Shown here: one piece after another, positions 1 through 64,000 of the stretch
How positions within the stretch are numbered: the first letter of the stretch is position 1
Layout: every line of letters starts with the position of its first letter
Assembly: GCA_041598875.1 (NCBI GenBank)
Contig: JBFHXP010000001.1
Location: 26,179-90,178, forward strand
Origin: Desulfobulbales bacterium
Lineage (GTDB): Bacteria; Desulfobacterota; Desulfobulbia; Desulfobulbales; BM004
Direction of reading: 5' to 3'
DNA: 64,000 nucleotides
Notes under the pieces: model-generated
What the model was told of the DNA's origin: nothing
Seen by the model: the letters and a program-made list of their open reading frames with translations, nothing else
The model's database searches: none
Program-made: the position numbers and the translations under genes

Positions 1-95
1 AACCAGACCTTTTTGTCCTGTTTGCCGCTGTCAAGCCTGCGCTTTTCCCGATCCGAGACCTTATGGGGAAACGGGTTTCTTTCTTTTTGTGCCAT
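1..95 (-). CDS. Small basic AtpI/AtpZ-like protein (candidate N-ATPase AtpQ), 5' fragment running off the window
   Basis: ATG at 95-93 lies 3 nt after the atpC stop. It translates as MAQKERNPFPHKVSDREKRRLDSGKQDKKVW, a basic N-terminus of the AtpI/AtpZ type. Its position right after atpD-atpC fits an N-ATPase operon. The fragment is too short for a firm call. Confidence 0.35.
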   Translation of the reverse strand, partial: MAQKERNPFPHKVSDREKRRLDSGKQDKKVW

Positions 96-98
96 GTC

Positions 99-1953
<1,855 letters not shown>

Positions 1954-2820
1954 CTATGAATACCCGGGACACTCCCCACTGAAAGCCCTTTTCAGCTTTT
2001 CGAAAAGATTTTTCTCAATCTGCCGTATCCTTTCGCTTGAAAGGTTGAAGGTATCACCAATCTCCTGAAGAGAGGTTGGTTCATTACTCAGGAGTCGCAG
2101 CTCAAGAATGGCCTGTTCCCTGCGGCAGAGCGTGTTCTTGATTTTGCTTATCACCCGGCGAACCCGTTCCTTTATCTCCTGGACAACCTGTTTTTCCGCC
2201 CCATTTGTCCCATTGTGTTCAAGCAGCTGGTGTTCATGGTAGGAAAGACTCATTTCAAAATCCTCGAAAACAACATCCTCGCCGTGCATTCTTTGCAGCA
2301 TGTCCGCGATTTCACTCTCCGAAACCCGCAACCGGTCGGCAAGCAGCCGGTCGCACAAGGGGCCCTGGGCGGCAAGGGCGGATTGTTCCCGGATCAGCCG
2401 CAGAAACAGGAGACGCTTAGATCGGGCAGTGCAGATTTTCACCAGTCGCCAGTTATTGAGGACATATTTCTGAATATACGCATGAATCCAATAAAAGGCA
2501 TAGGTGGAAAACTGTACATTACGCCCTGGATCAAATCTCTGCAAGGCAAGAATGAGCCCGATATTCCCCTCCTGGATCAGGTCGATGATATTCCCCTGCC
2601 AGTAGCCGTAGAAATCCTGGACGATCTTTACCACCAGCCGGAGGTGGGAAGAAATGAGCTGGTGACCGGCCTCCTGGTCCTTTTCCCGGTGATACTGGTG
2701 GGCAAGGGCAAGGCATCTCTCCCTGGAGAGAACCGGGGATTGCTCCAGCTCCTGGAGATAGCCGGGCGCAACCGGATGTGAGATATTTCTCAATAACCGC
2801 GCAGTCCGTGATCTGATCAT
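1954..2820 (-). CDS. Sigma-70 family sigma factor, RpoH (sigma32)-like
   Basis: Region 2 reads DLIQEGNIGLILALQRFDPGRNVQFSTYAFYWIHAYIQKYV. An RpoH-box-like segment reads SKRLLFLRLIRE. Region 4 HTH reads SLQEIGDTFNLSSERIRQIE. The gene ends 18 nt upstream of atpD. Confidence 0.8.
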   Translation of the reverse strand: MIRSRTARLLRNISHPVAPGYLQELEQSPVLSRERCLALAHQYHREKDQEAGHQLISSHLRLVVKIVQDFYGYWQGNIIDLIQEGNIGLILALQRFDPGRNVQFSTYAFYWIHAYIQKYVLNNWRLVKICTARSKRLLFLRLIREQSALAAQGPLCDRLLADRLRVSESEIADMLQRMHGEDVVFEDFEMSLSYHEHQLLEHNGTNGAEKQVVQEIKERVRRVISKIKNTLCRREQAILELRLLSNEPTSLQEIGDTFNLSSERIRQIEKNLFEKLKRAFSGECPGYS

Positions 2821-2915
2821 TGCTTTTTTTGTCCTGTTTTACTGAATCCAAAGGGATCTGAAAGCGGAAAGCCGGCCAGGCCAGCAACTCGCCTTATCAC
2901 CCATCCCGATTTAAT

Positions 2916-3773
2916 TTAGAGAACCCCCAGCCCCATGGCCAGGCCGATCGCTATGAGCATGATGGCGATAAAGGTATGGAGGAATTTCAGGGTTATTTTT
3001 TCAAGCAGCCGCGAGCCGACAAATGAGCCGATAAAGGCCGCCAGCGAGGCTGCAACTGCCATGCCGACGACTCCCCCCTCATAGAGTACGGGAAAATCCC
3101 TCTGGAGAAAGGTAAGACCGTAGGCGGTCATCCGGGAAATATCAACAACCACCGCGGAAATAACCATGGTTCCTACGAGGGCCTTCTTCTCCAGGCCGGC
3201 CCGGACAAGAAAGGTTGTCCGCAGGGCGCCCTGGTGGCCGGACAGACCACCGAGAAAACCGGAAAGAAACCCGCCCAGGGGGATAAATCTTGCCGGCATT
3301 GTCAGCTTTTTGATAAACGGCAGCAGCTCAAGGATCGCAAGGCCAATAATCAGCACGGAGATAACAAGCTTTACCGGGGTAACGGAACAGACCCTGCCAA
3401 AAAGCTGATACTCATAGAGCGGTGCGCCAGCGGAAAAGTACCCAAGGAGCAGGGCGCCGCCAAATGCCGCCAGGGCGCCGGGAATCGCAAAAAGCAGCAC
3501 CACTTTCAGATCGGCATGACGACCGACCAGCAGGACCTTGAGGAAATTATTGGCCAGGTGGACCACGGCCGTTGCCGCGATCGCGATCTCGACCGGAAAA
3601 AACAGGGCAAAAACAGGCATCAGGATGGTTCCCAGGCCAAACCCGGAAAAAAAGGTAAGCCCCGCGGTAACCACTGAGACCAGACAGATAATCAGATATT
3701 CCACTTGCCTCCCCCGGCATGAATCTCGACAGGACCCGCCTCCAGAAGGAAACAGACCTACTTGATAATCCAA
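2916..3773 (-). CDS. TSUP (TauE/SafE) family anion exporter-like membrane protein
   Basis: Polytopic hydrophobic protein with the TSUP-like motif GFGLGTILMPVF near the N-terminus and a repeated GFLGGLSG motif. The true start is probably GTG at 3704 (GGAGG upstream) rather than ATG at 3773. Confidence 0.75.
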   Translation of the reverse strand: MDYQVGLFPSGGGSCRDSCRGRQVEYLIICLVSVVTAGLTFFSGFGLGTILMPVFALFFPVEIAIAATAVVHLANNFLKVLLVGRHADLKVVLLFAIPGALAAFGGALLLGYFSAGAPLYEYQLFGRVCSVTPVKLVISVLIIGLAILELLPFIKKLTMPARFIPLGGFLSGFLGGLSGHQGALRTTFLVRAGLEKKALVGTMVISAVVVDISRMTAYGLTFLQRDFPVLYEGGVVGMAVAASLAAFIGSFVGSRLLEKITLKFLHTFIAIMLIAIGLAMGLGVL

Positions 3774-4408
3774 TCCCTGATGGTTTTTACATAGGACAGG
3801 GCGGCAACAACAATGATCCCGGCAAAAATATACTGAATCACGTGAAGATGTGTATCCAGGAAGTCAAAAAAAGCCGTCCAGAAGATGATTGCCGTTAATG
3901 TACCGAGAAGAACAGCGGTAAAATTAACCCGGTATCGGAACTTGAGCAGATATCCGATAATCGACCCCATCACCGGCCCGGTCACCGGAAGAGGGGCCAT
4001 GACAAAGAGAAAAAGGCCAATCCAGCCAAAGCGTTTAATGGTCTCTTGATGCCGGCGCGCCTTCCGTTCCAGCTTAAGCGCCATGAACTTAACAGTCCGC
4101 AGCTTCACATAGTTGTTAACGGACAGGACAAAGAGGGCATAGACGAGAAAGACGATCAGGACCTCGAGATAAAAATTATAGAGAATTGTCCAGACCTGAC
4201 CGAAATCATTCATCAGACACATGCCGACTCCGGCCGCCCGCCCCCCCAGGGCATGGGCGACAAAGGCCAGCACCAGGGTCCGTGCCATGGCAAAGTCAAC
4301 TATCCCGTAATATCCGATTACCCCGACCAGAAGAAGGGTCATGACCGCGCCCGCCCACAGAACTCTCCATGTTGAGGCATGATTTCCGTTATTTTTTGAT
4401 CTCATCAT
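3758..4408 (-). CDS. Integral membrane protein, possibly the COG2426 small multidrug-export-like family
   Basis: About 5-6 predicted TM helices and the segment APLPVTGPVMGSIIGYLL. The family assignment is from memory only. Confidence 0.45.
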   Translation of the reverse strand: MMRSKNNGNHASTWRVLWAGAVMTLLLVGVIGYYGIVDFAMARTLVLAFVAHALGGRAAGVGMCLMNDFGQVWTILYNFYLEVLIVFLVYALFVLSVNNYVKLRTVKFMALKLERKARRHQETIKRFGWIGLFLFVMAPLPVTGPVMGSIIGYLLKFRYRVNFTAVLLGTLTAIIFWTAFFDFLDTHLHVIQYIFAGIIVVAALSYVKTIRDWIIK

Positions 4409-4608
4409 AATGCTTCCGAAAAGGGGAATCAGACGCCATCATCGCAACTGCACTATCCACCATATAAAGATGTGATTATACCGTGGTACACCAAGAGCAG
4501 TATAGCCGTCCACCCGCATTATGGGGAGCATTTTTCAAAATTGTCTGTTTCCGTGCCGCACGCCCCGGAAAAAACCGCCCGCCGAACCATTACCTTCCGA
4601 TGCGCTCA

Positions 4609-6414
4609 CTAACCGAGATAGAGCAGGAGCAGCAGAAAAAAGAGGACAAAGACCCCGGAGCTGCCCACGGAAAAATAGGAGATGCGAAATTTTTCAATAA
4701 ATCTTTCCTCCAGGCCGCCGGGTCCTTTTATCCTTCCGTTGGAAAGCTCCCAGACCGGCTTGAGCACGGCAATACAGAGCCGGGCCGGCCCATCCTGAAA
4801 GTATCGGGAAAGCCCGCCGGTCCAGCCCTGGGCAACAGTCTTGTTGACCCAGGAGTTCAATCCGTTCAGCCAGGAGTCCAGGTTCATGTAAATCAGGGAC
4901 CCGCCGCGGCGGTAGAACCAGTCGAAATCAAGGGCAATGGTATCGGTCCGTTTCAACATCGGCAGAAAGAGAAAAAAGACCAGACCGGAAAATATCAGCA
5001 ATTGGGTCTGGGTAACCACATGGGAGAAATGATGGATATAAATCTCGTAAAAGGTATAGGGCATGGCCGCCTTGACGATTTCCGTATCCGGCAGGATGTT
5101 ATAGAGCCTTTCCGGAAACATGCCCAGGTAGATGCAGAAGAAGGAGAGAAAGGCCATGGCGGCCAGCATTGATTTGGGCGCTTCCGGCGGGCGCAGGCCT
5201 TTATCTTTGGCAAAAAACACAAAGTAGGGGAATTTTATTCCCGCATGGAGGAAAACACCGGCAGAGGCTATTTCCAGAATCAGCCAGGCCCAGAACATAT
5301 GGTTTCCAGCAGCTTCGGCAATAATTATTGTCTTACTGGTAAATCCGGAGGTCAGGGGAACCGAAGATATTGCCAGGGCGCCGACACAGCCGAAAATAAG
5401 TGTCCAGGGCATGGTATTGTAGAGTCCGCCAAGATCGGTGCATTTACTTTTCCCTGTCCGATAGAGTACGGCCCCGGCACTCATCCACAAAAGCGCCTTA
5501 TAGATTATGTGGCAGAAGGCATGGGCCACGGCGCCGTTCAAGGCCAGGGGGGTGCCAATTCCCACGGCACAGACCATGAAGCCGACCTGGTTGATAATCG
5601 AGTAGGCCAGGATCCGCCGCATATCATTTTCCAGCAGGGCATAGATAATTCCGTAAATTGTCATGGCGCAGCCAATGACGATGAGAATCTCCCAGCCCGG
5701 AAACCCGCGGATCAGGGTATAAACAGCTGTTTTTGAGGTATAGGCGCTCAGGATCACGCCGCCCATGACTGTGGATTCCGGGTACGCGTCCGGCAGCCAC
5801 GACGAAAAAGGCACGGCCGCGGCGTTCACCAGAAAACCAATCAGTATGAGCCAGGTGCCAGTGTTGGCCATGGCTGGGTCAAAGGAGTTGAAAGAAATGG
5901 AACCGGTCTGGTGAATGGTGATGATTATACCGGCAAGCAACACCAGCCCCCCGAATATATGGACCAGCACATAGCGGAAGGCGGCCTGATAGGCCTTTTT
6001 CGTTTTGCGCCCCAGGACAAGATAGACCGAGGTGACGGCCATGACCTCCCAGAAAATATACAGGGTGATGATATCACCGGCAAAGACCACCATCAGTGAT
6101 GCGCCGATATAGAGCAGGGCGGAAACGAACTGGGTTGAATTCCTTTCGTAGTACCCGTAGAGAAAGGCGGCAAATGCGCTCAGGGTAAAGATATAGCCAA
6201 AGGCCTTGCTCCACTTGTCGACCCGCAGAAGGTCGAGCTCAAAATCAATGAGCTGCACCGTCATGGTGACCGATTCCGAAAGCTGACTTATCTGCCAGAA
6301 GGCCAGGGCAGGCAGCAAGATAACAAACCAGTTCCTCGCGCGACCGGGCAGAAGTGGCACCACCAGCGCGCCGAGTATGAGTATAAGTCCGGGCGGAAGA
6401 TTAAACATCGTCAT
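4609..6414 (-). CDS. MrpA/MrpD/NuoL-like proton-conducting antiporter subunit with a C-terminal extension
   Basis: 601 aa with a PF00361-type core (WLPDAYPE.., HAFCHIIYKALLWM). It has ~120 extra C-terminal residues ending in a single TM (VFVLFFLLLLLYLG), reminiscent of the NuoL/MrpA lateral helix plus anchor. Confidence 0.85.
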   Translation of the reverse strand: MTMFNLPPGLILILGALVVPLLPGRARNWFVILLPALAFWQISQLSESVTMTVQLIDFELDLLRVDKWSKAFGYIFTLSAFAAFLYGYYERNSTQFVSALLYIGASLMVVFAGDIITLYIFWEVMAVTSVYLVLGRKTKKAYQAAFRYVLVHIFGGLVLLAGIIITIHQTGSISFNSFDPAMANTGTWLILIGFLVNAAAVPFSSWLPDAYPESTVMGGVILSAYTSKTAVYTLIRGFPGWEILIVIGCAMTIYGIIYALLENDMRRILAYSIINQVGFMVCAVGIGTPLALNGAVAHAFCHIIYKALLWMSAGAVLYRTGKSKCTDLGGLYNTMPWTLIFGCVGALAISSVPLTSGFTSKTIIIAEAAGNHMFWAWLILEIASAGVFLHAGIKFPYFVFFAKDKGLRPPEAPKSMLAAMAFLSFFCIYLGMFPERLYNILPDTEIVKAAMPYTFYEIYIHHFSHVVTQTQLLIFSGLVFFLFLPMLKRTDTIALDFDWFYRRGGSLIYMNLDSWLNGLNSWVNKTVAQGWTGGLSRYFQDGPARLCIAVLKPVWELSNGRIKGPGGLEERFIEKFRISYFSVGSSGVFVLFFLLLLLYLG

Positions 6415-6667
6415 CCTCGTAATAAGTCACATCTTTTTTCAGAAAAAACCCTAACCCCTTGGCCACGAGAATGCAGATCGCGCAGGCCAGAAATCCCAGC
6501 ACCGCATAGAAGCCAAAAAAATCTTCCTGGGGAAAATGATTTTTCCGGTGGATAAACGGCTCCAGCGCCAGAGAGAGGGCACAGACCCCCCATAAAATCC
6601 ACCAGAGTACTTTTCTCGTCTGCGGGCGGTCAAAAACCCCCCCATCTATTTCCGGTTCCGGCATCAC
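6401..6667 (-). CDS. Small 2-TM membrane protein embedded in the Mrp-like cluster
   Basis: 88 aa with two hydrophobic helices and an acidic tail (YYEDDDV). It overlaps the next gene by 14 nt. No family recognised. Confidence 0.5.
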   Translation of the reverse strand: MMPEPEIDGGVFDRPQTRKVLWWILWGVCALSLALEPFIHRKNHFPQEDFFGFYAVLGFLACAICILVAKGLGFFLKKDVTYYEDDDV

Positions 6668-6674
6668 TGGTCCC

Positions 6675-8147
6675 CTATTGAAACATTACATTGGCAAATC
6701 CCAGAAACAACCAAGGGAAAAAGAACAGAACAACGGACATGGCCGCGGTAATCACAGGAGGCAGCCAGCAGAAAATCGGCGCCTCGGCAACCTTGTTTTC
6801 AAACTTCGACTCCTCTTCCGTGCAGAAGAAGGCCTTATAGACAATGGGCAGGAAATAGGCGGCATTCAGGAAAGAACTGACCAGATAAATGACCAGGACC
6901 CAGATCATGTCCGCCTCCATGGCCCCGCGAACCATGAGCAGTTTGCTGATAAGCCCGCCGGCCGGCGGCAGGCCGATAACGCTCAGGGAGCCGACAAAAA
7001 AGGCGATCATGGTGATCGGCATCCGCTTGCCGATGCCGACCATTTCGCTGATGTATTTCTTGCCGGTGGCAACGAAAATTGCGCCAGCGCAGAAGAACAG
7101 GGTGATCTTGCCAAAGGCATGCATTGCGATATGGAGCATGCTGCCGGTGACGCCTAGTTTTGTGGCCAGGCCTGCCCCGAGAATAATATAGGAGAGCTGG
7201 CCGATTGTAGAGAATGCCAGCCGCCGCTTGAGATTGTCCTGGCTCAAGGCAATAAGCGAAGAGACGATTACCGTAAAGCCGGCAATCAGACAGATAAGGG
7301 TGTTGAGGTTGGTCGCGTCCAGAAGATTGATCCCGAAGATGCCGGTTATTACGCGAAGAATGCTGAAGACTCCGACCTTGACCACCGCCACCGCATGAAG
7401 CAGGGCGCTGACCGGGGTCGGGGCCACCATCGCCCCTGGCAGCCAGGAGTGAAAGGGCATCATCCCGGCCTTGGAAAAACCGAACATGAACATCAGCAGC
7501 ACAACGGTAAGAATCGGCTTGGCGGTGTCGGCGGGAAAGATCCCCATGCTGTTAAAATCAAGGGTCCCGGTAAGGGAATAGGTGATCAGCATCGCCGGCA
7601 GGGCCAGGCCAATGGAGGTTGAAAGAAGATAGGTCAGATACTTGCGGCCACCGCCCCGGGCCTCTTCATCCTGGTGGTGGGTGACCAGTGGATAGGTGGA
7701 AAGAGAGAGGATCTCGTAAAAGATATACAGGGTGAAAAGGTTGCCGGAAAAGGCCACTCCCAGGGTTGCGGAAAGGGCCACCGCAAAGCACATGAAATAC
7801 CGGGTCTGGGCATGCTCATCGAGGCCGCGCATGTACCCGATGGAGTATATCGAGGTGACGATCCACAGGGATGAGGCGACCAGGGCAAAGAGCATGCCGA
7901 AACCGTCAACCGTCAGGGTGACCGAGAGTCCCGGCAGGATCCGGCAGATATCGTAGGTATGTGTATTCCCCGCGAGAACCCACTGGGCCATTGAGAGAAC
8001 CAGCCCGAGCTTTATCACCGCGGCGATAAAGGTCCAGCTCTCCCGCAGATTGGGTCGCCTGTCACTCAGGTAGATAAGCGGCACCGCCGCAAGAGAGACG
8101 AGAACCGCCAGGGCTGGGGTAGATGGGATAAAGGGAATCTGATCCAT
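6675..8147 (-). CDS. MrpD/NuoN-like antiporter subunit
   Basis: 490-aa polytopic protein with motifs FHSWLPGAMVAPTPVSALLHA and SQLSYIILG, typical of the NuoL/M/N-MrpD family. Confidence 0.9.
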   Translation of the reverse strand: MDQIPFIPSTPALAVLVSLAAVPLIYLSDRRPNLRESWTFIAAVIKLGLVLSMAQWVLAGNTHTYDICRILPGLSVTLTVDGFGMLFALVASSLWIVTSIYSIGYMRGLDEHAQTRYFMCFAVALSATLGVAFSGNLFTLYIFYEILSLSTYPLVTHHQDEEARGGGRKYLTYLLSTSIGLALPAMLITYSLTGTLDFNSMGIFPADTAKPILTVVLLMFMFGFSKAGMMPFHSWLPGAMVAPTPVSALLHAVAVVKVGVFSILRVITGIFGINLLDATNLNTLICLIAGFTVIVSSLIALSQDNLKRRLAFSTIGQLSYIILGAGLATKLGVTGSMLHIAMHAFGKITLFFCAGAIFVATGKKYISEMVGIGKRMPITMIAFFVGSLSVIGLPPAGGLISKLLMVRGAMEADMIWVLVIYLVSSFLNAAYFLPIVYKAFFCTEEESKFENKVAEAPIFCWLPPVITAAMSVVLFFFPWLFLGFANVMFQ

Positions 8148-8179
8148 AATCTATATTCTAAAGGGAAGGTTAAGGAGCT

Positions 8180-9670
8180 TTATAATCCTGATGGAATTGC
8201 CCACTGTACGATATGGGTGACAATTTCATTGGTATAGAGACCGATAACAACAAGGGTGGCGGCGGTCACAACCATCGGGACAATCATGGTTGCCGGCGCC
8301 TCATCTCTGGGCGGCAGGGCATGATCACCGTGGGCCTCAAAGGTGCCGAAATAGGCAATCTCGATAAGCCGGAAAAAGATGACGGCATTTATCAGACTTG
8401 AAAAGAGCAGGGCCACCACGTAAACCCACTGCCCGGCCTCAATTCCGCCCTGGATAAGATACCATTTACTGAAAAACCCGCAGGTCGGCGGAATACCGAT
8501 AATTGAAAACGCGCCCAGGATGAATACCGCCGAGGTTATCGGCATCCTGCGGAAGACGCCCTCCATGGCGGCAAAAGATGATGTGCCGGTTTTATAGATC
8601 ATGGCGCCCACGGCCATGAACAGACAGAGGGTCATCACCGCGTCACTCAGGATGTGGTAGATGGTGCCGGTAAGGCCGTTGGCATTAGCCAACCATGCCC
8701 CGCCGACCATATACCCAACCTCGGCTACGATAATATAGGTGAGCATCTTTTTCAGATCCCGCTGGGCCAGGGCGGAAATCGAACCAGCGACAATGGCCAG
8801 ACTGGCAAACCAGACAACCAGCTCGTGCCACGGTATGGTCTTAAAAACGTAGTCCACGGAAAATACCGAGAACATCATCCGGACCATGACATAGACGCTG
8901 ACCTTGGTCATAAGAGGGGCAACCAGGCAACTGGTGGTGGTGGAGGCCTGGCTGTAAGCATTGGGCAGCCAGCCGTGCATGGGGAAGAGACCCATTTTGA
9001 TCCAGAAACCCAGAATAATCAGGATAAAGCCGATGCGGATGGTGGCCGATTCATGCATTTCCGCCCGGGAAAGAATGGCAAAGAGATCCGCCATGTTCAG
9101 GGTTCCGGTCTTGATGTAGAGATAGCCGACCCCCAGGAGATATAAGCAGGCGCCGATGGTGCCCAGGATGATGTATTTGAAGGTGGCGTAATAGGCAAGG
9201 CCGCGGCCGCGTGCCAGCAGGGCATAGCTGGACAGGGCGGATATCTCCAGCAGAACATAAAGGTTAAAGGCATCCCCGGTGGCGACCATCCCAAGCAGGC
9301 CGGAGACAAGCAGGCAGTACAGGGTATAATAATGATGAATCCGGTCCGGGATCTCCTGGCGAACCGTCTCTTTTGAGTAGACAGCGGTGAGCAGGGCACA
9401 CCCTGAGACCATGCAGAGCACCAGGGCGCCGAGGTGGTCGACAACCAGCTCGATGCCAAAGGGCGGGGGCCAGTTGCCAAGCCGGTAGCGGATCGATTCA
9501 GTGGTCAGCATGACCTGAACAAGGGTATTCACCGCCGCGAAGAAAGACCCGGCCATTGCCAGCACCAGCAGAACAAAGGCAAGGGTGTCGCGGCGGCCGG
9601 CAAAAAGGCTGATCGCAAAGGCCGCCAGCAAGGGAAAGAGCAGGACAAGAATGGGATAATGTTCAGCCAT
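8180..9670 (-). CDS. MrpD/NuoM-like antiporter subunit
   Basis: 496-aa polytopic protein with motifs MHGWLPNAY and VAEVGYMVGG, in the NuoL/M/N-MrpD family. Confidence 0.9.
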   Translation of the reverse strand: MAEHYPILVLLFPLLAAFAISLFAGRRDTLAFVLLVLAMAGSFFAAVNTLVQVMLTTESIRYRLGNWPPPFGIELVVDHLGALVLCMVSGCALLTAVYSKETVRQEIPDRIHHYYTLYCLLVSGLLGMVATGDAFNLYVLLEISALSSYALLARGRGLAYYATFKYIILGTIGACLYLLGVGYLYIKTGTLNMADLFAILSRAEMHESATIRIGFILIILGFWIKMGLFPMHGWLPNAYSQASTTTSCLVAPLMTKVSVYVMVRMMFSVFSVDYVFKTIPWHELVVWFASLAIVAGSISALAQRDLKKMLTYIIVAEVGYMVGGAWLANANGLTGTIYHILSDAVMTLCLFMAVGAMIYKTGTSSFAAMEGVFRRMPITSAVFILGAFSIIGIPPTCGFFSKWYLIQGGIEAGQWVYVVALLFSSLINAVIFFRLIEIAYFGTFEAHGDHALPPRDEAPATMIVPMVVTAATLVVIGLYTNEIVTHIVQWAIPSGL

Positions 9671-10065
9671 TATTTTTCAATGGTCTCCAGGAGTTCATCT
9701 TCTTCAATGGTGCCATGCACCCGATAGATCTTCTGTAAAACTGCAAGGGCCACACCCAGGGTGGAAACACCGACCACAATGGCGGTCAGCATAAGCACAT
9801 GGGGTAACGGATTGGCATAGAGGGTCGGATCAATAGCCTGATGGGCCACATCGCCATGGCCATGGATGAGAATCGGGATGGAGGCCCCCTTCTTGTGACC
9901 GATGGAGACATAGAAGAGGATGATCGCCGACTGAAAAATCGACATGCCTATCACCTTCTTGAGCAGATTGTTCTTGGCAATCATCCCATAGAGGCCGATG
10001 AGCAAGAGAATCAGGGCAGCCCAGTAGTTATATTTGGCAACGACATCGTGCAATAGATCCTGCAT
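9670..10065 (-). CDS. MrpC/MnhC (NuoK-like) subunit
   Basis: 131 aa with 3 TM helices. The N-terminal segment reads YNYWAALILLLIGLYGMIAKNNLLKKVIGMSIFQSAIILFYV. The stop/start overlaps the next gene. Confidence 0.85.
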   Translation of the reverse strand: MQDLLHDVVAKYNYWAALILLLIGLYGMIAKNNLLKKVIGMSIFQSAIILFYVSIGHKKGASIPILIHGHGDVAHQAIDPTLYANPLPHVLMLTAIVVGVSTLGVALAVLQKIYRVHGTIEEDELLETIEK

Positions 10066-10073
10066 AACGTTCC

Positions 10074-10823
10074 CTAAAGCCCCTCGTCCAGATCCCCGCC
10101 CGAGGCGAGATCAACATAAAGTGAAAACATGATCGCCATAACGGTGATGGCAACGCCGACCTCAACCCCCAGCATGCCATGGGAGTGGGCCTCCAACTCG
10201 GTAATTCCCAGGAGGGTGCTCCAGGAGGCATAGGCAAGAAAGTTACCGCCCAGCAGAAGGCAAACGGCGCCGATGCCCACATAGATGAGCACACCGATAC
10301 CGCTTAAGCGCAGTACGGTTTTTTCCTTGAGGCGTTTAAGCACCATCTTGAGATCATAAGATATGGCCATGAGGATGAAACTGGCCCCTAAAATGACCCC
10401 GCCCTGAAAACCGCCGCCCGGACTGTGATGGCCGTGGGCAACCACATAGAGGGCAAAAATCTGCATCACCGGCACCAGAATACGGGACGCTGCCTGCAGA
10501 ATAATATCCGCATCCTTCCGGCTGGGCCGGGGCCTGGCAATTTTTTCCTTTTTGCGGTGGGTCCGGCGCAACACGGTGAGCACGGTAATGCCGGCGCAGA
10601 AAATAACAATGGTTTCAAACATGGTGTCATACCCGCGATAATCGGCCAGCACCGCAGTAACCATGTTGGGAACAGAGGTCTCCTCCATTGTTTTTTCAAT
10701 AAAATGAGGCGAGAGGTAGACGCTGGCCGGCGAATGGGGATCTCCCCAGTCAGGGAAATCACCCGCAGCCACGAGCAGCAGCACACCGATGGCGCATATT
10801 ATGAGAAAGGCGATTTGTTTCAA
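10074..10823 (-). CDS. MrpB/MnhB-domain subunit (MbhE/F-like fusion)
   Basis: Contains VTAVLADYRGYDTMFETIVIF and HGHHSPGGGFQGGVILGA, both hallmark MnhB-domain motifs. Confidence 0.85.
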   Translation of the reverse strand: MKQIAFLIICAIGVLLLVAAGDFPDWGDPHSPASVYLSPHFIEKTMEETSVPNMVTAVLADYRGYDTMFETIVIFCAGITVLTVLRRTHRKKEKIARPRPSRKDADIILQAASRILVPVMQIFALYVVAHGHHSPGGGFQGGVILGASFILMAISYDLKMVLKRLKEKTVLRLSGIGVLIYVGIGAVCLLLGGNFLAYASWSTLLGITELEAHSHGMLGVEVGVAITVMAIMFSLYVDLASGGDLDEGL

Positions 10824-10859
10824 AATGTTACCCTATCAAATGTGATCAATTCCAGTCCA

Positions 10860-11123
10860 TCAGTCCCGGGATCTCCGTTTTATGTGCAGGGCCGTGCCCA
10901 CCAGGAGCACGGTGCTCACTCCGGCGCCAACCGCGGCCTCGGTAAAGGCGACATCCACGGCCAGCATTTCAGTCCACATCAGACACATGAGAAAGCTGTA
11001 CGCCCCGCCGACAACCGCGCAGCTTACCAGGTCCCTGATGGTCAATGCCGCCACGGCGCAGAGAATGACCATAGCGAGAATCAACACATCGAATTGCCAT
11101 AACAGGCTGGTGTCCCAACTCAT
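10860..11123 (-). CDS. DUF4040 / MbhD-like subunit (equivalent of the MrpA C-terminal domain)
   Basis: 87 aa with 3 TM helices and the motif VDVAFTEAAVGAGVSTVLL. It sits between the mrpG and mrpB homologs, as in Mbh/Mbx membrane arms. Confidence 0.7.
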   Translation of the reverse strand: MSWDTSLLWQFDVLILAMVILCAVAALTIRDLVSCAVVGGAYSFLMCLMWTEMLAVDVAFTEAAVGAGVSTVLLVGTALHIKRRSRD

Positions 11124-11132
11124 TTTTTTCCC

Positions 11133-11504
11133 CTAGACTTGTTTTTCTTCCTTCCGGCGCTCTATGTCGAAACAGGCGTCACATTCTTGTTTGCGTTTTG
11201 TCCAGCATTTGACCTGGGCCTCAAAGCCGGCATCCATGATCGCGTGGGTGGCTGTGGGGCTGGCGATAAAAATAAAAACAATGATAAAGAGAATCTTGAT
11301 CGCAACAAGGCTCGTGCCAACCGTGAAATGGTTCAGGTGATAGAGGGCCAGCCCAGCGAGAAGCAGCACCGAAGAAAGGGTGTCGCCCTTGCCCGCGGCG
11401 TGCATGCGGGAGTAAAAGTCCGGAAAGCGGATGAGGCCGACCGAAGTGCCAAGGTAAAAAAAGAGGCCGAGACTTACGAGAAAGATGACTGCGATGTTAA
11501 GCAT
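11133..11504 (-). CDS. MrpG/MnhG subunit
   Basis: GLIRFPDFYSRMHAAGKGDTL is the signature MnhG motif. Confidence 0.85.
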   Translation of the reverse strand: MLNIAVIFLVSLGLFFYLGTSVGLIRFPDFYSRMHAAGKGDTLSSVLLLAGLALYHLNHFTVGTSLVAIKILFIIVFIFIASPTATHAIMDAGFEAQVKCWTKRKQECDACFDIERRKEEKQV

Positions 11505-11827
11505 TACTGTGCCGCCTCCGGTTGATTTTCCGTATCCACTTGTTTGCGGCGCTGGAAAAAGCGGGCCGCGGCCAACGAGGCGATGAAGTTCAGGAGGGCA
11601 TAGGCAATGGCGATATCGACAAACATGTCCACCTGATGATACAGGGTGCCGATGATAATGATCATGACCGTGGTCTTGGTGCCGATGACATTGACCCCCA
11701 GGACGCGGTCAATAACCGTGGGCCCATAGATCGCCCGGTATAGGGGCATGAACATGAAAAGCAGAAGAAGTACTCCGGCCAGGATAAAAAAGAAATCCAT
11801 GAAATCGCCAGACGCCGTTGCTTGCAT
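11504..11827 (-). CDS. MrpF/MnhF subunit
   Basis: The YRAIYGPTVIDRVLGVNVIGTKT motif, 3 TM helices, and overlapping start/stop codons with both neighbours. Confidence 0.85.
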   Translation of the reverse strand: MQATASGDFMDFFFILAGVLLLLFMFMPLYRAIYGPTVIDRVLGVNVIGTKTTVMIIIIGTLYHQVDMFVDIAIAYALLNFIASLAAARFFQRRKQVDTENQPEAAQ

Positions 11828-12333
11828 TATCTGTGCCCCCCCTCAAAGACCCAGGCCACCCGCCTCTCCATCTCGCTCATGTTTTCACTTGCAAGGTCCC
11901 CGGCAGCCTGACCACTGATCGCGTGAATATAAAAAAGATCGTCATGGATACGGATGGTCACCGTGCCGGGGGTCAGGGTGATGGAGTTGGCAAGCACGAA
12001 TTTGGCAAAATCGGTTTTGAGCTTTGTCCGGAAGGTGAAAATATAGGGATCGATTTCCCGCCGCATGATCCGCGGCGAGATCGCCAGGGCGATAACATGA
12101 AAATTGGCCACCCCTATCTGCCAGAAGAGCCAGCCGCAATAAGGGATAAAACGAAACGCCTCCTGAAGCCGCGCTGCCAGCCCCTTTTTCCGTTCCTGGA
12201 AAAAAAGATCCGCGGAGAGCAGGGTCACGATCAGGCAGGAGACCCCCCCCAGCGCCAGGTGGAACAGGTCGAATTTACCGGACAACATGATCCAGGCGAC
12301 AAAAAAGATGATAAAGGTTGCTACTGAAAACAT
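11827..12333 (-). CDS. MrpE/MnhE subunit
   Basis: LANSITLTPGTVTI motif and N-terminal WIMLSG helix. First gene of the Mrp-like block. Confidence 0.85.
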   Translation of the reverse strand: MFSVATFIIFFVAWIMLSGKFDLFHLALGGVSCLIVTLLSADLFFQERKKGLAARLQEAFRFIPYCGWLFWQIGVANFHVIALAISPRIMRREIDPYIFTFRTKLKTDFAKFVLANSITLTPGTVTIRIHDDLFYIHAISGQAAGDLASENMSEMERRVAWVFEGGHR

Positions 12334-12410
12334 AGGCCACGCGGAAGTGAGGGTTTTATTTTCCTGTCATGATGAGCGTATCTATCGATTTCCTATGACT
12401 AAAATCCCAA

Positions 12411-13271
12411 TCAGTCAAGTATTATCTCTCTTTTCCGCTCTCCCTCATAGATAGAGGCGGTTTTGGCGACAATAAAATTGTTCTCAGGATTTTCCGCATC
12501 AGAGTCAACATTGATCCCGCCGATATACACCGCCTTGATCCCGCTTTCCCGGAGCAGGGAGTCAAAAACCCGGGAGCCAAGCTCAAGAAGCTTATCTGCG
12601 GCCGCTGCCATGGGATAGGGATTAGAGGATATCTCTTCAAGATAGGGCAGCAGCGCCTTTTCCACCTCATTCATCTCAAAATCACTGAGGTCGCGAAGAA
12701 CCTTTCCCGCCTTGCGATCCTTGTGCCGGGCAAGGACCCCGGCAAGAAGGCCGCATGACGAACCGGGTTTCTGCATCCCATACCTGTCGGTCAACCCAAG
12801 GGTCTCTTGCGAGTCACAGCCGACATGGGTCGCGTGCACCACCACGGTCCATTGGTTCTCTTTGACTTCCGGGATATGGTGCGATGGCGGCCCGAGGCTC
12901 TCCACGCTGCGGCCGGCCGGATAGGCGCCAAAGGCGTTGAGATCAAACCAGCCGGAACTCTTGCCAACCCCAGCCAGCAAGGAACCGAGCCGATCCTGGT
13001 TGTCATCTCGACATAAGCATTTTATACCCAGGGCGTTTTCCCCCAGACTGATTCCCTCATTATCAAGGGTTCGCTGGAGAAGAGAAACAAAGTCCGCATA
13101 GGTATACAACGCCCCTTCGCCTGAAAAGGCGTCCTTGATTTTTATTGCCGGATTTTCTCTGTTTTTTTGCATTCCACACCCCGTAATAGTGTATTCACTT
13201 TCTTTGCGGCTCACTGACTGCAATTCAAGGCTGCAAGCCGCATTCTTTTTTAACTCATTGTTATTTTGCAA
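12411..13271 (-). CDS. Soluble Cys/His-rich protein of unknown function (possible metalloenzyme)
   Basis: No TM helices and no family recognised with confidence. Conserved-looking motifs are IKCLCRDD, VVVHATHVGCD and GSSCGLL. The likely real start is M34 (ATG at 13172), because the first 33 codons are AT-rich and atypical. Confidence 0.6.
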   Translation of the reverse strand: MQNNNELKKNAACSLELQSVSRKESEYTITGCGMQKNRENPAIKIKDAFSGEGALYTYADFVSLLQRTLDNEGISLGENALGIKCLCRDDNQDRLGSLLAGVGKSSGWFDLNAFGAYPAGRSVESLGPPSHHIPEVKENQWTVVVHATHVGCDSQETLGLTDRYGMQKPGSSCGLLAGVLARHKDRKAGKVLRDLSDFEMNEVEKALLPYLEEISSNPYPMAAAADKLLELGSRVFDSLLRESGIKAVYIGGINVDSDAENPENNFIVAKTASIYEGERKREIILD

Positions 13272-13298
13272 CTATTCTGCTGCGCACCCTAAACTGGG

Positions 13299-14789
13299 TT
13301 AAACTGCAGGCAGATAGACCTGCATGCCCATGAGCGGCCAGACGAACTGGACCGCAATCCAGGTAATAACCATCAGTATTATGCTTGCCGGAACTCCGTA
13401 CATAAAGAATTCACCGGTGGTGAACTGCTTGGAGTTGTAGGCAATGGCATTGGGCGCCGCGCCAACCAGCAGCAGAAAGGGCATACCCGCCACCACCAGG
13501 GAGGAGAAGAGAATTACCTCGCCGGCAACGCCAAGATAGGGAGCGATAACCAGGGCCACCGGCAGGGAGATGGCAATGGCCGCCACGTTCATGATGAAGT
13601 TGGTCATCATCATGACGAAAAAGGCCATGCCGAGGATAAAAACAATTGCCGGGGCGCTCTGGAACAGGGTGAGCCAGTTGACCGCCATCCACTTGGCGGC
13701 CCCGGTCTCCCAGAGGCAGAAGCCAATGGACATGGCGCCGGCAAAGAGCAGAATAATGTTCCAGGGGATCTCTTCCAGGTCATTGATATCCAGGATATTG
13801 ACAATAAAGAACAGGATGGTGGAGCAGAGAAGGATACCTGTCTTGTCAAGAGGTTCGAGTGCGGGAACAAAGGCCTTGGCCGAGATGACCACGATGGTGG
13901 AGACAACGATAAAGGTGGCCATGATCTCTTTTTTGGACCAGGAGCCAAGCTCCCTGTACATCCTCTTGGCCTTTTCCTTCAGCCCTGGGATCGATTCCCT
14001 CTCAGGCTTGCAGACAAACATGAAAAATCCCCACAGGGCAAAGGTCATGCCCCAGCCGATGGGGAACATGTAATAGGTGAGTTCGAAAAAGCTGATATCG
14101 ACATTGGTGATATCCTTGTAGAAACCAAGGGCCACGGCGCCGCGGGCCGCGCCCAGCAGGGTGATGATACTGCCGGCGCCGGCCACGTAGGCCATGCCCA
14201 TGAACAACCCCTTGCCGAACTTGGTGGGCCCGGTTTCTTCGGAATAGAGGGCGTAAATCGCCATCAGCAAAGGAAACATGGTGGCAGCGACCGCGGTGTG
14301 GGCCATGATGTGGGTGAGCGCCGCGGTCAGCACAAAACAGCCGAGATAGATCATTGAGGTCTTCTCGCCGACAATGGAGAGCATTTTATAGGCAATGCGT
14401 TTGGTCAAGCCGGTCTTGGTGAAGACCATGCCGATAACAATGGAGCCGAAAATAAAGAGAACCGAGGGATCCATGAAATCCTTGAAGGCAACCTTGGCCG
14501 GGCGGATGAAAAACAGGGCCTGGACCATGCCGATGGTCAGGCTGGTGACACCGATCGGCACCACCTCGAAAACCCACCAGGTGGCGGCAAGAAGAAAGAG
14601 GGCGATGGCCCCCTTGCCTTCCATGGTCAGGAGAAAATGCTCACCCATGGGATCAACCGCATCGGGCCACAGGGGTGAATAATAGACAACGCAAAACAGC
14701 ACAACTCCCGTTACCAGGAAGATGGCCCGCTTCAAATCAAAGGGCGTCTTTTCCATAGCCACCCCCACTTCTGTCTGTGATTTTGTCAT
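13299..14789 (-). CDS. DASS/SLC13 family anion:cation symporter
   Basis: 496-aa polytopic protein. N-terminal segment ATWWVFEVVPIGVTSL and C-terminal segment GAAPNAIAYNS match the hairpin-loop motifs typical of SLC13/DASS permeases. Confidence 0.85.
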   Translation of the reverse strand: MTKSQTEVGVAMEKTPFDLKRAIFLVTGVVLFCVVYYSPLWPDAVDPMGEHFLLTMEGKGAIALFLLAATWWVFEVVPIGVTSLTIGMVQALFFIRPAKVAFKDFMDPSVLFIFGSIVIGMVFTKTGLTKRIAYKMLSIVGEKTSMIYLGCFVLTAALTHIMAHTAVAATMFPLLMAIYALYSEETGPTKFGKGLFMGMAYVAGAGSIITLLGAARGAVALGFYKDITNVDISFFELTYYMFPIGWGMTFALWGFFMFVCKPERESIPGLKEKAKRMYRELGSWSKKEIMATFIVVSTIVVISAKAFVPALEPLDKTGILLCSTILFFIVNILDINDLEEIPWNIILLFAGAMSIGFCLWETGAAKWMAVNWLTLFQSAPAIVFILGMAFFVMMMTNFIMNVAAIAISLPVALVIAPYLGVAGEVILFSSLVVAGMPFLLLVGAAPNAIAYNSKQFTTGEFFMYGVPASIILMVITWIAVQFVWPLMGMQVYLPAV

Positions 14790-14837
14790 GGCATCTACAC
14801 CTCATTCTTATAGAAATAATTTGTTGCAATTAGTGAG

Positions 14838-15380
14838 TTACAGCCTGCACCGGGTGCTGATTCCCTTGAATATCTCCTCGAGCCGGATGACACCGACAAC
14901 GGCCTCTTCCTCAAGAACCGGCAAGATAACCTCATTGGTGCTGAGCATGATGGACAGGGCCTTCAAGAGAGGGTCGCCCCCCTTGACAATGTGCCGTATC
15001 GGAGTCAAAAACGTCTTGATCGCCTTGCCGGACTGCCGGGAACAGCCCTCAAAAAAGGAGTCCTCCCACATGATTGTCAGATTGGGAAAATCAGTCCCCT
15101 TTCCTTCAAACTTTTTGACCTTTGCAAGTTCGACCAGCCGGGAGTCAAGCCCCATCAGTATGCTCTGCAGATTGATACGGCCGACCAGCTTGTTCTGATC
15201 ATTAATAACCAAGATCTCGGAATACCTGAGGCGCTCGTTTTCACCGCAGGTGTATGCCATGATCACCTGCACGGCATCGTGGATCGTCTGGTTCTCGTTT
15301 AAATGGGGGTACCTCTCCAGGGGAATAGTATAACGCCTGACAACCGGATTATCTGCGCTCACAAGCAACCTCCTTCTCAA
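14838..15380 (-). CDS. CBS domain pair protein
   Basis: 180 aa with two CBS-like segments (..ILVINDQNKLVGRINLQSIL.. and ..VILPVLEEEAVVGVIRLEEIF..). No other domain. Confidence 0.8.
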   Translation of the reverse strand: MRRRLLVSADNPVVRRYTIPLERYPHLNENQTIHDAVQVIMAYTCGENERLRYSEILVINDQNKLVGRINLQSILMGLDSRLVELAKVKKFEGKGTDFPNLTIMWEDSFFEGCSRQSGKAIKTFLTPIRHIVKGGDPLLKALSIMLSTNEVILPVLEEEAVVGVIRLEEIFKGISTRCRL

Positions 15381-15529
15381 TAAATATGGTGTCGAGTTAA
15401 ACTCTGTGGTGTTTTTTCATGATCTGCCGGCCGCCCAGGACGCACCTTTCCACTGCCGGGTTGATTCAGGCTACTGAACAACCCTGCGATCAGGGGACTG
15501 CAAAACGGTTTTCTGGATTTACGGCTGAC

Positions 15530-15970
15530 CTACCAGCTCTTGCTTTTGAGTATCTTCTTCACTTCTTCTTCACGCCCCTTTTCCACAACCACCATCCGCT
15601 TGTTCTTGGCCTGGCTGATCTTCTCGAGCAGCACATTCAAGTCAACCGGCTTTTCAAGGAAATCCTCGGCGCCGAGCTTCATCGCCTCGATGCCGGTTTT
15701 TACCGTGGCATGGCCGGTGAGCATGATAATCTCGAGATCAGGGCGGCTTTCCTTGATCCGCCTCAGGGTCTCAATGCCGTCGATTCCCGGCATTGCGAGG
15801 TCGACAACAATGGCGTCAAAATTCTTCTCCTTGGCCTGCTCAATGGCATCCTCTCCGCTGGTCACCGCGTTTACCTTGAGGCCACGGGTTTCCAGGCGCT
15901 GGGAAAGCGCATCCAAAAATTGCTCCTCATCATCAACCAGCAATACACTGGCCTCAATTTTTTCAGCCAT
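15530..15970 (-). CDS. Stand-alone response-regulator receiver
   Basis: Canonical receiver residues: LLVDDEE, VVDLAMPGIDG, MLTGHAT, LEKPVD. No output domain. Confidence 0.9.
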   Translation of the reverse strand: MAEKIEASVLLVDDEEQFLDALSQRLETRGLKVNAVTSGEDAIEQAKEKNFDAIVVDLAMPGIDGIETLRRIKESRPDLEIIMLTGHATVKTGIEAMKLGAEDFLEKPVDLNVLLEKISQAKNKRMVVVEKGREEEVKKILKSKSW

Positions 15971-15979
15971 TACAGTCTC

Positions 15980-16447
15980 CTATTTAGTATCTTCTTTTTT
16001 ATCGAGAAAATTCCGGGCCATATCCGGTTCACCGGCCTCGGCAAAGGCCGCGGCAGCCATGGTGTCCTGAATTTTATCCCGATACGCGTCTTTTATGGAT
16101 TTGACCAGATGATCGATATCAACCGGTTTTTTGATATAATCATATATGCCGATCCGCCGGGCCTCATCCTCATCCCGGTCCGACCCATGCCCGGTCAGAA
16201 TAATCACCCTGATGTCAGGAAATTTTTTCTTGACCCGCCGCAAGACCTCGATGCCGTCGATGCCGGGCATCTTAAGATCGAGCACCATCACGTCCGGCTC
16301 CCTGTCGTCGACAAAACTCAAGGCCTGCTCGCCGTCAAAGACGGTCTCGTTTTCCAGGTCCCGCATCTGCAGCCGCTCAGACAGGGTCTTAACAAACTCC
16401 TGCTCATCATCAACAAGCAATACCTTCATCTTAGCCATGTTTTCCAC
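15980..16447 (-). CDS. Stand-alone receiver with a C-terminal FAEAGE-type tail motif
   Basis: Canonical receiver residues: LLVDDEQ, VLDLKMPGIDG, ILTGHGS, IKKPVD. The tail reads IQDTMAAAAFAEAGEPDMARNFL. The start is likely M4 or M7. Confidence 0.9.
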   Translation of the reverse strand: MENMAKMKVLLVDDEQEFVKTLSERLQMRDLENETVFDGEQALSFVDDREPDVMVLDLKMPGIDGIEVLRRVKKKFPDIRVIILTGHGSDRDEDEARRIGIYDYIKKPVDIDHLVKSIKDAYRDKIQDTMAAAAFAEAGEPDMARNFLDKKEDTK

Positions 16448-16979
16448 CCGTTTGCTCGTCAGGATTCTTTTCTTTTGACCGAAGACCGTCGTCGTCCCGG
16501 TCCATTATTTCCCTGGCGGAGTCATACTCCCCGGCCTGGGCAAAGGTGGCAGCCATCATTGCCCCTTCAAATATATCCAGCAATGACCGTTTCCGGCCCT
16601 TCTTCTTCAGCGCCTTCCGCCGCTCGACCGCTTCCTGGATTTTCTCCCGCAGAGTACGGATATCAAAAGGCACCATCAGTTCATCCGAGGCACCTTCACG
16701 CATACCCTCCATGGCATACGGCACACTCTCCGGGCTGCTCAAGAGGATTATCTCAATCCCCGGCTCTTCCTTTTTCAGGCTCTTGAGAAGCCTGATCGAA
16801 TCAGCGCCCTGATCCCGGATATCAAGAACCGCCACATCAATTTTCCGGCCCGAACTGATTTCAAGCGCTTCAAACTGATTGGCGGCGCTGATTATTTTAC
16901 CCTGGACAAGACCTATCCTGCTGACCAGATTCTGGAGAAACTGGGAATCGGCCATTACGATTAAGATTAAAGGGGACAT
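16431..16979 (-). CDS. Degenerate receiver-domain protein with a C-terminal FAEAGE-type tail motif
   Basis: Receiver fold with phospho-Asp context VAVLDIRD and ILLSS. The acidic pair is weakened (MAD) and the conserved Lys is replaced (MVPFD). The tail reads IFEGAMMAATFAQAGEYDSAREIM. Confidence 0.8.
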   Translation of the reverse strand: MSPLILIVMADSQFLQNLVSRIGLVQGKIISAANQFEALEISSGRKIDVAVLDIRDQGADSIRLLKSLKKEEPGIEIILLSSPESVPYAMEGMREGASDELMVPFDIRTLREKIQEAVERRKALKKKGRKRSLLDIFEGAMMAATFAQAGEYDSAREIMDRDDDGLRSKEKNPDEQTGGKHG

Positions 16980-17044
16980 GACACAGACCTTCTTCGTGTT
17001 GGTCCTCTTCCATGACTATACCCACCACACCGACCGGAAACCAC

Positions 17045-17332
17045 TCAGCAATCAATGGTCCCAAAGGCAAGATGCGCACCCGGAATCCCCAGCTCACTGA
17101 AGTCGCTGCGAGAAGAACCGCGGCCCTTCTCCCTGGGCTCAATCATGTTCAACGCCTCATTATAGAGTCCGGACTCGGCAAAGGTCACTGCCGTGAAAAT
17201 CTTATCGAACCAGGTAATGTTCGCGGTTCGCCGGACCTCCGGCATGATCTCCCTGGCGGTGTCCCACTCTCCTGCCTCGGCAAAAGTCACGGCCATCATC
17301 ATATCCTGGATTTTTTTTAAGGTCTTTTTCAT
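17045..17332 (-). CDS. 95-aa protein made of two FAEAGE-type motif copies
   Basis: First ORF downstream of the sigma54 promoter. It contains IQDMMMAVTFAEAGEWDTAREIM and WFDKIFTAVTFAESGLYNEALNMI. The motif DNA is about 75% identical to the copy in the next gene. Confidence 0.6.
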   Translation of the reverse strand: MKKTLKKIQDMMMAVTFAEAGEWDTAREIMPEVRRTANITWFDKIFTAVTFAESGLYNEALNMIEPREKGRGSSRSDFSELGIPGAHLAFGTIDC

Positions 17333-17398
17333 GGCAGGCCTCCTGTGGTGTACTGTGTACTCGGAACCATCATTCCTCTTGACTTCACTATAGTACTA

Positions 17399-17413
17399 GC
17401 AAAAGGTGTGCCA
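17399..17413 (-). promoter_or_regulatory. Sigma54 (RpoN) -24/-12 promoter
   Basis: The minus strand reads TGGCACACCTTTTGC, a near-perfect match to TGGCAC-N5-TTGC. It lies 66 nt upstream of the 95-aa ORF start. An AT-rich tract just upstream (17414-17450) could be an IHF site. The bEBP gene is adjacent. Confidence 0.75.
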
Positions 17414-17787
17414 AATTATTTAAACGAGTAAATTCAGTATATTAAAATATTTGGGGCCAATCGCCCCCCCGCCCCAGAAATACAAAAGGAAACGAATTGA
17501 AACAAAACAGAAAGGTGGTGCCGCCCCAAGGTTAGCTAATCTTTTTAGATATCAGTATGTTGTCCACTTCTTACAGCACGATCGAGGGCAAACCGACCCC
17601 AAACGACACACATTGACACATAATGAAACAAGACAGGTTGTCTCGTGGGAATTGAATGCGTCCACCCGACACCACTCCCCGGGTTTCATGGTGGAGTCAC
17701 AATTTTCCCCCGAGACCGCGGACTGCGAGCACTTTTACCGCAGCCATCTCTTCGATATTCCGGGGATAGAGTTTTTTCGGCACTGAT

Positions 17788-19158
17788 TCAGGTTTTTTCA
17801 TCCCGAAAGGAGTGCAGGTCAATCCCATGTCGATTGATCTTGTCATACAGGCTTTTTCTCGAAATCATCAGGGCCTTATGGGTGGCGATGACCTGGCCCT
17901 TGTGCGCACGCAGCGCGGCAATAATATGATTCTTTTCCGCCTCATCCACCGCCTGCCGCAGAGGGACCGGCTGACCCGCGCGGGACTCCGGCCCTGTTGC
18001 CGAACCTGTTTCATCTGCCCCGGAAAGCGCATCGCGGTAAACACACAGCCTTCTTATATGGTTTTTAAACTCCCGGACATTTCCCGGCCACTCCCGTCTG
18101 CACAAACGATTCACGGACACGGAGTCAAAAGAGGCCGGATCCATGCCGTACTCCTTGCAGAAATGATGCAACAGAAGGGGTATGTCCGACAGCCGCTCCC
18201 GCAGGGGCGGGACTGTAATCGGCAGCACATTCAGCCGGAAATAGAGATCCTGGCGGAAACGCCCGGCCCCTATCTCGCTGGCAAGAACACTGTTTGTCGC
18301 CGACAGGATCCGCGCCCGCACCGGGGTGGGGGTATTTGCCCCAAGGCGGGTGACCGCCCGATCCTCCAGGACCCGGAGGAGCTTTGCCTGCAGGCCCACG
18401 GGCATGCTGCATATCTCATCAAGAAAAATCGTGCCTTTGCCGGCATATTCAAACTTACCCATCTTGGCCAGCCCGGCCCCGGTGAAGGCCCCTTTTTCAT
18501 GGCCGAACAGCTCCGCCTCGAGCATTTCCGTGGGTATTGCCCCCATGTTGACGGCAACAAAGGGCCCTTCACTCCGTGTTGACAGATTATGAATGGCCCG
18601 GGCCACCAGCTCCTTGCCGGTACCGGTCTCACCGGAAATCAGGACCGGGTCATCTTCCCGTGCCACGATCTCGATGGTGTCATAAAGACGCCGCATCAAA
18701 TGGTGGCCGCCGACAAGACCGTTAAAGCTGAAACGCGCCCCCCGGACCCGTTCCAGCTGGCGGCAGAGCCCCCGGTTATCGAGAACCAGCCGCATCTTTT
18801 CCACTGCCCGGGAAAGGGCGCCTAAAAGGATCTCCTCGTCCACCGGCTTTTCGAGAAAATCGTATGCCCCGTTCTTCATCGCCTTGACCGCCATATCGAC
18901 ATCACCGTGGCCGGTCACCATGATCACCGGCAGATCACGATCCTGGACCCTGGTCCGCTGTAAAAATTCCAGTCCATCAATCAGGGGCATCTTGATGTCG
19001 GCGATCACCGCGAGATAGACGCCGGAGGAAAGCGAGGCCAGGGCCTCGGCCGGGGTGCTGAAACTGTCGACCTCATACCCGTGCATGGTGAGGGTCTGAT
19101 GTATGGCAATGAGCAGATACGTGTCATCGTCGACCACCAGTATTTTTCCGATTTTCAT
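17788..19158 (-). CDS. NtrC-family sigma54-dependent response regulator (REC-AAA+-Fis HTH)
   Basis: Receiver (ILVVDDD, IADIKMP), AAA+ Walker A GETGTGKE, GAFTGA loop, and a C-terminal HTH. The start is chosen at MKIGKIL (19158), giving a 7-nt gap after the kinase gene. Confidence 0.9.
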   Translation of the reverse strand: MKIGKILVVDDDTYLLIAIHQTLTMHGYEVDSFSTPAEALASLSSGVYLAVIADIKMPLIDGLEFLQRTRVQDRDLPVIMVTGHGDVDMAVKAMKNGAYDFLEKPVDEEILLGALSRAVEKMRLVLDNRGLCRQLERVRGARFSFNGLVGGHHLMRRLYDTIEIVAREDDPVLISGETGTGKELVARAIHNLSTRSEGPFVAVNMGAIPTEMLEAELFGHEKGAFTGAGLAKMGKFEYAGKGTIFLDEICSMPVGLQAKLLRVLEDRAVTRLGANTPTPVRARILSATNSVLASEIGAGRFRQDLYFRLNVLPITVPPLRERLSDIPLLLHHFCKEYGMDPASFDSVSVNRLCRREWPGNVREFKNHIRRLCVYRDALSGADETGSATGPESRAGQPVPLRQAVDEAEKNHIIAALRAHKGQVIATHKALMISRKSLYDKINRHGIDLHSFRDEKT

Positions 19159-19165
19159 ACATCCA

Positions 19166-20455
19166 TTACCTGTGTGCATCTGCGTCCTCTTCGCAACGCG
19201 GGGGCAGGTGAATCAAAAAACAGGCCCCTTCCCCCGGCGCACTTTCCACTTTGATAAAACCACCGCTTTCCCGGACTATCCGGTCAACGATGGACAGGCC
19301 CAGGCCCATTCCGGTCCCCACCTCCCGGGTGGTGAAAAAGGGATCAAAGATCCTGGTCAGCACATCAGGAGAAATTCCCGTGCCGGTATCCCGAATCGCG
19401 GCAACAACATACTCTTTTTCCTGGAGGCTCTCGGGCTCAATACTCTTTATTGTACTGGTTTTTATCGTCAAACGCGGGGAGTCGGTTTCCCCCATTGACT
19501 GGACCGCATTCTGAATGACATTCAAAAAGACCTGCTCAAACCTGACCTCCTGGCCGATGACCAGGGGAACAGAGCGGTCAAGGTCCAGCTCCACCTCAAT
19601 ATCCGAAAGGGCAAGCTGGCTGTCGAGAAACTTGAGAATATTGATTAAAATTGAATTAATTTCCACGGGGCAGGAGTCGGAGACCTCTTTACGGGCAAAA
19701 CTTTTCAGACTCTTGATAATTGATGAGGCCTTTTTTATCCGGTCGATAATGATCTGGAGATTTTCCTCCAACAGCTCTCTGTTAATGGTCGGCTCTTCTA
19801 AGGCTTTCAGACAGTTGCGCGAAAAGAGAAGCATCGCGTTCAAGGGCTGGGTCAATTCATGGCCTATCCCGGCCGCCATCTCGCCAAGGCTGGCCAGCCG
19901 GCCGGAGTGAATCAACTGCTCCTGGGCCTCTCGAATCCTGGACATCATCTTATGGGCATCGCTCATGTCCCTGGCAATCATCATGTGAAGCACCCGGCCC
20001 GATTCCGTGACAAAGGTCGAGCCATTGATGCTTACCCGAATCCTCTCCCCCCCACGGGCCTTGAATTCCGTTTCCCAGTTCTTGAACTCACCGGCGGAAA
20101 TACGTGCCTTGAGGGAGCGGCACGCCCCCTCATCCATGAGTGCATCCAGGGAGACCCTGCCATAATCTTCTGCCGGAAAATCAAGCAGGTGCAAAAACTC
20201 CTCGTTTGAGTTGGCAATAACAAAGTCCTTTGTCATGACAAAAAAGAGGTCTGAAAGACTTGCAAGGATCTTCTCTGAAAAGACCTTTTCCGTCTGGACC
20301 TCTTCATGTTTCTTCAGAATCCGAACGACCAGATCCTGTTTCTGCCTTTCAAGCAGTTCAACCAGTTTTTCGTTCGGCTCCATTCCCCTCGCACCCGCCC
20401 TTGACCATACACCTGAAAATTCACCCGGAGTACCCAGACCCCGACCCTGTGTCAC
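19166..20455 (-). CDS. PAS-domain sensor histidine kinase (cytoplasmic)
   Basis: H-box MAAGIGHELTQPLN, N-box NVIQNAVQS, G-boxes DTGTGI and GTGMGLGLS. A PAS-like region lies N-terminal and there are no TM helices. An alternative start is at 20383 (MEPNEK). Confidence 0.9.
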   Translation of the reverse strand: MTQGRGLGTPGEFSGVWSRAGARGMEPNEKLVELLERQKQDLVVRILKKHEEVQTEKVFSEKILASLSDLFFVMTKDFVIANSNEEFLHLLDFPAEDYGRVSLDALMDEGACRSLKARISAGEFKNWETEFKARGGERIRVSINGSTFVTESGRVLHMMIARDMSDAHKMMSRIREAQEQLIHSGRLASLGEMAAGIGHELTQPLNAMLLFSRNCLKALEEPTINRELLEENLQIIIDRIKKASSIIKSLKSFARKEVSDSCPVEINSILINILKFLDSQLALSDIEVELDLDRSVPLVIGQEVRFEQVFLNVIQNAVQSMGETDSPRLTIKTSTIKSIEPESLQEKEYVVAAIRDTGTGISPDVLTRIFDPFFTTREVGTGMGLGLSIVDRIVRESGGFIKVESAPGEGACFLIHLPPRCEEDADAHR

Positions 20456-20645
20456 AAAATATACACACCCGCCGAAAACGAATAATTACACGATACTACA
20501 CGATAACGCCCCACACCCCGTCACCACACCCACACAGTCGCCACCTGCGGCCTTCAGACCACTGCCTTGCCTCAGGAATTTTTTTAACTTGTAATTGCCT
20601 GTAATTACTGCACGAAATTTAACTCGTCCCCATCCCGCCCCAAAT

Positions 20646-20660
20646 TGGCGCAATAAATGC
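20646..20660 (+). promoter_or_regulatory. Candidate sigma54 -24/-12 promoter
   Basis: TGGCGCAATAAATGC has GG and GC at the correct 10-nt spacing. It matches TGGCACG-N4-TTGC except at 2 positions. It lies 52 nt upstream of the ATG at 20712. Confidence 0.55.
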
Positions 20661-20711
20661 TAACACCGGAAGCCAATAGCCCCATTAAGCGGACATTTTT
20701 TCTGAATTGCA

Positions 20712-21299
20712 ATGAAAAAGCAGACCTTAAACATAGATCAAGCGGCCTCCCTGTGCGGGGTATCTCCCACCCGCGTCAAGGCATGGATTGATAAAAAGGA
20801 ACTCCGGGCAGAGGAAAACCATGGCCGGGAGCAATGGATCAGGCATACCGACCTCATTGATTTTCTTGTTAAATTCAACATGCCGATCCCTGACGCGCTC
20901 CTGCCCTATAAGGCCAGAAAAATCCTGTTCATCTATAACGATGATTCGGGCGGCCGGTTGTTTATGCGTTTTTTAATCCGCCTCCTCGGTCATTTAAAAA
21001 AAACACAGCAGACCTTTGTTGCTGACCACATCCCCTATGGGCCGGATGCAAAAATAAAAGTGATGGTCTTCAAACCAGACCTTGTGCTGCTTGACATGAC
21101 TGAGAGCGATCATGACGCGATTTCCATGGGCCTGCAGATCAAGAACGCCACTGAGTTCAGCGCGGTAAAGCTCATTGCCGTCACCGCTGAAACCATTTTT
21201 GAAGAGCAGAGAGTATCAGCACTGAAAAACGGGATTGACACCATTGTGCCAGAATCGGTGAATATCCCTGTTTTTGCTGAAGAACTTAATTTCCTGTGA
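20712..21299 (+). CDS. Excisionase/MerR-type HTH fused to a receiver-like domain
   Basis: The N-terminus LNIDQAASLCGVSPTRVKAWIDKKEL is an HTH_17-type motif. The C-terminal receiver-like region has ILFIYNDD, LVLLDM and LIAVTAE. Confidence 0.7.
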   Translation: MKKQTLNIDQAASLCGVSPTRVKAWIDKKELRAEENHGREQWIRHTDLIDFLVKFNMPIPDALLPYKARKILFIYNDDSGGRLFMRFLIRLLGHLKKTQQTFVADHIPYGPDAKIKVMVFKPDLVLLDMTESDHDAISMGLQIKNATEFSAVKLIAVTAETIFEEQRVSALKNGIDTIVPESVNIPVFAEELNFL

Positions 21300-21348
21300 T
21301 GATCCCGGGGACAACACGCATCCGTGAGATTGAAATAGCCGGAACACC

Positions 21349-22995
21349 ATGCTGAAAGACAGAACACATTACTCACGACTGAAAAAAAGGTTTTCCATCA
21401 CCTTTATCCTGGTCGCCCTGGTGCCGTTTTTCCTTATCAGCTGGAGCTCCTCGCATTTTTATCAGATGTCATCCCTGGAAAACACCACCAGGGGCCTGAA
21501 GGGAACCGTGGAGAACAGAAAAGAGGTCATTAACTTTTTTCTTACTGACCAGAAGAACCTCTTATTGCAGTTGATTCACCTCTACTCATACGAGGTTTTC
21601 AAAGACCAGGGAGAGTTGGAAAGAATATTTACCGCGGTCGCTCCGAGCGGAATTGTCGATCTGGGATTGATTGATGCCAGCGGCCAGCACGTGACATATG
21701 TCGGGCCCTACCGACAGAAACTGATCGATAAGAACTATAAGGACGCCGACTGGTTTCATGAGGTGATGATCAACGGCTGCCATATCAGCGATGTCTTTCT
21801 CGGCTACCGCGAGGTGCCCCACTTTGTGGTGGCAGTGGCAGACCCTCTGAAAAAGTGGGTCCTGCGGGCCACGGTGAATTCGGAATTCTTTGACGGCCTC
21901 CTGCGCAACGCCCAGCTCGGTGAGAAAGGCGATGCCTTTATCGTCAACCGGGAGGGAAAATTCCAAACAGCCAGCCGGCTCCAGGTTAACACCCTGAACC
22001 TGAAAGAAAGGACGCTGCTTAATTACCATGAAGGGACCGAAGTGCATCAGATTGATAATTTCCTCTATGTGACCAGCTGGCTCAAGAACGGCGAATGGCT
22101 CCTGCTGGTCAAGCTCCAGACCTCGAGCGTCTTGGAGGTTTTTTATCATGCCCGCAACATCGACTTTCTCTCCATTCTGGCCGCCGCCCTGTTAATCATT
22201 GTTGTCGCGACCCTTACCGTGAATCAGATGGTAAACAAAATTGAGCGGGCCGACCGCGAAAAGGCAAGCCTGGACAGCCAGATGATCCAGGTGGAAAAAA
22301 TGGCTTCCCTGGGCAGAATGGCTGCCGGGGTGGCCCATGAGGTGAACAACCCCCTGCAGCTGATCACCGATCAGTCCGGGTGGATCGGTGACCTTCTCGA
22401 TGAGGAAGATCCCGGAAAAATCCGCCACATGGATGAATACCGCCAGGCCCTGGCTAAAATCAAGGCCCATGTGGCCCGGGCAAGCGGCGTCACCCACAGA
22501 TTGTTGGGATTTTCACGGAAAATGGAGGCAAAAAAGGCAGAGGCGCATATCAATTTTCTTATCGAAGAGGTTCTCTCCTTTCTTGAAAACGAGGCGGCCG
22601 GCCACGATATCACCATAACTACCCACCTGCAAAAGGATATCCCGGCGATCATGACCGACGCCACCCAGATCCAGCAGGTGTTTTTAAATATTCTCAACAA
22701 CAGCATCGATGCCATTGGGAAAAAGGGGGCCATAGAGATCACCACCCTGGTCGACGGAAAGGGCATATGTATCACTATTGCCGATACCGGTCCGGGAATC
22801 AAACCCGGGATCGCACATCATATCTTTGACCCCTTTTTCACCACCAAGGAACCGGGCAAGGGAACCGGACTCGGGTTGTCCATCTGCTACAACATTATCC
22901 AGTCGCTGGGAGGCACGATTGAAGTCGGTAACAGGCAAGAGGGAGGAGCGGTCTTTTCGATAAAACTGCCGATTACAACCGGGGAAACCAGCTGA
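21349..22995 (+). CDS. Cache-type periplasmic sensor histidine kinase
   Basis: Two TM helices flank a ~250-aa extracytoplasmic domain (SDVFLGYREVPHFVVAV..WVLRATV). H-box AAGVAHEVNNPL, N-box LNILNNSIDA, G-boxes DTGPGI and GTGLGLS. Confidence 0.9.
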   Translation: MLKDRTHYSRLKKRFSITFILVALVPFFLISWSSSHFYQMSSLENTTRGLKGTVENRKEVINFFLTDQKNLLLQLIHLYSYEVFKDQGELERIFTAVAPSGIVDLGLIDASGQHVTYVGPYRQKLIDKNYKDADWFHEVMINGCHISDVFLGYREVPHFVVAVADPLKKWVLRATVNSEFFDGLLRNAQLGEKGDAFIVNREGKFQTASRLQVNTLNLKERTLLNYHEGTEVHQIDNFLYVTSWLKNGEWLLLVKLQTSSVLEVFYHARNIDFLSILAAALLIIVVATLTVNQMVNKIERADREKASLDSQMIQVEKMASLGRMAAGVAHEVNNPLQLITDQSGWIGDLLDEEDPGKIRHMDEYRQALAKIKAHVARASGVTHRLLGFSRKMEAKKAEAHINFLIEEVLSFLENEAAGHDITITTHLQKDIPAIMTDATQIQQVFLNILNNSIDAIGKKGAIEITTLVDGKGICITIADTGPGIKPGIAHHIFDPFFTTKEPGKGTGLGLSICYNIIQSLGGTIEVGNRQEGGAVFSIKLPITTGETS

Positions 22996-23055
22996 TAATC
23001 GGCACAGCTCATCATGTGCAGTCCATCCTGTTTTCACAAATAAGGAGATAAGAAC

Positions 23056-23484
23056 ATGAAAGATTTCAATGTATTGATCGTTGACGATGAAACGGATTTC
23101 CTGGAAACAACCCTTAAGAGGATGCAAAAGAGAAACATCCGCTGCGAAGGGGTTGATAACGGCAGAGAGGCCATTGAGAAGATCAGCAAGGGGACTTTTG
23201 ACGTGGTTCTGCTCGATGTAAAGATGCCGATCATGGACGGGGTGGAGACACTCCGGGAGATCAAGCGGATCAGGCCGCTGACCGAGGTGGTCATGCTCAC
23301 CGGTCATGCCTCCGTGGACTCGGGGATTGAAGGGATGAAGCTCGGCGCCTTTGATTATCTGATGAAACCGATGGATCTTGATCCATTGCTGGAAAAAATC
23401 CAGGATGCCTATGAAAAAAAACGCCTCCAGGAAGAAAAGATCGAGCAGGCTCAGATGAAAAAACACATGAGCCTTCCCGGATAA
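23056..23484 (+). CDS. Stand-alone response-regulator receiver
   Basis: Canonical receiver residues: LIVDDET, LLDVKMPIMDG, MLTGHAS, LMKPMD. Confidence 0.9.
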   Translation: MKDFNVLIVDDETDFLETTLKRMQKRNIRCEGVDNGREAIEKISKGTFDVVLLDVKMPIMDGVETLREIKRIRPLTEVVMLTGHASVDSGIEGMKLGAFDYLMKPMDLDPLLEKIQDAYEKKRLQEEKIEQAQMKKHMSLPG

Positions 23485-23580
23485 GATTTTTCAGTGAATT
23501 CCCCGCATCTTACCGCGGCAGGACACTATGATTCAGACGGTATTGCAAGATTAACCACAACAGAGGAGAGGAAAAAGAAA

Positions 23581-24897
23581 ATGAACTTTGTCAAACATCT
23601 AGGTCAATTCATGATGATGGGAGCACGGGCCCATGCCCAATGGGAGATCGACACCTCGCAACGCATCATCCGCGATCCCAGGCGGCTGGTTATTCTGGGG
23701 CTGCTCTGTCTGCCGATCATGTTCCTCGGGGTTGCCTATGCCGAGGAAATTTCCGGCATCCTGCCAACCTTTATCGGCGGGAAAACCGCCTATTCCCCGG
23801 CTTTTTACACGCCAACCATCTTCTTTGCCTCCATCGGCGTCGGGATCTGCGCCGGGCTCATCACCGGATGCATCGGCGCCGGCGGCGGCTTTATCATCGC
23901 CCCGGCCCTGATGAGCGCCGGGGTCAAGGGTATCCTTGCGGTCGGTACCGACCTCTTCCACATCTTTGCCAAGGCGATCATGGGCAGCGTCCTGCACCGC
24001 AAAATGGGCAACATCTCCATCGGTCTGGCCCTGTGGTTCATCCTGGGCTCCATGGGGGGCGCCACCCTTGGCGGCTACATCAACCGCACCATCTATGACG
24101 CCAATCCGGTGATGAGCGATGCCTTTATCACCTCCATCTACGTCTTTATGCTCGGATTTCTTTCGTTTTATTCACTGATGGATTTCTTCAAGGCCCGCAA
24201 GGCGGCGGCTGGCATTGCCGATAAATCAGAGGAAGAACAGAAAAAATTCAAGGCCGGGACCTTGACCGGATTTGCCCAGAAACTGCAGTCAATGAACATC
24301 CCGCCAATGGTTCATTTTGACCAAAGCATCGTGCCGGGCGGACGCAAGATTTCAGCTGTTTTCCTTATTCTTTCCGGCGCCTTTGTCGGCCTGGCGGCGG
24401 CGATCATGGGCGTGGGCGGCGGGTTCCTGACCTTCCCGATCTTTGTCTACACCCTGGGTGTCTCCTCTGCCACCACCGTTGGCACCGACATCTTCCAGAT
24501 CATTTTCACCGCCGGTTACGCCGGCCTTGGCCAGTACGCAATCTACGGATTCATCTTCTACACCCTGGCCATGGGCATGCTCCTTGGCTCCCTTATCGGT
24601 ATTCAGGTCGGCTCCCTGGTGACCAAGGTCGTGCCGGGCCAGACCATCTGCGGTTTTTATGCCACCGCGGTCATGGCCGGTTTCATCAACCGGGTTTTTG
24701 CCCTGCCGGTCAAACTCGGCAAGATGGGCCTGATTCCCCTCAACCCAGACACCGGAAAACTGCTCGAAGATATCGGCATCTATGCCTTTTTCATTGTTAT
24801 CACGGTGTTTTCACTGTGGGTTTTCTGGACATTTTTTTCCAATCTTAAAACATTGAAGGTCGGCCCCACTGCTCACGGGAAGGAGGCACACGCATGA
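23581..24897 (+). CDS. Large TSUP (TauE/SafE) family permease
   Basis: Duplicated 4-TM TSUP halves (GCIGAGGGFIIAP and MGVGGGFLTFP) are separated by a charged loop. The start is chosen at the ATG with GGAGAGG upstream. The ORF is open from 23494. Confidence 0.8.
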   Translation: MNFVKHLGQFMMMGARAHAQWEIDTSQRIIRDPRRLVILGLLCLPIMFLGVAYAEEISGILPTFIGGKTAYSPAFYTPTIFFASIGVGICAGLITGCIGAGGGFIIAPALMSAGVKGILAVGTDLFHIFAKAIMGSVLHRKMGNISIGLALWFILGSMGGATLGGYINRTIYDANPVMSDAFITSIYVFMLGFLSFYSLMDFFKARKAAAGIADKSEEEQKKFKAGTLTGFAQKLQSMNIPPMVHFDQSIVPGGRKISAVFLILSGAFVGLAAAIMGVGGGFLTFPIFVYTLGVSSATTVGTDIFQIIFTAGYAGLGQYAIYGFIFYTLAMGMLLGSLIGIQVGSLVTKVVPGQTICGFYATAVMAGFINRVFALPVKLGKMGLIPLNPDTGKLLEDIGIYAFFIVITVFSLWVFWTFFSNLKTLKVGPTAHGKEAHA

Positions 24898-25580
24898 TTG
24901 CCAATAAAAAGGAATTCGGTTTGGGGGTTGCCCTGTTCGCAGGCTTCTGGGTCGTGTTTGTCATTCTGATGTCGCCGGTGTTCGCCGGCATGAACCTCTT
25001 GGACTATATGGACAACCTCTACAACATGATCTCCAAGAAATCATCCTATTACATCCCGGTTGTCCAGAAGAAGCTCGTGGACTACACCGGCCAGCAGGTC
25101 TCTTTTTCCCTCAAGGCCAAGGGCGAGGAAAAAATCACCCGCCTGACCAGGATGTTTGAGGCGGGCGGGGCCACCGTCACCCCGGATGGGGAACAGTTGA
25201 AAATCTCCGGTGATTTGAGCGCCATGGTCGGCGCGGCGATGATCGATGCCGAGGCGATGTTTGCCAATGAAGGCAGCAAGGTCTCTGCCAGATATGGCAG
25301 TGATGAACGGGCGGTTCTGTATGACTGGTGGGACGCATTCAAGACCGCTGAAAAAGAGATGAACAAAAACAGTAAGTTCCAGGAAGGAAAAATCTTCAAC
25401 ATCGCCCAGACCAAGGCCCTTGAACCGGCCTACAACTACTACGGCATCCCTGCGGTGCCGATCAAGGAAAAGTGGGGAACCGTGGTCATTTCCCTGGTCG
25501 GATATGTCTTTTATACCCTGTGGTTCGGGTTCGCCATCCTCTTCATGTTTGAAGGGTGGGGCCTGAGGCTCGAGCATTAG
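24894..25580 (+). CDS. Two-TM protein of unknown function, translationally coupled to the TSUP gene
   Basis: 228 aa with N- and C-terminal TM helices around a ~150-aa soluble domain. It overlaps the TSUP stop by 4 nt. No family recognised. Confidence 0.6.
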   Translation: MIANKKEFGLGVALFAGFWVVFVILMSPVFAGMNLLDYMDNLYNMISKKSSYYIPVVQKKLVDYTGQQVSFSLKAKGEEKITRLTRMFEAGGATVTPDGEQLKISGDLSAMVGAAMIDAEAMFANEGSKVSARYGSDERAVLYDWWDAFKTAEKEMNKNSKFQEGKIFNIAQTKALEPAYNYYGIPAVPIKEKWGTVVISLVGYVFYTLWFGFAILFMFEGWGLRLEH

Positions 25581-25606
25581 AGTCTCGCCTGTTTCGCAGG
25601 ATCCGG

Positions 25607-25640
25607 AAAAAGGCCGGCCCGGTCAGGCCGGCCTTTTTTG
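25607..25640 (+). terminator. Rho-independent terminator
   Basis: A GGCCGGCC / GGCCGGCC stem (25612-25619 and 25626-25633) with a 6-nt loop, followed by TTTTTT. Confidence 0.8.
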
Positions 25641-25698
25641 TTGCCCATGGGCAGCTGCTGGTTTTGTTTTCCCGCTGATCACGGTAAGATGTCCCCTG

Positions 25699-28320
25699 AT
25701 GCGATGCCGATCCGACAAACCTCTCAGGTCTCACGACATGCCTTCACTCTCGGCCCTGTGGCAGACACTCTGTAACTGGTTTCGTTTTGACCCGCCGCCG
25801 GCCACGCCGTCCATTTCATTTGCTCAATGCTACAAGGCCTTCCGGGCGCTGCTTACCGCCAACAACGCCGCCCTTGAACTGATGGCCGCGATGGAACAGA
25901 CCCATGCTGCCGGCCGGCCGTTCGGCATGGCCTTTGTCCGCGGCAACTGCACCGCCCTTTCAGTGAACATATACAAGATGATCCGGCATCTCCAGGAGAT
26001 GTCCGGCGGCCGGTATCAGGATCTCCACTCCGCCTTCAACCGCATAGCCGGCGAACTCGAAAGCCTGGTCAGGAACAGGCCGGTCAACCCAGAGGGGGAA
26101 TGGGTCCTGCCCCTGGACCGGATTGACCGGACCATGGTCGACCAGGTGGGCGAAAAAATGGCCAACCTTGGAGAAATCCGCAACCGGGTTGGCCTTAAGA
26201 CGCCGGAAGGCTTTGCCATTACCGCCTCGGCGAGCCAATACTTCATGGCAGCCACCGGTCTCCAGGATGAGATCAACCGCCGCCTGAAAACCATGGATGA
26301 AGAGAACCTGGAAGAACTCTACCGGACCAGTTCGGCCATCCAGCAGATGATCATCAATACCGTTCCGCCGGCTGACCTCGAACAACGGATCCTGGAAAGT
26401 CATCACGCCCTGCAGGATCCCGCCGGGGAGGAAATTCTGGTCTCGCTCCGCTCCAGCGCCCTGGGCGAGGACAGCGGCACCGCCTCTTTTGCCGGGCAGT
26501 ACCGCACCCAACTCAATGTCAGCCCTGAGTTCATCATCCATACCTACAAGGAAATCGTGGCCGGAAAATACAAGAGCCAGGCCATTATCTATCGGAACCA
26601 GCGCGGTTTCCGCCACCAGGACATCATCATGTGCGTGGGGTGCCTGATTATGGTGGACGCGGTTTTGAGCGGGGTCTGCTACTCGCGTTCGCCCCTCAAC
26701 CGCCGCAGCGACTGGGTGGAAATCAACGCGGTGACCGGCCTGGCGAGCCAGGTGGTGGATGGTATTGCCAAGACTGACTATTTCCGGGTCAGCCGTCACT
26801 CCCCGCACCCGATTATCCACAAGAAAATTCACTCCCTTGCAGACAGCATCGACTCCTGCCCCATCCCCTTTGTCTCCCTGAGTGATGAACAGGCCGGTGA
26901 ACTCGCCCGCATCGCCATCCGGCTCGAAGAGCATTTCGGCGAGCCCCAGGACATCGAGTGGTCGATAGACCGCGGGGGAGAGATCGTGCTCCTCCAGAGC
27001 CGCCCCCTGGGTTTGTCTGCTGACCTGCCCGCCGGTTTAATTGACCGTGATGTGGAAGAAAGTGGTGATGCGCTCTTAAAGGGGGGAGTTACCGCGAGTC
27101 TCGGGGTGGGTTGCGGGCCGGTCTGCATTGTCCGTTCCGCTGTCGATCTGCTCCGTTTTCCCAGGGGTGCGGTGCTGGTGGTGGCACATCCTGTTCCCGA
27201 ATGGGCCACCCTGCTCAACCGGGCCGCGGCGGTAATCAGTGAGACCGGCCAGGTGGCGGCCCACCTGGCAACAGTGGCCCGCGAGTTCGGGGTGCCCGCC
27301 ATATTTGGCCTGGATCGGGCAACCGCCATTCTCAGCGAGGGCGAGGAGATAACCATTGACGCCACCGCCTGTCGCGTCTATCAGGGACGCAGAGAGGATA
27401 TCCTTGCCTACGGCGCAGATCAGGCCCCGAACCTGATGGTCAACAGCCCGATCCATAATCTGCTCAAAAAGGTCCTCGCCATGGTCACCCCCCTTACCCT
27501 GACCGACCCGACCTCGCTCTACTTCACGCCCTCTTCCTGCCGGACCATGCACGATATGACCCGTTTCTGTCATGAAAAGGCGGTGCTTGAGATGTTCTCC
27601 TTCGGCAGCCGGTATGGCTTTGACGACAAGAGCGCCAAGCAGCTGGTGGGAGACGCCACCGCCTACCAGTGGTGGGTGATCGATCTGGAGGATGGTTTTG
27701 ACCGTTCATTTGACAGAAAGGAGAAGTTCATCCCCATAACCGCCATCGTTTCCCTGCCGATGCAGGCGATATGGGAAGGGATGACGGTGGTCCCCTGGGA
27801 TGGACCGCCCCCGATAAACCTCTCCGGTTTCGGTTCCATCCTCTTCCAGTCGACCCGGAACCGCAATCTCGAGCCCAGTCTCCGCTCCACGCTCACCAAC
27901 CGGAACTACTTCATGGTTTCAAAGAATTTCTGCAACGTCAGTGTCCGCCTGGGTTATCATTTTGCGATGATCGAGGCCCACCTGAGCGAATTTCTGACCG
28001 AAAACTACGTAAGCTTCACCTTCAAGGGCGGCGCTGCCGATGAACAGCGGCGGGTGACCCGGATCGCGCTGATCAAGGATATCCTGGCCCGCTATGGTTT
28101 CCGGCTGGAGTTGAAGGCAGACGCCCTTTCGGCCCGAATCGAGAAGCGGCCCGACAGCTATCTCCTTGACCGCCTGAAGGTTCTGGGATATCTGCTGATG
28201 CATACCAGGCAGATCGACATGGTGATGAGCGATCAGAACATGGTGGCCCACTACCGGGAAAAAATTACCACCGACCTGCTCCGGATTGTTCCGGATTGCG
28301 AGATGGAGAATGGACAATGA
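25699..28320 (+). CDS. PpsA/PPDK-like phosphotransferase (ATP-grasp PPDK_N plus swivelling His domain) with a non-canonical C-terminal domain
   Basis: The N-terminal half has VGEKMANLGE, LRSSALGEDSGTASFAGQ and IEWSID..LLQSRPL. The mobile domain reads ETGQVAAHLATVAREFGVPAIFG. The last ~300 aa show no PEP-utilizer TIM-barrel motifs. An alternative start is at 25738. Confidence 0.85.
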   Translation: MRCRSDKPLRSHDMPSLSALWQTLCNWFRFDPPPATPSISFAQCYKAFRALLTANNAALELMAAMEQTHAAGRPFGMAFVRGNCTALSVNIYKMIRHLQEMSGGRYQDLHSAFNRIAGELESLVRNRPVNPEGEWVLPLDRIDRTMVDQVGEKMANLGEIRNRVGLKTPEGFAITASASQYFMAATGLQDEINRRLKTMDEENLEELYRTSSAIQQMIINTVPPADLEQRILESHHALQDPAGEEILVSLRSSALGEDSGTASFAGQYRTQLNVSPEFIIHTYKEIVAGKYKSQAIIYRNQRGFRHQDIIMCVGCLIMVDAVLSGVCYSRSPLNRRSDWVEINAVTGLASQVVDGIAKTDYFRVSRHSPHPIIHKKIHSLADSIDSCPIPFVSLSDEQAGELARIAIRLEEHFGEPQDIEWSIDRGGEIVLLQSRPLGLSADLPAGLIDRDVEESGDALLKGGVTASLGVGCGPVCIVRSAVDLLRFPRGAVLVVAHPVPEWATLLNRAAAVISETGQVAAHLATVAREFGVPAIFGLDRATAILSEGEEITIDATACRVYQGRREDILAYGADQAPNLMVNSPIHNLLKKVLAMVTPLTLTDPTSLYFTPSSCRTMHDMTRFCHEKAVLEMFSFGSRYGFDDKSAKQLVGDATAYQWWVIDLEDGFDRSFDRKEKFIPITAIVSLPMQAIWEGMTVVPWDGPPPINLSGFGSILFQSTRNRNLEPSLRSTLTNRNYFMVSKNFCNVSVRLGYHFAMIEAHLSEFLTENYVSFTFKGGAADEQRRVTRIALIKDILARYGFRLELKADALSARIEKRPDSYLLDRLKVLGYLLMHTRQIDMVMSDQNMVAHYREKITTDLLRIVPDCEMENGQ

Positions 28321-28700
28321 CCAACGATATCCAAGTTCTGCTGGTTGACGATGAACACGATTTTCTTGAAACCACCGCCAAGCGACTGCAGCGTAGGGGG
28401 TATACGGTGAAAACCGCGACCTCCTGCGCTGCCGCCTGGGAGGTGCTGGAAGGGTGGTCTCCCCAGGTCGTTATCCTTGACGTGATGCTGCCGGACAAAA
28501 GCGGCATTGTCTTTCTGCAGGAGATCAAACAGGCCTGGCCCGGCCTGATCGTCATCCTTCTGACCGGGCACGCCTCCATGGAGGCAGGATTGAAAAGCAT
28601 CGAATACGGGGCCCACGACTACTGCCTGAAACCGGTGGAATTCGAGGGATTGCTGGAAAAAATCAAGATAGCGCTCCGGGAAGCGCATATCGGTGCCTGA
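28317..28700 (+). CDS. Stand-alone response-regulator receiver
   Basis: Canonical receiver residues: LLVDDEH, ILDVMLPDKSG, LLTGHAS, CLKPVE. Its ATG overlaps the stop of the PpsA-like gene (ATGA). Confidence 0.9.
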   Translation: MTNDIQVLLVDDEHDFLETTAKRLQRRGYTVKTATSCAAAWEVLEGWSPQVVILDVMLPDKSGIVFLQEIKQAWPGLIVILLTGHASMEAGLKSIEYGAHDYCLKPVEFEGLLEKIKIALREAHIGA

Positions 28701-28797
28701 CCTGCGCCCCCGTCTCTCTCTGCGCAAAAGCCCTTGGGTCCTCTCTCTCCGTGCCCCGGCAGCCGACCATTTCCGGTCTCCGGCCAGAGGAGCGCGG

Positions 28798-29484
28798 TCA
28801 TGCAGGGGGGGCTGCGATCTGCGGGGGTAAAACCAGCACCACCTCCTGAGGCGCCACGACAGAAGGCCGAAAGGACACCTGGGCATTTAATTCTTGCGCA
28901 AGCCCGGCAAGCAGTTCCCCCGGGGCCGGGGCAGGACCTTCCCCCCGGCTTCTCCTCTCTCCCTCCATGGTTATTGTAATCCTGATCCCGCCGCCCTCCT
29001 CGGATGTCGATACCAGAACCCGGCCATCCTTTGCCAGCGATTCAAGGGCCGGCCGGATAATAAAATAACAGGCAAACTGTAACAGGGCCGGGTCACTGAA
29101 AATGGCGGGAAGCTCCTCACCGAGGGAGGAATCAAGCGCGACCTGCTTCTGCCGGGCGGTTCTCTGGAGAAGAAAGAGCGCTTCCCGCAGCACGTCGTTG
29201 ACGCTGAACGAGGAGAGCGCCTGATCCATCCTATGGGAGAAACCGCTTAGATACCGGCACATCTCGGCAGCCCGCTCAACCCGCTCGTCTATATCGCCGA
29301 TAATCTTCTTGTACCGCGCATGTTTGGCCGATTTTTCCGGTTCGAGTTCGAGCATATCCCCTATCAGGCCATTGAGTTCCCGGATAATGGCGAGATGGTT
29401 CTTGAAATCGTGGGAGACCCCTGCCATCATTCTGCCGATAAAGGCCAGTTGCTCTTCGCGCATCTCCCTGTTCAGTTTATCCAT
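28798..29484 (-). CDS. Short cytoplasmic HisKA protein with a degenerate or absent ATP-binding domain
   Basis: The H-box MAGVSHDFKNHL is present. The C-terminal ~100 aa lack recognisable N, G1 (DxGxG) and G2 (GxGxGL) boxes. Confidence 0.75.
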   Translation of the reverse strand: MDKLNREMREEQLAFIGRMMAGVSHDFKNHLAIIRELNGLIGDMLELEPEKSAKHARYKKIIGDIDERVERAAEMCRYLSGFSHRMDQALSSFSVNDVLREALFLLQRTARQKQVALDSSLGEELPAIFSDPALLQFACYFIIRPALESLAKDGRVLVSTSEEGGGIRITITMEGERRSRGEGPAPAPGELLAGLAQELNAQVSFRPSVVAPQEVVLVLPPQIAAPPA

Positions 29485-29485
29485 G

Positions 29486-29884
29486 TTATTTTTCCTGCTC
29501 CATATACTGCCGTCTTTTCGCGGCAGCCAGGTTAATTTTCTGGGTAAGCTCCTTGATATCCACCGGCTTCATAATACAGTCAAAGGCCGCCCCTTTTTTT
29601 GCGTCAACCCCGACCGCCCCCCCGGAGCCGTGGCCGGTCAGTATAATCACCTCAATGGCGGGATCATATTCCTTTATGGCCGCCAGGGCCTCCATTCCGT
29701 CCATAAGCGGCATCTTCAGGTCAAGGAGAATCACCTCCGGGATATCCCCGGCATGAATCAGGGCCAGGGCATCCTCGGCACAGTGAACCGCCGATGCCGC
29801 AAAGCCCCGCAGAATCAAACGCTCCGCCAGGGTGGAGGCAAACTCCTTTTCATCGTCAACGATCAGGACCTTTACTTCAGTCAT
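29486..29884 (-). CDS. Stand-alone response-regulator receiver
   Basis: Canonical receiver residues: LIVDDEK, LLDLKMPLMDG, ILTGHGS, IMKPVD. Confidence 0.9.
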   Translation of the reverse strand: MTEVKVLIVDDEKEFASTLAERLILRGFAASAVHCAEDALALIHAGDIPEVILLDLKMPLMDGMEALAAIKEYDPAIEVIILTGHGSGGAVGVDAKKGAAFDCIMKPVDIKELTQKINLAAAKRRQYMEQEK

Positions 29885-31628
29885 CGATCTTCCTCCGGCG
29901 CATGGTGTGTTTTAACGGCAAGATTATGGTAAAGGTGGTCCCTTTTCCCACGACGCTGTCCACCAGTATTTCACTGCCGAGCTTTTTAACGAGCCCATAG
30001 GTGATGGACAGCCCGAGGCCGGTTCCCCTTTTTTCTCCGCTGGTTTTGGTGGTAAAAAACGGTTCAAAGATATGGTTAATGATATCCGGCGACATGCCGG
30101 GACCATTGTCGATAATTTCAACCTGCAGGTTCTCCGAATCGCGCAATCGAGTCCGAACCGTAATCGCCCCCTCCTGGCCAACGGCATCAATGGCATTGTT
30201 CAGCAGGTTGAGAAAAATCTGCTGGAGCTGGCCACGATCGCTTTCCACCAATGGCAGGGCCGCATCAAGATCAAGTTCAAGTTGTGTCCCCCGGTAGAGC
30301 GCCTCTTTTTCGAGAAACCCCCAGACCTCGCGCAGCACCTGATTGATATCAATCGACTCAAGGGACACATCCATCCGCCGGGCAAATCCGAGCAGGCGGT
30401 GGGTAATGACCTTGCACCGCTGCACTGCCGAGGAAACACCTTCCACCTGCTGGGATATTTTTTCCTTATGGGTGAAATCATCGGATAATTCCAGCAGATC
30501 CTTTACCAGTCCGGTCTTTTCACTGATAATCGCCAGGGGATTATTGATCTCATGGGCAACCCCGGCGGCAAGCCGGCCGATCGAGGCAAGTTTGCTGGTG
30601 TGCTCTACCTCGGAGAGCATGTTCTCCCGCTTTTCATCGGCCTTGCGGATACGCTCGCCAAGTATGTTTGCGGTTCGCAGTATGACAACAAAGACGATCA
30701 GTGCGCTGACAAGAACAATGCCGACCAGTTCCGCCTGGAACAAGGACCACACCTTTTTATTTATGAACCCATGTTTTACCAGCACCAGAATCCACGGAGT
30801 TCCCTTAATATAGGTCTGCGCCTCAATCTTGGAGACCGCTTCGCTCTCCTCAACTCTCAAGGAAACGCCGCTCTTGCGGGGCAGGACCCCCAGGGGATAC
30901 TCGTCCTGTATCTTGCCGTAGTAGCGGGAAGAGGTCTGCAGCACCCCGCTGTGATTAACAAGAAAGAGATCATCAGCGGCCTTGGTATCAATGGTGAGGA
31001 TGAATTTCTCCAGGGTCTCGGCGTCAACGCTGGCGCGGAGCACCCAGTACTCCTCCTTGCCCGGCACTTTTTTACTGATGGAAACAACGAAGTGGGGCAA
31101 ATTTCGGTACCCGAGGAACACATCGCTGACCGTGTTGCCGCGGGAGAGGGTTTCCTTGAACCACGACATGTTACGGTATTTTTTTCCCCTGAAATCAAAG
31201 GGGCCCGCATATGCACGCTGGACACCGTTGGGATCTATGTACCCCAGATCAACAAACCCGCTGTGCTTGTTCTTGAGGCGCACGAACAGGGTGCTCAGTT
31301 TTTCCTGCGAAGCCAGCTCCTCGTGGCTGTACTCTTCAGTGATAAAAACGATTACCGAACGCAGTTCCTCAACAAAGGCATCAATGATCTTGTCGGCGCT
31401 TTCCGCGTTCCAGGAAAGATATTTAACGGTCTCTTCCTCAAGAAGACGCTTGTACTTGTGATAGCTGAAGACCGACGTCACAACAAGGGGAATCATTGTG
31501 ACCGCGGTCATTATGAGAAGAAGGGTACGGCGAAAATGCCTGTAGCGCCTGCCGACCGTCAAGGGCTTGGCAGCCTCAACCGTGTCCATTACCAGATACT
31601 GGAACACCCTTTTAAAAAAATGGGCCAT
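29877..31628 (-). CDS. Cache-type sensor histidine kinase (paralog of 21349..22995)
   Basis: Same architecture and shared sensor-domain strings (SDVFLGYRNLPHFVVSI..WVLRASV). H-box AAGVAHEINNPL, N-box NLLNNAIDA, G-boxes DNGPGM and GTGLGLS. Confidence 0.9.
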   Translation of the reverse strand: MAHFFKRVFQYLVMDTVEAAKPLTVGRRYRHFRRTLLLIMTAVTMIPLVVTSVFSYHKYKRLLEEETVKYLSWNAESADKIIDAFVEELRSVIVFITEEYSHEELASQEKLSTLFVRLKNKHSGFVDLGYIDPNGVQRAYAGPFDFRGKKYRNMSWFKETLSRGNTVSDVFLGYRNLPHFVVSISKKVPGKEEYWVLRASVDAETLEKFILTIDTKAADDLFLVNHSGVLQTSSRYYGKIQDEYPLGVLPRKSGVSLRVEESEAVSKIEAQTYIKGTPWILVLVKHGFINKKVWSLFQAELVGIVLVSALIVFVVILRTANILGERIRKADEKRENMLSEVEHTSKLASIGRLAAGVAHEINNPLAIISEKTGLVKDLLELSDDFTHKEKISQQVEGVSSAVQRCKVITHRLLGFARRMDVSLESIDINQVLREVWGFLEKEALYRGTQLELDLDAALPLVESDRGQLQQIFLNLLNNAIDAVGQEGAITVRTRLRDSENLQVEIIDNGPGMSPDIINHIFEPFFTTKTSGEKRGTGLGLSITYGLVKKLGSEILVDSVVGKGTTFTIILPLKHTMRRRKIDD

Positions 31629-31633
31629 TGGTT

Positions 31634-31981
31634 TTATTTCCTTAAGCTGGCGCCGGGGAGGATCTGCCCGGACCGGAGACGGTTATCGAGCACCCACTCC
31701 AGTGCCTCGCCGTATGGCCCGATAACACCATCATAAACAGTCACCTTTTTCCAGAGAAGATACTCAAAATGGGCCTCTTCGATCCCGCCGCAGACTACGC
31801 ACGACACATTTTCCTTGACGATCAGGCTGCACAACTCGTCTCCCGAGGTCCTGGGAAGCAAGAGGATTCGCGGATCGCTGATGCTTTTATCACCCCTCCT
31901 GATCTCGGCAATGACAATTTCCGAGGAGAGATCGAATCGGGGCGCCACCTCGTTCCGCTGTATTGGTATCAGTATATTCAT
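31634..31981 (-). CDS. NifB/NifX-type (dinitrogenase FeMo-cofactor-binding fold) small protein
   Basis: 115 aa. The pattern APRFDLS...VVCGGIEE..L...V.VY resembles PF02579-family proteins. The assignment rests on motif memory only. Confidence 0.6.
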   Translation of the reverse strand: MNILIPIQRNEVAPRFDLSSEIVIAEIRRGDKSISDPRILLLPRTSGDELCSLIVKENVSCVVCGGIEEAHFEYLLWKKVTVYDGVIGPYGEALEWVLDNRLRSGQILPGASLRK

Positions 31982-32027
31982 GCGAAATTTATTCTATTTT
32001 TACAAGGAGATTTGTCGGCAGTCACTC

Positions 32028-33488
32028 TTATTCCAGGCCATGGTTCTTTATTTTCCGCCACAATTTACTCCGTGACCAGCCAAGCAGTTCCGCGGCCCGG
32101 GTCCGGCTGCCCCCTGTTTTTGTCAACGCCTCGAGTATCATGGCCCTTTCAACTTCACCCCAACCGGCAGGCCCGGTCATCAATGGGGGGTGACTCTCCT
32201 GCGGCCGGTCTCCCGCGGCATCCCTCTCGGTGGGAGTTGGCCGGTCTCCGCTATCAGGGATGAACGGAGGAGGAGTCTCCGGCACCGCCAGAAGGCTCTT
32301 TGGCAAATGTTCAGGCTGGATCGTTTCATCCGGACAGACATTGACCGCATACTCGACGATGTTTCTCAATTCCCGGATATTTCCAGGATAACGGTATGCG
32401 GAGAGCAGCTCCAGGCTGGCCGCGCTGAACCCTCTGATCTTTTTATTCAGCCCGGTGCTGATCTCGCGGAGAAAATAGTCAAGCAGAAGCCGAAAATCAT
32501 CCTCCCGCTCCCTGAGGGCAGGCAGGTGAATGCGCAATACATTCAAGCGGTAATAAAGATCTTCCCGGAACTTACCCAGACGGACAAATTCGCCTAAATC
32601 GCGGTGCGTTGCCGCTATTATCCGCGCATCGACCTTGATCTTCTTTGAGCCGCCGACCGGGAAGAACTCCTTATCATCAAGCACGGTGAGGAGTTTTACC
32701 TGCAGCGGCAGGGAGAGATCCCCTATTTCAGTCAAAAATATCGTGCCGCCGTGAGCCAGGCGGAACATGCCGGGCTTGTCCCTGTCCGCCCCGGTAAAGG
32801 CGCCGCGGACATGGCCGAACAGCTCGGATTCGAGCAGGGATTCAGGAATCGCGCCACAGTTGACCTTGATAAAGGGATGACGCGCCCGTTTCGAGGCATT
32901 GTGAATTGACTCAGCGACAAGATCCTTGCCGGTCCCTGTCTCCCCGGTGATCAAAGCCGAGGAATCAGTCCGGGCCGCGATCGGCAGCAACTCAAGGATC
33001 TCCTTGATTCTGGGGCTGTGGCCAATAATTTTATCATGGCGATAGAGGCCGTGAACCTTGTCATCAAGATCCCGGAGAAGAGAAATATCCTCAAGCACCA
33101 GAACCGTGCCAAAGGTCCTGGCCGATCTGTCCTTGAGGGGGGAAATAACAAAACGGATCGGGATTTTTTTCCGGTTCTGGTTTATGCAATCGCCCTCCAG
33201 GACCAACGACTCATCGGATTCAAGAACCCTGCCGACAGGATCGGTAATGGCCCCGAAATTTCCCCGGATGATATATTCGCCCCGGACCCCCTTTGCATCC
33301 TGGCGGTTATACCCGGTCATCGCCTCGAGAAAACGGTTAAAATCAAGCACCCGGTGCTCGCTATCAAGAAGAAGCACGCCGTGGGGCAGTGAATCAATAA
33401 AGCACGATAAATCAAGTTTTCCGGCCAGAAAAAGATCCGGGGAACGGTGAGACTCCGGTGAAGATGATGTTGTTTTTTTGCGCCCCAT
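32028..33488 (-). CDS. PAS-domain sigma54-dependent transcriptional activator (bEBP)
   Basis: N-terminal PAS region, AAA+ Walker A GETGTGKD, GAFTGA loop, ESELFGH, and a C-terminal Fis-type HTH (AAELLGWSRSKLWRKIK). Confidence 0.9.
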   Translation of the reverse strand: MGRKKTTSSSPESHRSPDLFLAGKLDLSCFIDSLPHGVLLLDSEHRVLDFNRFLEAMTGYNRQDAKGVRGEYIIRGNFGAITDPVGRVLESDESLVLEGDCINQNRKKIPIRFVISPLKDRSARTFGTVLVLEDISLLRDLDDKVHGLYRHDKIIGHSPRIKEILELLPIAARTDSSALITGETGTGKDLVAESIHNASKRARHPFIKVNCGAIPESLLESELFGHVRGAFTGADRDKPGMFRLAHGGTIFLTEIGDLSLPLQVKLLTVLDDKEFFPVGGSKKIKVDARIIAATHRDLGEFVRLGKFREDLYYRLNVLRIHLPALREREDDFRLLLDYFLREISTGLNKKIRGFSAASLELLSAYRYPGNIRELRNIVEYAVNVCPDETIQPEHLPKSLLAVPETPPPFIPDSGDRPTPTERDAAGDRPQESHPPLMTGPAGWGEVERAMILEALTKTGGSRTRAAELLGWSRSKLWRKIKNHGLE

Positions 33489-33521
33489 GGCAAGACTATA
33501 TCAAGAACCGAAATGGCTGAA

Positions 33522-34022
33522 TTACCACCCCCAGAGAAGGTCCCTCTGAATCCAGCCGGTCAACCCGGACTGGTGACGAACCTTGGCCCACCCCGTTTTT
33601 CGGTCAAGGGTCCGGAACACCACTCCGGATTCCGCCTGACCGACTATCTTTGCGGAGCTTGCCGGTTTGCTGTAAATGGTGACCCGGCCGACCCCTTTTC
33701 GCACAACAAGATGAGGGGTTCTGGTGACCATGGTTTTATAGACCCAGCCGACATCGCCCTCAAAATCACTGACCTTGTACCAGTTGCCGCGGGTTTCAAC
33801 AATCCGCAGGGGCATGCCGAGATCAAGTTCCCAGAGTACCTGATACTTCTTGCCCGGGCCGCTCCGGATATTGACATTATCCCGGACTATGCTGACCATC
33901 TGGCTGACTTTTATCGCTGTTGCAGCCTGGGCCTCGGCCAGCGCGGAAACAAGAATCGCCGGAACAAGGAACGCCGCCAGAATCGACAACCAGCACCATT
34001 TCTCTTTGATTCGAAAAATCAT
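33522..34022 (-). CDS. Secreted tandem bacterial SH3-domain protein
   Basis: Signal peptide (..LVSALAEAQA) followed by two SH3b-like repeats (VNIRSGPGKKYQVL..GNWYKV.. GDVGWV and VTIYSKPASSAKIVG..GWAKV..GLTGWI). The start at 34022 overlaps the upstream stop (ATGA). Confidence 0.75.
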   Translation of the reverse strand: MIFRIKEKWCWLSILAAFLVPAILVSALAEAQAATAIKVSQMVSIVRDNVNIRSGPGKKYQVLWELDLGMPLRIVETRGNWYKVSDFEGDVGWVYKTMVTRTPHLVVRKGVGRVTIYSKPASSAKIVGQAESGVVFRTLDRKTGWAKVRHQSGLTGWIQRDLLWGW

Positions 34023-34909
34023 CGCACCTCTTGGGGGGCAGAAATGGTCTTGCCGGAAAGGGGGATACCGCCTATTTCCAGGGAAATGGCCCCATACTGA
34101 CAGGCCTTGCTCATGCATGCCAGGCAGGTGATGCACTCCCGATCGTCGGGATTCTCGTTAAACTTCACCCCCATGGGGCAGACGTGGTGGCAGGCCTGGC
34201 ACTGGGTACACCGGTCCTCGTGGAGCCGGAGACGGACCAGCTTGAATCGGTTGAACAGGCTGTAAAATGCGCCCAGGGGGCAGGTTGTCCGGCAGAAGGG
34301 ACGGCTGGAGAAAACACTCCACCCCAGATAAAAAATCATGATGACAAACTTGCTCCAGAAGAGCAGGCCAATGGATTTTCTCAATTCCGGCTGCAGCAGG
34401 AGCATGGGGATACCCGCCTCCAGAGTGCCCGCGGGACAGACGTACTTGCAGAACCAGACCGTGCCGAAGCCGAAGCGGTCCACGGCAAAAAGAGGAAGCA
34501 GAAGGACAAAAAAGAGGAGGAAACCGTATTTCGCATGGCGCAGCACCCCGGGCACCGGCAATTTGACCGACGGTATCTTGTGCAGCACTTCCTGAATAAG
34601 GCCAAAGGGGCATGCCCAGCCGCAGATCATCCGCCCAAAGGCCGCGCCTAAAATCCCCATGGAACCGACAACATAAAACCCGTAAAAATGCTGGCCCGCG
34701 GCCATGGTCCCGCGGACACCGGCCAGCAACTGCTGGAGCGCCCCGATGGGGCACGCCGTCACCGCCGCCGGGCAGGAATAACAGTTAAGCCCGGGAGAAC
34801 AGAGAACCTTGAGGGGCCCCTGATACAGGGCTCGGGTAAAGGGAAAGGCCCAGTACCCGTTGGTCACGAGCGCGACCAGAACCTGGACCCATGAACGAAG
34901 TATCTCCAT
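34019..34909 (-). CDS. Membrane-bound NapH/MauN-like polyferredoxin (4Fe-4S binding)
   Basis: Repeated CxxCP..G motifs sit in TM-proximal loops (CYSCPAAVTACPIGA, CGWACPFG, CKYVCPAG, CRTTCPLGA). The C-terminus has a 2x[4Fe-4S] ferredoxin motif (CTQCQACHHVCP, CITCLAC). Confidence 0.85.
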   Translation of the reverse strand: MEILRSWVQVLVALVTNGYWAFPFTRALYQGPLKVLCSPGLNCYSCPAAVTACPIGALQQLLAGVRGTMAAGQHFYGFYVVGSMGILGAAFGRMICGWACPFGLIQEVLHKIPSVKLPVPGVLRHAKYGFLLFFVLLLPLFAVDRFGFGTVWFCKYVCPAGTLEAGIPMLLLQPELRKSIGLLFWSKFVIMIFYLGWSVFSSRPFCRTTCPLGAFYSLFNRFKLVRLRLHEDRCTQCQACHHVCPMGVKFNENPDDRECITCLACMSKACQYGAISLEIGGIPLSGKTISAPQEVR

Positions 34910-34910
34910 G

Positions 34911-35114
34911 TTAACCGATTCCTATGCAACTGAGACAGATACTGACCGCCTGCTCAAGGACCCGTCCCGGTTCTTCCAGGGCCACGCCTATGGAAAACAG
35001 GGCAACAAAAAAAAGAATAACCAGAAAAGGGGCAAGCCGCACCCTTGCCTTTTGCGCCGGAACCCGGGTTGACCGCGTACCCGCTCCTGTACCTGTTGCT
35101 TTTCCACCGCTCAT
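34911..35114 (-). CDS. Small single-TM CXXC peptide
   Basis: 67 aa with one TM helix and a C-terminal ICLSCIGIG motif. It is tightly packed between its neighbours. It resembles the small CXXC proteins often annotated next to 4Fe-4S membrane proteins. Confidence 0.5.
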   Translation of the reverse strand: MSGGKATGTGAGTRSTRVPAQKARVRLAPFLVILFFVALFSIGVALEEPGRVLEQAVSICLSCIGIG

Positions 35115-35422
35115 TCCCCGCCCCCCTGCAGCCGGGCTTCCACCGAGGCGATCTTCTCGCCCAGCCCGACATCCTTATCCCGCCGGTCGTCAATGGTTAT
35201 CTGGGTCACCACCCGTTGCGCCCCCTGGGAAAAGGGGGCCTCGGCAAGACGGGCCGCCAGGTCAAGGAGGTCCCTTGTCTCTCCCTGAACCGTGGTCCCC
35301 ATATCAGTTAAAACAAAGGGAAGTTTCTGCCGGGCAAGGATCTTCTGGATCTCGACCACGTACTCACCCACGGTTGGCGACCCGGTGCCAAGAGGAAAAA
35401 CCGTCAGTTGCATTAAGGCCAT
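35111..35422 (-). CDS. MTH1187/YkoF-family (DUF77) small ligand-binding protein
   Basis: 103 aa with LTVFPLGTGSPTVGEYV...DMGTTVQGE, typical of the MTH1187 family. AAGGAG RBS upstream. Confidence 0.8.
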   Translation of the reverse strand: MALMQLTVFPLGTGSPTVGEYVVEIQKILARQKLPFVLTDMGTTVQGETRDLLDLAARLAEAPFSQGAQRVVTQITIDDRRDKDVGLGEKIASVEARLQGGGE

Positions 35423-35449
35423 GATATGTGCTCCTTGTTTTTATGAAAA

Positions 35450-35494
35450 CCACCAACTCTGGTGGTGCACCGGATCGGTTCAACCGATCCGGTG
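35450..35494 (-). promoter_or_regulatory. Tandem perfect hairpins in the leader of the MTH1187 operon (attenuator-like)
   Basis: The minus strand reads CACCGGATCGG-TTGAA-CCGATCCGGTG, then CCACCA-GAGT-TGGTGG followed by TTTTCAT. The structure ends 27 nt before the ATG. Confidence 0.5.
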
Positions 35495-35512
35495 AAAAAT
35501 GAGTTAATTGAA

Positions 35513-35617
35513 ACCGCAGAATATCGAAAAGGGAATGTCGAATAATGAAGGCCATGATCTTTCTGTAGTTATTTATCCTTCATCATTCGTCATTCTGCGG
35601 TTCGATATTCGATATTC
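35513..35617. repeat. Palindromic intergenic repeat, family 1 (GAATGTCGAA / TTCGATATTCGATATTC core), copy A
   Basis: A ~105-nt imperfect hairpin. ACCGCAGAAT...GAATGTCGAATAATGAAGG pairs, across a 25-nt loop, with CCTTCATCATTCGTCATTCTGCGGT, followed by TCGATATTCGATATTC. Confidence 0.75.
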
Positions 35618-35985
35618 AAATCTGTAGTAGTCAGGCGCACTTTCAGGGGGTTACCTGAGGCCTCCCGCTCTGCGGGAGGGGCCTCACTGTCGGTACGGAA
35701 ACAGACAGGTGTCCCCCGTCCGAAACAAAAGACTTTCCGCACGGCCACCAATTTGTCTTATCCGCTCGGTTCTCAGGTGGGATTTTTCGCCCCGCGGGGC
35801 GTCCACCTGAAAGCCAGAACCGTGACGTTTGCAAAAGAATACCCGTAAAAAAAAAAATGTAACAGAAAAAGGTGCATATCCCGGGGAGGAAAGTACTCTC
35901 GCGCGCCGGGGCAACCCTTTCTCTCATTTCTTTGCTTTTCCCTCCCCGGGTATGGTAGAGAGGAGTGCAGGATACAGTTCTCTAC

Positions 35986-36022
35986 GTAGTGTCCGTCCGG
36001 AAAGTCTGTTTTTTCCGGATGG
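35986..36022 (+). repeat. Intergenic repeat family 2, hairpin module
   Basis: GTAGTGTCCGTCCGGAAAGTCTGTTTTTTCCGGATG is 35/36 identical to the reverse complement of 55418..55453. Confidence 0.8.
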
Positions 36023-36063
36023 CTACACGTGGTTGTTTTCAAACCGGAAACAGAAAATTTTGA

Positions 36064-36090
36064 AAAAGTGGCGTTTCCGGATGAAAACTA
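36064..36090 (+). repeat. Intergenic repeat family 2, 27-mer module upstream of nadB
   Basis: AAAAGTGGCGTTTCCGGATGAAAACTA is identical to 52107..52133. It ends 33 nt before the nadB ATG. Confidence 0.9.
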
Positions 36091-36123
36091 CTTAGTGCAC
36101 GCACTCATAGTTCCATCCAGACC

Positions 36124-37743
<1,620 letters not shown>

Positions 37744-37839
37744 ACAAGAAGAAAACAGGACTGAGCCTTGAACGCTTGAACAATAGAACTCTGGAACCGT
37801 AACCGGAGTCAAGACCGTTTCCGGACAAAACGAAATACT

Positions 37840-38592
37840 ATGCCCGAATCACCCTCCGATATTCTCCACCGACACACCTTTTCCATGCTTGATGTTCCGG
37901 GGCTCTTTCATGGAGTCTACGCACGTCATGGCGGAGAGAGTCCCGCGCCATGGGATTCCCTGAATGTGGGACTTCATGTGGGTGATCTTGCCGCCCATGT
38001 CCGAACCAACCGGGCGCGGATTAAAAAAAATCTTCAGGCAGAAGTTCTTGTTTCCATGCACCAGGTGCATGGCACAAAAATAGTGCCTGTTTCCTCTGTG
38101 CCGGAAAACGATCTTGAAATTCCTGAGTGCGACGGACTGGTGACAAACCTTAAAAATGTGGGACTCATGGTCCAGCAGGCCGACTGCCAGGCGGTGCTCT
38201 TTCACGACCCGGTAAACAAAGCCGTGGGCATTGTCCATGCCGGCTGGCGGGGAAGCGCAGGCAACATCATCGAGGCCTGCATTGCCTCCATGGCGGACAA
38301 TTACGGCACCCGGGCCAAAGAGCTCTTTGCGGCAATCAGCCCGTCACTGGGCCCCTGCTGTTCGGAATTCGTCAATTACCGGAAAGAACTGCCCCCGGAC
38401 CTGCACTCCTTCCAGGTCCAGCCCGATTATTTTGACTTCTGGGCAATCAGCCGCAGCCAGCTCACATCTTCCGGGGTCCTGGAAAAAAATATCAGCATCG
38501 CGGAAGTCTGTACCGTGTGTTCCAAAGACTATTTTTCCTACCGACGGGAACGGACAACCGGCAGATTCTGCTCAATAATCGGGTTGCGCTGA
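37840..38592 (+). CDS. pgeF: YfiH/PgeF family purine nucleoside phosphorylase / peptidoglycan editing factor (DUF152)
   Basis: MHQVHGTKIV, CDGLVT and ADCQAVLF..VGIVHAGWRG motifs. Confidence 0.85.
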   Translation: MPESPSDILHRHTFSMLDVPGLFHGVYARHGGESPAPWDSLNVGLHVGDLAAHVRTNRARIKKNLQAEVLVSMHQVHGTKIVPVSSVPENDLEIPECDGLVTNLKNVGLMVQQADCQAVLFHDPVNKAVGIVHAGWRGSAGNIIEACIASMADNYGTRAKELFAAISPSLGPCCSEFVNYRKELPPDLHSFQVQPDYFDFWAISRSQLTSSGVLEKNISIAEVCTVCSKDYFSYRRERTTGRFCSIIGLR

Positions 38593-39935
38593 TGGGGACC
38601 ACAACCCGCGAACTTGCCATAGAAGCGCACTGCCGCCTGGCGGAAAATCCACGGCCAGTGGAACAGGTTCTTGCCGATCTCCTTGGCGAATTTCCCCTGG
38701 ACGACCCCCGCGACCACTCCTTTCTCCTGGCCCTCATCCATGGCGTCTTCCGGTGGCAGGGATATCTCGACTGGGTCATCGGCCGTTTCTCCAGCCACCC
38801 GGTTAACAAGATGAAACCCCGCACCCTTTCCGCCCTGCGGATCGGCATTTTTCAACTCCTTTTCATGGACCGCGTACCTTCGGCCGCGGCCATAAACGAA
38901 ACCGTGGCCGCCCTTAAACGCTCCCGCCAGCCCAAATGGCTCACCGGCTTTGTCAATGGAGTTCTCAGGGCCGTTGCCCGGGCAACTGATATCCCACCCC
39001 CCTCCGACAGCTCACTCCCGCCTCCGGCCCGCCTCAATCACCCGCAGTGGCTGATCGATCGATGGGCAACCCGCCATGGCATGGAGACCGCGGAAATCAT
39101 CTGCGCGGCCAACAATACCCTGCCCGGCCTCTGCCTCCGCGTTTCCACCAGTAAAATATCAAGGGAAGCGCTGCTCGAAAAGCTCAGGAATTCGGGAGTC
39201 AACGGGCTGGAAGGCTCTTTTTCCCCCGCAGCCATTGTTGTGGAAGAGTACAGGGGAAAGATTACCGACCTGGCCGGCTATGGGGAGGGACTCTTCCAGG
39301 TCCAGGGGGAAGCGGCCCAGCTTGCCACACCCCTTCTTTTTCCGTTGCAGGAAGGTGGCCGTTATCTTGACGGATGCGCCGGGCTGGGCGGCAAGACCAC
39401 CCACATGGCCGAAAAACTCCCGCCAGGGGCGCGACTCACGGCAGTGGAACCGGACCGGGGACGGCTTGCCCTGCTCAGGGAAAACCTGAACAGATTGGCG
39501 CTTGGACCGGTGGTTGACATTTCCAACACATCCCTGGAAGAACATGATGCCCCCCCCGGGTGCTATACCGGCATTCTGGTCGATGCCCCCTGCTCCGGCC
39601 TGGGGGTGATCCGCCGCCATCCCGAGATTCGCTGGCACCGGAGCGAAGCAGATCTGCAGCGCTATCAGGCAAAACAGATCGCACTCCTCGACCGCGCGGC
39701 ACACCTCCTTGCGCCGGGCGGTGTTCTTGTCTATCTCACCTGCTCCACCGAGCCTGAGGAAAATGAGCAGGTGGTGGAGGCCTTCCGCAAGCAGCACCCG
39801 GAGATAACCCAGGAAGACGGCGCCCCGTATCTTCCCCGGGAGGTTGTCGATAAAAACGGGTTTCTCCGGATCATGCCCGGACATGGCGATATGGACGGAT
39901 TTTTCGGCGCCCGCTTGCGAAAAGAGAAGAAATGA
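38592..39935 (+). CDS. rsmB: 16S rRNA (cytosine967-C5)-methyltransferase
   Basis: N-terminal NusB-like domain, a SAM-binding region ([20 protein letters not shown]) and the catalytic TCS motif (VYLTCS). The ATG overlaps the pgeF stop (TGATG). Confidence 0.9.
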
Positions 39936-39963
39936 TTACCATGTAAAAAACCATCCCAAACGA

Positions 39964-40001
39964 CCCCATGACCCTGACGGAAAGGGTTGGGGATTTTTTT
40001 T
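39964..40001 (+). terminator. Probable intrinsic terminator after rsmB
   Basis: ACCCT-GACGGAA-AGGGT hairpin within a longer imperfect stem, followed by T9 (39993-40001). Confidence 0.45.
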
Positions 40002-40022
40002 GTCCGTGCCCTGTAAAAAAAT

Positions 40023-42902
40023 ATGGAACCGAAATTCATCCGCATCCGTGGCGCCAGGATGCACAATCTCAAGAATATCGATGTTGACCTGCCCCGCAAC
40101 CAGCTGGTCGTGCTGACCGGGCTCAGCGGCTCCGGCAAGTCGACCCTGGCCTTTGACACCCTCTACGCCGAGGGCCAGCGGCGATATGTGGAGTCCCTTT
40201 CCACCTATGCCCGCCAGTTTCTCGGACAGATGGACAAGCCGGATGTGGATTCCCTGGAAGGACTCTCTCCCGCGGTGTCCATCGAGCAGCGGACCACCAG
40301 CCGCAACCCCCGTTCCACCGTGGGCACCATCACTGAAATATATGACCACCTCCGCCTGCTCTATGCCCGGGTCGGCCGCCCCTTCTGCCCGGACTGCGGC
40401 CAACAGATCCAACCCCAGTCGATTGAGGATATGGTCGCCGCTCTTGTTGCCCTGCCGGAAAAGACAAAAATCATCCTTCTCTCGCCACTGGTTGACGGCA
40501 AAAAGGGGGAACACCGCGAGATAGTGAAAAAACTCCGCAGCGATGGTTTTGCCCGGGTCCGGATCAACGGCATTATCCATTCCCTGGAGGAGGAGATATC
40601 ACTGGCCAGGACCAGGCGCCACACCATTGAGGCAGTGGTTGACCGGCTGGTTATAAAAGAGGGTGTAACCCGCCGCCTCTCAGATTCGGTGGCCACCGCG
40701 GTTGCCCTGAGCCAGGGATTTCTCCTGGTGGAACTGGTCGATGAAAAAGAGGAAAAAAGGGAGATTCTGTTCAGCGAAAAGGCGGCCTGCGTCTCCTGCG
40801 GCCGCAGCCTGCCGGAACTCTCCACCCAGCTCTTCTCCTTTAACAATCCCAAGGGGGCCTGCACCCACTGCGACGGCCTGGGCATCAAACAGTTTTTTGA
40901 TCCGGACCTGGTGGTGCCCGACCCGACACGCTCCCTTCGTCAGGGCGCGATTGCCCCATCGCCGTGGGGCGGGCATGGCCTGTCAAGCTATGCCGGCCAG
41001 CTTCTCAGCGCCCTGGCAGCCCATTATTCCTTCAGTGTTGACACCCCCTTTGCCAGACTCCCGGACTCGGCCAGACAGGTCATTCTCTACGGCTCCGGCC
41101 GGGAAGAAATTTTTTTTGAATACCAGCGCCACCGCCGCAGACTCACCTCCCGGACCTCCTTTGAAGGGGTCATCCCCCAGCTCTCCAGGCGATACCAGGA
41201 AACATCCTCGCCCATGATCCGCGAGGAGCTGGGCCAGTACATGAACGAGCAGCCCTGTCCCGGGTGCAATGGAGCGCGACTGCGGCCCGAGGCCCTTGCC
41301 GTGAAAATCGGTCCCTGGTCAATTTCCGAGCTGACCGGCCTGAGTATCGAACGGATGATCGCCGAGTTGCCGGCAATAGAGTTTACCAGCCGCGAGCGGT
41401 TGATTGCCGAAAGAATCTTGAAGGAAATCCTCGAACGCCTCTCCTTTCTCGGTGATGTGGGGCTGGGCTATCTCTCCCTTTCCCGCAAGGCCGGCACCCT
41501 CTCCGGCGGCGAGGCCCAGAGGATACGGCTCGCCTCCCAGATCGGCTCCCGGCTGGCCGGGGTGCTCTATATTCTTGACGAGCCAAGCATCGGCCTCCAC
41601 CAGCGCGATAACCAGCGGCTGATCAACACCCTTCTCAGTCTCCGGGATCTTGGAAACACGGTGATCGTGGTGGAGCATGATACCGACACCATACTGGCGG
41701 CCGACCATGTTGTGGACATGGGGCCGGGCGCCGGCCGCCATGGCGGGGAAATCGTTTACAGCGGCCAGGTACCCGGTCTTCTTGCCGATACAAAGTCGCT
41801 TACCGGAGGCTTTCTTTCCGGGCGCCTGGCCATAGATATCCCAGCAAAGAGAAGAAAAATAAAAAGCGGACGGATCTCGATATCCAACGCCACTGCCAAT
41901 AATTTAAAAGATGTTGTTGTGGATTTCCCCCTGTCGACCATGACCTGCGTCACCGGTGTCTCCGGCTCGGGCAAGAGTTCTCTGGTTATTGAGACCCTCT
42001 ACAAGGGGGCGGTTGCCGCGCTCCGGGAAAAGGGCGGCACGGGTTCGGGCGGCGGTGCGCACCTGAAAATAACCGGCCTGGAGAGGATCGACAAGGTCAT
42101 TGATATCGATCAGAGCCCCATCGGCCGGACCCCGCGCTCCAACCCCGCCACCTACACCGGGGTGCTGACCCCGATCCGCGAGTTGCTTGCCCGCCTGCCG
42201 GAGGCCCGGGCCAGGGGGTACAAACCGGGCCGGTTCAGCTTCAACATCAAGGGTGGCCGCTGCGAGGCCTGCGAGGGTGAAGGGGTTATAAAGATTGCGA
42301 TGCACTTCCTGCCTGACATGTATGTCACCTGCGAGGCGTGTCATGGCAGGCGCTACAACCGGGAGACCCTGGATATCATGTACCGGGGGAAAAATATTTC
42401 GCAGATCCTGGCCATGACCGTGCAGGAGGCCCTGGATTTTTTCACCAATATCCCGCCGATAAAAAACCGGCTCCAGACTTTAAACGATGTCGGTCTCGGC
42501 TATATCGCCCTGGGCCAGTCCTCTGTGACCCTGTCCGGCGGCGAGGCCCAGAGAATCAAGCTGGCCCGGGAGCTGGCCAGGCGGAGCACCGGCCGCACCC
42601 TCTATATCCTGGACGAGCCGACCACCGGTCTCCATCCCGCGGATATCCGCCACCTGCTGGCGGTTCTCGGCCGCCTGGTGGACAGCGGCAATACCGTGGT
42701 AATTATCGAGCACAACCTGGATGTGGTCAAGACCGCGGACCATATCATTGATCTTGGCCCCGAGGGAGGAGACCGGGGCGGCAGGATCATTGCCTGCGGC
42801 ACCCCGGAGGAAATCTCCCGGAACGCCCAATCACACACCGGCGCCTTTCTCAGGGAAATTCTCCAAAAAACTTCTTTGCAGGCAGATCCCGATCCGGTAT
42901 AA
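40023..42902 (+). CDS. uvrA: Excinuclease ABC subunit A
   Basis: 959 aa with two ABC ATPase modules (GLSGSGKST and GVSGSGKSS), LSGGEAQRI twice, and zinc-finger Cys clusters. Confidence 0.97.
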
Positions 42903-42978
42903 ATGCGGCTTAAATCTCACACATTCAAAGAAATCGTATCCCGACGAAAATTAACTCATAACAAAAAGGACCCAGAAC

Positions 42979-43476
42979 ATGACCGATCCAAACACAGCCG
43001 ACGCCAAACCCGAGGCCCCTGTTTTCCGCTTGCAGAAGATGTATATCAAGGACCTTTCCTTTGAAAACCCCAATGCCCCGGAAATTTTCTTCCTCCAGCA
43101 GCCCGGGCCCAAGGTGGACATGAATCTCGGGCTCAAACACAAGAAAATCGACAATGACAACTGGGAAGTAACCCTGTCAATCAACGCGACCATTACCGAT
43201 ACGGCCACGGAAAAGACCTTCTTTGTCCTTGAAATCGAGCATTGCGGGGTCTTTCTCATCAAGAACATCCCGGAGCAGCATCTGGCAGGGGTCTTGAACG
43301 TCGACTGCCCGACCCTGCTCTTTCCCTTTACCCGCCAGGTGGTGAGCCAGCTTTCCCTGGACGGCGGGTTCATGCCCTTTCAGATGGAACCGATCAACTT
43401 CCTGGGGTTGTTCCAGAACAAGATGGCCCAGCAGAAAAAGGCCGGCGAAGAGGGGGCAGCCCCCCAGGCCAACTGA
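42979..43476 (+). CDS. secB: Protein-export chaperone SecB
   Basis: FRLQKMYIKDLSFENPNAP and CPTLLFPFTRQVVS motifs. 165 aa. Confidence 0.9.
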   Translation: MTDPNTADAKPEAPVFRLQKMYIKDLSFENPNAPEIFFLQQPGPKVDMNLGLKHKKIDNDNWEVTLSINATITDTATEKTFFVLEIEHCGVFLIKNIPEQHLAGVLNVDCPTLLFPFTRQVVSQLSLDGGFMPFQMEPINFLGLFQNKMAQQKKAGEEGAAPQAN

Positions 43477-43490
43477 GTTGATGCGCGTTA

Positions 43491-43668
43491 GGGACGCGGA
43501 AAATATTAATATACCATCACGCATCCCGTTTCGGGCCATCTTTGATCTTGCCTCAATCGCAAAATCCTCAGAGTAGCGCTGCTACACCTGCGGTTTTGCT
43601 CAATCGGCGCAACCAAATTTGACCCCAATCCGGGTGCGATCCAGGTACATTAGTATTTTCCGTGTCCC
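43491..43668. repeat. 178-bp long-hairpin element (38-bp imperfect terminal inverted repeats)
   Basis: GGGACGCGGAAAATATTAATATACC... (43491-43528) matches the reverse complement of 43631-43668 (GGGACACGGAAAATACTAATGTACC...). The interior is also roughly palindromic around GTAGC-GCT-GCTAC. Confidence 0.7.
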
Positions 43669-43684
43669 TTCAGTGTTTACGCAC

Positions 43685-43716
43685 AAAAAAAAGCTCCCCT
43701 TGGGGAGCTTTTTTTG
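43685..43716. terminator. Bidirectional intrinsic terminator (secB / secretin gene)
   Basis: An A8 tract, then an AGCTCCCC-TT-GGGGAGCT stem, then a T7 tract. Confidence 0.8.
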
Positions 43717-43734
43717 TGCTGCCAGGAGGAGCTG

Positions 43735-45417
43735 TTACTCGAGAATCTTTGGCTGGAGCATGATCACCAGTTCGGTCTTGGGTTTGCTTTTTGTCTTTTT
43801 GTTGAACAGGTTGCCGAGCAGCGGCAAATCGCCTAAGAAACGAATCTTCTTTTCCTGGGTACTATCTGTCTCCTTGATAAATCCGCCGACAACAAGAATT
43901 TCGCCATTCTTGATCCGGGCAACGGTGTTCATCTCCCGGATATTGACGATCGGCACCCCGATTCGATCCGTGCCAGCGGTAGATTTGATATAGGTGATTT
44001 CGTCTCCCTGCAGGTCCGAAATTACCGGAGTGAGGCTGAGGACAATCTCGTTGTTTTCAGAGATCATCGGCACCACCCCAAGACCGAGCCCGGAAAAGAT
44101 ACTGTCAGTGGAGATGGTCGTGGTCGGCACACCGGTATCGGAAATAGCGGTTTCCTCTTTGGCGATATAGGTGAGATCCTTGCCCACGCTGATCATCGCC
44201 GGCTGGCCATTCAAGACCACGATTCTCGGATTGGAAAGGACCCGGGCCTCCCCTTCCTGCCGTAACAAATTAAGAATCCCAGCGAGAGAACTGGGAACAC
44301 GAATGGATTCTATAACATCCCATGCCCGGGGATCCACATTCCCCCTCATGGGAAATATCTGTCCGGTCCCCCCAAAAAGGGAAACGGTAATTGTATTGCT
44401 GGCTGTAGCGGTGTCACTGTTAAGAAGGTTCGCCCAGTCAATACCGGTTGCGGTCTCATCGGTAAGGGTCACCTCGATTATCTTGGCCTCGATGGAGATC
44501 TGGCGGAAGATTTCACTCTTGAGGTTATCGATATAGGCGGTGATCTTTTCCAAAAGGGGCCGGGGCGCGGTCACGGTGATCAGGCCGATGGGCCTGTCAA
44601 TGGTGTAAAACCCCTTGGCAGCCTGGCGGGCGGTGGCGGTCGGGGCGGGCGCGGTACTCTCTCCGGCTGCCGGTGTGGCCGGTGGGGTAGCCGCTGTGGC
44701 GGCAGGCGCAACCGCCTCGGTCTGGGAATAGATCTCAAGAACCCGGTCGAGGTTGGTCTGGATATTGGTCCAGATATCAAAATTGTTTTCCTGGCTGGTA
44801 ATCTGGTTGCTGGCCGTGGTGCCGCCCAGCACGTTGCCGCCCACCGAGGTGGCATAGTTGGAGTTCATAAAGGGCATTGACACATGGAATTTCCTGGTCT
44901 CATTGTAGCGGACCACAATGGTGTTGCCCTTTACCTCATGGAAATAATCGAGCTGGCGGAGGAGGTTGTCAATGGCCTCGGAAAATTCATCTTCCGCGCC
45001 GATATTGACATCCACCAGGGCATTTTGATTGACATCGCTGGCCCAGCTCACGGTCATCCTTTTCTGGTCGGCAAGAATCTTGAGCACCTCCCGCAAGGCC
45101 ATGGGGGCAAGGGAGGAAATGTCCGCCCCGACCTTCAAGGGTTCGCTCTCGGCATCCGCGGATGTATCCAGTGTATCAAGATCCTTGACTATATAGGTCG
45201 GCTTCTGGAACCGGGCCGGAAGGACCGGTCCCCTCACTGCCTGCTGGTCCGTGCCGGCAGGCGGAGCGTTTCCAGTCTTGGAGGTCAGCGGGGTGCAGGC
45301 GGCAAGCAATACCAAAACCGCGCCTATCCCGGCCCACAGCAATCGTTGTTTTTTTTCACCCATGGAAAATGTCCCTGGTTTTCTGTTCTGCTTCATTCCT
45401 TTCTCCACTTTTTCCAC
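43735..45417 (-). CDS. Type IV pilus-type secretin, lipoprotein form (PilQ/MshL-like C-terminal part)
   Basis: Lipobox LLAAC. An N0/N1-like region is followed by the secretin domain (PRIVVLNGQPAMISVG, VPIVNIREMNTVARIKNGEILVVGG, LGDLPLLGNLF, ELVIMLQPKI). Confidence 0.85.
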   Translation of the reverse strand: MEKVEKGMKQNRKPGTFSMGEKKQRLLWAGIGAVLVLLAACTPLTSKTGNAPPAGTDQQAVRGPVLPARFQKPTYIVKDLDTLDTSADAESEPLKVGADISSLAPMALREVLKILADQKRMTVSWASDVNQNALVDVNIGAEDEFSEAIDNLLRQLDYFHEVKGNTIVVRYNETRKFHVSMPFMNSNYATSVGGNVLGGTTASNQITSQENNFDIWTNIQTNLDRVLEIYSQTEAVAPAATAATPPATPAAGESTAPAPTATARQAAKGFYTIDRPIGLITVTAPRPLLEKITAYIDNLKSEIFRQISIEAKIIEVTLTDETATGIDWANLLNSDTATASNTITVSLFGGTGQIFPMRGNVDPRAWDVIESIRVPSSLAGILNLLRQEGEARVLSNPRIVVLNGQPAMISVGKDLTYIAKEETAISDTGVPTTTISTDSIFSGLGLGVVPMISENNEIVLSLTPVISDLQGDEITYIKSTAGTDRIGVPIVNIREMNTVARIKNGEILVVGGFIKETDSTQEKKIRFLGDLPLLGNLFNKKTKSKPKTELVIMLQPKILE

Positions 45418-45448
45418 TGCACACCGCGCAGGGAGTGTCGATGCGTGC

Positions 45449-47050
45449 TTATCGTATCTGCTGTCCCTGGTTCTGCAGGGCTATCCGGCCGTTGATATAC
45501 CGGATCAGGTCCGCCGGCAACTCGAAACCGGACAGAAGTATGGACTCATACACGGCCGCAGCCTTGCTGCTGTTCCCTTCCTTGTCATGGATCCTCGCCT
45601 TGGCCACCAGTGTTTCCAGGGTATCGCCATAGAGCTGCTCGTGCCGGTCAAGAAGGAGCACCGCCCCCATATTATTGCCGTTTTCCTCATTAAAAAAGGC
45701 ATAGCTCATCAAGGCCTCGCTGGCCGGCGGCGCCGTGTTCTCGCCGCCCTCCCGAATCGCCAGATCAAACAACTCCTTGGCCTCGCCGATTTTCTTCATG
45801 TTCGCCTCGGCAATAGCGGCTATAAGGGCGGCATCGCGATCAACCGGGTCCAATCCAAGAGCGGCCCGGCCATAATAGGCGGCCTTGGAGTGCATCGCCT
45901 TGCGCACCAGGTAGAGTGACGCGATCCGCTTGGCAAGATCGCCATCTTCCGGCCAGGTCGAAAAGGCCTTCTCATACAGGGCCAGAGCCCCGTCAATATT
46001 ACCCGCTTTTTCCAGCCCGCGGCCCTCGGTCACGATCTTTTTCGAGGCAAGGGCCTGCTCGGGAATCTGATCCTTCTGCTCCACGGTCACATTCTGATCT
46101 CTGCCGTCAACCTGTCCTGCCGCACCGCTCGAGCCATCCCCTGCCGGCTTGGCGGTTACCGTAAGAGGCGAGGTTCCGCCCGGCCGTACCGCCAGATTAT
46201 CCACAGCCTGCTGCGGCCAGTCAAACTGTTTGCTCTTGGGGCTGATGACAATGGTTCCGAATCGCTCAACCTTTTGAAGATCCTTGAGGTTCAAAATAAC
46301 ATCAAGGGCAAAATCCCAGGGCACGTTATTGAGGGCCAGGGTCAGGGTACCGCCCACGCCCTCGGCAACCACGATGTTCATGCCGCTTATTTCGCCGAAG
46401 AGTCGAAACACGTTGTGCAGGTCGATCTTGTAAAAATCAACGGAAATACCCATTTTGTTATATCCGGAATAGGCAAAATCCCGCGGCTGGGCAGAGGCGT
46501 CGGTTGGGGGTTCAGCCGAGCCCTCCTCCTGGTGCTGGCGCAGCAGATCGGCGACGATCGCCGATTCCGGCGAAACAGCCGGCCCGGACCCGCTTCCGCC
46601 TGCGTTCGCTGACGGGGCAGGGGCAACCACCTCGGGCAGGAAGGTGGCAACAATATCATCACCACTCCGCTCCACGGAGTATTTATGCTCAGCGGCAAGA
46701 AAGAACTCGAGCCGCGCCAGCGGCGGTTTTTTTTCCGTTTCAATCCGCCCGTTCACCGTGGCCAGCGGCCCGGAAGAAAAGGCAAGGGGCAGGCGAACCG
46801 CCTCTGAAAAGAAGGCATCCGCTATATCAATAACCACCCGCAGGGGATCAAAAAGCTCATACACCGTGTATGTCGGTTGCGATGAGCCCGTTATCCGCAG
46901 CACCAGGTTTTCACCTCTTTTCTCCGCAACAACGCCCTCGATCCGGTAAGAACCTTCTTCGGCCCGGGCCAAAGAGCCCCCCTGCAGAGCTATCAGGGTT
47001 ATCCCCAAGGTAAAAATAAAAAATATGCGCACACTCAGCCTAAGGGTCAT
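45449..47050 (-). CDS. AMIN domain + secretin-N0-like domain + TPR-repeat protein (PilQ N-terminal part fused to a pilotin-like TPR module)
   Basis: Signal peptide, then an AMIN-like segment (LVLRITGSSQPTYTVYELFDPLRVVIDI). An N0-like segment follows (ISVDFYKIDLHNVFRLFGEISGMNIVV..LTLALNNVPWDFALDVIL). The C-terminal ~200 aa consist of TPR-like helices. Confidence 0.75.
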   Translation of the reverse strand: MTLRLSVRIFFIFTLGITLIALQGGSLARAEEGSYRIEGVVAEKRGENLVLRITGSSQPTYTVYELFDPLRVVIDIADAFFSEAVRLPLAFSSGPLATVNGRIETEKKPPLARLEFFLAAEHKYSVERSGDDIVATFLPEVVAPAPSANAGGSGSGPAVSPESAIVADLLRQHQEEGSAEPPTDASAQPRDFAYSGYNKMGISVDFYKIDLHNVFRLFGEISGMNIVVAEGVGGTLTLALNNVPWDFALDVILNLKDLQKVERFGTIVISPKSKQFDWPQQAVDNLAVRPGGTSPLTVTAKPAGDGSSGAAGQVDGRDQNVTVEQKDQIPEQALASKKIVTEGRGLEKAGNIDGALALYEKAFSTWPEDGDLAKRIASLYLVRKAMHSKAAYYGRAALGLDPVDRDAALIAAIAEANMKKIGEAKELFDLAIREGGENTAPPASEALMSYAFFNEENGNNMGAVLLLDRHEQLYGDTLETLVAKARIHDKEGNSSKAAAVYESILLSGFELPADLIRYINGRIALQNQGQQIR

Positions 47051-47610
47051 TCCTCTCCCCCTTTTGTTTTCAGCACCATATCAACATACGTATACCGCTC
47101 ATCACCGGCCATGGAAAAAGATGACTCCCTGATCAGCACCCGGTTGGACGTGATTTCCTCAACAATCCCGGTGCGCCCGATCCGGGTCCCGGTGGTAATC
47201 GCATACCCCTTGCTGGTGGAATCCTGAACCATGGCCATGTACGTGTTGTTCTGCCGCAGGACGATTCCCACCAGGGTCAACTGGCCCGGCTCGAAGCGGC
47301 GCATGCCGGTAAGAACCTCTTCATCCTCCACGCCCTGTTTCTGCACGATCTGTTCCATGGGCATGAAGGGATCCTGCCGCCCCTGCCGGACATACTCAAA
47401 GGCATCATCCGGATCGGAAAAAAGAAGGGCGGCCTTTTCCGCATCGCTCTTGGGCGCAGCCACCCCGGCAACGCCTTCGCCTGCGCCGCCCTCTTCCACG
47501 GGCGGGTCTTCAGCCAGAACCGGCGCTGCCAGCAGAGAACATACCAGGGCCAGAAGGACCAGGGCCAGGCGGCTCAGGTTTATTATTCTTTTTTGGTAGC
47601 TGTTTCTCAT
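47047..47610 (-). CDS. pilP: PilP-like pilus assembly protein
   Basis: Signal peptide and a C-terminal beta-domain (LTLVGIVLRQNNTYMAMVQDSTSKGYAITTGTRIG). Positioned after pilO. Confidence 0.55.
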   Translation of the reverse strand: MRNSYQKRIINLSRLALVLLALVCSLLAAPVLAEDPPVEEGGAGEGVAGVAAPKSDAEKAALLFSDPDDAFEYVRQGRQDPFMPMEQIVQKQGVEDEEVLTGMRRFEPGQLTLVGIVLRQNNTYMAMVQDSTSKGYAITTGTRIGRTGIVEEITSNRVLIRESSFSMAGDERYTYVDMVLKTKGGEE

Positions 47611-47654
47611 TTATAGCGCGCAGAGCAAACCCATTAAAATTATCGTGACAGCAA

Positions 47655-48248
47655 TTACTTAAACCGGTATGTCACCAGGTGGAGTGATGTGCTGAGCACC
47701 ATCTCGTCGTTTTCCATTGTCGGGCCGCTCATCTGGAGATTGAAAGAGGAAACAATACGATCCAGCTTGCTCACCTGATAGAGAAAACTCCCGACATTAT
47801 GATACGGGCCGCGAACCTCAAGGGTCACCGGCACCTCCATATAGAAATCCCGCTCAACTTCGGGCTGTGGAGAAAAATTGATGAATTCAAGCCCAGCACT
47901 GGTTCCCAGGCTGGAGATATTGGTCAGCAGGGAGGGTATGTCCTTCTGCTGGGGCAAAAGGACCGAGGCAATTCTCAATTTCTCCTCAGTGGCTACCATC
48001 TCCGCCTGATGCTTGGGCAGATCGGCCACCGTGGCCCTGACCTCTGCCAGTTCTCCCTCGAGAACGCCCTTTCTCTCTTTCAACCCCTTGATCTCGTCAT
48101 TCATGGGAGAAAAAAGCAAAAAGAAACATGCCGCCACCGGGACAATAAAGGCCGCGGCAAAGATGCCCATCTTCACCTTTGGCGCAAGGGGGGCGACCTT
48201 GTTTTCGAGAAAGGCGTCAAATTGATGTTGTAGTTTTTCCTTGTCCAT
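47655..48248 (-). CDS. pilO: Type IV pilus assembly protein PilO
   Basis: Single N-terminal TM, a coiled coil, and a ferredoxin-like C-terminus. Positioned after pilN. Confidence 0.75.
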   Translation of the reverse strand: MDKEKLQHQFDAFLENKVAPLAPKVKMGIFAAAFIVPVAACFFLLFSPMNDEIKGLKERKGVLEGELAEVRATVADLPKHQAEMVATEEKLRIASVLLPQQKDIPSLLTNISSLGTSAGLEFINFSPQPEVERDFYMEVPVTLEVRGPYHNVGSFLYQVSKLDRIVSSFNLQMSGPTMENDEMVLSTSLHLVTYRFK

Positions 48249-48294
48249 CCGCTTCTGTTGTACTCTTTTTCCCGATCAGGGGGATCACCGCCGG

Positions 48295-48873
48295 CTATCC
48301 CTTCTTCTCATCTTCCACCGGGGGGTCCGCTGGTTGCACTATATCACAGGTAAGGGCAAAGTTTTTCAACTTCTGCCCTTCCACCGTATACATGGACGAA
48401 CTCTGGAGTTCCGGGTTGGCAAAATAGGGCGATGCCTCCAGATCATTCATAAAATTCGCTATTATCGCATTATCCTGCGCCACCCCGGAAAAAATCAGTT
48501 TTCCGCCTCCCTGGGAAAGGGAAAGAAGCCACAACTTGTTCTGGGGCACCAGATTGGCAATCTCATCAACGAGCCGAACCGTGAGCCGGGAATCTTTTTT
48601 CAGGGTCGAGATGACGTTCAGCTTGGTCTCAAGGTCTGCCTTGTCTTTTTTCAGCTTTTCAATATCTTCCAGGGTGTCCTTGTAGGTGTCGCGATCAGCC
48701 TGCAGGCCGGCAATCTCCTTTTTCAGGCCACTGATCTGCCCTGACAGCAGCATGGCAATCACCCCAAGAACGACCAGGGTCGCAGCTAAAAAGGCGCCAA
48801 GCTTAATGATGTCGGCAAGGGCCTTCAGCCGTTTCTGGATCTGTTTGACCGGAAGCAGATTTATGGTAATCAT
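48295..48873 (-). CDS. pilN: Type IV pilus assembly protein PilN
   Basis: N-terminal INLLP motif (MITINLLPVKQ), a single TM and a coiled coil. Confidence 0.8.
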   Translation of the reverse strand: MITINLLPVKQIQKRLKALADIIKLGAFLAATLVVLGVIAMLLSGQISGLKKEIAGLQADRDTYKDTLEDIEKLKKDKADLETKLNVISTLKKDSRLTVRLVDEIANLVPQNKLWLLSLSQGGGKLIFSGVAQDNAIIANFMNDLEASPYFANPELQSSSMYTVEGQKLKNFALTCDIVQPADPPVEDEKKG

Positions 48874-48880
48874 GCGCGCC

Positions 48881-49990
48881 TCACAATATCGACGGCCTCA
48901 CCGCCAACCCTTTGGCGATAGCCATCTCCGGGGCGATATACGCTACATATCTGGGATCGATCTTCTTGGGATCAAAGTTCACGTCGGCAAATGGATTGTA
49001 CAGTTCCGTGGCAATCCCAGTCTCCTCAGAAAGGAACTGGGCCAGGCCGCGTACCCGGGATCCGCCCCCGCTGAGCACTACCTTCTTAAGCGCGCCCTCG
49101 GGATTATTGGAGTAGTAGAGGTCAATCGCCTTTTTTATCTCAAAGGCCCACTGGGTACAGGTGGAAATAAAAATATTTTCCAGATCCCCGAGCTTTTCTT
49201 CCGCCGGCTCACGACCGAGCTTCAAGGCCTCGGCCTCGTCAATATCAAGGCCGAAACGGTTCTGGATCTGCTCTGTCAGCTGACGGCTGCCGACAACAAC
49301 ATCCCGGGCCAGGACGGAAACACCGCCGGCCACGATATTGATACTCATCTTGGTTGCCCCGATATCGACCAGCGCCACATTCTCATCGGAATTCAACTGG
49401 GATTCAAATGAATTTTCCAGGGCAAACCCGTCCACATCAACAATTACCGCCCGCAGGCCCGCCACCTTGAGCATACCCAGAAATCCGTCGACAACATCCT
49501 TTTTCGCCGCGACCAGCATGACATCGGTGCGATCATGTTCTTCGGTTTCTGTGTGGAGGTTCTGGTAATCGAGATAGACGTCCTCGATATCAAAGGGAAT
49601 ATACTGGCCGGCCTCGGCCTGGATATACTCTTCCAGCTCTTCATCGCTCATTGCCGCAAGGTTGATCCGCTTGACGATGACCGAATACCCGGAAACGGTT
49701 ATCGCCACCCTTTTTTCCTTGATTTTGAGGTTTTTGAAAAGGGCGGTAACAACGCCGGCAACCGCCTCGGGGTCCTGAAGAGTTCCCTCTTCAACCGCGC
49801 CGACCGGAAGCACAGCGGTTCCAAGGCTCACAAGGTGAAAGCCGGATTTTGTTTCACAGAGTTGACACAATTTGACCGAATGGGAACCGATATCAAGGGC
49901 AATGGCGTGATTGCCGATATCCCGCATTGTGCCCCCGAAGGATGGAAGTCTCAACGGCATTTTCAGTTTAGGTAGACGAAACCTCCCCAT
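48881..49990 (-). CDS. pilM: Type IV pilus assembly ATPase-fold protein PilM
   Basis: Actin-like fold motifs ALDIGSHSVKL, VVDVDGFALEN and LSGGGSRVRGL. Confidence 0.9.
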   Translation of the reverse strand: MGRFRLPKLKMPLRLPSFGGTMRDIGNHAIALDIGSHSVKLCQLCETKSGFHLVSLGTAVLPVGAVEEGTLQDPEAVAGVVTALFKNLKIKEKRVAITVSGYSVIVKRINLAAMSDEELEEYIQAEAGQYIPFDIEDVYLDYQNLHTETEEHDRTDVMLVAAKKDVVDGFLGMLKVAGLRAVIVDVDGFALENSFESQLNSDENVALVDIGATKMSINIVAGGVSVLARDVVVGSRQLTEQIQNRFGLDIDEAEALKLGREPAEEKLGDLENIFISTCTQWAFEIKKAIDLYYSNNPEGALKKVVLSGGGSRVRGLAQFLSEETGIATELYNPFADVNFDPKKIDPRYVAYIAPEMAIAKGLAVRPSIL

Positions 49991-50327
49991 CTATCTTCTC
50001 TCTCCCAGGGCTCTCTCGTGACCAGGCAACCCTATGAATAAACTTAAAAAAAAATTTCCAGCCCATCGTGGGCCTCACCATCCGCCCCCCCGGGGAAGAC
50101 ACTCCTCCCCACCCGTTACCACGCAGACAGTTAGAACAATCATGTCATATGGAACCCAATATCAAGGTCTTGTCAAGACAAATCTTTGACAACAGGCCGT
50201 TTTTATGGCGGAAATTTTTATGGTGGATAAATCTCGCCGACCTTTTTCAATAACGTAAAATCAGAAAACAAATTCGTTAAATCCAGTGCAATGATCTTGT
50301 GTTTTCCGTGGTTTTGGATTACTTAAG

Positions 50328-51035
50328 GTGTGCAATTTTAAGATACTATATAATACACGCACGAGAGGAGCTTCTCCTTTGTCTGAAGAAAAGAGCATAC
50401 CGCAAGAAAAATCAGTGGCACGGGAGTATGCCGAGGCGATTGTCATTGCCCTGCTCCTCGCCCTTTTTATTCGGACCTTCATTGTCCAGGCCTTTAAAAT
50501 CCCCTCCGGATCGATGAAAAACACCCTTCTTGTCGGGGATCACATCCTGGTCAACAAGTTTCTCTACGGTATCCGGAACCCGGTCAGCGGCCATGTGCTG
50601 ATCCCGGTCACAAAACCACAGCACAACGATGTTATCGTCTTCAAATATCCCCTCAATCCGGATCAGGACTATATCAAACGGGTCATCGGAGTGGAGGGAG
50701 ACACGGTGGAAATTATCGACAAGCAGGTCTATGTCAACAACCAGCCCGTTGACAACAGCAACAGCATCTTTCTCGACCCCAACATTCTGCCGGCATCTCA
50801 AGGAAAAAACCGGGATAATCTGGCCCCGGTGACGATCCCTGAAAATTCATATTTCGTCATGGGAGACAACCGCGACCAGAGCTATGACAGCCGTTTCTGG
50901 AATTTTGTCGAAATGGACGCGATCAAGGGAAAGGCCTTTATACTTTACTGGTCATGGGATAAAGATGATTTTGCATGGAAATGGAATCGTTTTTTCCCGG
51001 TCCGGTGGAATCGAGTCGGCAAACTTGTTCACTGA
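50328..51035 (+). CDS. lepB: Signal peptidase I
   Basis: IPSGSMKNTLLVGDHILV (catalytic Ser box), YIKRVIG and GDNRDQSYDSRFW boxes. The true start is probably TTG at 50379, which has AGGAG 8 nt upstream. Confidence 0.9.
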   Translation: MCNFKILYNTRTRGASPLSEEKSIPQEKSVAREYAEAIVIALLLALFIRTFIVQAFKIPSGSMKNTLLVGDHILVNKFLYGIRNPVSGHVLIPVTKPQHNDVIVFKYPLNPDQDYIKRVIGVEGDTVEIIDKQVYVNNQPVDNSNSIFLDPNILPASQGKNRDNLAPVTIPENSYFVMGDNRDQSYDSRFWNFVEMDAIKGKAFILYWSWDKDDFAWKWNRFFPVRWNRVGKLVH

Positions 51036-51104
51036 TGCTCCGTTATTCCTCGTGTAACTCCCCGAAGCGTCGGCGGGCAGCGGCCTTATATCATGTGAGA
51101 CGCT

Positions 51105-52046
51105 ATGAATCCTGACTACATCTTCAGGCACAGGCACATTCTCGGGCTCGACCAACTCTCCTGCGAGGATATCAACCATATCCTGCAGACCGCGGAGTCA
51201 TTCAAGGAGATCTCCTCCCGGGCCATCAAGAAGGTCCCGACTCTGCGCGGCAAAACGGTCATCAGCCTCTTTTTCGAGCCAAGCACCCGCACCCGGCTTT
51301 CCTTTGAGATTGCCGCCAAGCGGATGAGCGCCGACACCTTTAACATCACCGCGGCAACAAGCAGCGCAAAAAAGGGCGAATCCCTCATCGACACGGCCCG
51401 GAATCTCGAGGCAATGCGCCCCGATGTCATTATCCTTCGCCACTCCATGTCCGGGACCCCCCACCTGCTGAGCCGCCATATCTCCACCTCGATCATCAAT
51501 GCCGGCGACGGCCTCCACGAACATCCCAGCCAGGGTCTGCTCGATCTGCTTACCGTTCGCGAGCATAAAAAAGAGATCAAGGGGTTACGGCTGGCAATTA
51601 TCGGCGATATCGCCCACAGCCGGGTGGCCCACTCCAACATCATCGGTTTTACAAAAATGGGCGCCACGGTCACGGTTTCCGGCCCGGCCACCTTTATTCC
51701 CAGAGATGTGGAAAAACTCGGGGCCACGGTCGCCTCCTCGGTGGGTGAAGCAATCCGCGACGCGGACGTGATCATGGCCCTGCGTATCCAGAAAGAGCGC
51801 CAGGACGACCCGCTCATCCCATCGCTCAAGGAGTATGCGGCCCAGTTCGGAATTACCCGGAGAGTTCTCGAATCAGCAAAACCGGATGCCCTGATAATGC
51901 ACCCCGGACCGATAAACCGCGGCGTGGAAATAACCCCGGATGTCGCCGATGGCCCCCATTCGGTCATACTTGACCAGGTTACCAACGGAGTTGCGGTGCG
52001 GATGGCCCTTCTCTATCTGATCATGGGAAATACCCTGAACCCATGA
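51105..52046 (+). CDS. pyrB: Aspartate carbamoyltransferase catalytic subunit
   Basis: FFEPSTRTRLSFE, HPSQGLLD and HPGPINRG motifs. Confidence 0.95.
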   Translation: MNPDYIFRHRHILGLDQLSCEDINHILQTAESFKEISSRAIKKVPTLRGKTVISLFFEPSTRTRLSFEIAAKRMSADTFNITAATSSAKKGESLIDTARNLEAMRPDVIILRHSMSGTPHLLSRHISTSIINAGDGLHEHPSQGLLDLLTVREHKKEIKGLRLAIIGDIAHSRVAHSNIIGFTKMGATVTVSGPATFIPRDVEKLGATVASSVGEAIRDADVIMALRIQKERQDDPLIPSLKEYAAQFGITRRVLESAKPDALIMHPGPINRGVEITPDVADGPHSVILDQVTNGVAVRMALLYLIMGNTLNP

Positions 52047-52106
52047 CCGCAGGCGTACCGGAGTACGGCGAGCACATGCTTCTGCGGATCGACACCGGGA
52101 TTTTTT

Positions 52107-52133
52107 AAAAGTGGCGTTTCCGGATGAAAACTA
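52107..52133 (+). repeat. Intergenic repeat family 2, 27-mer module between pyrB and pyrC
   Basis: Identical to 36064..36090. It ends 26 nt before the pyrC ATG. Confidence 0.9.
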
Positions 52134-52159
52134 GATACGGGTGGTGAGGAAGTACGCTG

Positions 52160-53440
52160 ATGGCAGAGATTCTATTAAAAAACGGAAGGATAATCGACCC
52201 GGCAAACAAAACTGACGCGGTTGGCGACATCCTGGTGGCCGATGGCAGGATTGTCTCGGTGCGCACGGGCAGAAAACGAAAGTTCACCGGCCAGACCATA
52301 GACTGCTCCGGCAAATGGGTCGTTCCCGGGCTCATTGACATGCACGTTCATCTTCGCGAACCAGGAGAGGAGTACAAGGAAACCATAGAAAGCGGCGCCC
52401 GGGCCGCGGCTGCCGGCGGATTCACCGCCGTGGCCTGCATGCCCAACACCCAGCCGGTAAACGACTGCCAGAGCGTCACCCGTCTTATCCTTGAAAAGGC
52501 GCGAGAGGCCGCGGTGCGGATCTACCCGGTGGGGGCGATCAGCCGGGAAAGTCGAGGCGAGGTCCTGGCTGAATACGGGGAGATGAAAAAGGCCGGTATT
52601 GTTGCACTCTCCGATGACGGCCGTCCGGTGATCAACAGTCAGTTGATGCGCCGGGCCATGGAGTATGCCAGCAACTACGGATTACTGATTATCTCCCACT
52701 CCGAGGACCCATACCTGGGCAGGGGCTCCATGAACGAGGGATTTCTCGCAACCAAGCTGGGCCTCAAGGGGATCCCCTGCGCAGCTGAGGAGATCATGGT
52801 CTACCGGGAACTGAGCCTTTCAGAGTTTACCGGTCTGCCGGTCCACATCGCCCATATAAGCACCAGGGAATCGGTCAGCCTGATCCGCAGGGCCAAGGCC
52901 AAGGGGCTTCCGGTCACCGCCGAAACAGCGCCCCATTACTTTTCCTTAACCGAGGAGGCGGTGGAATCCTATAATACCAACGCCAAAATGAATCCCCCCC
53001 TGCGGGGTGAAGCTGACCGTGAAGCGATTATCGAGGGGCTTCTCGACGGCACCATCGATGTCATTGCAACGGACCATGCCCCGCACAGCACCCTGGAAAA
53101 AGACGTTGAGTTCGAGGCGGCGGCCAACGGGATTATCGGCCTTGAAACCTCAGTTCCCCTGGCCCTGGCCCTGGTCAGAGAAAAAAATCTTTCTCCCGCA
53201 AGGATGGTGGAGTTGATGGCGGTCAATCCGGCACGGATCCTCAAGGTTTCCGGGGGATCTTTAACAGAGGGCGCTCAAGCGGATATCACGGTGATTGATC
53301 CGGACCTGGAATTTCTCTACGCAAGGGATCAGGTGGTCTCACGGAGCAGGAACTCACCCTTTCTCGACACAACCCTGCGCGGCAGGGCGGTGCTGACCAT
53401 GGTGGACGGCACCATCCGTTTCAACTCGAGGGCATCTTGA
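52160..53440 (+). CDS. pyrC: Dihydroorotase (multifunctional-complex type)
   Basis: Metal-binding residues DMHVHLREPG, plus HISTRESV and ATDHAPH motifs. Confidence 0.93.
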   Translation: MAEILLKNGRIIDPANKTDAVGDILVADGRIVSVRTGRKRKFTGQTIDCSGKWVVPGLIDMHVHLREPGEEYKETIESGARAAAAGGFTAVACMPNTQPVNDCQSVTRLILEKAREAAVRIYPVGAISRESRGEVLAEYGEMKKAGIVALSDDGRPVINSQLMRRAMEYASNYGLLIISHSEDPYLGRGSMNEGFLATKLGLKGIPCAAEEIMVYRELSLSEFTGLPVHIAHISTRESVSLIRRAKAKGLPVTAETAPHYFSLTEEAVESYNTNAKMNPPLRGEADREAIIEGLLDGTIDVIATDHAPHSTLEKDVEFEAAANGIIGLETSVPLALALVREKNLSPARMVELMAVNPARILKVSGGSLTEGAQADITVIDPDLEFLYARDQVVSRSRNSPFLDTTLRGRAVLTMVDGTIRFNSRAS

Positions 53441-53474
53441 AAAAGTACTCTTCGCTCAAATGTTCCTGAACCGG

Positions 53475-53516
53475 AGAATGTCGAACAAGGAATTTCGAAT
53501 CATCATTCGATATTCA
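53475..53516. repeat. Palindromic intergenic repeat family 1, copy B
   Basis: GAGAATGTCGAACAAGGAATTTCGAATCATCATTCGATATTC shares an exact 23-mer (TCGAACAAGGAATTTCGAATCAT) with copy C. Confidence 0.75.
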
Positions 53517-53652
53517 CGTAGTTGAGATCAGAGTCTCGCAGACTCGCTTTCCTCTGAGGATAAAATTTTGAGCAGATACAGAGACCGGACAAGATACGCG
53601 TAGACTTCGAAAGAGAATTATTCAATATGGCCTTAACTCGGACGAGTGGACC

Positions 53653-54660
53653 TTACCGGACAAGGGCATACCGCTTCTGAATCAGCGTCAGCCGGCTTTC
53701 ACTTTGCATGAGACGCTCACGGCTGATCATCCCCTGCTCACAGGCATCATCCATCGCTGCAATCGACCGCGCAACCTTCTGGTGATCCTCACAGATGAGA
53801 AGAATGTCCGCGCCGGCGACAAAGGCGTCGCAGGCGGCCTTTTCCACCAGCCCCTCATTTTCAATGGCCCCCATCTCCAGATCATCGGTGATCACCAGCC
53901 CGTTGTACTGCAAATCCCCTCTCAGCAGATCGGTAAGTATCCGGGAAGAGAGGGTGGCTGGAAATGCCGGATCCAGATGGCTGTAAATGGTATGGGAGGT
54001 CATGATCGCGGCAACACCCGCCCGGATTGCCGCCCGGAAGGGCACCAGATCAACGGCAAGAATCCCGTCCAGGGGCCGGTTCACCGTGGGCAGGTGATGG
54101 TGGGGATCGGTCTTTGCCGCGCCCAGTCCGGGAAAATGCTTGGCGCAGGCGGCAATGCCTTGCTCCTGGAAAGTGGTTATGATCAGCGATCCCAGGCGGC
54201 CGGCCTTTTCCGGATCTTCCCCCAGGGACCGCCGCTCCATGAAATAGCTCTCCCCCCCTGCGCAGACATCAAGAACCGGGGCAAGATTCATATTGACCCC
54301 GATATCGAGCAGTTCCCGGCCGCACACCCGGGCATACTCGGCCAGGGATTTTTCAGGGTCAGCAGACCCGGCCAGCTTCCGGGCATCGCTGAACTGGGTA
54401 AATGGCGGCGGCAGACGGGTGACCGTCCCCCCCTCCTGATCTATGGAAATGAGCGGCGGATCGAGATTTCTTTTGCGACAGGCGCTACGCAGCCCGGCGG
54501 TCAGTTCGCGCAACTGCTCCCGGCTTCCGACATTCCTGGCAAAAAGAATGAACTGGTTGATTCCGTAATCGCCGATCAGATCACGGGTGGACGGGTCAAG
54601 CTCCGTACCCGGCAGACCGATCATGAAAAAACGACCAGGATTCACCCCGCGTCCGGTCAT
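53653..54660 (-). CDS. nagZ: Beta-N-acetylhexosaminidase (GH3)
   Basis: [26 protein letters not shown] and ITDDLEMGA motifs. The start at 54660 overlaps the queC stop (ATGA). Confidence 0.85.
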
Positions 54661-55388
54661 GAATCCCCCCCCCCGGCGTCGTAAACCGGGCGGCAATAGG
54701 AAAGCGGGTCAACGAGTCCGGCATCGGCAAACCCCTTAAGCCGGAGCAGACAGGCATCGCACTCGCCGCAGGCAAAGAGAACCCCCTCAATTACTTGGGG
54801 ATCATAGCAGCTGTGGGTCTGGCTGTAATCCACGCCAAGGGAGACCCCTTTTTCAATGATTTCCCTTTTGCTGAGCTGCATCAGCGGGGCATGAATCGTG
54901 ATCTTCTTGCCCTGCTGCGTCCCGGAACGGGTGGCAAGTCCGGCGAGTTTTTCAAAGGTTTTCAAGAATTCCGGCCGGCAATCGGGGTATCCGCTGTAAT
55001 CCAGGGCATTGACGCCGATAAATATATCCCCGGCCCCGACCACCTCGGCCCAGGCCATGGCATATGACAGAAAAATGGTGTTGCGGCCAGGAACATAGGT
55101 GACGGGAATCCCTTTTTTCATCTCCGCAAAGTCCCGTCCCTTTGGGACTGCCATTGAGGTGGTCAGGGCCGAGCCGCCGATCCTGTCCAGATCGATCTTC
55201 AGGACCATATGGTCGCTGGCGCTGAAAATCGCGGCATTGGCCCGGGCCTTTTCCAGTTCCATGGACTGGCGCTGACCATACTCAAAACTCAGGCAATAGC
55301 AGGCATACCCCTGGGCCCGGGCAATGGCAAGCACCGTGGTGGAGTCCAGGCCGCCGCTTAAAAGAACAATCGCTTTCAGGGAATTCAT
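54657..55388 (-). CDS. queC: 7-cyano-7-deazaguanine synthase
   Basis: N-terminal PP-loop [10 protein letters not shown] and a C-terminal Cys cluster (HSCYD..CGECDAC). Confidence 0.95.
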
Positions 55389-55410
55389 CTCGTAGATTTT
55401 TTTTGATACT

Positions 55411-55453
55411 TAGTTTTCATCCGGAAAAAACAGACTTTCCGGAGGGACACTAC
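55411..55453 (-). repeat. Intergenic repeat family 2, contiguous copy upstream of queC
   Basis: The minus strand reads GTAGTGTCCCTCCGGAAAGTCTGTTTTTTCCGGATGAAAACTA. It combines the hairpin module with the ...TTTCCGGATGAAAACTA end of the 27-mer. It ends 22 nt before the queC ATG. Confidence 0.85.
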
Positions 55454-55497
55454 TGCATATAAGCCGCTCACAGTGAGCAACACTGGAATCAGGGTGT

Positions 55498-55725
55498 TCA
55501 CTTTAGCGGTCGAAACAGGACAGGGCAAGAAATAATCGCGCATCCGCCTGATTCTTCGGGCCAGCCCCGCTCTGTTGCCGCTCCTGATAACCGGGTTACG
55601 GTCCGAGAGAAAAGGGCAGCGGCAAGAAATCGCTTGTATCGTTGCAGCAGAACCGCGGGCTGCAGGGGTTCGCTAAATCGCACCTTTTTCTCCTTTCCGC
55701 AACAGGGCAGTGACAGCTTCGCCAA
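55498..55725 (-). pseudogene. sfsA: sfsA (sugar fermentation stimulation protein) remnant with an internal deletion and frameshift
   Basis: The translated FSEPLQPAVLLQRYKRFLA matches the SfsA N-terminus (E. coli FSPPLQRATLIQRYKRFLA). It jumps directly to AATERG (SfsA DAVTERG, ~130 residues later) and then loses frame. Only about 75 codons remain of a normal ~230. Confidence 0.5.
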
Positions 55726-55803
55726 AATATGCTTTTTTATATGCGGTTCTTTGTTTTCCTGAATCCGGGAACGATACCATAAAATTAAAGCCCAGGGTCC
55801 GGT

Positions 55804-57336
55804 TTGACTTCACTGCACAGAGAATACTTTTTTTTCACCCTCATACTGGCTGCCGGTATTGTCCTGCGCTTTGCCGATATTACCCTGAAACCGGTTCACT
55901 TTGACGAAAGTATCAATGGATACTTTGTCAACCAGATATGGCAAAATGGTTTTTTCACCTATTCACCGGATAATTTTCACGGCCCCCTCCTCTTTTATCT
56001 CTTCCAGATCTCTGAAAAAATATTCGGCTTCGGTATCCATTCCTTCAGATACGTAACCGCCTTCTTCTCCCTGGCGACCCTTGCGCTTGTCCTGCGGACC
56101 AGATTCCTTTTCAGGGAAAACGGCCATTTATGCGCGGCCACAATCCTGGCACTCAGTCCGGGCATGGTCTTCTTCGGCCGGTCGGCGATCCATGAAGCGA
56201 TGTTTGTTTTTTTTCAGATACTGTGGCTCGCGGGATTTATAATGACCCTTTACGCCCGGGACCGGCAAGGGGTCTGGTGGTTTTTTACCGGTATACTCGG
56301 CTGCGCCCTGCTCAAGGAAACATGGGTTATCACCGCAGCGGTTTTCTTTCTTTCCTGGGGATGGATCAACCTCTCGCCGGGCCTGGTTCGTTTCCTGAAA
56401 ATCTCCTGGCGACTCATCCCCCCTCCCCGGGCGCCCTTTATAGAAAAGGGGGAGGCCGTTAAAATCCTTGTTCTCTGCAGTGGGGTGTGGCTCGCCTTTT
56501 ACACCGGATTCTTCCGGAACGCCCAGGGGGCGTCGGATTTCTTTACCGCCCTGATCCCATGGATGAAAACCGGGGTCAGTTCCTCCGGCCACTCCAAGGA
56601 TTTCTTCTACTGGTTCCGCTTGGCAATGCGGTACGAATGGATAGCGCTCGGGGGCCTTCTGGCCGCGGCAGCCGGTATCTTCAGCAGCTCCTGGCAGGTA
56701 CGTTTTTTTTCCTTCTTTGCCCTTGCCAACGGGCTTGTCTATGCCCTCATCCCCTACAAGACCCCCTGGTGTTTTATCACCATCCTCTGGCCCTTTGTCT
56801 TTGTTGTCGGCTTCTGGTTCGATTCGCTTGTTGAAAAGATACGGAACAGGCGAGCGGCGGTGCTGCTCTTTTTTCTCCTGACCGCGGTCCTGCTGGGCAG
56901 GTCCGTTTTCAGCGCCCATGCGCTTAATTTCAGACAGATGACCGATCCCCGGGAGCCCTATGTCTATGTCCAGACCCATACCGACTATGCCCTTATTGAA
57001 AAGATCATTGCCGCAAGACTTGCGGAAAACCCGGCAGCGCGGAACATGGTGATGGAGGTCCCGCTCAATGATACCTGGCCGTTTCCCTGGACTCTCTCCC
57101 GGTTTCCACACCTTCGATACACCGAGGATAAAGCCCCCCTGACCCCTGGCGCCGACCTGATCATAGCCGAAAGAAATACCCCGGCCGAAGCCCTGGCCCA
57201 GGGCTATTTCTTTCGGGAGATCGCAGTGCGCGATGCCCGGGAATTTATGGCTGTCTACCTGAAAAAATCCACCTTCCGGGAGCTGGATTTACCCGGCTTT
57301 ACTCCGATTCCACCATCCGGGGCAGAGGGGCATTGA
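55804..57336 (+). CDS. TIGR03663-family GT-C-like membrane glycosyltransferase (PMT_2-related)
   Basis: Polytopic protein. The N-terminal loop carries the family hallmarks DE (HFDESINGY) and HGP (NFHGPLLFY). Confidence 0.75.
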   Translation: MTSLHREYFFFTLILAAGIVLRFADITLKPVHFDESINGYFVNQIWQNGFFTYSPDNFHGPLLFYLFQISEKIFGFGIHSFRYVTAFFSLATLALVLRTRFLFRENGHLCAATILALSPGMVFFGRSAIHEAMFVFFQILWLAGFIMTLYARDRQGVWWFFTGILGCALLKETWVITAAVFFLSWGWINLSPGLVRFLKISWRLIPPPRAPFIEKGEAVKILVLCSGVWLAFYTGFFRNAQGASDFFTALIPWMKTGVSSSGHSKDFFYWFRLAMRYEWIALGGLLAAAAGIFSSSWQVRFFSFFALANGLVYALIPYKTPWCFITILWPFVFVVGFWFDSLVEKIRNRRAAVLLFFLLTAVLLGRSVFSAHALNFRQMTDPREPYVYVQTHTDYALIEKIIAARLAENPAARNMVMEVPLNDTWPFPWTLSRFPHLRYTEDKAPLTPGADLIIAERNTPAEALAQGYFFREIAVRDAREFMAVYLKKSTFRELDLPGFTPIPPSGAEGH

Positions 57337-57337
57337 T

Positions 57338-59029
57338 ATGGCGCCGGCACTCCTGCTCCATCTCGTGGTTTCCACCGCCGTTGCCATGTCCCTTGGCCTT
57401 ATGGCCGGCAGCATCACCCCACAGGTATCGATCATAAGCCTCTTTGCCGGCCTGCTGGCCGCACTCGCCGGCTACCGGGCGCTGGCCGGCGACCGCGGAC
57501 TCTTTCCCGGCATCCCCTTTTTTCCCGGCGTCTTTTGCGGCCTCCTTGTTTTTGCCGGCCTGTACCATTTTCTCTTTCTTCTCTACTATGCCAACCATGG
57601 CCTGAGCACCCTGCACCTCAACAACTTCGGCGACCTCACCCTCCATATCCAGTACATCCGCCACATGGCCAATGGCAACCATTTCTGGCCGGACAATCCG
57701 GGATTTTCCGGGATCATCCAGACCTACCCCCTGGGAATGGATCTCTATAACGCCCTCTGGGAGACCCTCGGCGTTGCCATTGACAGCCACCTCTTTGTCA
57801 CCGGCGTTGTCATGACCATTCTAGCGGTATCGGAACTCTATCGCTGGATGGGCTGGTGGGGGGTCGGGGCATTTTTTCTTAATAACGGCCTGGCAAACTG
57901 GCAGGTGCTGGTTACCGGCGAGTTGGTTGATTACCAGAACGGGCTGGCCTGGAAGAATTTTTTTCTCTCCCTGTGGATTACCCAGAGAGGTTTTCTCTTT
58001 GCCCTGCCGGCCGGAATCTATGTTATCAGGATGATCACCGGGACACTGCTTGGCGAGCGGACCCTCACCAGGTTTGAAAAAATCACCTGCGCCCTCCTGT
58101 GGGCAGGACTCGCCTGGTTTCATCTCCACACCTTTTTCATCATTTCCCTTGCCCTCGGCATCCTGATCCTCTTCTACGGCAAGATCCGGCAACTGCTCTC
58201 GGTTATCATCCCGGTCCTGGCGGTGGGAATCGTTTTTGTCACCTTCTCCACCAACTTCTTTTCCCAGGCGGGGGTGATCCATCTGTCGTGGGGCTGGCTG
58301 CCGGAAAAGGAGAATCTTGCCCGGGCCTGGCTCCATAACCTTGGCCCCTGGATTCTGCTCCCTCTTGCCGCCATTCTTCTGATATTTCACAAAAAACAGG
58401 CCGCGCTCCGGCCGATTGCCGCCGTTGTTGCCGCCCTGTTTCTCGTTTTCAGCTCGGTGATGGTCGCGCCCTGGGACTGGGACACCATCAAGGTGCTGCT
58501 CTGGCTCCACCTCCTGATGGCCTGGCTGGCCTGGAGGGTCTGGATCTCCCGGCTTTCTCCCGCTCCCGCCACCATCCTCGCCTGCCTGCTTTTTTTCCCC
58601 GGCGCCATATCGCTGGCATCATCTTTTTCCAGCCCCGGCGTCCAGCTCTATCAGGCCTCTGAGCTCTCGGAATCCAGGGCCGCGCTCATTGATCTTCCCC
58701 TGGACAGTGTCCTCGCCATAGCCCCGGGCCCCAATCACCCGGCAATGTTCTGGGGGTCGGCGGTTGCCATGGGATATCCCGGCCATATCTGGTCCCATGG
58801 GATTGATGACCAGGACCGGGAACGTCTTTTAGACGATCTTTTCCGGGGAAGGGAAAACTGGTTTTCCGCGGCCCGGACCATGGGCGTTACCCATATCTAT
58901 TGGGGGGAGGGCGAGAAAAGGGCCTATGGCGCGGCCACTGCCCCGTGGCACGCCCTGCTTGAAAACATCTCACGCTCAGAGCATATCGCGGTCTATGACC
59001 TGCAGGGGTATCTTCCCGGAGGACCCTGA
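57338..59029 (+). CDS. Large polytopic membrane protein of unknown function (possible partner of TIGR03663; TIGR03662/DUF2298-like?)
   Basis: 563 aa with more than 10 TM helices and a C-terminal soluble ~120 aa. Its start lies 2 nt after the upstream stop and its own stop overlaps the GT2 start. Confidence 0.55.
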   Translation: MAPALLLHLVVSTAVAMSLGLMAGSITPQVSIISLFAGLLAALAGYRALAGDRGLFPGIPFFPGVFCGLLVFAGLYHFLFLLYYANHGLSTLHLNNFGDLTLHIQYIRHMANGNHFWPDNPGFSGIIQTYPLGMDLYNALWETLGVAIDSHLFVTGVVMTILAVSELYRWMGWWGVGAFFLNNGLANWQVLVTGELVDYQNGLAWKNFFLSLWITQRGFLFALPAGIYVIRMITGTLLGERTLTRFEKITCALLWAGLAWFHLHTFFIISLALGILILFYGKIRQLLSVIIPVLAVGIVFVTFSTNFFSQAGVIHLSWGWLPEKENLARAWLHNLGPWILLPLAAILLIFHKKQAALRPIAAVVAALFLVFSSVMVAPWDWDTIKVLLWLHLLMAWLAWRVWISRLSPAPATILACLLFFPGAISLASSFSSPGVQLYQASELSESRAALIDLPLDSVLAIAPGPNHPAMFWGSAVAMGYPGHIWSHGIDDQDRERLLDDLFRGRENWFSAARTMGVTHIYWGEGEKRAYGAATAPWHALLENISRSEHIAVYDLQGYLPGGP

Positions 59030-59781
59030 TGATGAAACCGGCCAGCCCAGTGATATCGATAATCATCCCAGCCTATAATGAGGCAGGCCGCCTCGGGCCG
59101 ACCATTGACAGACTCCGGGGCTATCTGGAGGGTCGTGGCGGAAAATTCGAAATAATAGTGGTTGATGACGGCAGCACTGACAACACCGCCCGGCTGGTCA
59201 CTTCCCTGGCCGTGCACACTCCTGGTATCTCCCTGCTCAGCTACTCTCCCAATGCCGGCAAGGGTCATGCCGTGAAAAAAGGGGTGCTCGCGTCCCGGGG
59301 CGATCTGGTTCTTCTCTCCGATGCCGATCTCTCGACCCCGATCGAAGAACTTGAACGCCTGCTTCCCTTTATAGAGCAGGGCTATGATATCGCCATTGGA
59401 TCACGGGGCATGGAGGAGTCGTCAATCATGGTCAGGCAGAGTCTGCTGCGGGAAACTATGGGCAAGACCTTCAACTTCCTTGTCCGCGCCCTTGTTCTTG
59501 GCGGGATAACCGATACCCAGTGCGGCTTTAAACTGTTCAGGGGGGAGGCGGCGCGAAAACTCTTTGCCTTGAGCTCGGTACAGGGCTTCGGCTTTGACGT
59601 TGAAATCCTCTTTCTGGCAGACAAAAAAAACCTTCGCATCGCCGAGGTGCCGGTGCGCTGGGCAAACTCCCCGCACTCACGGGTTTCCCTGCTCAAAGAC
59701 CCGGCGCTGATGCTCCTTGACCTCTGCAGAATCCGAATCAACTGGCTGGCCGACAGATATGGGGCGCGAACCGGCAGGTGA
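59029..59781 (+). CDS. GT2 polyprenol-phosphate glycosyltransferase (dolichyl-phosphate glucose/mannose synthase-like)
   Basis: ISIIIPAYNE, VVDDGSTDNT, SDADLSTP and QCGFKLF motifs. Confidence 0.85.
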   Translation: MMKPASPVISIIIPAYNEAGRLGPTIDRLRGYLEGRGGKFEIIVVDDGSTDNTARLVTSLAVHTPGISLLSYSPNAGKGHAVKKGVLASRGDLVLLSDADLSTPIEELERLLPFIEQGYDIAIGSRGMEESSIMVRQSLLRETMGKTFNFLVRALVLGGITDTQCGFKLFRGEAARKLFALSSVQGFGFDVEILFLADKKNLRIAEVPVRWANSPHSRVSLLKDPALMLLDLCRIRINWLADRYGARTGR

Positions 59782-59846
59782 TGAATCTCTTCTTCCAAGT
59801 AACTTACCCTTAACTTGTTGAAATTGCGTGGTTCAGGTTTTTTAAA

Positions 59847-60035
59847 GAGAATGTCGAATATCGAACAAGGAATTTCGAATCATGAAGTTTATTACGGCCT
59901 GTGGTTGCTTTTTTGTCTTTGTCACGGTCTCGACGTTTCGAATGAAATGAACGGTAGAATCAATCACCGTGCCTCAATAGTGAACTTCCGTCCTCCCTTC
60001 GACATTCATTATTCATGATTCGATATTCGATATTC
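59847..60035. repeat. Palindromic intergenic repeat family 1, copy C (long form, MITE-like)
   Basis: The left end is GAGAATGTCGAATATCGAACAAGGAATTTCGAATCATGAAG. The right end is CTTCGACATTCATTATTCATGATTCGATATTCGATATTC, inverted relative to the left. About 110 nt lie between them. Confidence 0.7.
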
Positions 60036-60097
60036 CCATTTGCCTTTCCCAAGTTATTTTATGATAAACCCCCGCGGCGCGCGGGGTGAAGCGCTGA

Positions 60098-61072
60098 CTA
60101 CTGACCGAAAACAGTGCGCACCAGATAGGCGGTGTAGCCAACGTAACAGGCCAGCAGGGCCATGCCTTCAAAACGGTTGATCCGTCCAGCCCCTCCCCGG
60201 AACCCATAGCCGATGAGAAACAGCGAGAGTGTCAGCGCGGCCATTACCATGATGTCCCGGGAAAAGACCTCCGGCCCCACCGCCAACGGATGAATCACCC
60301 CGGCAATGCCGACCACCGCCAGGGTGTTGAAAAGGTTGGAGCCGAGCACGTTGCCCAGGGCGATGTCATGCTCACCCTTGCGGCTGGCAATGATCGATGA
60401 CGCAAGTTCCGGGAGGGATGTCCCGACCGCCACGATGGTCATGCCGATGATCAGATCGCTCACCCCGAAACCATGGGCGATTTCAACCGCGCCCCAGACC
60501 AGGATCCGGGAACTGGCAATCAGGAGGACCAGGCCGACAACCAGCCGGATAACCGCCTGCCGCAGCCCGAGGGTACTGACTTCCAGCTCCTGTTCCATCT
60601 CACGGCCCAGGGTATCGGCCTTTTTCATCATCCCCTGGCGGATGGTCCACCCCATCAGGACCCCAAAGAGACTGAGCAGGACCAAGGCATCGGCCCGGGA
60701 GATATCATTATCCCAGAGCTGAAAGGCTGCCAGGCCGGTAACCGCGGTCAGAATCGGCAACTCCTTGCGCAACACCTGGGAATGGACGGCAATCGGGCTG
60801 ATCAGGGCGGTTATCCCGAGGATCAGGGCGATATTGGTAATGTTCGAGCCATAGGCATTGCCCAGGGCTATCCCCGGGTTGCCCTGGGACGCGGCAAGGG
60901 CGGAGACCACCATCTCCGGGGCCGATGTGCCGAAGCCGACGATGACCATGCCGATCAGCAGCGGCGGCATCTTGAAATGACGGGCGGTTGCGGCGGATCC
61001 ATCCACAAACCGGTCGGCGCTCCAGACCAGAAGGGCCAGGCCGGAAAGGAGTGCGAGAAAGGGCAGTGTCAT
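60098..61072 (-). CDS. CaCA family Ca2+/Na+ antiporter (YrbG-like)
   Basis: Two alpha-repeat motifs (GTSAPEMVVS and GTSLPELASS) and about 10 TM helices. The start is chosen at MTLPFL to avoid overlapping iorB. Confidence 0.85.
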   Translation of the reverse strand: MTLPFLALLSGLALLVWSADRFVDGSAATARHFKMPPLLIGMVIVGFGTSAPEMVVSALAASQGNPGIALGNAYGSNITNIALILGITALISPIAVHSQVLRKELPILTAVTGLAAFQLWDNDISRADALVLLSLFGVLMGWTIRQGMMKKADTLGREMEQELEVSTLGLRQAVIRLVVGLVLLIASSRILVWGAVEIAHGFGVSDLIIGMTIVAVGTSLPELASSIIASRKGEHDIALGNVLGSNLFNTLAVVGIAGVIHPLAVGPEVFSRDIMVMAALTLSLFLIGYGFRGGAGRINRFEGMALLACYVGYTAYLVRTVFGQ

Positions 61073-61106
61073 GAGGGTCTGTTCTCCTGTCCTGCCCTCT
61101 CCTTCA

Positions 61107-61691
61107 TCACTTCTGCCTGAATCCCGCGTCAAAGGCCTTGAGATTGGTCTCGGCAAAATTGCGGTTGGTCCGGGTGCGGATCGTCTCCCGGATGACTTCC
61201 GGGGAGACCGGCAACAGGTTGGTTGCGGCCAGGGCCCCGAGAATTACCATGTTCACCGCCATGACATTGCCGGCCTCCCGGGCCAGGGCCGCTGCATCAA
61301 AGGCGGTGAGGCTGCCGACCTTATCACCGATCAGTTTCTCCAGCTGCCCGGGGTCGGGATACGCGACCTGGCCCACTGCCGCGGCAAAGGGAGGCAGGGG
61401 GGCGGTGCTGGTTATCACCGTGGTGTTTTTATTGCATTTGCCCATGGCCCTGAGGGTTTCCAGGGGTTCAAAACCGGCAAGGATATCCGCCTCTCCGTTG
61501 GAGATGAGTGAACTGCCGGCATCGCCGAAAACAATTGCCGACTCAACCACTCCGCCGCGCTGGGCCATGCCGTGGATCTCGCTCATCCTGAAGGGACACC
61601 CCGCCACAAGAGCAGCCTCGCCAAGGACCTTGGCGGCCAGGAGGTTCCCCTGGCCACCCACGGCCACGATCATTAATCTGGTCACCTTCAT
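61107..61691 (-). CDS. iorB: Indolepyruvate:ferredoxin oxidoreductase beta subunit
   Basis: 194 aa with IVAVGGQGNLLAAKVLGEAA and HGMAQRGG motifs. It overlaps iorA by 4 nt. Confidence 0.85.
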   Translation of the reverse strand: MKVTRLMIVAVGGQGNLLAAKVLGEAALVAGCPFRMSEIHGMAQRGGVVESAIVFGDAGSSLISNGEADILAGFEPLETLRAMGKCNKNTTVITSTAPLPPFAAAVGQVAYPDPGQLEKLIGDKVGSLTAFDAAALAREAGNVMAVNMVILGALAATNLLPVSPEVIRETIRTRTNRNFAETNLKAFDAGFRQK

Positions 61692-63559
61692 ACATCCCCC
61701 TTTGCGGCTCTCTCTTTAACTGGCAGAATGGCATTTTCCGGACAGACCTGGGCGCACACCGCGCACCCGGTGCATCGGTCAGGATCAATGGCCACCCTCC
61801 CCTCCTTGATATAAAAGGCCGGACAGCCGAGCTTATCAATGCAATCCCGGTGATTTCGGCATCTGTCGCTGACATAAAACGGTTTCATCTGCGGCAGTTT
61901 CAGGCTCTTGCCGTAGAGGGTGCAGATCTCCCGGGCGATAACCACAGACACCCCTTTGTGGGCAAAGGCCTCTTTCAGGGTCTCAATGCTCTTTTTGAGC
62001 TTATAGGGCTGAATCTCCCGGACGCATGCCACTCCCAGGGCCTCCACCACCTCTTTGATATCGATCCGGCCATAGCCGGAAAGCCCCAATTTCTCCATAT
62101 CCACTCCGGGATGGGGCTGGTGGCCGGTCATCGCCGTGGTGCCGTTGTCAAGGATCACCAGGGTGAAATTGTGGTTGTTGAACACCGCGTTGACCAGTCC
62201 GGCCATGGCGGAGTGGAAAAAGGTCGAATCACCGCAGAAGGCGATCACCTTCTTGTCCAGGGTCCGGCTGAATCCAGCGGCAGTGCCGGTGGACGAACCC
62301 ATGCAGATCAGAAAATCCGCCACCCCGAGGGGCGGCAGCATGCCCAGGGTATAGCAGCCGATATCCGTGGGATAGATGACATCGGTCCCTTCCACCGCCT
62401 TTTTCACCGCATGAAAGGTGGCCCGGTGGGAGCAGCCGGCGCACAGGGTGGGAGGCCGGGGCGGCAGGGGGGGAAGATCGGAGAGATCGGGATGGCTCAC
62501 CGCCACGCCCTGAACATCGAAATAGCGGGCGATCTTCTCCCTGACCATGGCCGGATCAAATTCAAACAACCGTGAAAAAAGATCTTTCCCCTTGCCGCGG
62601 ATGGGCAGCATCAACCCCTCTTCCTGGGCCAGGGCCTTGATCGCCTCTTCAAGTACCGGTTCCCCTTCTTCAATGACCAGCACCCGGTCGCAGGCGCGGA
62701 GAAAATCCTTGATCAGCTTTTCCGGCATGGGGTTATAAAAACCGAGGCGAAGAATCCTGGCCCGCCCCTCAAGGTCAAGGTCCCGTACCGCGTCAGAGGC
62801 ATAGTTATAGCTTACCCCGTTGCAGATGATGCCCCAGGAACCGCTGCCCTGGGCAAAGTTGAACGCTGACTGCTCGGCAATACCCATCGCCTTGTCAAGA
62901 TTGGCAAGCAGACGGACGTGGAGCTGGCGGGAGACCGCCGGCACCGTGACATAGCGCATCGGGTTGCGGGTGAAATCCCCCCTGGTCTTTGCCGGGCGGA
63001 TAGCCCCCAGGGAAACAACTGCGGTGGAGTGGTTGATCCGGGTGGTGGTCCGCAGGATGACCGGCTCCTCGAGCTGTTCGGAAAGCTCGAAGGCCTGGAT
63101 GGTCATCTCCCGGGCCTCTTCAATGGTCGATGGCTCGAGCATGGGAAGACCGGCGAGTTTTGCGTAATAGCGGCTGTCCTGCTCGTTCTGGCTGGAGAAC
63201 ATGAACGGGTCGTCGGCCACCAGAATGACCAGGCCGCCCCGAACCCCGACATAGGCCAGGGTCATCAAGGCGTCGGCAGCCACATTCATGCCCACATGCT
63301 TCATCACGCACATCGCCCGCACCCCGGTATTGGCGGCGGCGGCAGCCACCTCGAGCGACACCTTTTCATTGACGCTGTATTCGAAATAGAGATCACTCTC
63401 CCGGGACATCTGAAAAAAATTCAGAGAGATCTCCGAGGAGGGCGTGCCCGGATATGCCGCGGCAACCGCCACCCCGGCCTCTATCGCCCCCCTGGCAATG
63501 GCCTCATTGCCGAGGAGCAGCATCTTTTTCCCTGGTTCATCAGTCAATAATTTATGCAT
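61688..63559 (-). CDS. iorA: Indolepyruvate:ferredoxin oxidoreductase alpha subunit
   Basis: N-terminus LLLGNEAIARGAIEAGV..YPGTPSSEI, a TPP-binding region (GDSTFFHS) and a C-terminal 2x[4Fe-4S] motif (CTGCAVCAQVCP). Confidence 0.92.
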   Translation of the reverse strand: MHKLLTDEPGKKMLLLGNEAIARGAIEAGVAVAAAYPGTPSSEISLNFFQMSRESDLYFEYSVNEKVSLEVAAAAANTGVRAMCVMKHVGMNVAADALMTLAYVGVRGGLVILVADDPFMFSSQNEQDSRYYAKLAGLPMLEPSTIEEAREMTIQAFELSEQLEEPVILRTTTRINHSTAVVSLGAIRPAKTRGDFTRNPMRYVTVPAVSRQLHVRLLANLDKAMGIAEQSAFNFAQGSGSWGIICNGVSYNYASDAVRDLDLEGRARILRLGFYNPMPEKLIKDFLRACDRVLVIEEGEPVLEEAIKALAQEEGLMLPIRGKGKDLFSRLFEFDPAMVREKIARYFDVQGVAVSHPDLSDLPPLPPRPPTLCAGCSHRATFHAVKKAVEGTDVIYPTDIGCYTLGMLPPLGVADFLICMGSSTGTAAGFSRTLDKKVIAFCGDSTFFHSAMAGLVNAVFNNHNFTLVILDNGTTAMTGHQPHPGVDMEKLGLSGYGRIDIKEVVEALGVACVREIQPYKLKKSIETLKEAFAHKGVSVVIAREICTLYGKSLKLPQMKPFYVSDRCRNHRDCIDKLGCPAFYIKEGRVAIDPDRCTGCAVCAQVCPENAILPVKERAAKGDV

Positions 63560-64000
63560 CGGGTCTCCATTCCTTTATGTTGCTCCCGGCTACAAATCCG
63601 GCCAGATCCACTATCCGTCGGCTGTAGCCATATTCGTTGTCGTGCCAGACGACAAGCTTGATCATACCGTCGCAAACCGTGGAAAACTCCGCATCGACAA
63701 TCGATGAGTGGCTCCGCCCCCGGAAGTCGCAACTCACCAGGGGCTCATCACTGACCGCGAGAATGTTTTCCATGGCGCCCCGCGAGGCGTGCTCAAGAAC
63801 ATCCAGCACAGACTCACGGGTGGCGGTTCTCCGCGCCTTGATCACCAGATCGGCCATATGGACCAGGGGCGAGGGCACCCGCAGGGCAAGGCCGTCAATC
63901 CTGCCGGCCAGAGCCGGAAAGATTGAAGCGAGATGGGTGATGGCGCTGGTGGCGACCGGGATGATACTCCGGGTCGCCGACCTGGCCTGGCGCAGATCAC
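63552..64000 (-). CDS. gap: Glyceraldehyde-3-phosphate dehydrogenase, 3' part (5' end outside the window)
   Basis: The C-terminal catalytic-domain sequence LRVPSPLVHMADLV...KLVVWHDNEYGYSRRIVDL aligns with GapA (..KLVSWYDNETGYSNKVLDL). The ORF is open to the window edge. Confidence 0.8.
   Translation of the reverse strand, partial: DLRQARSATRSIIPVATSAITHLASIFPALAGRIDGLALRVPSPLVHMADLVIKARRTATRESVLDVLEHASRGAMENILAVSDEPLVSCDFRGRSHSSIVDAEFSTVCDGMIKLVVWHDNEYGYSRRIVDLAGFVAGSNIKEWRPDA

Follow-up and report, generated by a model that had tools for sequence, protein, structure and literature searches.

A putative sigma-54-dependent operon joining a DASS-family transporter to an LCIB-type carbonic anhydrase homologue, and its secondary junction with an Mrp antiporter block in a Desulfobulbales genome

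In the 64-kb stretch of Desulfobulbales DNA analysed here (the window), a minus-strand gene chain runs without a break from a histidine kinase gene to position 4609, as seen in the ORF listing and Pfam scans. This raises the question of whether its receiver array, transporter, Cys/His protein and Mrp-like genes form a single system, as the first-pass annotation had proposed in describing a self-contained supra-operon of 20 genes counted from a sigma-54 promoter. A recount gives 17 co-directional genes from the promoter to 4609, or 19 when the kinase/activator pair (whose genes overlap by 14 nt) is included. The gaps listed by that annotation were reproduced exactly: downstream from ORF95 they measure 65, −17, 9, 149, 48, 27 and 77 nt, and then 36 nt or less. 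Its view that these gaps hold no convincing terminator was also borne out; a consensus scan detected nothing terminator-like between any two genes of the chain, and folding of the 149-nt, DASS-LCIB and 77-nt spacers revealed no hairpin with a U-run (z = −0.12, −1.59 and −0.16, respectively). The reading that we favour, with a probability of about 0.55, is that two units, each independent of the other in most relatives, have come together here: a sigma-54 anion/carbonic anhydrase operon and an Mrp block secondarily joined to it.

The first unit is headed by three regulatory sites:

17398-17413, minus strand: sigma-54 promoter, TGGCAC-N5-TTGCT, the sole exact consensus match in the window
17477-17510, minus strand: proximal upstream activator site, GTTTC units repeated in tandem, ~90 nt before the -24 element
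17605-17629, minus strand: distal upstream activator site, GTTTC/GTGTC units repeated in tandem every 10 bp, ~216 nt before the -24 element

The promoter sequence, TGGCACACCTTTTGCT (17413-17398, minus strand), fits TGGCAC-N5-TTGCW exactly and is the only such match in the 64 kb, where 0.06 would be expected. It recurs 67-116 nt ahead of the ORF95 homologue in all 11 related loci whose sequence extends far enough upstream of that gene. These related loci (15-21 kb each) contain no other strict match, except before a second ORF95 copy in locus L002, and the promoter called in the first-pass annotation can be retained with confidence. The strict pattern GTTTC-N5-GTKTY occurs twice in the 64 kb, both times upstream of the promoter (mean in shuffled sequence, 0.75).

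Two sets of genes in the window might supply the activator:

17788-19179, minus strand: NtrC-type bEBP, REC-Sigma54_activat-HTH_8 (Pfam domains)
19166-20455, minus strand: cytoplasmic PAS-HisKA-HATPase histidine kinase (Pfam domains)
28798-33488, minus strand: orthologue of a regulatory cassette (tblastn, 52-68% identity to the cassette of locus L001; Pfam and NCBIfam matches), comprising the five genes below
32028-33488, minus strand: PAS-bEBP
31634-31981, minus strand: FeMoCo-like protein
29877-31628, minus strand: dCache kinase
29486-29884, minus strand: REC
28798-29484, minus strand: kinase-core-like protein

The adjacent kinase, in which no hydrophobic segment was found, and its NtrC-type partner had been regarded as cognate-looking. 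In related loci, however, no orthologue of this kinase adjoins the module, and the bEBP is 35-41% identical, in the AAA+ domain alone, to the bEBPs that do; the pair adjoins the module in no relative. The conserved neighbour, directly before the module in relatives, is instead the cassette of PAS-bEBP, FeMoCo-like protein, dCache kinase, REC and kinase-core protein, the orthologue of which lies 11 kb from the module in the window. The upstream activator sites are common to the window and to loci where the cassette stands next to the module. The sigma-54 promoter has two candidate activators, the bEBP at 17788-19179 being one of them; the PAS-bEBP cassette at 28.8-33.5 kb is more likely than, or additional to, the adjacent pair. 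Nor does the description 'self-contained' fit, since related regulatory and TauE-transporter genes reach 33.5 kb.

Downstream of the promoter lie the following:

17045-17332, minus strand: ORF95, a small soluble protein; two helical hairpins of TPR-like 'FAEAGE' type and, at the C-terminus, a conserved LGL.GV.L.YGTV tail (alignment)
16431-16979, minus strand: REC182, a pseudo-receiver with a basic linker and one C-terminal FAEAGE-type hairpin
15980-16447, minus strand: REC155, a canonical single-domain receiver with one C-terminal FAEAGE-type hairpin; 68-79% identity in relatives
15530-15970, minus strand: REC146, a canonical single-domain receiver that lacks the tail motif; 76-85% identity in relatives
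15437-15461, minus strand: conserved box of ~25 nt, TCCGGnACAGGnnAnnTGCGTCCT, in the REC146-CBS spacer (spacer alignment of 12 loci and the window)
14838-15380, minus strand: stand-alone CBS-pair protein (Pfam CBS domains)
13299-14789, minus strand: divergent DASS-family anion transporter (Pfam Na_sulph_symp, 133 bits)
12411-13172, minus strand: cytoplasmic LCIB/theta-type beta-carbonic-anhydrase homologue without a receiver domain (the listed ORF reaches 13271)

ORF95 matches no Pfam or NCBIfam family; it has 38 close homologues, a profile search gathered 438 cluster representatives, and its structure is modelled, at low confidence, as four helices. The TPR-like tail of ORF95 type is present on two of the three receivers. 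One receiver had been described as having a degenerate active site, and this applies to REC182, which retains Asp57 while the acidic pair and Lys109 are missing. A plus-strand ORF of 455 aa (15419-16786), antisense to the three receiver genes, was rejected as spurious. For the box in the REC146-CBS spacer, neither a consensus RNA fold nor an Rfam match was found. The CBS protein (48-58% identity in relatives) always lies between REC146 and DASS; of all genes in the module DASS is the best conserved (74-87% identity), and it adjoins LCIB in 19 of 20 loci. Both the seven-gene order and sites equivalent to the GTTTC-repeat pair are present in L001-L006, L014, L015, L021, L024 and L026, and such sites also occur in Thiovibrio (divergent promoter region). 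The promoter, the two GTTTC-repeat sites and ORF95-REC-REC-REC-CBS-DASS-LCIB together make up a conserved unit in more than 12 Desulfobulbales loci, so that the receiver array, CBS, DASS and the Cys/His protein were rightly grouped.

Sequence and predicted structure both place the Cys/His protein among the LCIB-type carbonic anhydrase homologues. It scores 64 bits against Pfam LCIB_C_CA (cut-off 25), its Cys87/His149/Cys173 zinc site (286-aa numbering; PDB sequence matches to LCIB structures) is intact, and its AlphaFold model matches LCIB structures only. The zinc ligands and the His matching PtLCIB4 His88 are invariant in the family alignment. The likely start is the ATG at 13172, which yields a protein of 253 aa identical to one in the databases and a DASS-LCIB gap of 126 nt (27 nt with the ORF as listed). 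Two points weigh against the favoured reading: an Arg occupies the position changed in the engineered PtLCIB4 mutant S47R, and some algal LCIB proteins have no measurable carbonic anhydrase activity in vitro. REC-LCIB fusions account for 44 of 54 homologues, including one protein of the same 90% cluster, and in most relatives of the module the enzyme itself is such a fusion; this is a direct link between receivers and the LCIB enzyme. The LCIB-type identity lends substance to an earlier guess that the system might concern inorganic carbon or pH.

The DASS protein is harder to place. It reached 182.5 bits against TIGR00785, under the cut-off of 198.6; in an alignment to VcINDY it has AHT and MNV where INDY-type proteins carry SNT motifs, and its substrate and cation motifs are unlike those of all characterised DASS proteins. 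To our knowledge, no DASS member transports bicarbonate. The module might instead serve a sulfur oxyanion or other anion, with DASS as a sulfate, sulfite or thiosulfate transporter and the LCIB-fold protein as a sensor or as another hydrolase with the beta-carbonic-anhydrase fold, e.g. one resembling COS or CS2 hydrolases. This would suit the sulfur-cycling Desulfobulbales hosts, the naming of the DASS transporter family after Na+/sulfate symport (Pfam Na_sulph_symp), a DASS protein without carboxylate-type SNT motifs, and the TauE genes on both sides of the locus (2916-3773 and 23494-24897). Paralogous operon heads in relatives also hint at sulfur oxyanions as the substrate, since they stand before a TauE (sulfite-exporter family) permease, with neither DASS nor LCIB there; in Thiovibrio this is a sigma-54 'ORF95-REC-REC' head. 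Nevertheless, the invariance of the three zinc ligands and of the PtLCIB4 His88 equivalent argues against a sulfur substrate, as does the fact that the LCIB carbonic anhydrases are the sole relatives by fold and sequence, while SLC13A1 alignments cover only part of the DASS protein and, as they stand, supply no positive evidence of a sulfate site. We therefore regard the sulfur-oxyanion reading as unlikely and prefer that of an anion/carbonic anhydrase operon.

Behind LCIB follows the second unit:

11133-12333, minus strand: MrpE, MrpF and MrpG (Pfam MNHE, MrpF_PhaF, PhaG_MnhG_YufB)
9670-11123, minus strand: MbhD-like, MbhE+MnhB (MrpA C-terminus and MrpB pieces) and MrpC/NuoK-like proteins (Pfam)
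4609-9670, minus strand: three antiporter-like (PF00361) subunits and an 88-aa protein (Pfam), as follows
8180-9670, minus strand: MrpD1
6675-8147, minus strand: MrpD2
6401-6667, minus strand: conserved 88-aa membrane protein with two helices
4609-6414, minus strand: 601-aa MrpD-like subunit (NCBIfam PRK12668, 677 bits; cut-off 564)

Together, the genes at 12333-4609 form a complete operon for an Mrp-type Na+(cation)/H+ antiporter, of a kind widespread in Desulfobulbales; Thiovibrio sp. JS02 has the same block at 64-89% identity. It stands behind LCIB in three of the 23 informative loci, namely the window, L012 (a relative with 96.5% nucleotide identity to the window) and L026, a distant metagenome contig in which the Mrp proteins are 40-65% identical; its presence in the last makes the junction a recurrent one. 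The synteny break between LCIB and Mrp in the other 20 loci, and the occurrence of Mrp alone elsewhere, tell against a supra-operon that includes the Mrp block.

For the same reason, it is very unlikely that the 17 genes form one obligate machine, in which the LCIB-like protein would dock on the Mrp-like complex, with its three PF00361 subunits, as an energy-coupled vectorial carbonic anhydrase or CO2-hydration pump. A beta-carbonic-anhydrase-like protein beside PF00361 subunits does parallel DabA/DabB and cyanobacterial CupA/NDH-1, and the junction is found in two divergent lineages with neither terminator nor promoter in the gap. However, Thiovibrio sp. JS02, L010, L028 and L030 have the Mrp block, with its 88-aa and 601-aa subunits, unaccompanied by LCIB, LCIB is linked far more tightly to DASS, and the LCIB homologue has no membrane-anchoring or docking feature. 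Conversely, the junction might be incidental, Mrp being a housekeeping Na+/H+ antiporter operon with a weak, unrecognised promoter of its own and unconnected to the upstream operon in regulation or in function. The block does occupy at least four different neighbourhoods, in Thiovibrio-type genomes it lies away from any LCIB gene, behind a separate sigma-70-like promoter, and most LCIB modules lack it. We consider this rather improbable too: the junction is shared by two lineages in spite of the divergence of their Mrp proteins, and several other genomes carry Mrp directly behind the PAS-bEBP/dCache-kinase cassette, which elsewhere precedes the LCIB module. Moreover, the 77-nt LCIB-Mrp gap contains no terminator and no sigma-70-like site, which makes read-through into Mrp from the sigma-54 promoter probable; co-transcription of Mrp with the upstream operon in this strain is plausible from the spacing.

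Under the composite reading, unit 1 (17629-12411) would be a sigma-54-dependent, two-component-controlled operon. Its DASS transporter would import an anion, most likely bicarbonate with Na+, which the LCIB carbonic anhydrase would equilibrate with CO2 in the cytoplasm, while the receivers, the TPR-like ORF95 and the CBS protein may adjust activity post-translationally. Sigma-54 read-through would co-express Mrp as a Na+-extruding, H+-importing partner that could recycle Na+ and counter the alkalinisation arising from HCO3- -> CO2 + OH-.

The locus is probably an undescribed variation on known themes of bicarbonate, pH and sodium handling, and not a new type of machine. In cyanobacteria, the SbtA/SbtB Na+/HCO3- symporter is co-regulated with the Mrp-like mnh operon (slr2006-2013), a proposed Na+ extruder, within the NdhR/CcmR low-carbon regulon (PMC4390856). 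Both systems combine an anion symporter, a small nucleotide-sensing partner (SbtB there, the CBS protein here) and an Mrp-like complex; here, however, transporter, partner and regulator are all non-homologous, control is by sigma-54 and a two-component system in place of a LysR-type repressor, the carbonic anhydrase is encoded within the operon, and the Mrp link consists in the genes lying side by side, as they do in a minority of genomes. As in DAB (DabA/DabB) and NDH-1MS/CupA, a gene for a soluble zinc beta-carbonic-anhydrase-like protein lies beside PF00361 membrane subunits, but the protein belongs to the LCIB family (PF18599) and not to DabA (PF10070) or CupA, the co-occurrence is facultative (3/23 loci), and a full Mrp complex replaces the single subunit or respiratory complex. 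The LCIB family owes its name to a role in CO2-concentrating mechanisms (PMC7215798). The Pfam family, fold and Cys-His-Cys zinc site are those of algal LCIB/LCIC and the diatom theta-carbonic anhydrases; the bacterial host, cytoplasmic location, usual receiver-domain fusion and operon with a DASS transporter are not. A review table gives theta-carbonic anhydrases in diatoms and green algae only. A review of inorganic-carbon toolkits names neither DASS nor Mrp. Compared with Mrp (Mnh/Pha/Sha) CPA3 antiporters, the E, F, G, B, C and D families are all present, and the 601-aa subunit exceeds the NCBIfam equivalog cut-off for Na+/H+ antiporter subunit D; the gene order, however, is Mbh-like (E-F-G-B-C-D versus A-G), two pieces, one MbhD-like and one MbhE-like, take the place of an undivided MrpA, and there are three antiporter-like subunits and the additional 88-aa protein. 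Anion-transporter/carbonic-anhydrase pairs exist, e.g. SulP-CA fusions, as does sigma-54 two-component control of transporters, e.g. DctBD-DctA. The operon resembles the former in the genetic coupling of an anion permease to a carbonic anhydrase and the latter in that an NtrC-family activator would drive transporter expression, and differs from both in its DASS transporter, its LCIB/theta carbonic anhydrase class and the three receivers and TPR-like protein that it carries as a further layer.

The genes between 20455 and 4609 form an unbroken minus-strand chain, as the first-pass annotation had described; the ORF listing and Pfam searches bear this out and provide the following features:

19166-20455, minus: PAS/HisKA/HATPase kinase (Pfam)
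17788-19179, minus: REC/Sigma54_activat/HTH_8 activator (NtrC; Pfam)
17045-17332, minus: ORF95, a 95-aa protein without a family match
16431-16979, minus: single-domain receiver REC182 (Pfam)
15980-16447, minus: single-domain receiver REC155 (Pfam)
15530-15970, minus: single-domain receiver REC146 (Pfam)
14838-15380, minus: CBS-pair protein (Pfam)
13299-14789, minus: DASS transporter (Pfam)
12411-13271, minus: LCIB ORF, earlier called the Cys/His protein (Pfam)
4609-12333, minus: Mrp block, encoding MrpE, F and G, an MbhD-like protein, MbhE+MnhB, MrpC, two MrpD, an 88-aa membrane protein and a 601-aa MrpD-like subunit (Pfam)

The gaps agree with those reported earlier (65, -17, 9, 149, 48, 27 and 77 nt, then 36 nt or less), while the number of genes from the promoter to position 4609 is 17 rather than 20. 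The kinase (19166-20455) contains no hydrophobic segment, in keeping with its proposed cytoplasmic location, and the receiver said to have a degenerate active site is REC182, which lacks the acidic pair and Lys109 and retains the phospho-acceptor Asp. Nor did a consensus scan place a terminator-like site in any gap of the chain, as had been anticipated. Single-sequence folding of the larger spacers was no better than that of shuffled sequence, and an Rfam scan of the 3-34 kb part of the window returned zero matches; no riboswitch, attenuator or terminator is therefore proposed, a weak hairpin being simply noted. An ATG-started 455-aa ORF on the plus strand (15419-16786) was rejected as a composition artefact, since it lies antisense to all three conserved receiver genes.

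To examine conservation, 24 loci containing an LCIB homologue were gathered from genome and metagenome collections and by exact look-ups. The order ORF95-REC182-REC155-REC146-CBS-DASS-(REC)LCIB was kept wherever the available sequence sufficed (related loci L001-L006, L014, L015, L021, L024 and L026). No gene was better conserved than DASS (74-87% identity), which adjoined LCIB in 19 of 20 loci. The sequence TGGCACACCTTTTGCT (17413-17398, minus strand) was the sole exact match to TGGCAC-N5-TTGCW in the 64-kb window, where 0.06 would be expected, and has the -24 GG and -12 GC elements at the canonical spacing. A TGGCAY-N5-TTGCW site was present 67-116 nt before the ORF95 homologue in all 11 loci whose sequence reaches far enough upstream; in these 11 loci the strict match was unique within the 15-21 kb examined per locus, L002 excepted. 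GTTTC repeats, arranged in tandem with a period of 10 bp, form two clusters upstream of the promoter and are likewise kept in relatives; strict instances of the repeat occur only twice in the 64 kb, at 17503 and 17629. Since the promoter, the GTTTC sites and the gene order are all kept in relatives, the seven genes make up a genuine conserved unit with their promoter and its activator sites. The synteny envisaged for the larger supra-operon thus stands from the promoter through LCIB, but extends neither to the junction with Mrp nor to the kinase/NtrC pair.

In L002, the locus that departs from promoter uniqueness, a second ORF95-REC182-REC155 head lies downstream of the LCIB module on the opposite strand (7863-9366, minus), with a sigma-54 promoter (9277) and a GTTTC repeat (9366) of its own; given this second copy, the ORF95-REC-REC head looks like a reusable regulatory module. 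A looser sigma-54 scan of the window gave three sites with one mismatch (2.1 expected) and 30 with two (31.7 expected). As these counts are those of chance, candidate internal promoters, for instance at 11304 or 11823, were rejected and are not claimed. One further site, TGGCGCAATAAATGCT (20646-20661, plus strand), has its GG and GC elements correctly spaced and is located 50 nt before an HTH_17 gene, divergent from the kinase/NtrC operon. It is a possible, weak candidate sigma-54 promoter and alternative target of the adjacent NtrC; its position is what speaks for it, because two-mismatch matches occur as often as chance predicts. A GC-rich hairpin, GGGGCGATTGGCCCC (17453-17467, minus), with an A/T-rich run after it, lies downstream of the proximal activator site and ahead of the sigma-54 promoter; it could stop read-through from the kinase/NtrC genes or form part of the promoter bend region. 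Within the unit, the otherwise variable REC146-CBS spacer carries mid-way a box of ~25 nt, TCCGGnACAGGnnAnnTGCGTCCT (15437-15461, minus), kept in 12 related loci. A consensus fold of this spacer from 12 loci had zero predicted pairs, and the box does not look like a promoter of either the sigma-54 or the sigma-70 type; it might serve as an internal site of regulation or processing.

The last gene of the unit encodes an LCIB/theta-type beta-carbonic anhydrase homologue, an assignment to which sequence and model both point. Its product matched Pfam LCIB_C_CA (PF18599) with 64 bits (cut-off 25) and the LCIB chains of the PDB with E = 1.9e-9. Cys87, His149 and Cys173 (286-aa numbering) align with the zinc ligands of PtLCIB4, which we take to be Cys46, His102 and Cys126, a numbering that fits the mutant names S47R and H88A in the PDB; these three residues, and the His equivalent to PtLCIB4 His88, were invariant in 13 homologues. 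For an AlphaFold model (pLDDT 69.8, pTM 0.74), the top eight Foldseek matches against the PDB were all of the LCIB family (TM-score 0.57-0.78), with no other family at E <1e-3. Arg88 of the window protein aligns with the residue altered in the PtLCIB4 S47R mutant, so carbonic anhydrase activity is not to be assumed. The protein is read as cytoplasmic, given that it has no hydrophobic segment and that its fused form carries a cytoplasmic receiver. Such fusions (REC-LCIB, ~362 aa) made up 44 of 54 close homologues, nearly all of them from Desulfobulbaceae metagenome-assembled genomes. The window LCIB has no receiver, whereas L012, a locus with 96.5% DNA identity to it, encodes a 362-aa REC-LCIB fusion: its positions 273-788 (~516 nt, the entire receiver-coding part) correspond to ~200 unrelated nt in the window (13107-13306, minus), which contain a strong hairpin with no U-run and leave an enzyme of 253 aa. 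Fused and receiver-less forms hence coexist at roughly the species level. In another locus, L017 (3719-8800), REC-LCIB occurs without DASS, its neighbours being a gene for a TrkA-type K+-transport regulator and, on the opposite side, ArsR, tandem Usp and Sm_multidrug_ex genes; its Sm_multidrug_ex protein is 75% identical to the product encoded after Mrp in the window (3758-4408).

The transporter encoded beside LCIB matched Pfam Na_sulph_symp with 133 bits (cut-off 27) and scored below the cut-off of NCBIfam TIGR00785 (182.5 versus 198.6). VcINDY binds Na+ and carboxylate through two Ser-Asn-Thr motifs at hairpin tips, for which the alignment shows AHT and MNV in the window protein, with AARG in place of SPPN; an INDY-type dicarboxylate would appear an unlikely substrate.

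ORF95 contains two copies of a ~20-aa motif, (M)xAA(T/A)(F/Y)A(E/Q)AGE(W/Y/F)(D/E)TA(R/K). This FAEAGE motif occurs exactly four times in the window, all on the minus strand: twice in ORF95 (17045-17332) and once each at the C-terminus of REC182 (16431-16560) and of REC155 (15980-16063). Relatives have the same distribution. No Pfam or NCBIfam model describes the motif, and a literature search for it found nothing relevant. A profile search recovered 438 cluster representatives, most of 95-135 aa with two or three repeats and some with up to seven. The long matches are TPR proteins or Usp fusions, which identifies the motif as a TPR-like hairpin; the low-confidence ORF95 model (pLDDT 61), used for its secondary structure alone, suggests the same. 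ORF95 and the receiver tails may thus assemble together or with a common partner.

The window contains two bEBP genes with a Sigma54_activat domain (17788-19179 and 32028-33488). The kinase/NtrC pair that includes the first had been taken as the partner of the module, yet it adjoins the module in no relative. What precedes the module in relatives is a five-gene cassette encoding PAS-bEBP, a FeMoCo-like 117-aa protein, a dCache kinase, a REC protein and a kinase-core-like protein. Its orthologue in the window (28798-33488, 52-68% identity) lies on the same strand as the module, ~8 kb from the promoter, the interval being occupied by the kinase/NtrC pair and by an operon on the other strand:

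20712-28700, plus: HTH_17 protein, dCache kinase, REC, 467-aa TauE permease, 228-aa unknown protein, 873-aa PPDK_N/PEP-utilizers protein, REC

The signalling and transport island therefore reaches well past the module, first through this operon and then through the minus-strand cassette. Thiovibrio has an ORF133-REC-REC-HTH8-kinase-REC-TauE operon running divergently from its PAS-bEBP gene, and the same GTTTC repeats occur in the intergenic region between the two, along with a TGGCAC-N5-TTGA site. Direct reading of the sequences showed the recognition helices of NtrC and PAS-bEBP to differ. Because the activator sites are conserved, PAS-bEBP is more likely than the adjacent NtrC to be the cognate activator of the module promoter; NtrC may be an additional activator or act on the candidate site at 20646-20661. 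In Thiovibrio-type genomes the genes of the island recur in a different arrangement: the ORF133 operon, there with the 228-aa gene after TauE, is divergent from the PAS-bEBP cassette and the Mrp block.

Every Mrp subunit family in the window had a Pfam match (MrpA/D-type PF00361, B, C, E, F and G), and NCBIfam PRK12668 scored 677 bits (cut-off 564). The block encodes a full Mrp (CPA3) subunit set, for which Na+(K+)/H+ antiport is predicted. MrpE homologues are plentiful in Desulfobulbales (1,090 matches), and an identical gene block, with the 88-aa protein and the long third antiporter-like subunit, turned up in a number of other neighbourhoods. In Thiovibrio sp. JS02 (64-89% identity), L010/L011 and L028, Mrp lies directly behind the PAS-bEBP, FeMoCo-like, dCache kinase and REC cassette, with no LCIB nearby and with a conserved TTGACG-N16/17 sigma-70-like promoter in the gap. 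In L030 the block follows a TauE gene; in L029, where the third subunit is missing, its neighbours are housekeeping genes. This last locus (10001-15683) has two antiporter-like subunits only, and the absence of both the 88-aa protein and the ~600-aa third subunit suggests that these constitute an accessory module. At least five loci thus have Mrp without LCIB.

The junction itself was counted in the 23 LCIB loci with at least 700 nt downstream, the window included. Mrp followed LCIB in only three (the window, L012 and the distant L026), so that synteny breaks between the two blocks, and the single supra-operon first envisaged, running from the sigma-54 promoter through Mrp, gives way to a conserved unit with a facultative continuation. 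The junction might then be incidental, as its rarity would allow. Its occurrence in two divergent lineages (L026 and the window share 64% identity in LCIB and 40-65% in Mrp proteins), together with the repeated position of Mrp beside the same cassette, argues for a functional relation rather than an accident. No sigma-54 promoter or GTTTC repeats were found upstream of Mrp in the window, L009-L012 or L026. The 77-nt LCIB-Mrp gap of the window contains neither a promoter-like nor a terminator-like site, and read-through from LCIB into Mrp would be the simplest expectation there. Past Mrp, after a 200-nt gap, the window has an Sm_multidrug_ex gene and a gene for a 285-aa TauE-family permease, which overlap by 16 nt (2916-4408, minus). 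In five other genomes type II secretion/pilus genes follow the Mrp block; as the downstream genes differ, the window block lies at a different chromosomal site.

From what was directly observed (the genes present, the promoter with its activator sites, the synteny counts, the zinc site and, as a model, the LCIB fold), the following scheme may be proposed. Activation by sigma-54 and a bEBP would switch on an anion transporter, most simply for Na+/HCO3-, along with a cytoplasmic carbonic anhydrase and a receiver/TPR/CBS layer that would tune both. In Mrp-linked lineages, co-expressed Mrp would export the co-transported Na+ and re-import H+, offsetting the conversion of HCO3- to CO2 + OH-. The system might instead handle a sulfur oxyanion, as the TauE gene context suggests. 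Desulfobulbales are anaerobic, sulfur-cycling bacteria, relatives of cable bacteria and of sulfur disproportionators; to our knowledge, little is known of how they acquire inorganic carbon or balance pH and Na+. In the literature searched, no paper connected bacterial carbonic anhydrases of the LCIB/theta type with DASS, receivers or Mrp, and nothing relevant was found on LCIB in Desulfobulbaceae. Surveys of the inorganic-carbon toolkit list SulP, SbtA, BCT1, Chr and DAB transporters, with no DASS and no link to Mrp, and a 2024 review of that toolkit mentions neither DASS nor Mrp. With bicarbonate as the substrate, the conserved pairing of DASS and an algal-type carbonic anhydrase in one operon would be a further candidate for a bicarbonate system outside Calvin-cycle autotrophs. 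The most original parts are the receiver-carbonic anhydrase fusion, through which two-component signalling would gain a new enzymatic output, and the TPR-tailed receivers, whose tails suggest a scaffolded receiver array of a kind not known to have been described. The facultative Mrp junction offers a natural experiment in how an anion-uptake module comes to recruit a Na+ cycle.

All the parts are members of known families, and the logic of the system has parallels among known ones, in which a transporter and a carbonic anhydrase have a Na+ cycle beside them. A less probable, closer analogy with DAB would make LCIB and Mrp an obligate vectorial carbonic anhydrase. In a further reading, which we think improbable, LCIB would be a response regulator with a phosphorylation-controlled carbonic anhydrase output that, encoded before Mrp, works at the cytoplasmic face of Mrp to interconvert CO2 and HCO3- vectorially, with ORF95 and the TPR-tailed receivers as a scaffolded phospho-switch gate; this would be a third independently evolved energy-coupled inorganic carbon pump, after Cup/NDH-1 and DAB. 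Unlike the DAB and Cup vectorial carbonic anhydrases, the system described here has no DabA (PF10070) or CupA subunit, its sole carbonic-anhydrase-like protein being that of PF18599, and the obligate pairing of carbonic anhydrase and PF00361 genes is not seen, Mrp following LCIB in three of 23 loci and standing alone in at least five. A precedent for the module with its facultative Mrp is the NdhR regulon of Synechocystis, in which a Mrp-like mnh operon, proposed to be a Na+ exporter, is co-regulated with sbtA/B (PMC4390856): there, as proposed here, a Na+ cycle is joined to anion uptake, although in the present case the junction with Mrp is facultative.

Follow-up and report, generated by a model that had tools for sequence, protein, structure and literature searches.

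A 64,000-nt stretch of a Desulfobulbales bacterium contig (the window) encodes, between a DASS permease and an Mrp-like module, a soluble Cys/His-rich protein. What is this protein, and which of its two membrane neighbours does it serve? An earlier note, made from the sequence alone, had left it an orphan, suspected a metal site resembling that of beta-carbonic anhydrases (beta-CAs), and considered coupling to the Mrp-like module in the manner of the DAB and Cup systems.

The open reading frame at 12411..13271 (-) was verified as encoding 286 aa from a TTG start. Residue numbers throughout refer to this mechanical ORF, which extends up to the TTG at 13271. The motifs described previously were all found in place: IKCLC87-R88-D89-D, with Asn at position 91; VVVHATH149-VGC152-D, where H149 follows C87 by 62 residues; and GSSC173-GLL (codons are given in Table 1). 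The distances to the neighbouring genes were likewise confirmed: DASS ends (stop at 13299) 27 nt before the ORF, and MrpE starts (12333) 77 nt after it. The true start is probably the ATG of M34 at 13172, since residues 1-36 are disordered in the AF2 model, no homologue alignment extends upstream of about residue 42, a 253-aa product is called in an independent assembly and contig (L011), and the ATG is preceded by a Shine-Dalgarno-like GGGGTG. Relative to the sister allele dN/dS is 0.15, the only two private substitutions are both conservative, and a second sample carries an identical allele, a pattern that points to a functional gene under purifying selection.

A Pfam scan assigned the protein to PF18599 (LCIB_C_CA), one of the families suggested in the earlier note, with an E-value of 1.6e-17 and 64 bits (cut-off 25) over profile positions 3-220 of 223. 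The same scan returned neither Pro_CA (PF00484) nor DUF2309/DabA (PF10070), even at E<=1, and a scan of NCBIfam gave zero matches. A profile of homologues found solved LCIB-family PDB chains at E-values from 1e-48 to 1e-30. The AF2 model (pLDDT 87.9, pTM 0.83) had Phaeodactylum PtLCIB4 (5b5y) as its top Foldseek match (E 6e-17, TM 0.85), followed by 6kfs, CrLCIB and LCIC (5k5w, 5b5x), and then by Rv3588c and the pea beta-CA (2a5v, 1ekj); canonical beta-CAs are distant fold matches only, with TM of 0.4-0.57. The protein is thus almost certainly a member of the LCIB (theta, beta-like) CA family and fold, and no longer an orphan. It represents a known kind of enzyme, an LCIB-type CA, in an undescribed bacterial setting: theta/LCIB CAs appear in one review as diatom and green-algal enzymes (PMC7215798) and in another as mainly confined to diatoms and protozoa (PMC13098186).

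The metal site suspected earlier is supported, with one ligand corrected. C87, H149 and C173, the predicted ligands, are invariant in 28 homologues with identity down to 20%, but C152, the cysteine of the HxxC motif, had to be rejected as the third ligand: it is conserved in the close clade only and replaced by L, I or V elsewhere. C173, previously offered as an alternative, lies 24 residues past H149, matching the H102 to C126 spacing of PtLCIB4. Together with the PF18599 match, the invariance of the three residues indicates that the motifs are not a chance occurrence. H132 and R163 are also invariant and D89 is more than 90% conserved in sequences down to 20% identity. C87, D89, H132, H149, R163 and C173 align with C46, D48, H88, H102, R116 and C126 of PtLCIB4 (the S47R entry supplied the numbering offset), H132 being aligned with the residue mutated in 5b5z (H88A); His162 and Arg194 of CrLCIB have been named as important (PMC5876011). 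By homology, Zn2+ would be bound by C87, H149, C173 and one water, and D89 with its partner R163, plus H132, would complete the site at the dimer interface, as in diatom PtLCIB4. Because this partner comes from another part of the chain, a CxDxR signature is not expected. Membership of the canonical beta-CAs (Pro_CA) was discarded given the absence of a PF00484 match, N91 in place of Arg, and the loss of C152 outside the close clade. The protein is likely to be a catalytically active CA.

Loci of relatives were scanned with the close-clade alignment A2. In 17 of 18 informative loci, the gene immediately upstream of LCIB was a DASS orthologue (74-89% identity); L020 is a locus in which LCIB, fused to a receiver (REC) domain, has no DASS. 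Next to the closest DASS orthologue (89%), the same slot holds a different, divergent 398-aa LCIB-like gene (hhalign 97.8%). Two loci (L014 and L015) carry the cassette described below with no LCIB gene, and the 343-aa gene that follows DASS there was rejected as LCIB-like (hhalign probability 0.8%). Among distant homologues, one locus (L012) is too short for context, two eukaryotic-looking ones (L031 and L033) contain tandem LCIB paralogues with GOST_TM or Tim10 neighbours, and a bacterial one (L032) has no nearby transporter, so the link with DASS is specific to this clade. The conserved partner of LCIB is therefore the upstream DASS permease, and we consider it rather probable that the two work together. 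That the anion carried is bicarbonate is a more tentative, somewhat doubtful proposal; we know of no DASS-family bicarbonate transporter. Where VcINDY has its SNT hairpin motifs, the permease has AHT and MNV, and its source annotations read dicarboxylate transporter. In sulfate reducers, related DASS proteins are regarded as candidates for sulfate transport (PMC5840216).

LCIB closes a gene cassette that is conserved in Desulfobulbales; ahead of it lie genes for a 95-aa protein, three REC proteins, a CBS protein and DASS (Table 1). The cassette genes are separated by short gaps with no terminator-like site between them. The 95-aa protein has no Pfam match; a motif scan revealed two copies of AxTFAEAGExDxAR in it and the same motif at the end of two of the REC proteins. 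The sequence TGGCAC-N5-TTGC has a single perfect match within the 64 kb, located in the 455-nt gap downstream of a sigma-54 activator gene. The cassette is probably transcribed from this sigma-54 promoter under the NtrC-type activator and its kinase (17788..20455), which presumably regulate it.

Table 1. Positions in the window of the LCIB gene, its predicted catalytic residues and the surrounding cassette
Feature	Position	Strand	Basis or remark
Nine-gene Mrp-type antiporter module, directly downstream of LCIB	4609..12333	(-)	Pfam domains
LCIB/theta-type (beta-like) putative carbonic anhydrase gene	12411..13172	(-)	253 aa from probable start M34; PF18599, PDB matches, AF2/Foldseek
Stretch with predicted catalytic residues	12753..13013	(-)	Invariant or near-invariant columns, alignments A1 and A3
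Codon of C87	13013-13011	(-)	
Codon of D89	13007-13005	(-)	
Codon of H132	12878-12876	(-)	
Codon of H149	12827-12825	(-)	
Codon of R163	12785-12783	(-)	
Codon of C173	12755-12753	(-)	
200-nt replacement segment	13107..13306	(-)	blastn of window vs L010 and L011
DASS/SLC13-type anion:cation symporter	13299..14789	(-)	PF00939 (1.7e-38) and PF03600
CBS-pair protein	14838..15380	(-)	PF00571; position just upstream of DASS kept in all cassettes
Three stand-alone REC proteins	15530-15970, 15980-16447, 16431-16979	(-)	PF00072; gene order kept in relatives
Conserved 95-aa protein, first gene of the cassette	17045..17332	(-)	Kept in relatives
Sigma-54 promoter-like element TGGCACaccttTTGC	17399..17413	(-)	First ATG of the cassette lies 67 nt downstream
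NtrC-type sigma-54 activator	17788-19179	(-)	REC, Sigma54_activat, HTH_8
PAS histidine kinase	19166-20455	(-)	PAS, HisKA, HATPase_c

In most relatives an N-terminal REC domain is fused to LCIB, as in a 362-aa protein (P0153) that is about 92% identical to the window protein in its LCIB domain; the REC of such relatives is canonical, with the DD, D, S and K residues present. No REC (PF00072) was found by Pfam scan in the window protein, and the interval between DASS and LCIB is too small for one. In the window, a 200-nt segment takes the place of the 516 nt of spacer and REC-coding sequence found in the sister contig L010; it includes the stop codon of DASS, the spacer and LCIB's new N-terminus, and no further copy of it exists in the window or the retrieved loci. 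REC-less forms with a similar N-terminus occur in P0002 (76% identity) and in other branches. The closest relation of the fused REC domains is the second of the three stand-alone REC proteins (15980-16447), at 49-59% identity. In most relatives the enzyme would thus take the place of a response-regulator output domain, switched by phosphorylation, and the window copy may be constitutive or controlled via transcription only. The phrase 'carbonic anhydrase domain' was absent from the 12 best-ranked papers on receiver domains, a weak negative on receiver-CA fusions.

Most likely, LCIB acts as a cytoplasmic CA in support of pH balance and of the Na+-coupled transport of an anion, which may be bicarbonate. 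As a whole, the best explanation (a soluble cytoplasmic LCIB-type zinc CA, encoded in one cassette with DASS and serving Na+-coupled anion transport) seems to us reasonably probable. LCIB would equilibrate CO2 with HCO3- and H+ at the cytoplasmic face, alongside Na+-coupled anion uptake by DASS. It might dehydrate imported bicarbonate, or it might act as a buffer for the load of protons and charge that anion/Na+ symport imposes. In the window lineage the operon appears to continue into a Mrp Na+/H+ antiporter, which would recycle Na+ and return H+. A wider proposal, in which DASS, LCIB and, where present, Mrp or CitMHS form a sigma-54/phosphorelay-controlled device for inorganic-carbon uptake and pH homeostasis in non-phototrophic Desulfobulbales, is on balance unlikely. 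Were it true, DASS and LCIB/theta proteins would make up a CO2-concentrating system driven by a Na+ cycle, a role not known for either in bacteria, with a CA switched on and off by receiver phosphorylation in most members.

The alternative that survives best is an LCIB fold devoid of CA function: a CO2/bicarbonate sensor, a DASS or receiver regulator, or a protein with partner-dependent activity. Recombinant CrLCIB and LCIC were inactive in vitro, so membership of the LCIB family is no guarantee of activity (PMC5876011). Such a role would also fit the signalling-rich cassette and the REC fusion of relatives, which puts LCIB where an output domain is usual. R88 corresponds to the position altered in the S47R structure of PtLCIB4, and the residue after the first Cys sets PtLCIB4 (Ser) apart from bacterial and S47R sequences. 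Arg at this position is, however, the majority state in bacterial homologues and hence not a special inactivating change. The invariance of the catalytic residues, including H132 and R163, across deep divergence also argues against loss of function, as do diatom homologues reported to be constitutively active (PMC9614477). We regard a non-enzymatic or partner-dependent LCIB as improbable.

Still less probable is that the CA-like protein docks on a Mrp antiporter-like subunit and carries out energy-coupled one-way hydration of CO2, like DabA/DabB or CupA/NDH-1. The Mrp module comprises MrpE, F, G, MbhD, MrpB/MbhE, MrpC and three MrpD-like subunits. The 77-nt gap between LCIB and MrpE contains no terminator-like site, three of the module's subunits belong to PF00361, and DAB offers the precedent of a beta-CA-like subunit coupled to a PF00361 protein (PMC13144422). 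The LCIB-Mrp order is repeated in L010 and L011 and in the distant L029 (LCIB 64%, Mrp subunits 44-68% identical). Yet among loci with downstream sequence these three and the window are the only ones with this adjacency: of about 20 related loci, only those of two lineages show the co-occurrence with Mrp that the earlier note proposed to examine, and most of the loci have no Mrp homologue after LCIB, with a CitMHS permease or unrelated genes there. Moreover, PF10070 (DabA) is unmatched even at E<=1, DabA and Cup structures are missing among the top 50 fold matches, and the Mrp set looks complete and self-sufficient as an antiporter operon. LCIB is more diverged (dS 0.27) than the adjacent Mrp genes (about 0.1), suggesting separate histories. 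With no DabA or Pro_CA match and with DASS as the conserved partner, the DAB/Cup-like coupling to Mrp finds no support in the form envisaged in the earlier note; an obligate DAB-like complex is unlikely, and a looser link between LCIB and Mrp through the Na+/H+ cycle is possible.

The beta-CA-like site might instead hydrolyse a sulfur analogue of CO2, carbonyl sulfide (COS) or CS2. This would suit a sulfur-cycling Desulfobulbales host with TauE/SafE-family genes nearby (2916-3773 and 23494-24897), and beta-CAs of clade D hydrolyse COS and are weakly active as CAs (PMC13098186); still, the protein shows no sequence or fold affinity to COSases or CS2 hydrolases beyond the general beta-CA fold, and we grade the idea as speculative and very improbable. 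Finally, a decaying, functionless remnant left after receiver loss, as could be suggested by the replacement of the 516-nt REC-coding stretch of the sister contig by unrelated sequence and by the disorder of the first 36 residues encoded by the long ORF, is hardly credible given the intact reading frame, the low dN/dS with two conservative private substitutions only, the identical allele in an independent sample, and the REC-less forms elsewhere.

With the preferred reading, a CA working beside DASS, the former orphan can be named by family, and its metal ligands and functional partner are set right. This reading also defines a bacterial LCIB clade linked to one particular anion permease and to a two-component/sigma-54 circuit. 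If DASS carries bicarbonate, anaerobic sediment bacteria would possess a new bacterial type of inorganic-carbon uptake. The REC-LCIB proteins offer an experimentally tractable system for asking what gates LCIB activity and why part of the family lacks it in vitro.

The closest known counterparts are PtLCIB4 and PtLCIB3 of Phaeodactylum tricornutum (5b5y, 6kfs), both active CAs. They share with the window protein the Pfam family, the fold (TM 0.82-0.86, rmsd 2.6-3.3 A), the Cys-His-Cys columns with 24 residues between His and the second Cys, the Asp, the equivalent of His88, and the Arg. Identity is only about 20%, however, and the window protein is bacterial and cytoplasmic, whereas the diatom proteins reside in the plastid; it has Arg after the first Cys where PtLCIB4 has Ser, and its gene, unlike theirs, shares an operon with those for a DASS permease and signalling proteins. 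Chlamydomonas LCIB/LCIC (5k5w, 5b5x) have the same family and fold, with a weaker match (TM 0.73-0.77). Chlamydomonas LCIB and the window protein are both found in an inorganic-carbon/anion-transport setting, the former being reported to act with the anion channel LCIA (PMC7215798). Phosphorylation control is suspected for algal LCIB (PMC9614477), and bacterial relatives have a built-in phospho-switch in the form of REC. The algal proteins differ in being about 448 aa long with extensions, in forming LCIB-LCIC complexes around the pyrenoid, and in being inactive in vitro (PMC5876011).

DAB and CupA/NDH-1 resemble the window in having a beta-CA-like zinc protein beside PF00361 antiporter-like subunits (PMC13144422). 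In the window, however, the CA partner comes from a family other than DabA (no PF10070 match), relatives do not generally keep it next to Mrp, and a complete Mrp set of nine genes stands where DAB has a single DabB. Transporter-linked CAs are not without parallel: SulP-CA fusions were reportedly described by Felce and Saier in 2004. In cyanobacteria, where a Na+ cycle supports bicarbonate uptake, SbtA accompanies an mnh/Mrp-like operon, whose Mrp-type complex has been proposed to maintain the Na+ gradient (PMC4390856). The SulP-CA and SbtA systems share with the window the logic of an anion/Na+ symporter and a CA with Mrp-type Na+ support, but the window would build it from a DASS/SLC13 transporter and another CA family, in a non-phototrophic anaerobe.

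The Cys/His-rich protein encoded between a DASS permease and an Mrp module, regarded in the earlier note as an orphan with a possible beta-carbonic-anhydrase-like metal site, belongs by family, fold and conserved catalytic residues to the LCIB-type carbonic anhydrases (CAs). The ORF exists as proposed and encodes the motifs IKCLC87-R-D89-D, VVVHATH149-VGC152-D and GSSC173-GLL. In the Pfam scan suggested for it, the single, full-length match was LCIB_C_CA (PF18599; E 1.6e-17, 64 bits, cut-off 25); Pro_CA and DabA/DUF2309 gave no match even at E ≤ 1, and an NCBIfam scan gave none. The sequence matched solved LCIB-family chains (9w05/9vzj, 6kfs, PtLCIB4 of Phaeodactylum tricornutum, 5b5y, and CrLCIB of Chlamydomonas, 5k5w), and a homologue profile matched such chains at E 1e-48 to 1e-30. 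The AlphaFold2 model (pLDDT 87.9, pTM 0.83) had PtLCIB4 as its top PDB match (E 6e-17, TM 0.85, rmsd 2.7 Å), followed by 6kfs, CrLCIB and LCIC, and then canonical beta-CAs, with Rv3588c and pea beta-CA at TM 0.4–0.57.

When 28 homologues with identity down to 20% were aligned, C87, H132, P134, H149, G151, G159, R163, C173 and G174 were invariant and D89 was conserved in more than 90%; the same columns were again invariant when distant members alone were aligned. C87, D89, H132, H149, R163 and C173 align with PtLCIB4 C46, D48, H88, H102, R116 and C126 (numbering offset set from the S47R entry). PDB 5b5z carries a mutation at PtLCIB4 H88, the counterpart of H132, and CrLCIB His162 and Arg194, equivalents of H132 and R163, are important for active-site integrity according to a review (PMC5876011). 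Together, the invariant columns and the correspondence with PtLCIB4 predict a Cys-His-Cys metal site with LCIB spacing. The beta-CA-like site was thus recognised correctly, with the exception of its third ligand, which is C173 and not C152. The CxDxR...HxxC signature was rejected as the metal site, C152 being kept in the close clade only, with L, I or V in other homologues. R88 occupies the position of PtLCIB4 S47, where Arg is the majority state in bacterial homologues.

Translation likely starts at ATG M34 (13172), giving 253 aa, because residues 1–36 of the model are disordered, homologues in the 28-member alignment cover the ORF only from about residue 42 onward, GGGGTG stands ahead of this ATG, and the exact 253-aa product was called in an independent assembly.

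Coordinates of features in the window and in related loci or contigs fetched for comparison (L numbers)
Feature	Sequence	Position	Strand	Remark
Sigma-70-type factor gene	window	1954-2820
mrpE	window	11827-12333	-	begins 77 nt past LCIB ORF
LCIB ORF	window	12411..13271	-	286 aa from TTG
200-nt segment	window	13107-13306		no detectable homologue
DASS permease gene	window	13299-14789	-	stop 27 nt before LCIB ORF
Stand-alone REC gene	window	15980-16447
Copies of ~15-residue motif	window	17255-17290, 17153-17188, 16515-16550, 16016-16051	-
Sigma-54 element	window	17413-17399	-	TGGCACaccttTTGC
Divergently oriented block	window	20712-25580	+
REC-LCIB genes	L001; L002; L010	10001-11071; 10001-11092; 396-1484		~362 aa
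516-nt stretch encoding REC	L010	273-788
CitMHS permease gene	L002	11373-12803		~470 aa
LCIB-like gene	L013	11558-12754		398 aa
CitMHS downstream of LCIB	L002/L005, L006, L007, L027, L028; also L013			in L013 after LCIB-like gene
Mrp downstream of LCIB	window, L010, L011, distant L029			Mrp subunits of L029 44–68% identical
Unrelated genes downstream of LCIB	remaining loci with downstream sequence

A word-indexed search returned 54 close clusters (52–100% identity), mostly from Desulfobulbaceae MAGs, and most of them are proteins of about 362 aa in which an N-terminal receiver domain (REC, PF00072) is fused to LCIB. Among the 100 hits at E ≤ 1e-3 from an exhaustive search over 1.84 billion representatives, just two clusters exceeded 50% identity; identity then falls to about 30%. 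The clade is compact and well separated within a sparse family. Outside it, bacterial members such as those of Planctomycetota, Nitrospirae and bacterium HR19 have been labelled hypothetical proteins; in reviews, theta-CA is listed as a diatom and green-algal enzyme (PMC7215798) or described as mainly confined to diatoms and protozoa (PMC13098186). Two metagenome contigs with distant LCIB homologues, L031 and L033, look eukaryotic (tandem LCIB paralogues; GOST_TM, Tim10 and NB-ARC/TPR neighbours), so part of the seemingly metagenomic LCIB diversity is algal, not bacterial.

Response regulators combining REC and LCIB_C_CA make up about 45 of the 54 clusters. Their REC has the DD, D, S and K residues typical of receivers and is closest (49–59%) to the stand-alone REC at 15980-16447 in the window cassette, a similarity that suggests origin by duplication inside the cassette. 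The phrase ‘carbonic anhydrase domain’ was absent from the best-ranked literature of a receiver-domain search, a weak negative.

The window copy lacks REC. The sister contig L010, 96.6% identical to the window over the Mrp genes, encodes a 362-aa REC-LCIB protein (P0153), and its 516-nt REC-coding stretch is replaced in the window by the 200-nt segment, with no detectable homology between the two. The window allele recurs exactly in L011, from a second sample, and P0002, a REC-less relative with 76% identity, has its N-terminus in common with the window protein. LCIB dN/dS against L010 is 0.15 and the window protein has just two private substitutions, both conservative (F86L and F267I): the gene is under purifying selection and is not decaying. 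Together with this segment swap, the excess of dS in LCIB (0.27 vs ~0.1 in adjacent Mrp genes) points to recombination at 13107-13306. A rough neighbour-joining tree scatters the REC-less forms and has a REC-fused lineage as its deepest branch; since it carries no support values, we only tentatively attribute the REC-less state to allelic replacement by recombination and not to a fresh deletion.

Window proteins were mapped on 30 related loci by tblastn, complemented with gene calls. Of 18 loci whose upstream sequence could be read, 17 have a DASS orthologue (74–89% identity) directly upstream of [REC-]LCIB, a count that includes some near-duplicate loci; the sole exception, L020, has TrkA there. 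LCIB-DASS synteny is thus conserved. The fuller conserved cassette comprises a sigma-54 activator, a NifX-like protein, a dCache kinase, REC, two small proteins, three REC proteins, a CBS protein, DASS and [REC-]LCIB. With more than 120 clusters at ≥84% identity, the DASS clade far exceeds the LCIB clade in size, and L014 and L015 have the cassette without LCIB. In L013, the closest DASS orthologue (89%) precedes, in the LCIB slot, a divergent LCIB-like gene (hhalign 97.8%; sub-threshold in Pfam, 21 bits) whose product retains all C, D, H, H, R and C residues and possibly represents an unrecognised LCIB subfamily; its C-terminal half is inserted or extended. The presence of two distinct LCIB lineages in the post-DASS slot argues for a functional link between DASS and LCIB. 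Mrp, previously proposed as the partner system, is not conserved as a neighbour across these loci; DASS is.

CitMHS permeases (80–87% identical among L002, L006, L007, L013, L027 and L028) occupy the place of the Mrp module in at least five lineages, where LCIB has an anion permease of the ion-transporter superfamily on either side. In L013 a gene for a sigma-70-type factor, 56% identical to that of the window, comes next after the CitMHS permease. This makes it possible that the Mrp, SmMDR and TauE block of the window was inserted. The divergently oriented block (HTH/REC-like protein, dCache kinase, REC protein, 467-aa TauE-family permease and 228-aa protein) matches the regulatory half that lies upstream in the relatives' cassette, but is inverted in the window and has the TauE gene inserted.

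The DASS permease, extremely conserved in Desulfobulbales and annotated as a dicarboxylate transporter, is distantly related to VcINDY and SLC13 (E 1e-20). In place of the two VcINDY-type SNT hairpin-tip motifs it has AHT and MNV, and ARGA in place of the first PPNA, so its substrate cannot be read from homology; judged from sequence, these replacements hint at a non-canonical substrate or different ion coupling. In sulfate reducers, DASS proteins are also candidates for sulfate transport (PMC5840216).

The 64 kb contain a single perfect match to the sigma-54 promoter consensus TGGCAC-N5-TTGC. It is 67 nt upstream of the first cassette gene and just downstream of genes for a PAS kinase and an NtrC-type activator, between the activator gene and the cassette. 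Genes are closely spaced from 17332 through mrpE, and the LCIB-mrpE gap contains no terminator-like site; we infer that transcripts starting at this promoter run through LCIB into Mrp. Four copies of a ~15-residue motif, (M)A[AV][AT]FA[EQ][AS]G[EL]x[DN]xA[RL], are encoded in the window, two in the 95-aa first cassette protein and one ending each of two stand-alone REC proteins. The motif, kept in L001, L002, L013, L014 and L029, may be a docking peptide.

The LCIB protein is presumably a cytoplasmic CA: it lacks a signal peptide and any transmembrane segment, and its relatives are joined to a REC domain, which is cytoplasmic. It would bring CO2 and HCO3- plus H+ to equilibrium alongside Na+-coupled anion uptake. 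If the DASS anion were bicarbonate, dehydration would use up H+, and in the window lineage the Mrp antiporter would pump out co-transported Na+ and return H+. With sulfate or a carboxylate, the CA would buffer pH and charge, or else supply or remove CO2 for linked metabolism. In relatives, REC would gate the CA, plausibly via the dimer interface, the place at which active sites of the beta-CA type are formed.

A non-catalytic role as sensor or regulator is improbable but deserves most weight among the alternatives, given that CrLCIB lacks in vitro activity, many signalling genes lie around and R88 sits at the S47R position. Somewhat less probable still is an obligate CA-Mrp complex resembling DAB or Cup: LCIB-Mrp adjacency does recur in two divergent lineages, making a functional link possible, but the CA family is different and this adjacency is not general. 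Hydrolysis of COS or CS2 is speculative and very unlikely, and a decaying remnant, contradicted by the selection data, scarcely merits consideration.

The earlier interpretation was therefore partly right: the site is beta-CA-like, in a protein of the LCIB family, but the third ligand and the partner system had been wrongly assigned. This known enzyme family thus gains a new bacterial member, in an undescribed setting: linked to DASS, probably under sigma-54/phosphorelay control, fused to REC in relatives and sometimes followed by Mrp.

Follow-up and report, generated by a model that had tools for sequence, protein, structure and literature searches.

A Widespread, Undescribed TPR/PPR-Like Hairpin on Receivers, Usp-Like Domains and Small Proteins of Sigma-54 Operons

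The repeated motif in three consecutive genes of the window (the whole stretch of 64,000 nucleotides analyzed) is a helix-turn-helix hairpin of ~30 residues with the core A-x-[TA]-F-A-E-A-G-E-[FWH]-[DE]-T-A-R. It represents an undescribed and widespread TPR/PPR-like family: the family is new, but its structural kind is known.

Identification of the Hairpin Module

All four peptides listed in an earlier note on this DNA translate as written there, from the minus strand and in three consecutive genes. Copy 1, IQDMMMAVTFAEAGEWDTAREIM (17243-17311), and copy 2, WFDKIFTAVTFAESGLYNEALNMI (17141-17212), both belong to a 95-aa protein, the third copy, (D)IFEGAMMAATFAQAGEYDSAREIM (16503-16577), is the tail of a pseudo-receiver, and the fourth, IQDTMAAAAFAEAGEPDMARNFL (16004-16072), that of a receiver. 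The copies were recovered independently with a motif HMM built from 189 segments of other genomes, with zero window sequence included. In a six-frame translation of the window, this profile matched the four sites only, with i-E values of 2.6e-19, 9.3e-9, 6.4e-13 and 1.8e-12; the next-best match in the same scan reached 0.31.

The full consensus reads [FLI]-[ED]-x2-[MF]-x-A-[AIV]-[TA]-F-A-E-A-G-E-[FWHY]-[DE]-T-A-R-E-[ILM]-[LM]. The F-A-E-A-G core, on which the earlier claim of a module depended, is strongly conserved in homologues. In copies outside the search-pattern selection, conservation amounts to 96% for A(-3), 97% for A(+9), 68% for A(+3), 69% for E(+5) and 85% for [ED](+7); the values of 89-99% for F, A(+1), E/Q(+2) and G(+4) are inflated, because these positions were used to anchor the copies. 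Residues without a structural role, the charged E, E, D/E and R as well as T, are also conserved across the family.

The earlier note knew of no described domain with this signature, and neither Pfam nor NCBIfam has a model for the hairpin. Searches of Pfam-A and NCBIfam gave no family for the 95-aa protein, the 57-59-aa single-copy proteins, the two- and three-copy proteins, or the Usp-like and membrane fusion proteins. According to a single-motif profile search, no chain in the PDB carries the motif; a CopG antitoxin match from this search (14 residues, E 4.1) was dismissed as chance. Full-text literature searches returned nothing relevant on 'FAEAGE', and nothing relevant linking TauE, sigma-54 and universal stress protein. 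Metal binding via the E-x-x-E of FAEAGE was rejected as well, since copy 2 (FAESGL) does not keep the second Glu and His or Cys ligands are absent.

Organization of the Gene Cassette

A predicted sigma-54 (-24/-12) promoter, TGGCACACCTTTTGCT (17398-17413, minus strand), lies 65 nt ahead of the start codon (ATG) of the 95-aa gene. It is the sole zero-mismatch match to TGGCAC-N5-TTGCW in the window, and it combines the -24 GG, the -12 GC and the proper spacing with an upstream position and a nearby activator. An equivalent element precedes the orthologous gene in loci L002 and L005.

The 95-aa two-hairpin protein (17045-17332, minus strand), preceded by an AGGAGG ribosome-binding site, has HMM envelopes at 17234-17329 (copy 1) and 17129-17224 (copy 2), and ends in a C-terminus with a conserved LGLxGxxLxYGxV segment. 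Its homologues of ~96 aa are 44-52% identical, with TFAEAGEW.TA and FAESG invariant.

The next gene encodes a 182-aa protein (16431-16979, minus strand) with a single hairpin of the 'FAQAGE' type at its C-terminus (HMM envelope 16491-16589). It scores 46.8 bits with Pfam Response_reg (PF00072), and the earlier label of a degenerate receiver is accurate: the positions of the acidic pair, Thr and Lys read M, A, S and V, and the phospho-acceptor Asp is retained. With M, A, D, S, V at the key positions, where a phosphorylatable receiver has D, D, D, T, K, the protein is thus a pseudo-receiver. The degeneracy at the acidic pair, Thr and Lys is common to the whole orthologous class, of which the members in L002-L006 retain AATFAQ.GEFDSA.

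It is followed by a canonical single-domain receiver (15980-16447, minus strand) with a C-terminal hairpin of the 'AAAFAEAGE' type (HMM envelope 15992-16087). This protein counts 155 aa from a GTG, or 152 aa from the ATG at 16438, three residues later, which is the start of the database version. It scores 98.8 bits with PF00072 (cut-off 30.2) and possesses D13, D14, D57, T85 and K107, the residues of a predicted phosphorylatable receiver. Its orthologues are 72-83% identical, and A129, F132, A133, E134, E137 and A141 of the tail are invariant. The third single-domain receiver in the row (15530-15970, minus strand; Response_reg, 115.3 bits) is also canonical and gives no HMM match, as expected from the earlier observation that it lacks the motif. 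A tail-less third receiver is also present in L002 and L005.

Downstream, Pfam and NCBIfam models identify a CBS-pair protein (14838-15380), a DASS anion:Na+ symporter (13299-14789) and an LCIB-like beta-carbonic-anhydrase-fold protein (12411-13271), all on the minus strand and in the same transcription unit (12411-15380). This CBS-DASS-LCIB order after the receivers is repeated in L002-L004, L054 and L075. Upstream of the promoter, also on the minus strand, Pfam identifies an NtrC-type REC-AAA+-HTH sigma-54 activator directly next to it (17788-19179), and a PAS histidine kinase (19166-20455). The order of two-copy protein, tailed pseudo-receiver, tailed receiver and tail-less receiver is conserved across phyla, and this four-gene arrangement is placed after a sigma-54 promoter and before a DASS or TauE transporter.

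Structure of the Hairpin and Relation to TPR and PPR Repeats

The hairpin consists of a helix A and a short helix B. In the AF2 model of the 95-aa protein, helices span residues 2-19, 23-29, 41-53 and 57-64, with a pLDDT of 83-91 on the hairpins; the pTM is 0.38, so that even the intramolecular packing of the two hairpins is not confidently predicted. The model of the 155-aa receiver has a pTM of 0.80. Here, alpha5 and helix A form one helix (108-134), followed by a turn and a helix at 138-150. The module had been described as a separate unit appended after alpha5; the model corrects this picture, as helix A runs on seamlessly from alpha5 of the receiver. Confidence drops toward the tip of the receiver hairpin, as is usual for segments that depend on a partner.

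The earlier description of the module as 'half-TPR-like' is right about the fold, given the AF2 models and weak TPR/PPR matches, but not about the half: the unit is a whole hairpin. Like a TPR, it is a helix-turn-helix unit of about 34 residues, both in the predicted helices and in the F-to-F spacing of 34 residues in the two-copy protein. Small and aromatic residues also follow a pattern ('FAEAGEWDTAREIM' vs. 'YAKAGRLEEALELF' or 'YYKQGDYDEAIEYY') like that of TPR and PPR repeats (PF07721 TPR_4, PF13428 TPR_14, PF01535 PPR). Designed PPR proteins are matched repeatedly, but weakly, and homologues give sub-threshold matches to TPR_4 (23.2 bits, cut-off 27), TPR_14 (22.6, 23.5), TPR_6 (22.8, 26.3) and PPR (16.5, 25). 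A few database homologues carry a precomputed PF07721 assignment, and the window proteins gave no match to the TPR profiles of Pfam at E<=1. A Foldseek search of the PDB with the 95-aa model yielded nothing significant (best E 1.2, TM about 0.3), with nearly all top matches being TPR or PPR proteins. The profile of the two-copy family found only PPR/TPR proteins in the PDB, through summed weak stretches; a synthetic PPR-DYW protein, for example, is matched with a summed E of 9e-9, yet each stretch has an i-E of at least 1.6.

On the other hand, the hairpin differs from both repeat types in several respects. It reaches no Pfam gathering score, and its period is 34 residues, not the 35 of PPR. 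Helix B is short, and the family-specific E, E, D/E, T and R are conserved besides the structural residues. Classical repeats come as at least three in tandem, wound into a right-handed superhelix, whereas the window contains one pair and two singletons, and the hairpin in general is used singly, paired or on variable linkers, not as a contiguous solenoid built from at least three units.

Among known structures, the receiver model comes closest to the NtrC1 receiver (1zy2_A, TM 0.82 over 131 columns, rmsd 1.2 Å), with 1ny5 and 4l4u among the others. As in NtrC1 and DctD, alpha5 extends beyond the domain as a long helix; in those proteins the extended helix is used for phosphorylation-sensitive dimerization. 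In contrast to them, the hairpin receiver has no following AAA+ or DNA-binding domain, and its helix ends in a conserved hairpin that is present on non-receiver proteins as well.

Age of the Duplication

The earlier note claimed that the four copies share a core at the DNA level. The pattern as written there, C[TG]GGCAAAGG, has no match, but the corrected form CT[CG]GGCAAA[AG]G has four in the window, one per hairpin copy and none elsewhere. The reported identity of about 75% over 60 nt is reproduced: copy 1 and the pseudo-receiver tail agree at 45 of 60 nt in their best 60-nt stretch. The remaining pairs are 53-70% identical. Between the hairpin copies, identity is 0.79 at codon positions 1 and 2 and 0.50 at position 3, a bias that points to selection on the peptide and not to a recent duplication. 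The module is genuinely duplicated and not a product of chance, as the HMM i-E values indicate, even if the DNA likeness is no sign of a recent origin. Signatures specific to each position (TFAEAGEW..P, FAESGL, AATFAQAGE and AAAFAEAGE) are kept in Desulfobulbaceae and Nitrospirae. This separate conservation of four positions, each with its own signature, makes the duplication ancient, and it fits four non-equivalent places in one assembly.

Distribution and Genomic Context

Among 1.84 billion representatives, the hairpin occurs in about 1,290 clusters (50% identity, E<=1e-3), mainly in Nitrospirota and Thermodesulfobacteriota. One cultured carrier is Hydrosulfovibrio ferrireducens CB1MN (L049). 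Architectures were determined by a degenerate-DNA scan of species-representative genomes combined with HMM and ORF analysis, and the hairpin proteins were clustered with the motif masked, since it dominates small proteins. Carriers include REC, Usp-like and PPDK_N domains, stand-alone proteins, arrays of 2-4 copies and a small membrane protein with two TM segments that adjoins TauE. The module is not confined to receivers, and is found more often alone or on Usp-like proteins. The stand-alone proteins are 55-65 aa long, with a conserved N-terminus and a variable C-terminus. Most hairpins among the matches listed sit at the N- or C-terminus; internal ones occur at residues 41-73 of Usp-like proteins and 192-218 of PPDK_N. 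Usp-like proteins with several copies have variable, probably disordered linkers of 38-50+ residues between the hairpins.

The loci were drawn with a one-variant pattern (FAEAGExDTAR), and the context statistics describe this sample, that is, the matches listed. Among these, 76 of 102 gene clusters encode 2-4 hairpins and 26 a single one, many of the latter being Usp-like proteins. A sigma-54 promoter match is present in 30 of the 118 motif gene clusters listed, and these account for 30 of all 35 such matches in 1.66 Mb, counted on both strands. Where at least 4 kb is visible upstream, a kinase and/or a sigma-54 activator is encoded there in 34 of 38 clusters. A TauE or DASS transporter follows downstream in 46 of 60 clusters (both counts among the matches listed). 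The regulatory domain of the activator varies, being REC in the window, L007 and L009 and PAS in L002 and L005, and the kinase sensor domains differ between loci. The majority of the hairpin operons among the matches listed have no single-domain receiver.

Discussion

That one module is attached to unrelated carriers in operons of a single type speaks for an interaction tag rather than a part of any one domain. The explanation preferred here, which is put forward tentatively and at slightly less than even confidence, is that the FAEAGE hairpin acts as a tag for protein-protein docking or assembly, that hairpins pack against each other, and that the resulting complex tunes transport or the kinase and activator. 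We infer all three of these elements, the binding role, the partnership between hairpins and the output, from the predicted structures and the genomic context. The adjacent kinase and NtrC-type activator would turn on the promoter at 17398-17413, and the first three products, the two-hairpin protein, the pseudo-receiver and the phosphorylatable receiver, would display their hairpins, that of the receiver at the tip of its extended alpha5. In receivers of the NtrC1/DctD type, the packing of this extended helix changes on phosphorylation. Since a TPR-like hairpin on its own has an exposed hydrophobic face, the hairpins would presumably pack together, by TPR-like stacking or in a four-helix bundle, with the two-copy 95-aa protein as a possible scaffold. 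The hetero-oligomeric complex of receiver and pseudo-receiver would then change its composition with phosphorylation, and could either adjust the CBS-DASS transport module encoded in the same operon or act back on the kinase or activator. The single-hairpin clusters (26 of 102 among the matches listed) speak against mutual packing, though the Usp-like proteins among them could homodimerize. Moreover, the variable linkers of 38-50+ residues would suit a multivalent interaction with some external oligomeric partner better than a contiguous TPR stack, and the conserved E, E, D/E and R could equally define an interface for a partner without a hairpin.

Such a partner is the basis of another explanation, possible but doubtful, which takes up the shared docking peptide of the earlier note: all copies would attach to one and the same surface of a protein without a hairpin, either the kinase or the sigma-54 activator. 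Acting on the kinase, it would be an antikinase of the Sda type, built as a helical hairpin, or a tether for receivers; acting on the activator, it would be a PspA-like anti-activator whose gene comes first in the regulated operon. Free proteins with one or two copies would be competitors or adaptors that feed back on the expression of their own operon. Kinase and/or activator are indeed the most constant neighbors (34 of 38 clusters among the matches listed), the hairpin genes come first after the sigma-54 promoter, and the pairing of hairpin operons with two unrelated transporter families, TauE and DASS, argues against the transporter as the common partner. Arrays of one to four hairpins on flexible linkers would be well placed to engage dimeric kinases or hexameric AAA+ activators in a multivalent manner, and the conserved acidic and basic residues suggest a specific interface. 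Nevertheless, as the regulatory and sensor domains vary, the common target could only be the AAA+ core or the DHp/CA core, and the four non-equivalent subtypes, each conserved across phyla, are left unexplained.

Known small regulators illustrate this alternative. Sda, the antikinase of KinA, and PspA, the anti-activator of PspF and product of the first gene of its own sigma-54 operon, are small, mostly helical proteins that are encoded with the system they regulate and act by binding the kinase or the activator. The hairpin proteins of 55-100 aa hold the same genomic position, but no sequence similarity was detected (PDB profile searches gave only PPR/TPR and chance matches), and the hairpin, unlike Sda or PspA, further occurs in fusions with receivers, Usp-like domains and membrane proteins. 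The CheY-type docking peptides (FliM N-terminus, CheZ C-terminus, CheA P2) are comparable in idea only with the model of the earlier note: a short shared element, competition for one surface and dependence on phosphorylation. Unlike these short single helices, the hairpin is a folded unit, carried by the receivers as well as by other proteins, and most hairpin operons among the matches listed lack a single-domain receiver.

A degron or adaptor-binding tag that delivers proteins to a receiver-controlled Lon protease is improbable. A Lon with an inserted receiver domain (TIGR00763 lon, 723 bits) is encoded a few hundred bases from small hairpin proteins at 24 of 119 loci among the matches listed, in L053, L066 and L085 even between two hairpin genes of one operon, and the mostly terminal position of the hairpins is where degrons usually are. 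Against this, the 8-kb tiles of the other 95 of these 119 listed loci contain no Lon of this kind, and neither the cassette of the window nor the orthologous receiver-type cassettes contain a Lon gene; the hairpin is also found internally, and it is well predicted as a folded unit rather than a disordered tail. That the motif has no shared function at all, being a generic TPR-like or Ala-rich helix of independent origin or a structural cap, or part of RiPP precursors, is very improbable. The motif is Ala-rich and weakly matches generic TPR/PPR models, and the conserved N-terminus and variable C-terminus of the 55-65-aa proteins are reminiscent of RiPP precursors. But the E-values are far beyond chance, with zero other matches in 64 kb, the non-structural E, E, [DE], T and R are conserved, and the motif is tightly tied to a single operon type across phyla (among the matches listed). 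A RiPP leader peptide was rejected, since the module is located at receiver C-termini, which rules out a leader role, and no peptide-modifying enzyme was found among the families recognized in the neighborhood gene maps and Pfam scans.

A bolder form of the preferred assembly tag, regarded as rather unlikely, is a self-recognizing 'address tag' that would bring receivers, pseudo-receivers, Usp-like nucleotide sensors and a small membrane subunit into one regulatory complex on the TauE or DASS anion transporters. The subtypes would set the pairing, and in some lineages the receiver-controlled Lon would prune the complex.

To our knowledge, it is mostly unknown how single-domain response regulators and pseudo-receivers find their targets. 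The hairpin marks such proteins with a conserved and easily recognized tag, which recurs on Usp-like proteins, on a membrane protein associated with a transporter and on hundreds of small orphan proteins. Its carriers are encoded at the front of anion-transporter operons under predicted sigma-54 control, in anaerobes of environmental importance (Nitrospirota/Thermodesulfovibrionia, Desulfobulbia and relatives). A definition of the family would provide an annotation for about 1,300 protein clusters that are now without any, and the tag and its partner would offer a handle on the post-transcriptional control of these operons, with Hydrosulfovibrio ferrireducens CB1MN as an experimental entry point. 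If the address-tag reading is true, it would reveal a new wiring of single-domain response regulators to transport, and give a function to many orphan small proteins of sulfur-cycling Nitrospirota and Thermodesulfobacteriota.

The Repeated Hairpin

The four peptides reported in the earlier note translate exactly as written. Two lie in the 95-aa protein (copy 1, 17243-17311; copy 2, 17141-17212), one in the tail of a pseudo-receiver (16503-16577) and one in the tail of a receiver (16004-16072). In a non-circular test, an HMM built from 189 motif segments of other genomes matched exactly four sites in the six frames of the window (i-E 2.6e-19, 9.3e-9, 6.4e-13, 1.8e-12), the fifth-ranked site reaching only 0.31. 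The third receiver (146 aa) has no copy, as had been observed. The DNA core string quoted earlier is not literally present; a corrected form, CT[CG]GGCAAA[AG]G, is present once in each of the four copies and nowhere else in the 64 kb, and copy 1 does share 45 of 60 nt with the tail of the 182-aa pseudo-receiver. Identity between copies resides mostly in codon positions 1 and 2 (0.79 vs. 0.50 in position 3); it is therefore the footprint of selection on the peptide and not of a recent duplication.

AF2 predicts two helix-turn-helix units in the 95-aa protein (pLDDT 83-91), with copies 34 residues apart and a mutual arrangement that is not confident (pTM 0.38). In each, a long helix A closes with F-A-E-A-G and is joined by a tight turn to helix B, which is short and opens with [FWH]-[DE]-T-A-R. 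The helix-turn-helix suggested by the earlier note is thus borne out by prediction, though in the model the unit is a complete TPR-like hairpin and not half of one. Against the PDB, the family profile matched designed PPR proteins repeatedly but weakly (for example, a 25-residue stretch against FAEAGEWDTAREIMPE...ITW); Foldseek returned almost only TPR/PPR proteins, none significant, and the TPR_4, TPR_6, TPR_14 and PPR matches of hairpin homologues were all sub-threshold. By structure the module is grouped with hairpins of the TPR/PPR type. Since the module falls below the profile thresholds and does not form a tandem solenoid, it is not filed as a TPR family member. Pfam and NCBIfam have no model that covers it in the window proteins. 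The searches turned up neither a curated model nor a solved structure nor a published description of it, and the motif was not traced to a defined Pfam or InterPro domain with a known role; its F-A-E-A-G core is conserved. The hairpin is best regarded as a new family within a known kind of interaction module, unusual in being deployed as a single hairpin.

Homologues of the 95-aa protein are ~96 aa long and 44-52% identical, with TFAEAGEW.TA and FAESG invariant. A C-terminal segment, LGLxGxxLxYGxV (17045-17120), is kept among two-copy proteins (alignments A1 and A4). Its AF2 model is of low confidence, at a pLDDT of about 50, and shows short strand-like elements; single-copy hairpin proteins lack the segment.

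Gene Row and Promoter

The row runs on the minus strand from a PAS histidine kinase (19166-20455) through an NtrC-type REC-AAA+-HTH activator (17788-19179), the two-copy 95-aa ORF (17045-17332), the tailed 182-aa pseudo-receiver (16431-16979), the tailed 155-aa receiver (15980-16447), the 146-aa receiver without hairpin (15530-15970), a CBS-pair protein (14838-15380) and a DASS symporter (13299-14789) to an LCIB-like carbonic-anhydrase-fold protein (12411-13271). A dCache kinase (21349-22995) and an HTH_17 protein (20712-21299) are divergent. The 155-aa receiver is listed with a GTG start at 16447; the identical database protein P0292 (152 aa) starts at an ATG three codons on (16438-16447). 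The ATG start overlaps the end of the pseudo-receiver gene (stop 16431-16433), which suggests translational coupling.

The 95-aa gene is preceded, at a distance of 65 nt, by a perfect -24/-12 sigma-54 element, TGGCACACCTTTTGCT (17398-17413); it is the sole perfect match in the window, and the same element precedes orthologous genes. Across the listed loci from other genomes (1.66 Mb), 30 of 35 strict sigma-54 matches fall within 290 nt upstream of hairpin gene clusters.

On the minus strand the DASS symporter and LCIB-like gene lead straight into a full set of genes for a Mrp-type multisubunit cation/proton antiporter, the whole run spanning 4609-14789: MnhE, MrpF, MnhG, MnhB, a 4L-like subunit and three Proton_antipo_M subunits. 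An LCIB-type carbonic anhydrase adjoining PF00361 membrane subunits recalls vectorial CO2-hydration systems (DAB or Cup-like); hence, by analogy, the operon may have a role in inorganic-carbon or ion uptake.

Distribution and Carriers

A profile of the motif alone, run against 1.84 billion cluster representatives, matched 1,290 clusters with E<=1e-3, of which 180 reach E<=1e-10; the proteins have one to four copies. A degenerate-DNA scan of species-representative genomes gave at least 119 loci. Among those listed, going by record titles, about 56 belong to Nitrospirota or Thermodesulfovibrionia and about 39 to Thermodesulfobacteriota or 'Deltaproteobacteria'; Magnetococcales, MAGs of unclassified Proteobacteria/Pseudomonadota and scattered ones from further phyla are among the other ~24. 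One locus comes from an isolate, Hydrosulfovibrio ferrireducens CB1MN. In copies not selected by the search pattern, conservation is 96% at A(-3), 97% at A(+9), 68% at A(+3), 69% at E(+5) and 85% at [ED](+7); the 89-99% at F, A(+1), E/Q(+2) and G(+4) overstates conservation, since the copies were anchored on these positions.

At least 235 hairpin-bearing ORFs were found in the listed loci by local HMM and ORF analysis. Carriers are proteins of 55-66 aa with one N-terminal copy and two-copy proteins of 95-110 aa. At least 75 Usp-like (universal-stress-protein-like) proteins have the hairpin either N-terminally or as an insert at residues 41-73. About 37 receivers bear it at the C-terminus, and at least 13 small two-TM proteins, whose genes lie immediately upstream of TauE, bear it at the N-terminus. 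There are also proteins with three and with four copies, and a PEP-utilising PPDK_N protein into which a copy is inserted. REC-REC fusions hold diverged forms (AALAEGG) between their two domains (for these and the PPDK_N protein: L068:2659-3969; P0295, P0320, P0404). Many single-copy small proteins have a basic C-terminal tail (for example KTMRASSPPRQ, RKTARISAPGAKR or RKELRAPGIKR) in which an R-[AI]-[SP]-x-P-like element recurs (P0036-P0048; L053:3690-3905; L066:3874-4053). The element may represent another short motif, for instance a site of modification or recognition.

Among the listed loci, clusters hold one hairpin (26), two (45), three (18) or four (13). Of the 38 clusters with enough visible sequence, 34 have a kinase and/or sigma-54 activator upstream; a TauE or DASS permease is found downstream in 46 of 60. 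Type I cassettes comprise a small hairpin protein, a Usp-like hairpin protein, a small membrane protein (sometimes with hairpin), TauE and a tandem Usp. Type II, the receiver type of the window, ends in CBS-DASS-LCIB or in TauE, an uncharacterised protein and a PPDK-like protein. Five complete type I cassettes with a sigma-54 activator (L038, L067, L093, L100, L124) are on contigs binned as Gaiellales or Thermoleophilia (Actinomycetota), a phylum that is not known to have sigma-54, which suggests mis-binning or horizontal transfer.

Receiver-type cassettes elsewhere have two extra genes (L002:6869-7546 and equivalents, 'x225'; L002:4219-4560; L005:5962-6285). The product of one is a soluble protein of 225 aa that looks like the DHp/catalytic core of ZraS/AtoS-type kinases, with an NCBIfam E of about 3e-8 that falls far short of the cut-off; that of the second is a small Nitro_FeMo-Co-like protein, encoded beside a PAS-sigma-54 activator. 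The window differs in its REC-type activator, with the dCache kinase and HTH_17 protein divergent.

The succession of two-copy protein, tailed pseudo-receiver, tailed receiver, (kinase), tail-less receiver and transporter is found again in Desulfobulbaceae contigs from metagenomes and in Nitrospirae MAGs. Each position retains its own signature across relatives: TFAEAGEW..P in copy 1, FAESGL/FAE.G.HEEA in copy 2, AATFAQAGE in the pseudo-receiver tail and AAAFAEAGE in the receiver tail.

Receivers Carrying the Tail

In the AF2 model of the canonical 155-aa receiver, alpha5 and helix A form one unbroken helix (108-134), followed by a turn and a helix at 138-150, with confidence dropping toward the tip. 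In the model the tail is hence not a unit added after alpha5, as first described, but continues it seamlessly, and the hairpin caps this helix. Among structures, the NtrC1 receiver, whose alpha5 is extended, matches best. In NtrC1-type receivers, phosphorylation is transmitted by the alpha5 helix. Orthologues are 72-83% identical, with invariant tail residues. The 182-aa protein was rightly called degenerate: its acidic pair, Thr and Lys are replaced, throughout its orthologous class, and the phospho-acceptor Asp is retained. In function, the module is most nearly analogous to the extension of alpha5 in NtrC1/DctD receivers and to small helical regulators such as Sda and PspA.

Possible Function

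The hairpin is conserved while attached promiscuously to unrelated carriers, which are the first products of sigma-54-dependent transporter operons, usually with several hairpins each. It is very probably a protein-protein docking module. Readings of it as chance, as a purely structural feature or as a RiPP leader can in effect be discarded. Assembly of hairpins with one another is tentatively preferred, because a TPR-like hairpin on its own has to pack against a partner, most operons encode 2-4 of them and the four positions have distinct conserved signatures; docking included, this reading is possible and somewhat short of probable. The hairpin-bearing membrane-protein fusion would anchor such an assembly at the transporter.

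The constant kinase and activator neighbours, together with beads-on-a-string hairpin arrays, favour a common partner without hairpin, either the kinase (Sda-like) or the activator (PspA-like). This is rather unlikely in itself, and nearly as likely as hairpin-hairpin assembly. A genuine Lon protease (TIGR00763, 723 bits), into which a receiver domain is inserted close to the N-terminus, adjoins or lies between hairpin genes in 24 of the 119 loci listed (L009:3179-5179; L022, L029, L030, L053, L066, L085, L088, L104, L120, L127 and others) and is absent from the window. That the hairpin is a recognition tag for Lon, a reading which fits a minority of loci but not the window, is improbable.

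The mechanism is inferential. The hairpin finding itself is solid: it is a clean annotation gain, and a testable handle on the wiring of single-domain receivers and pseudo-receivers.
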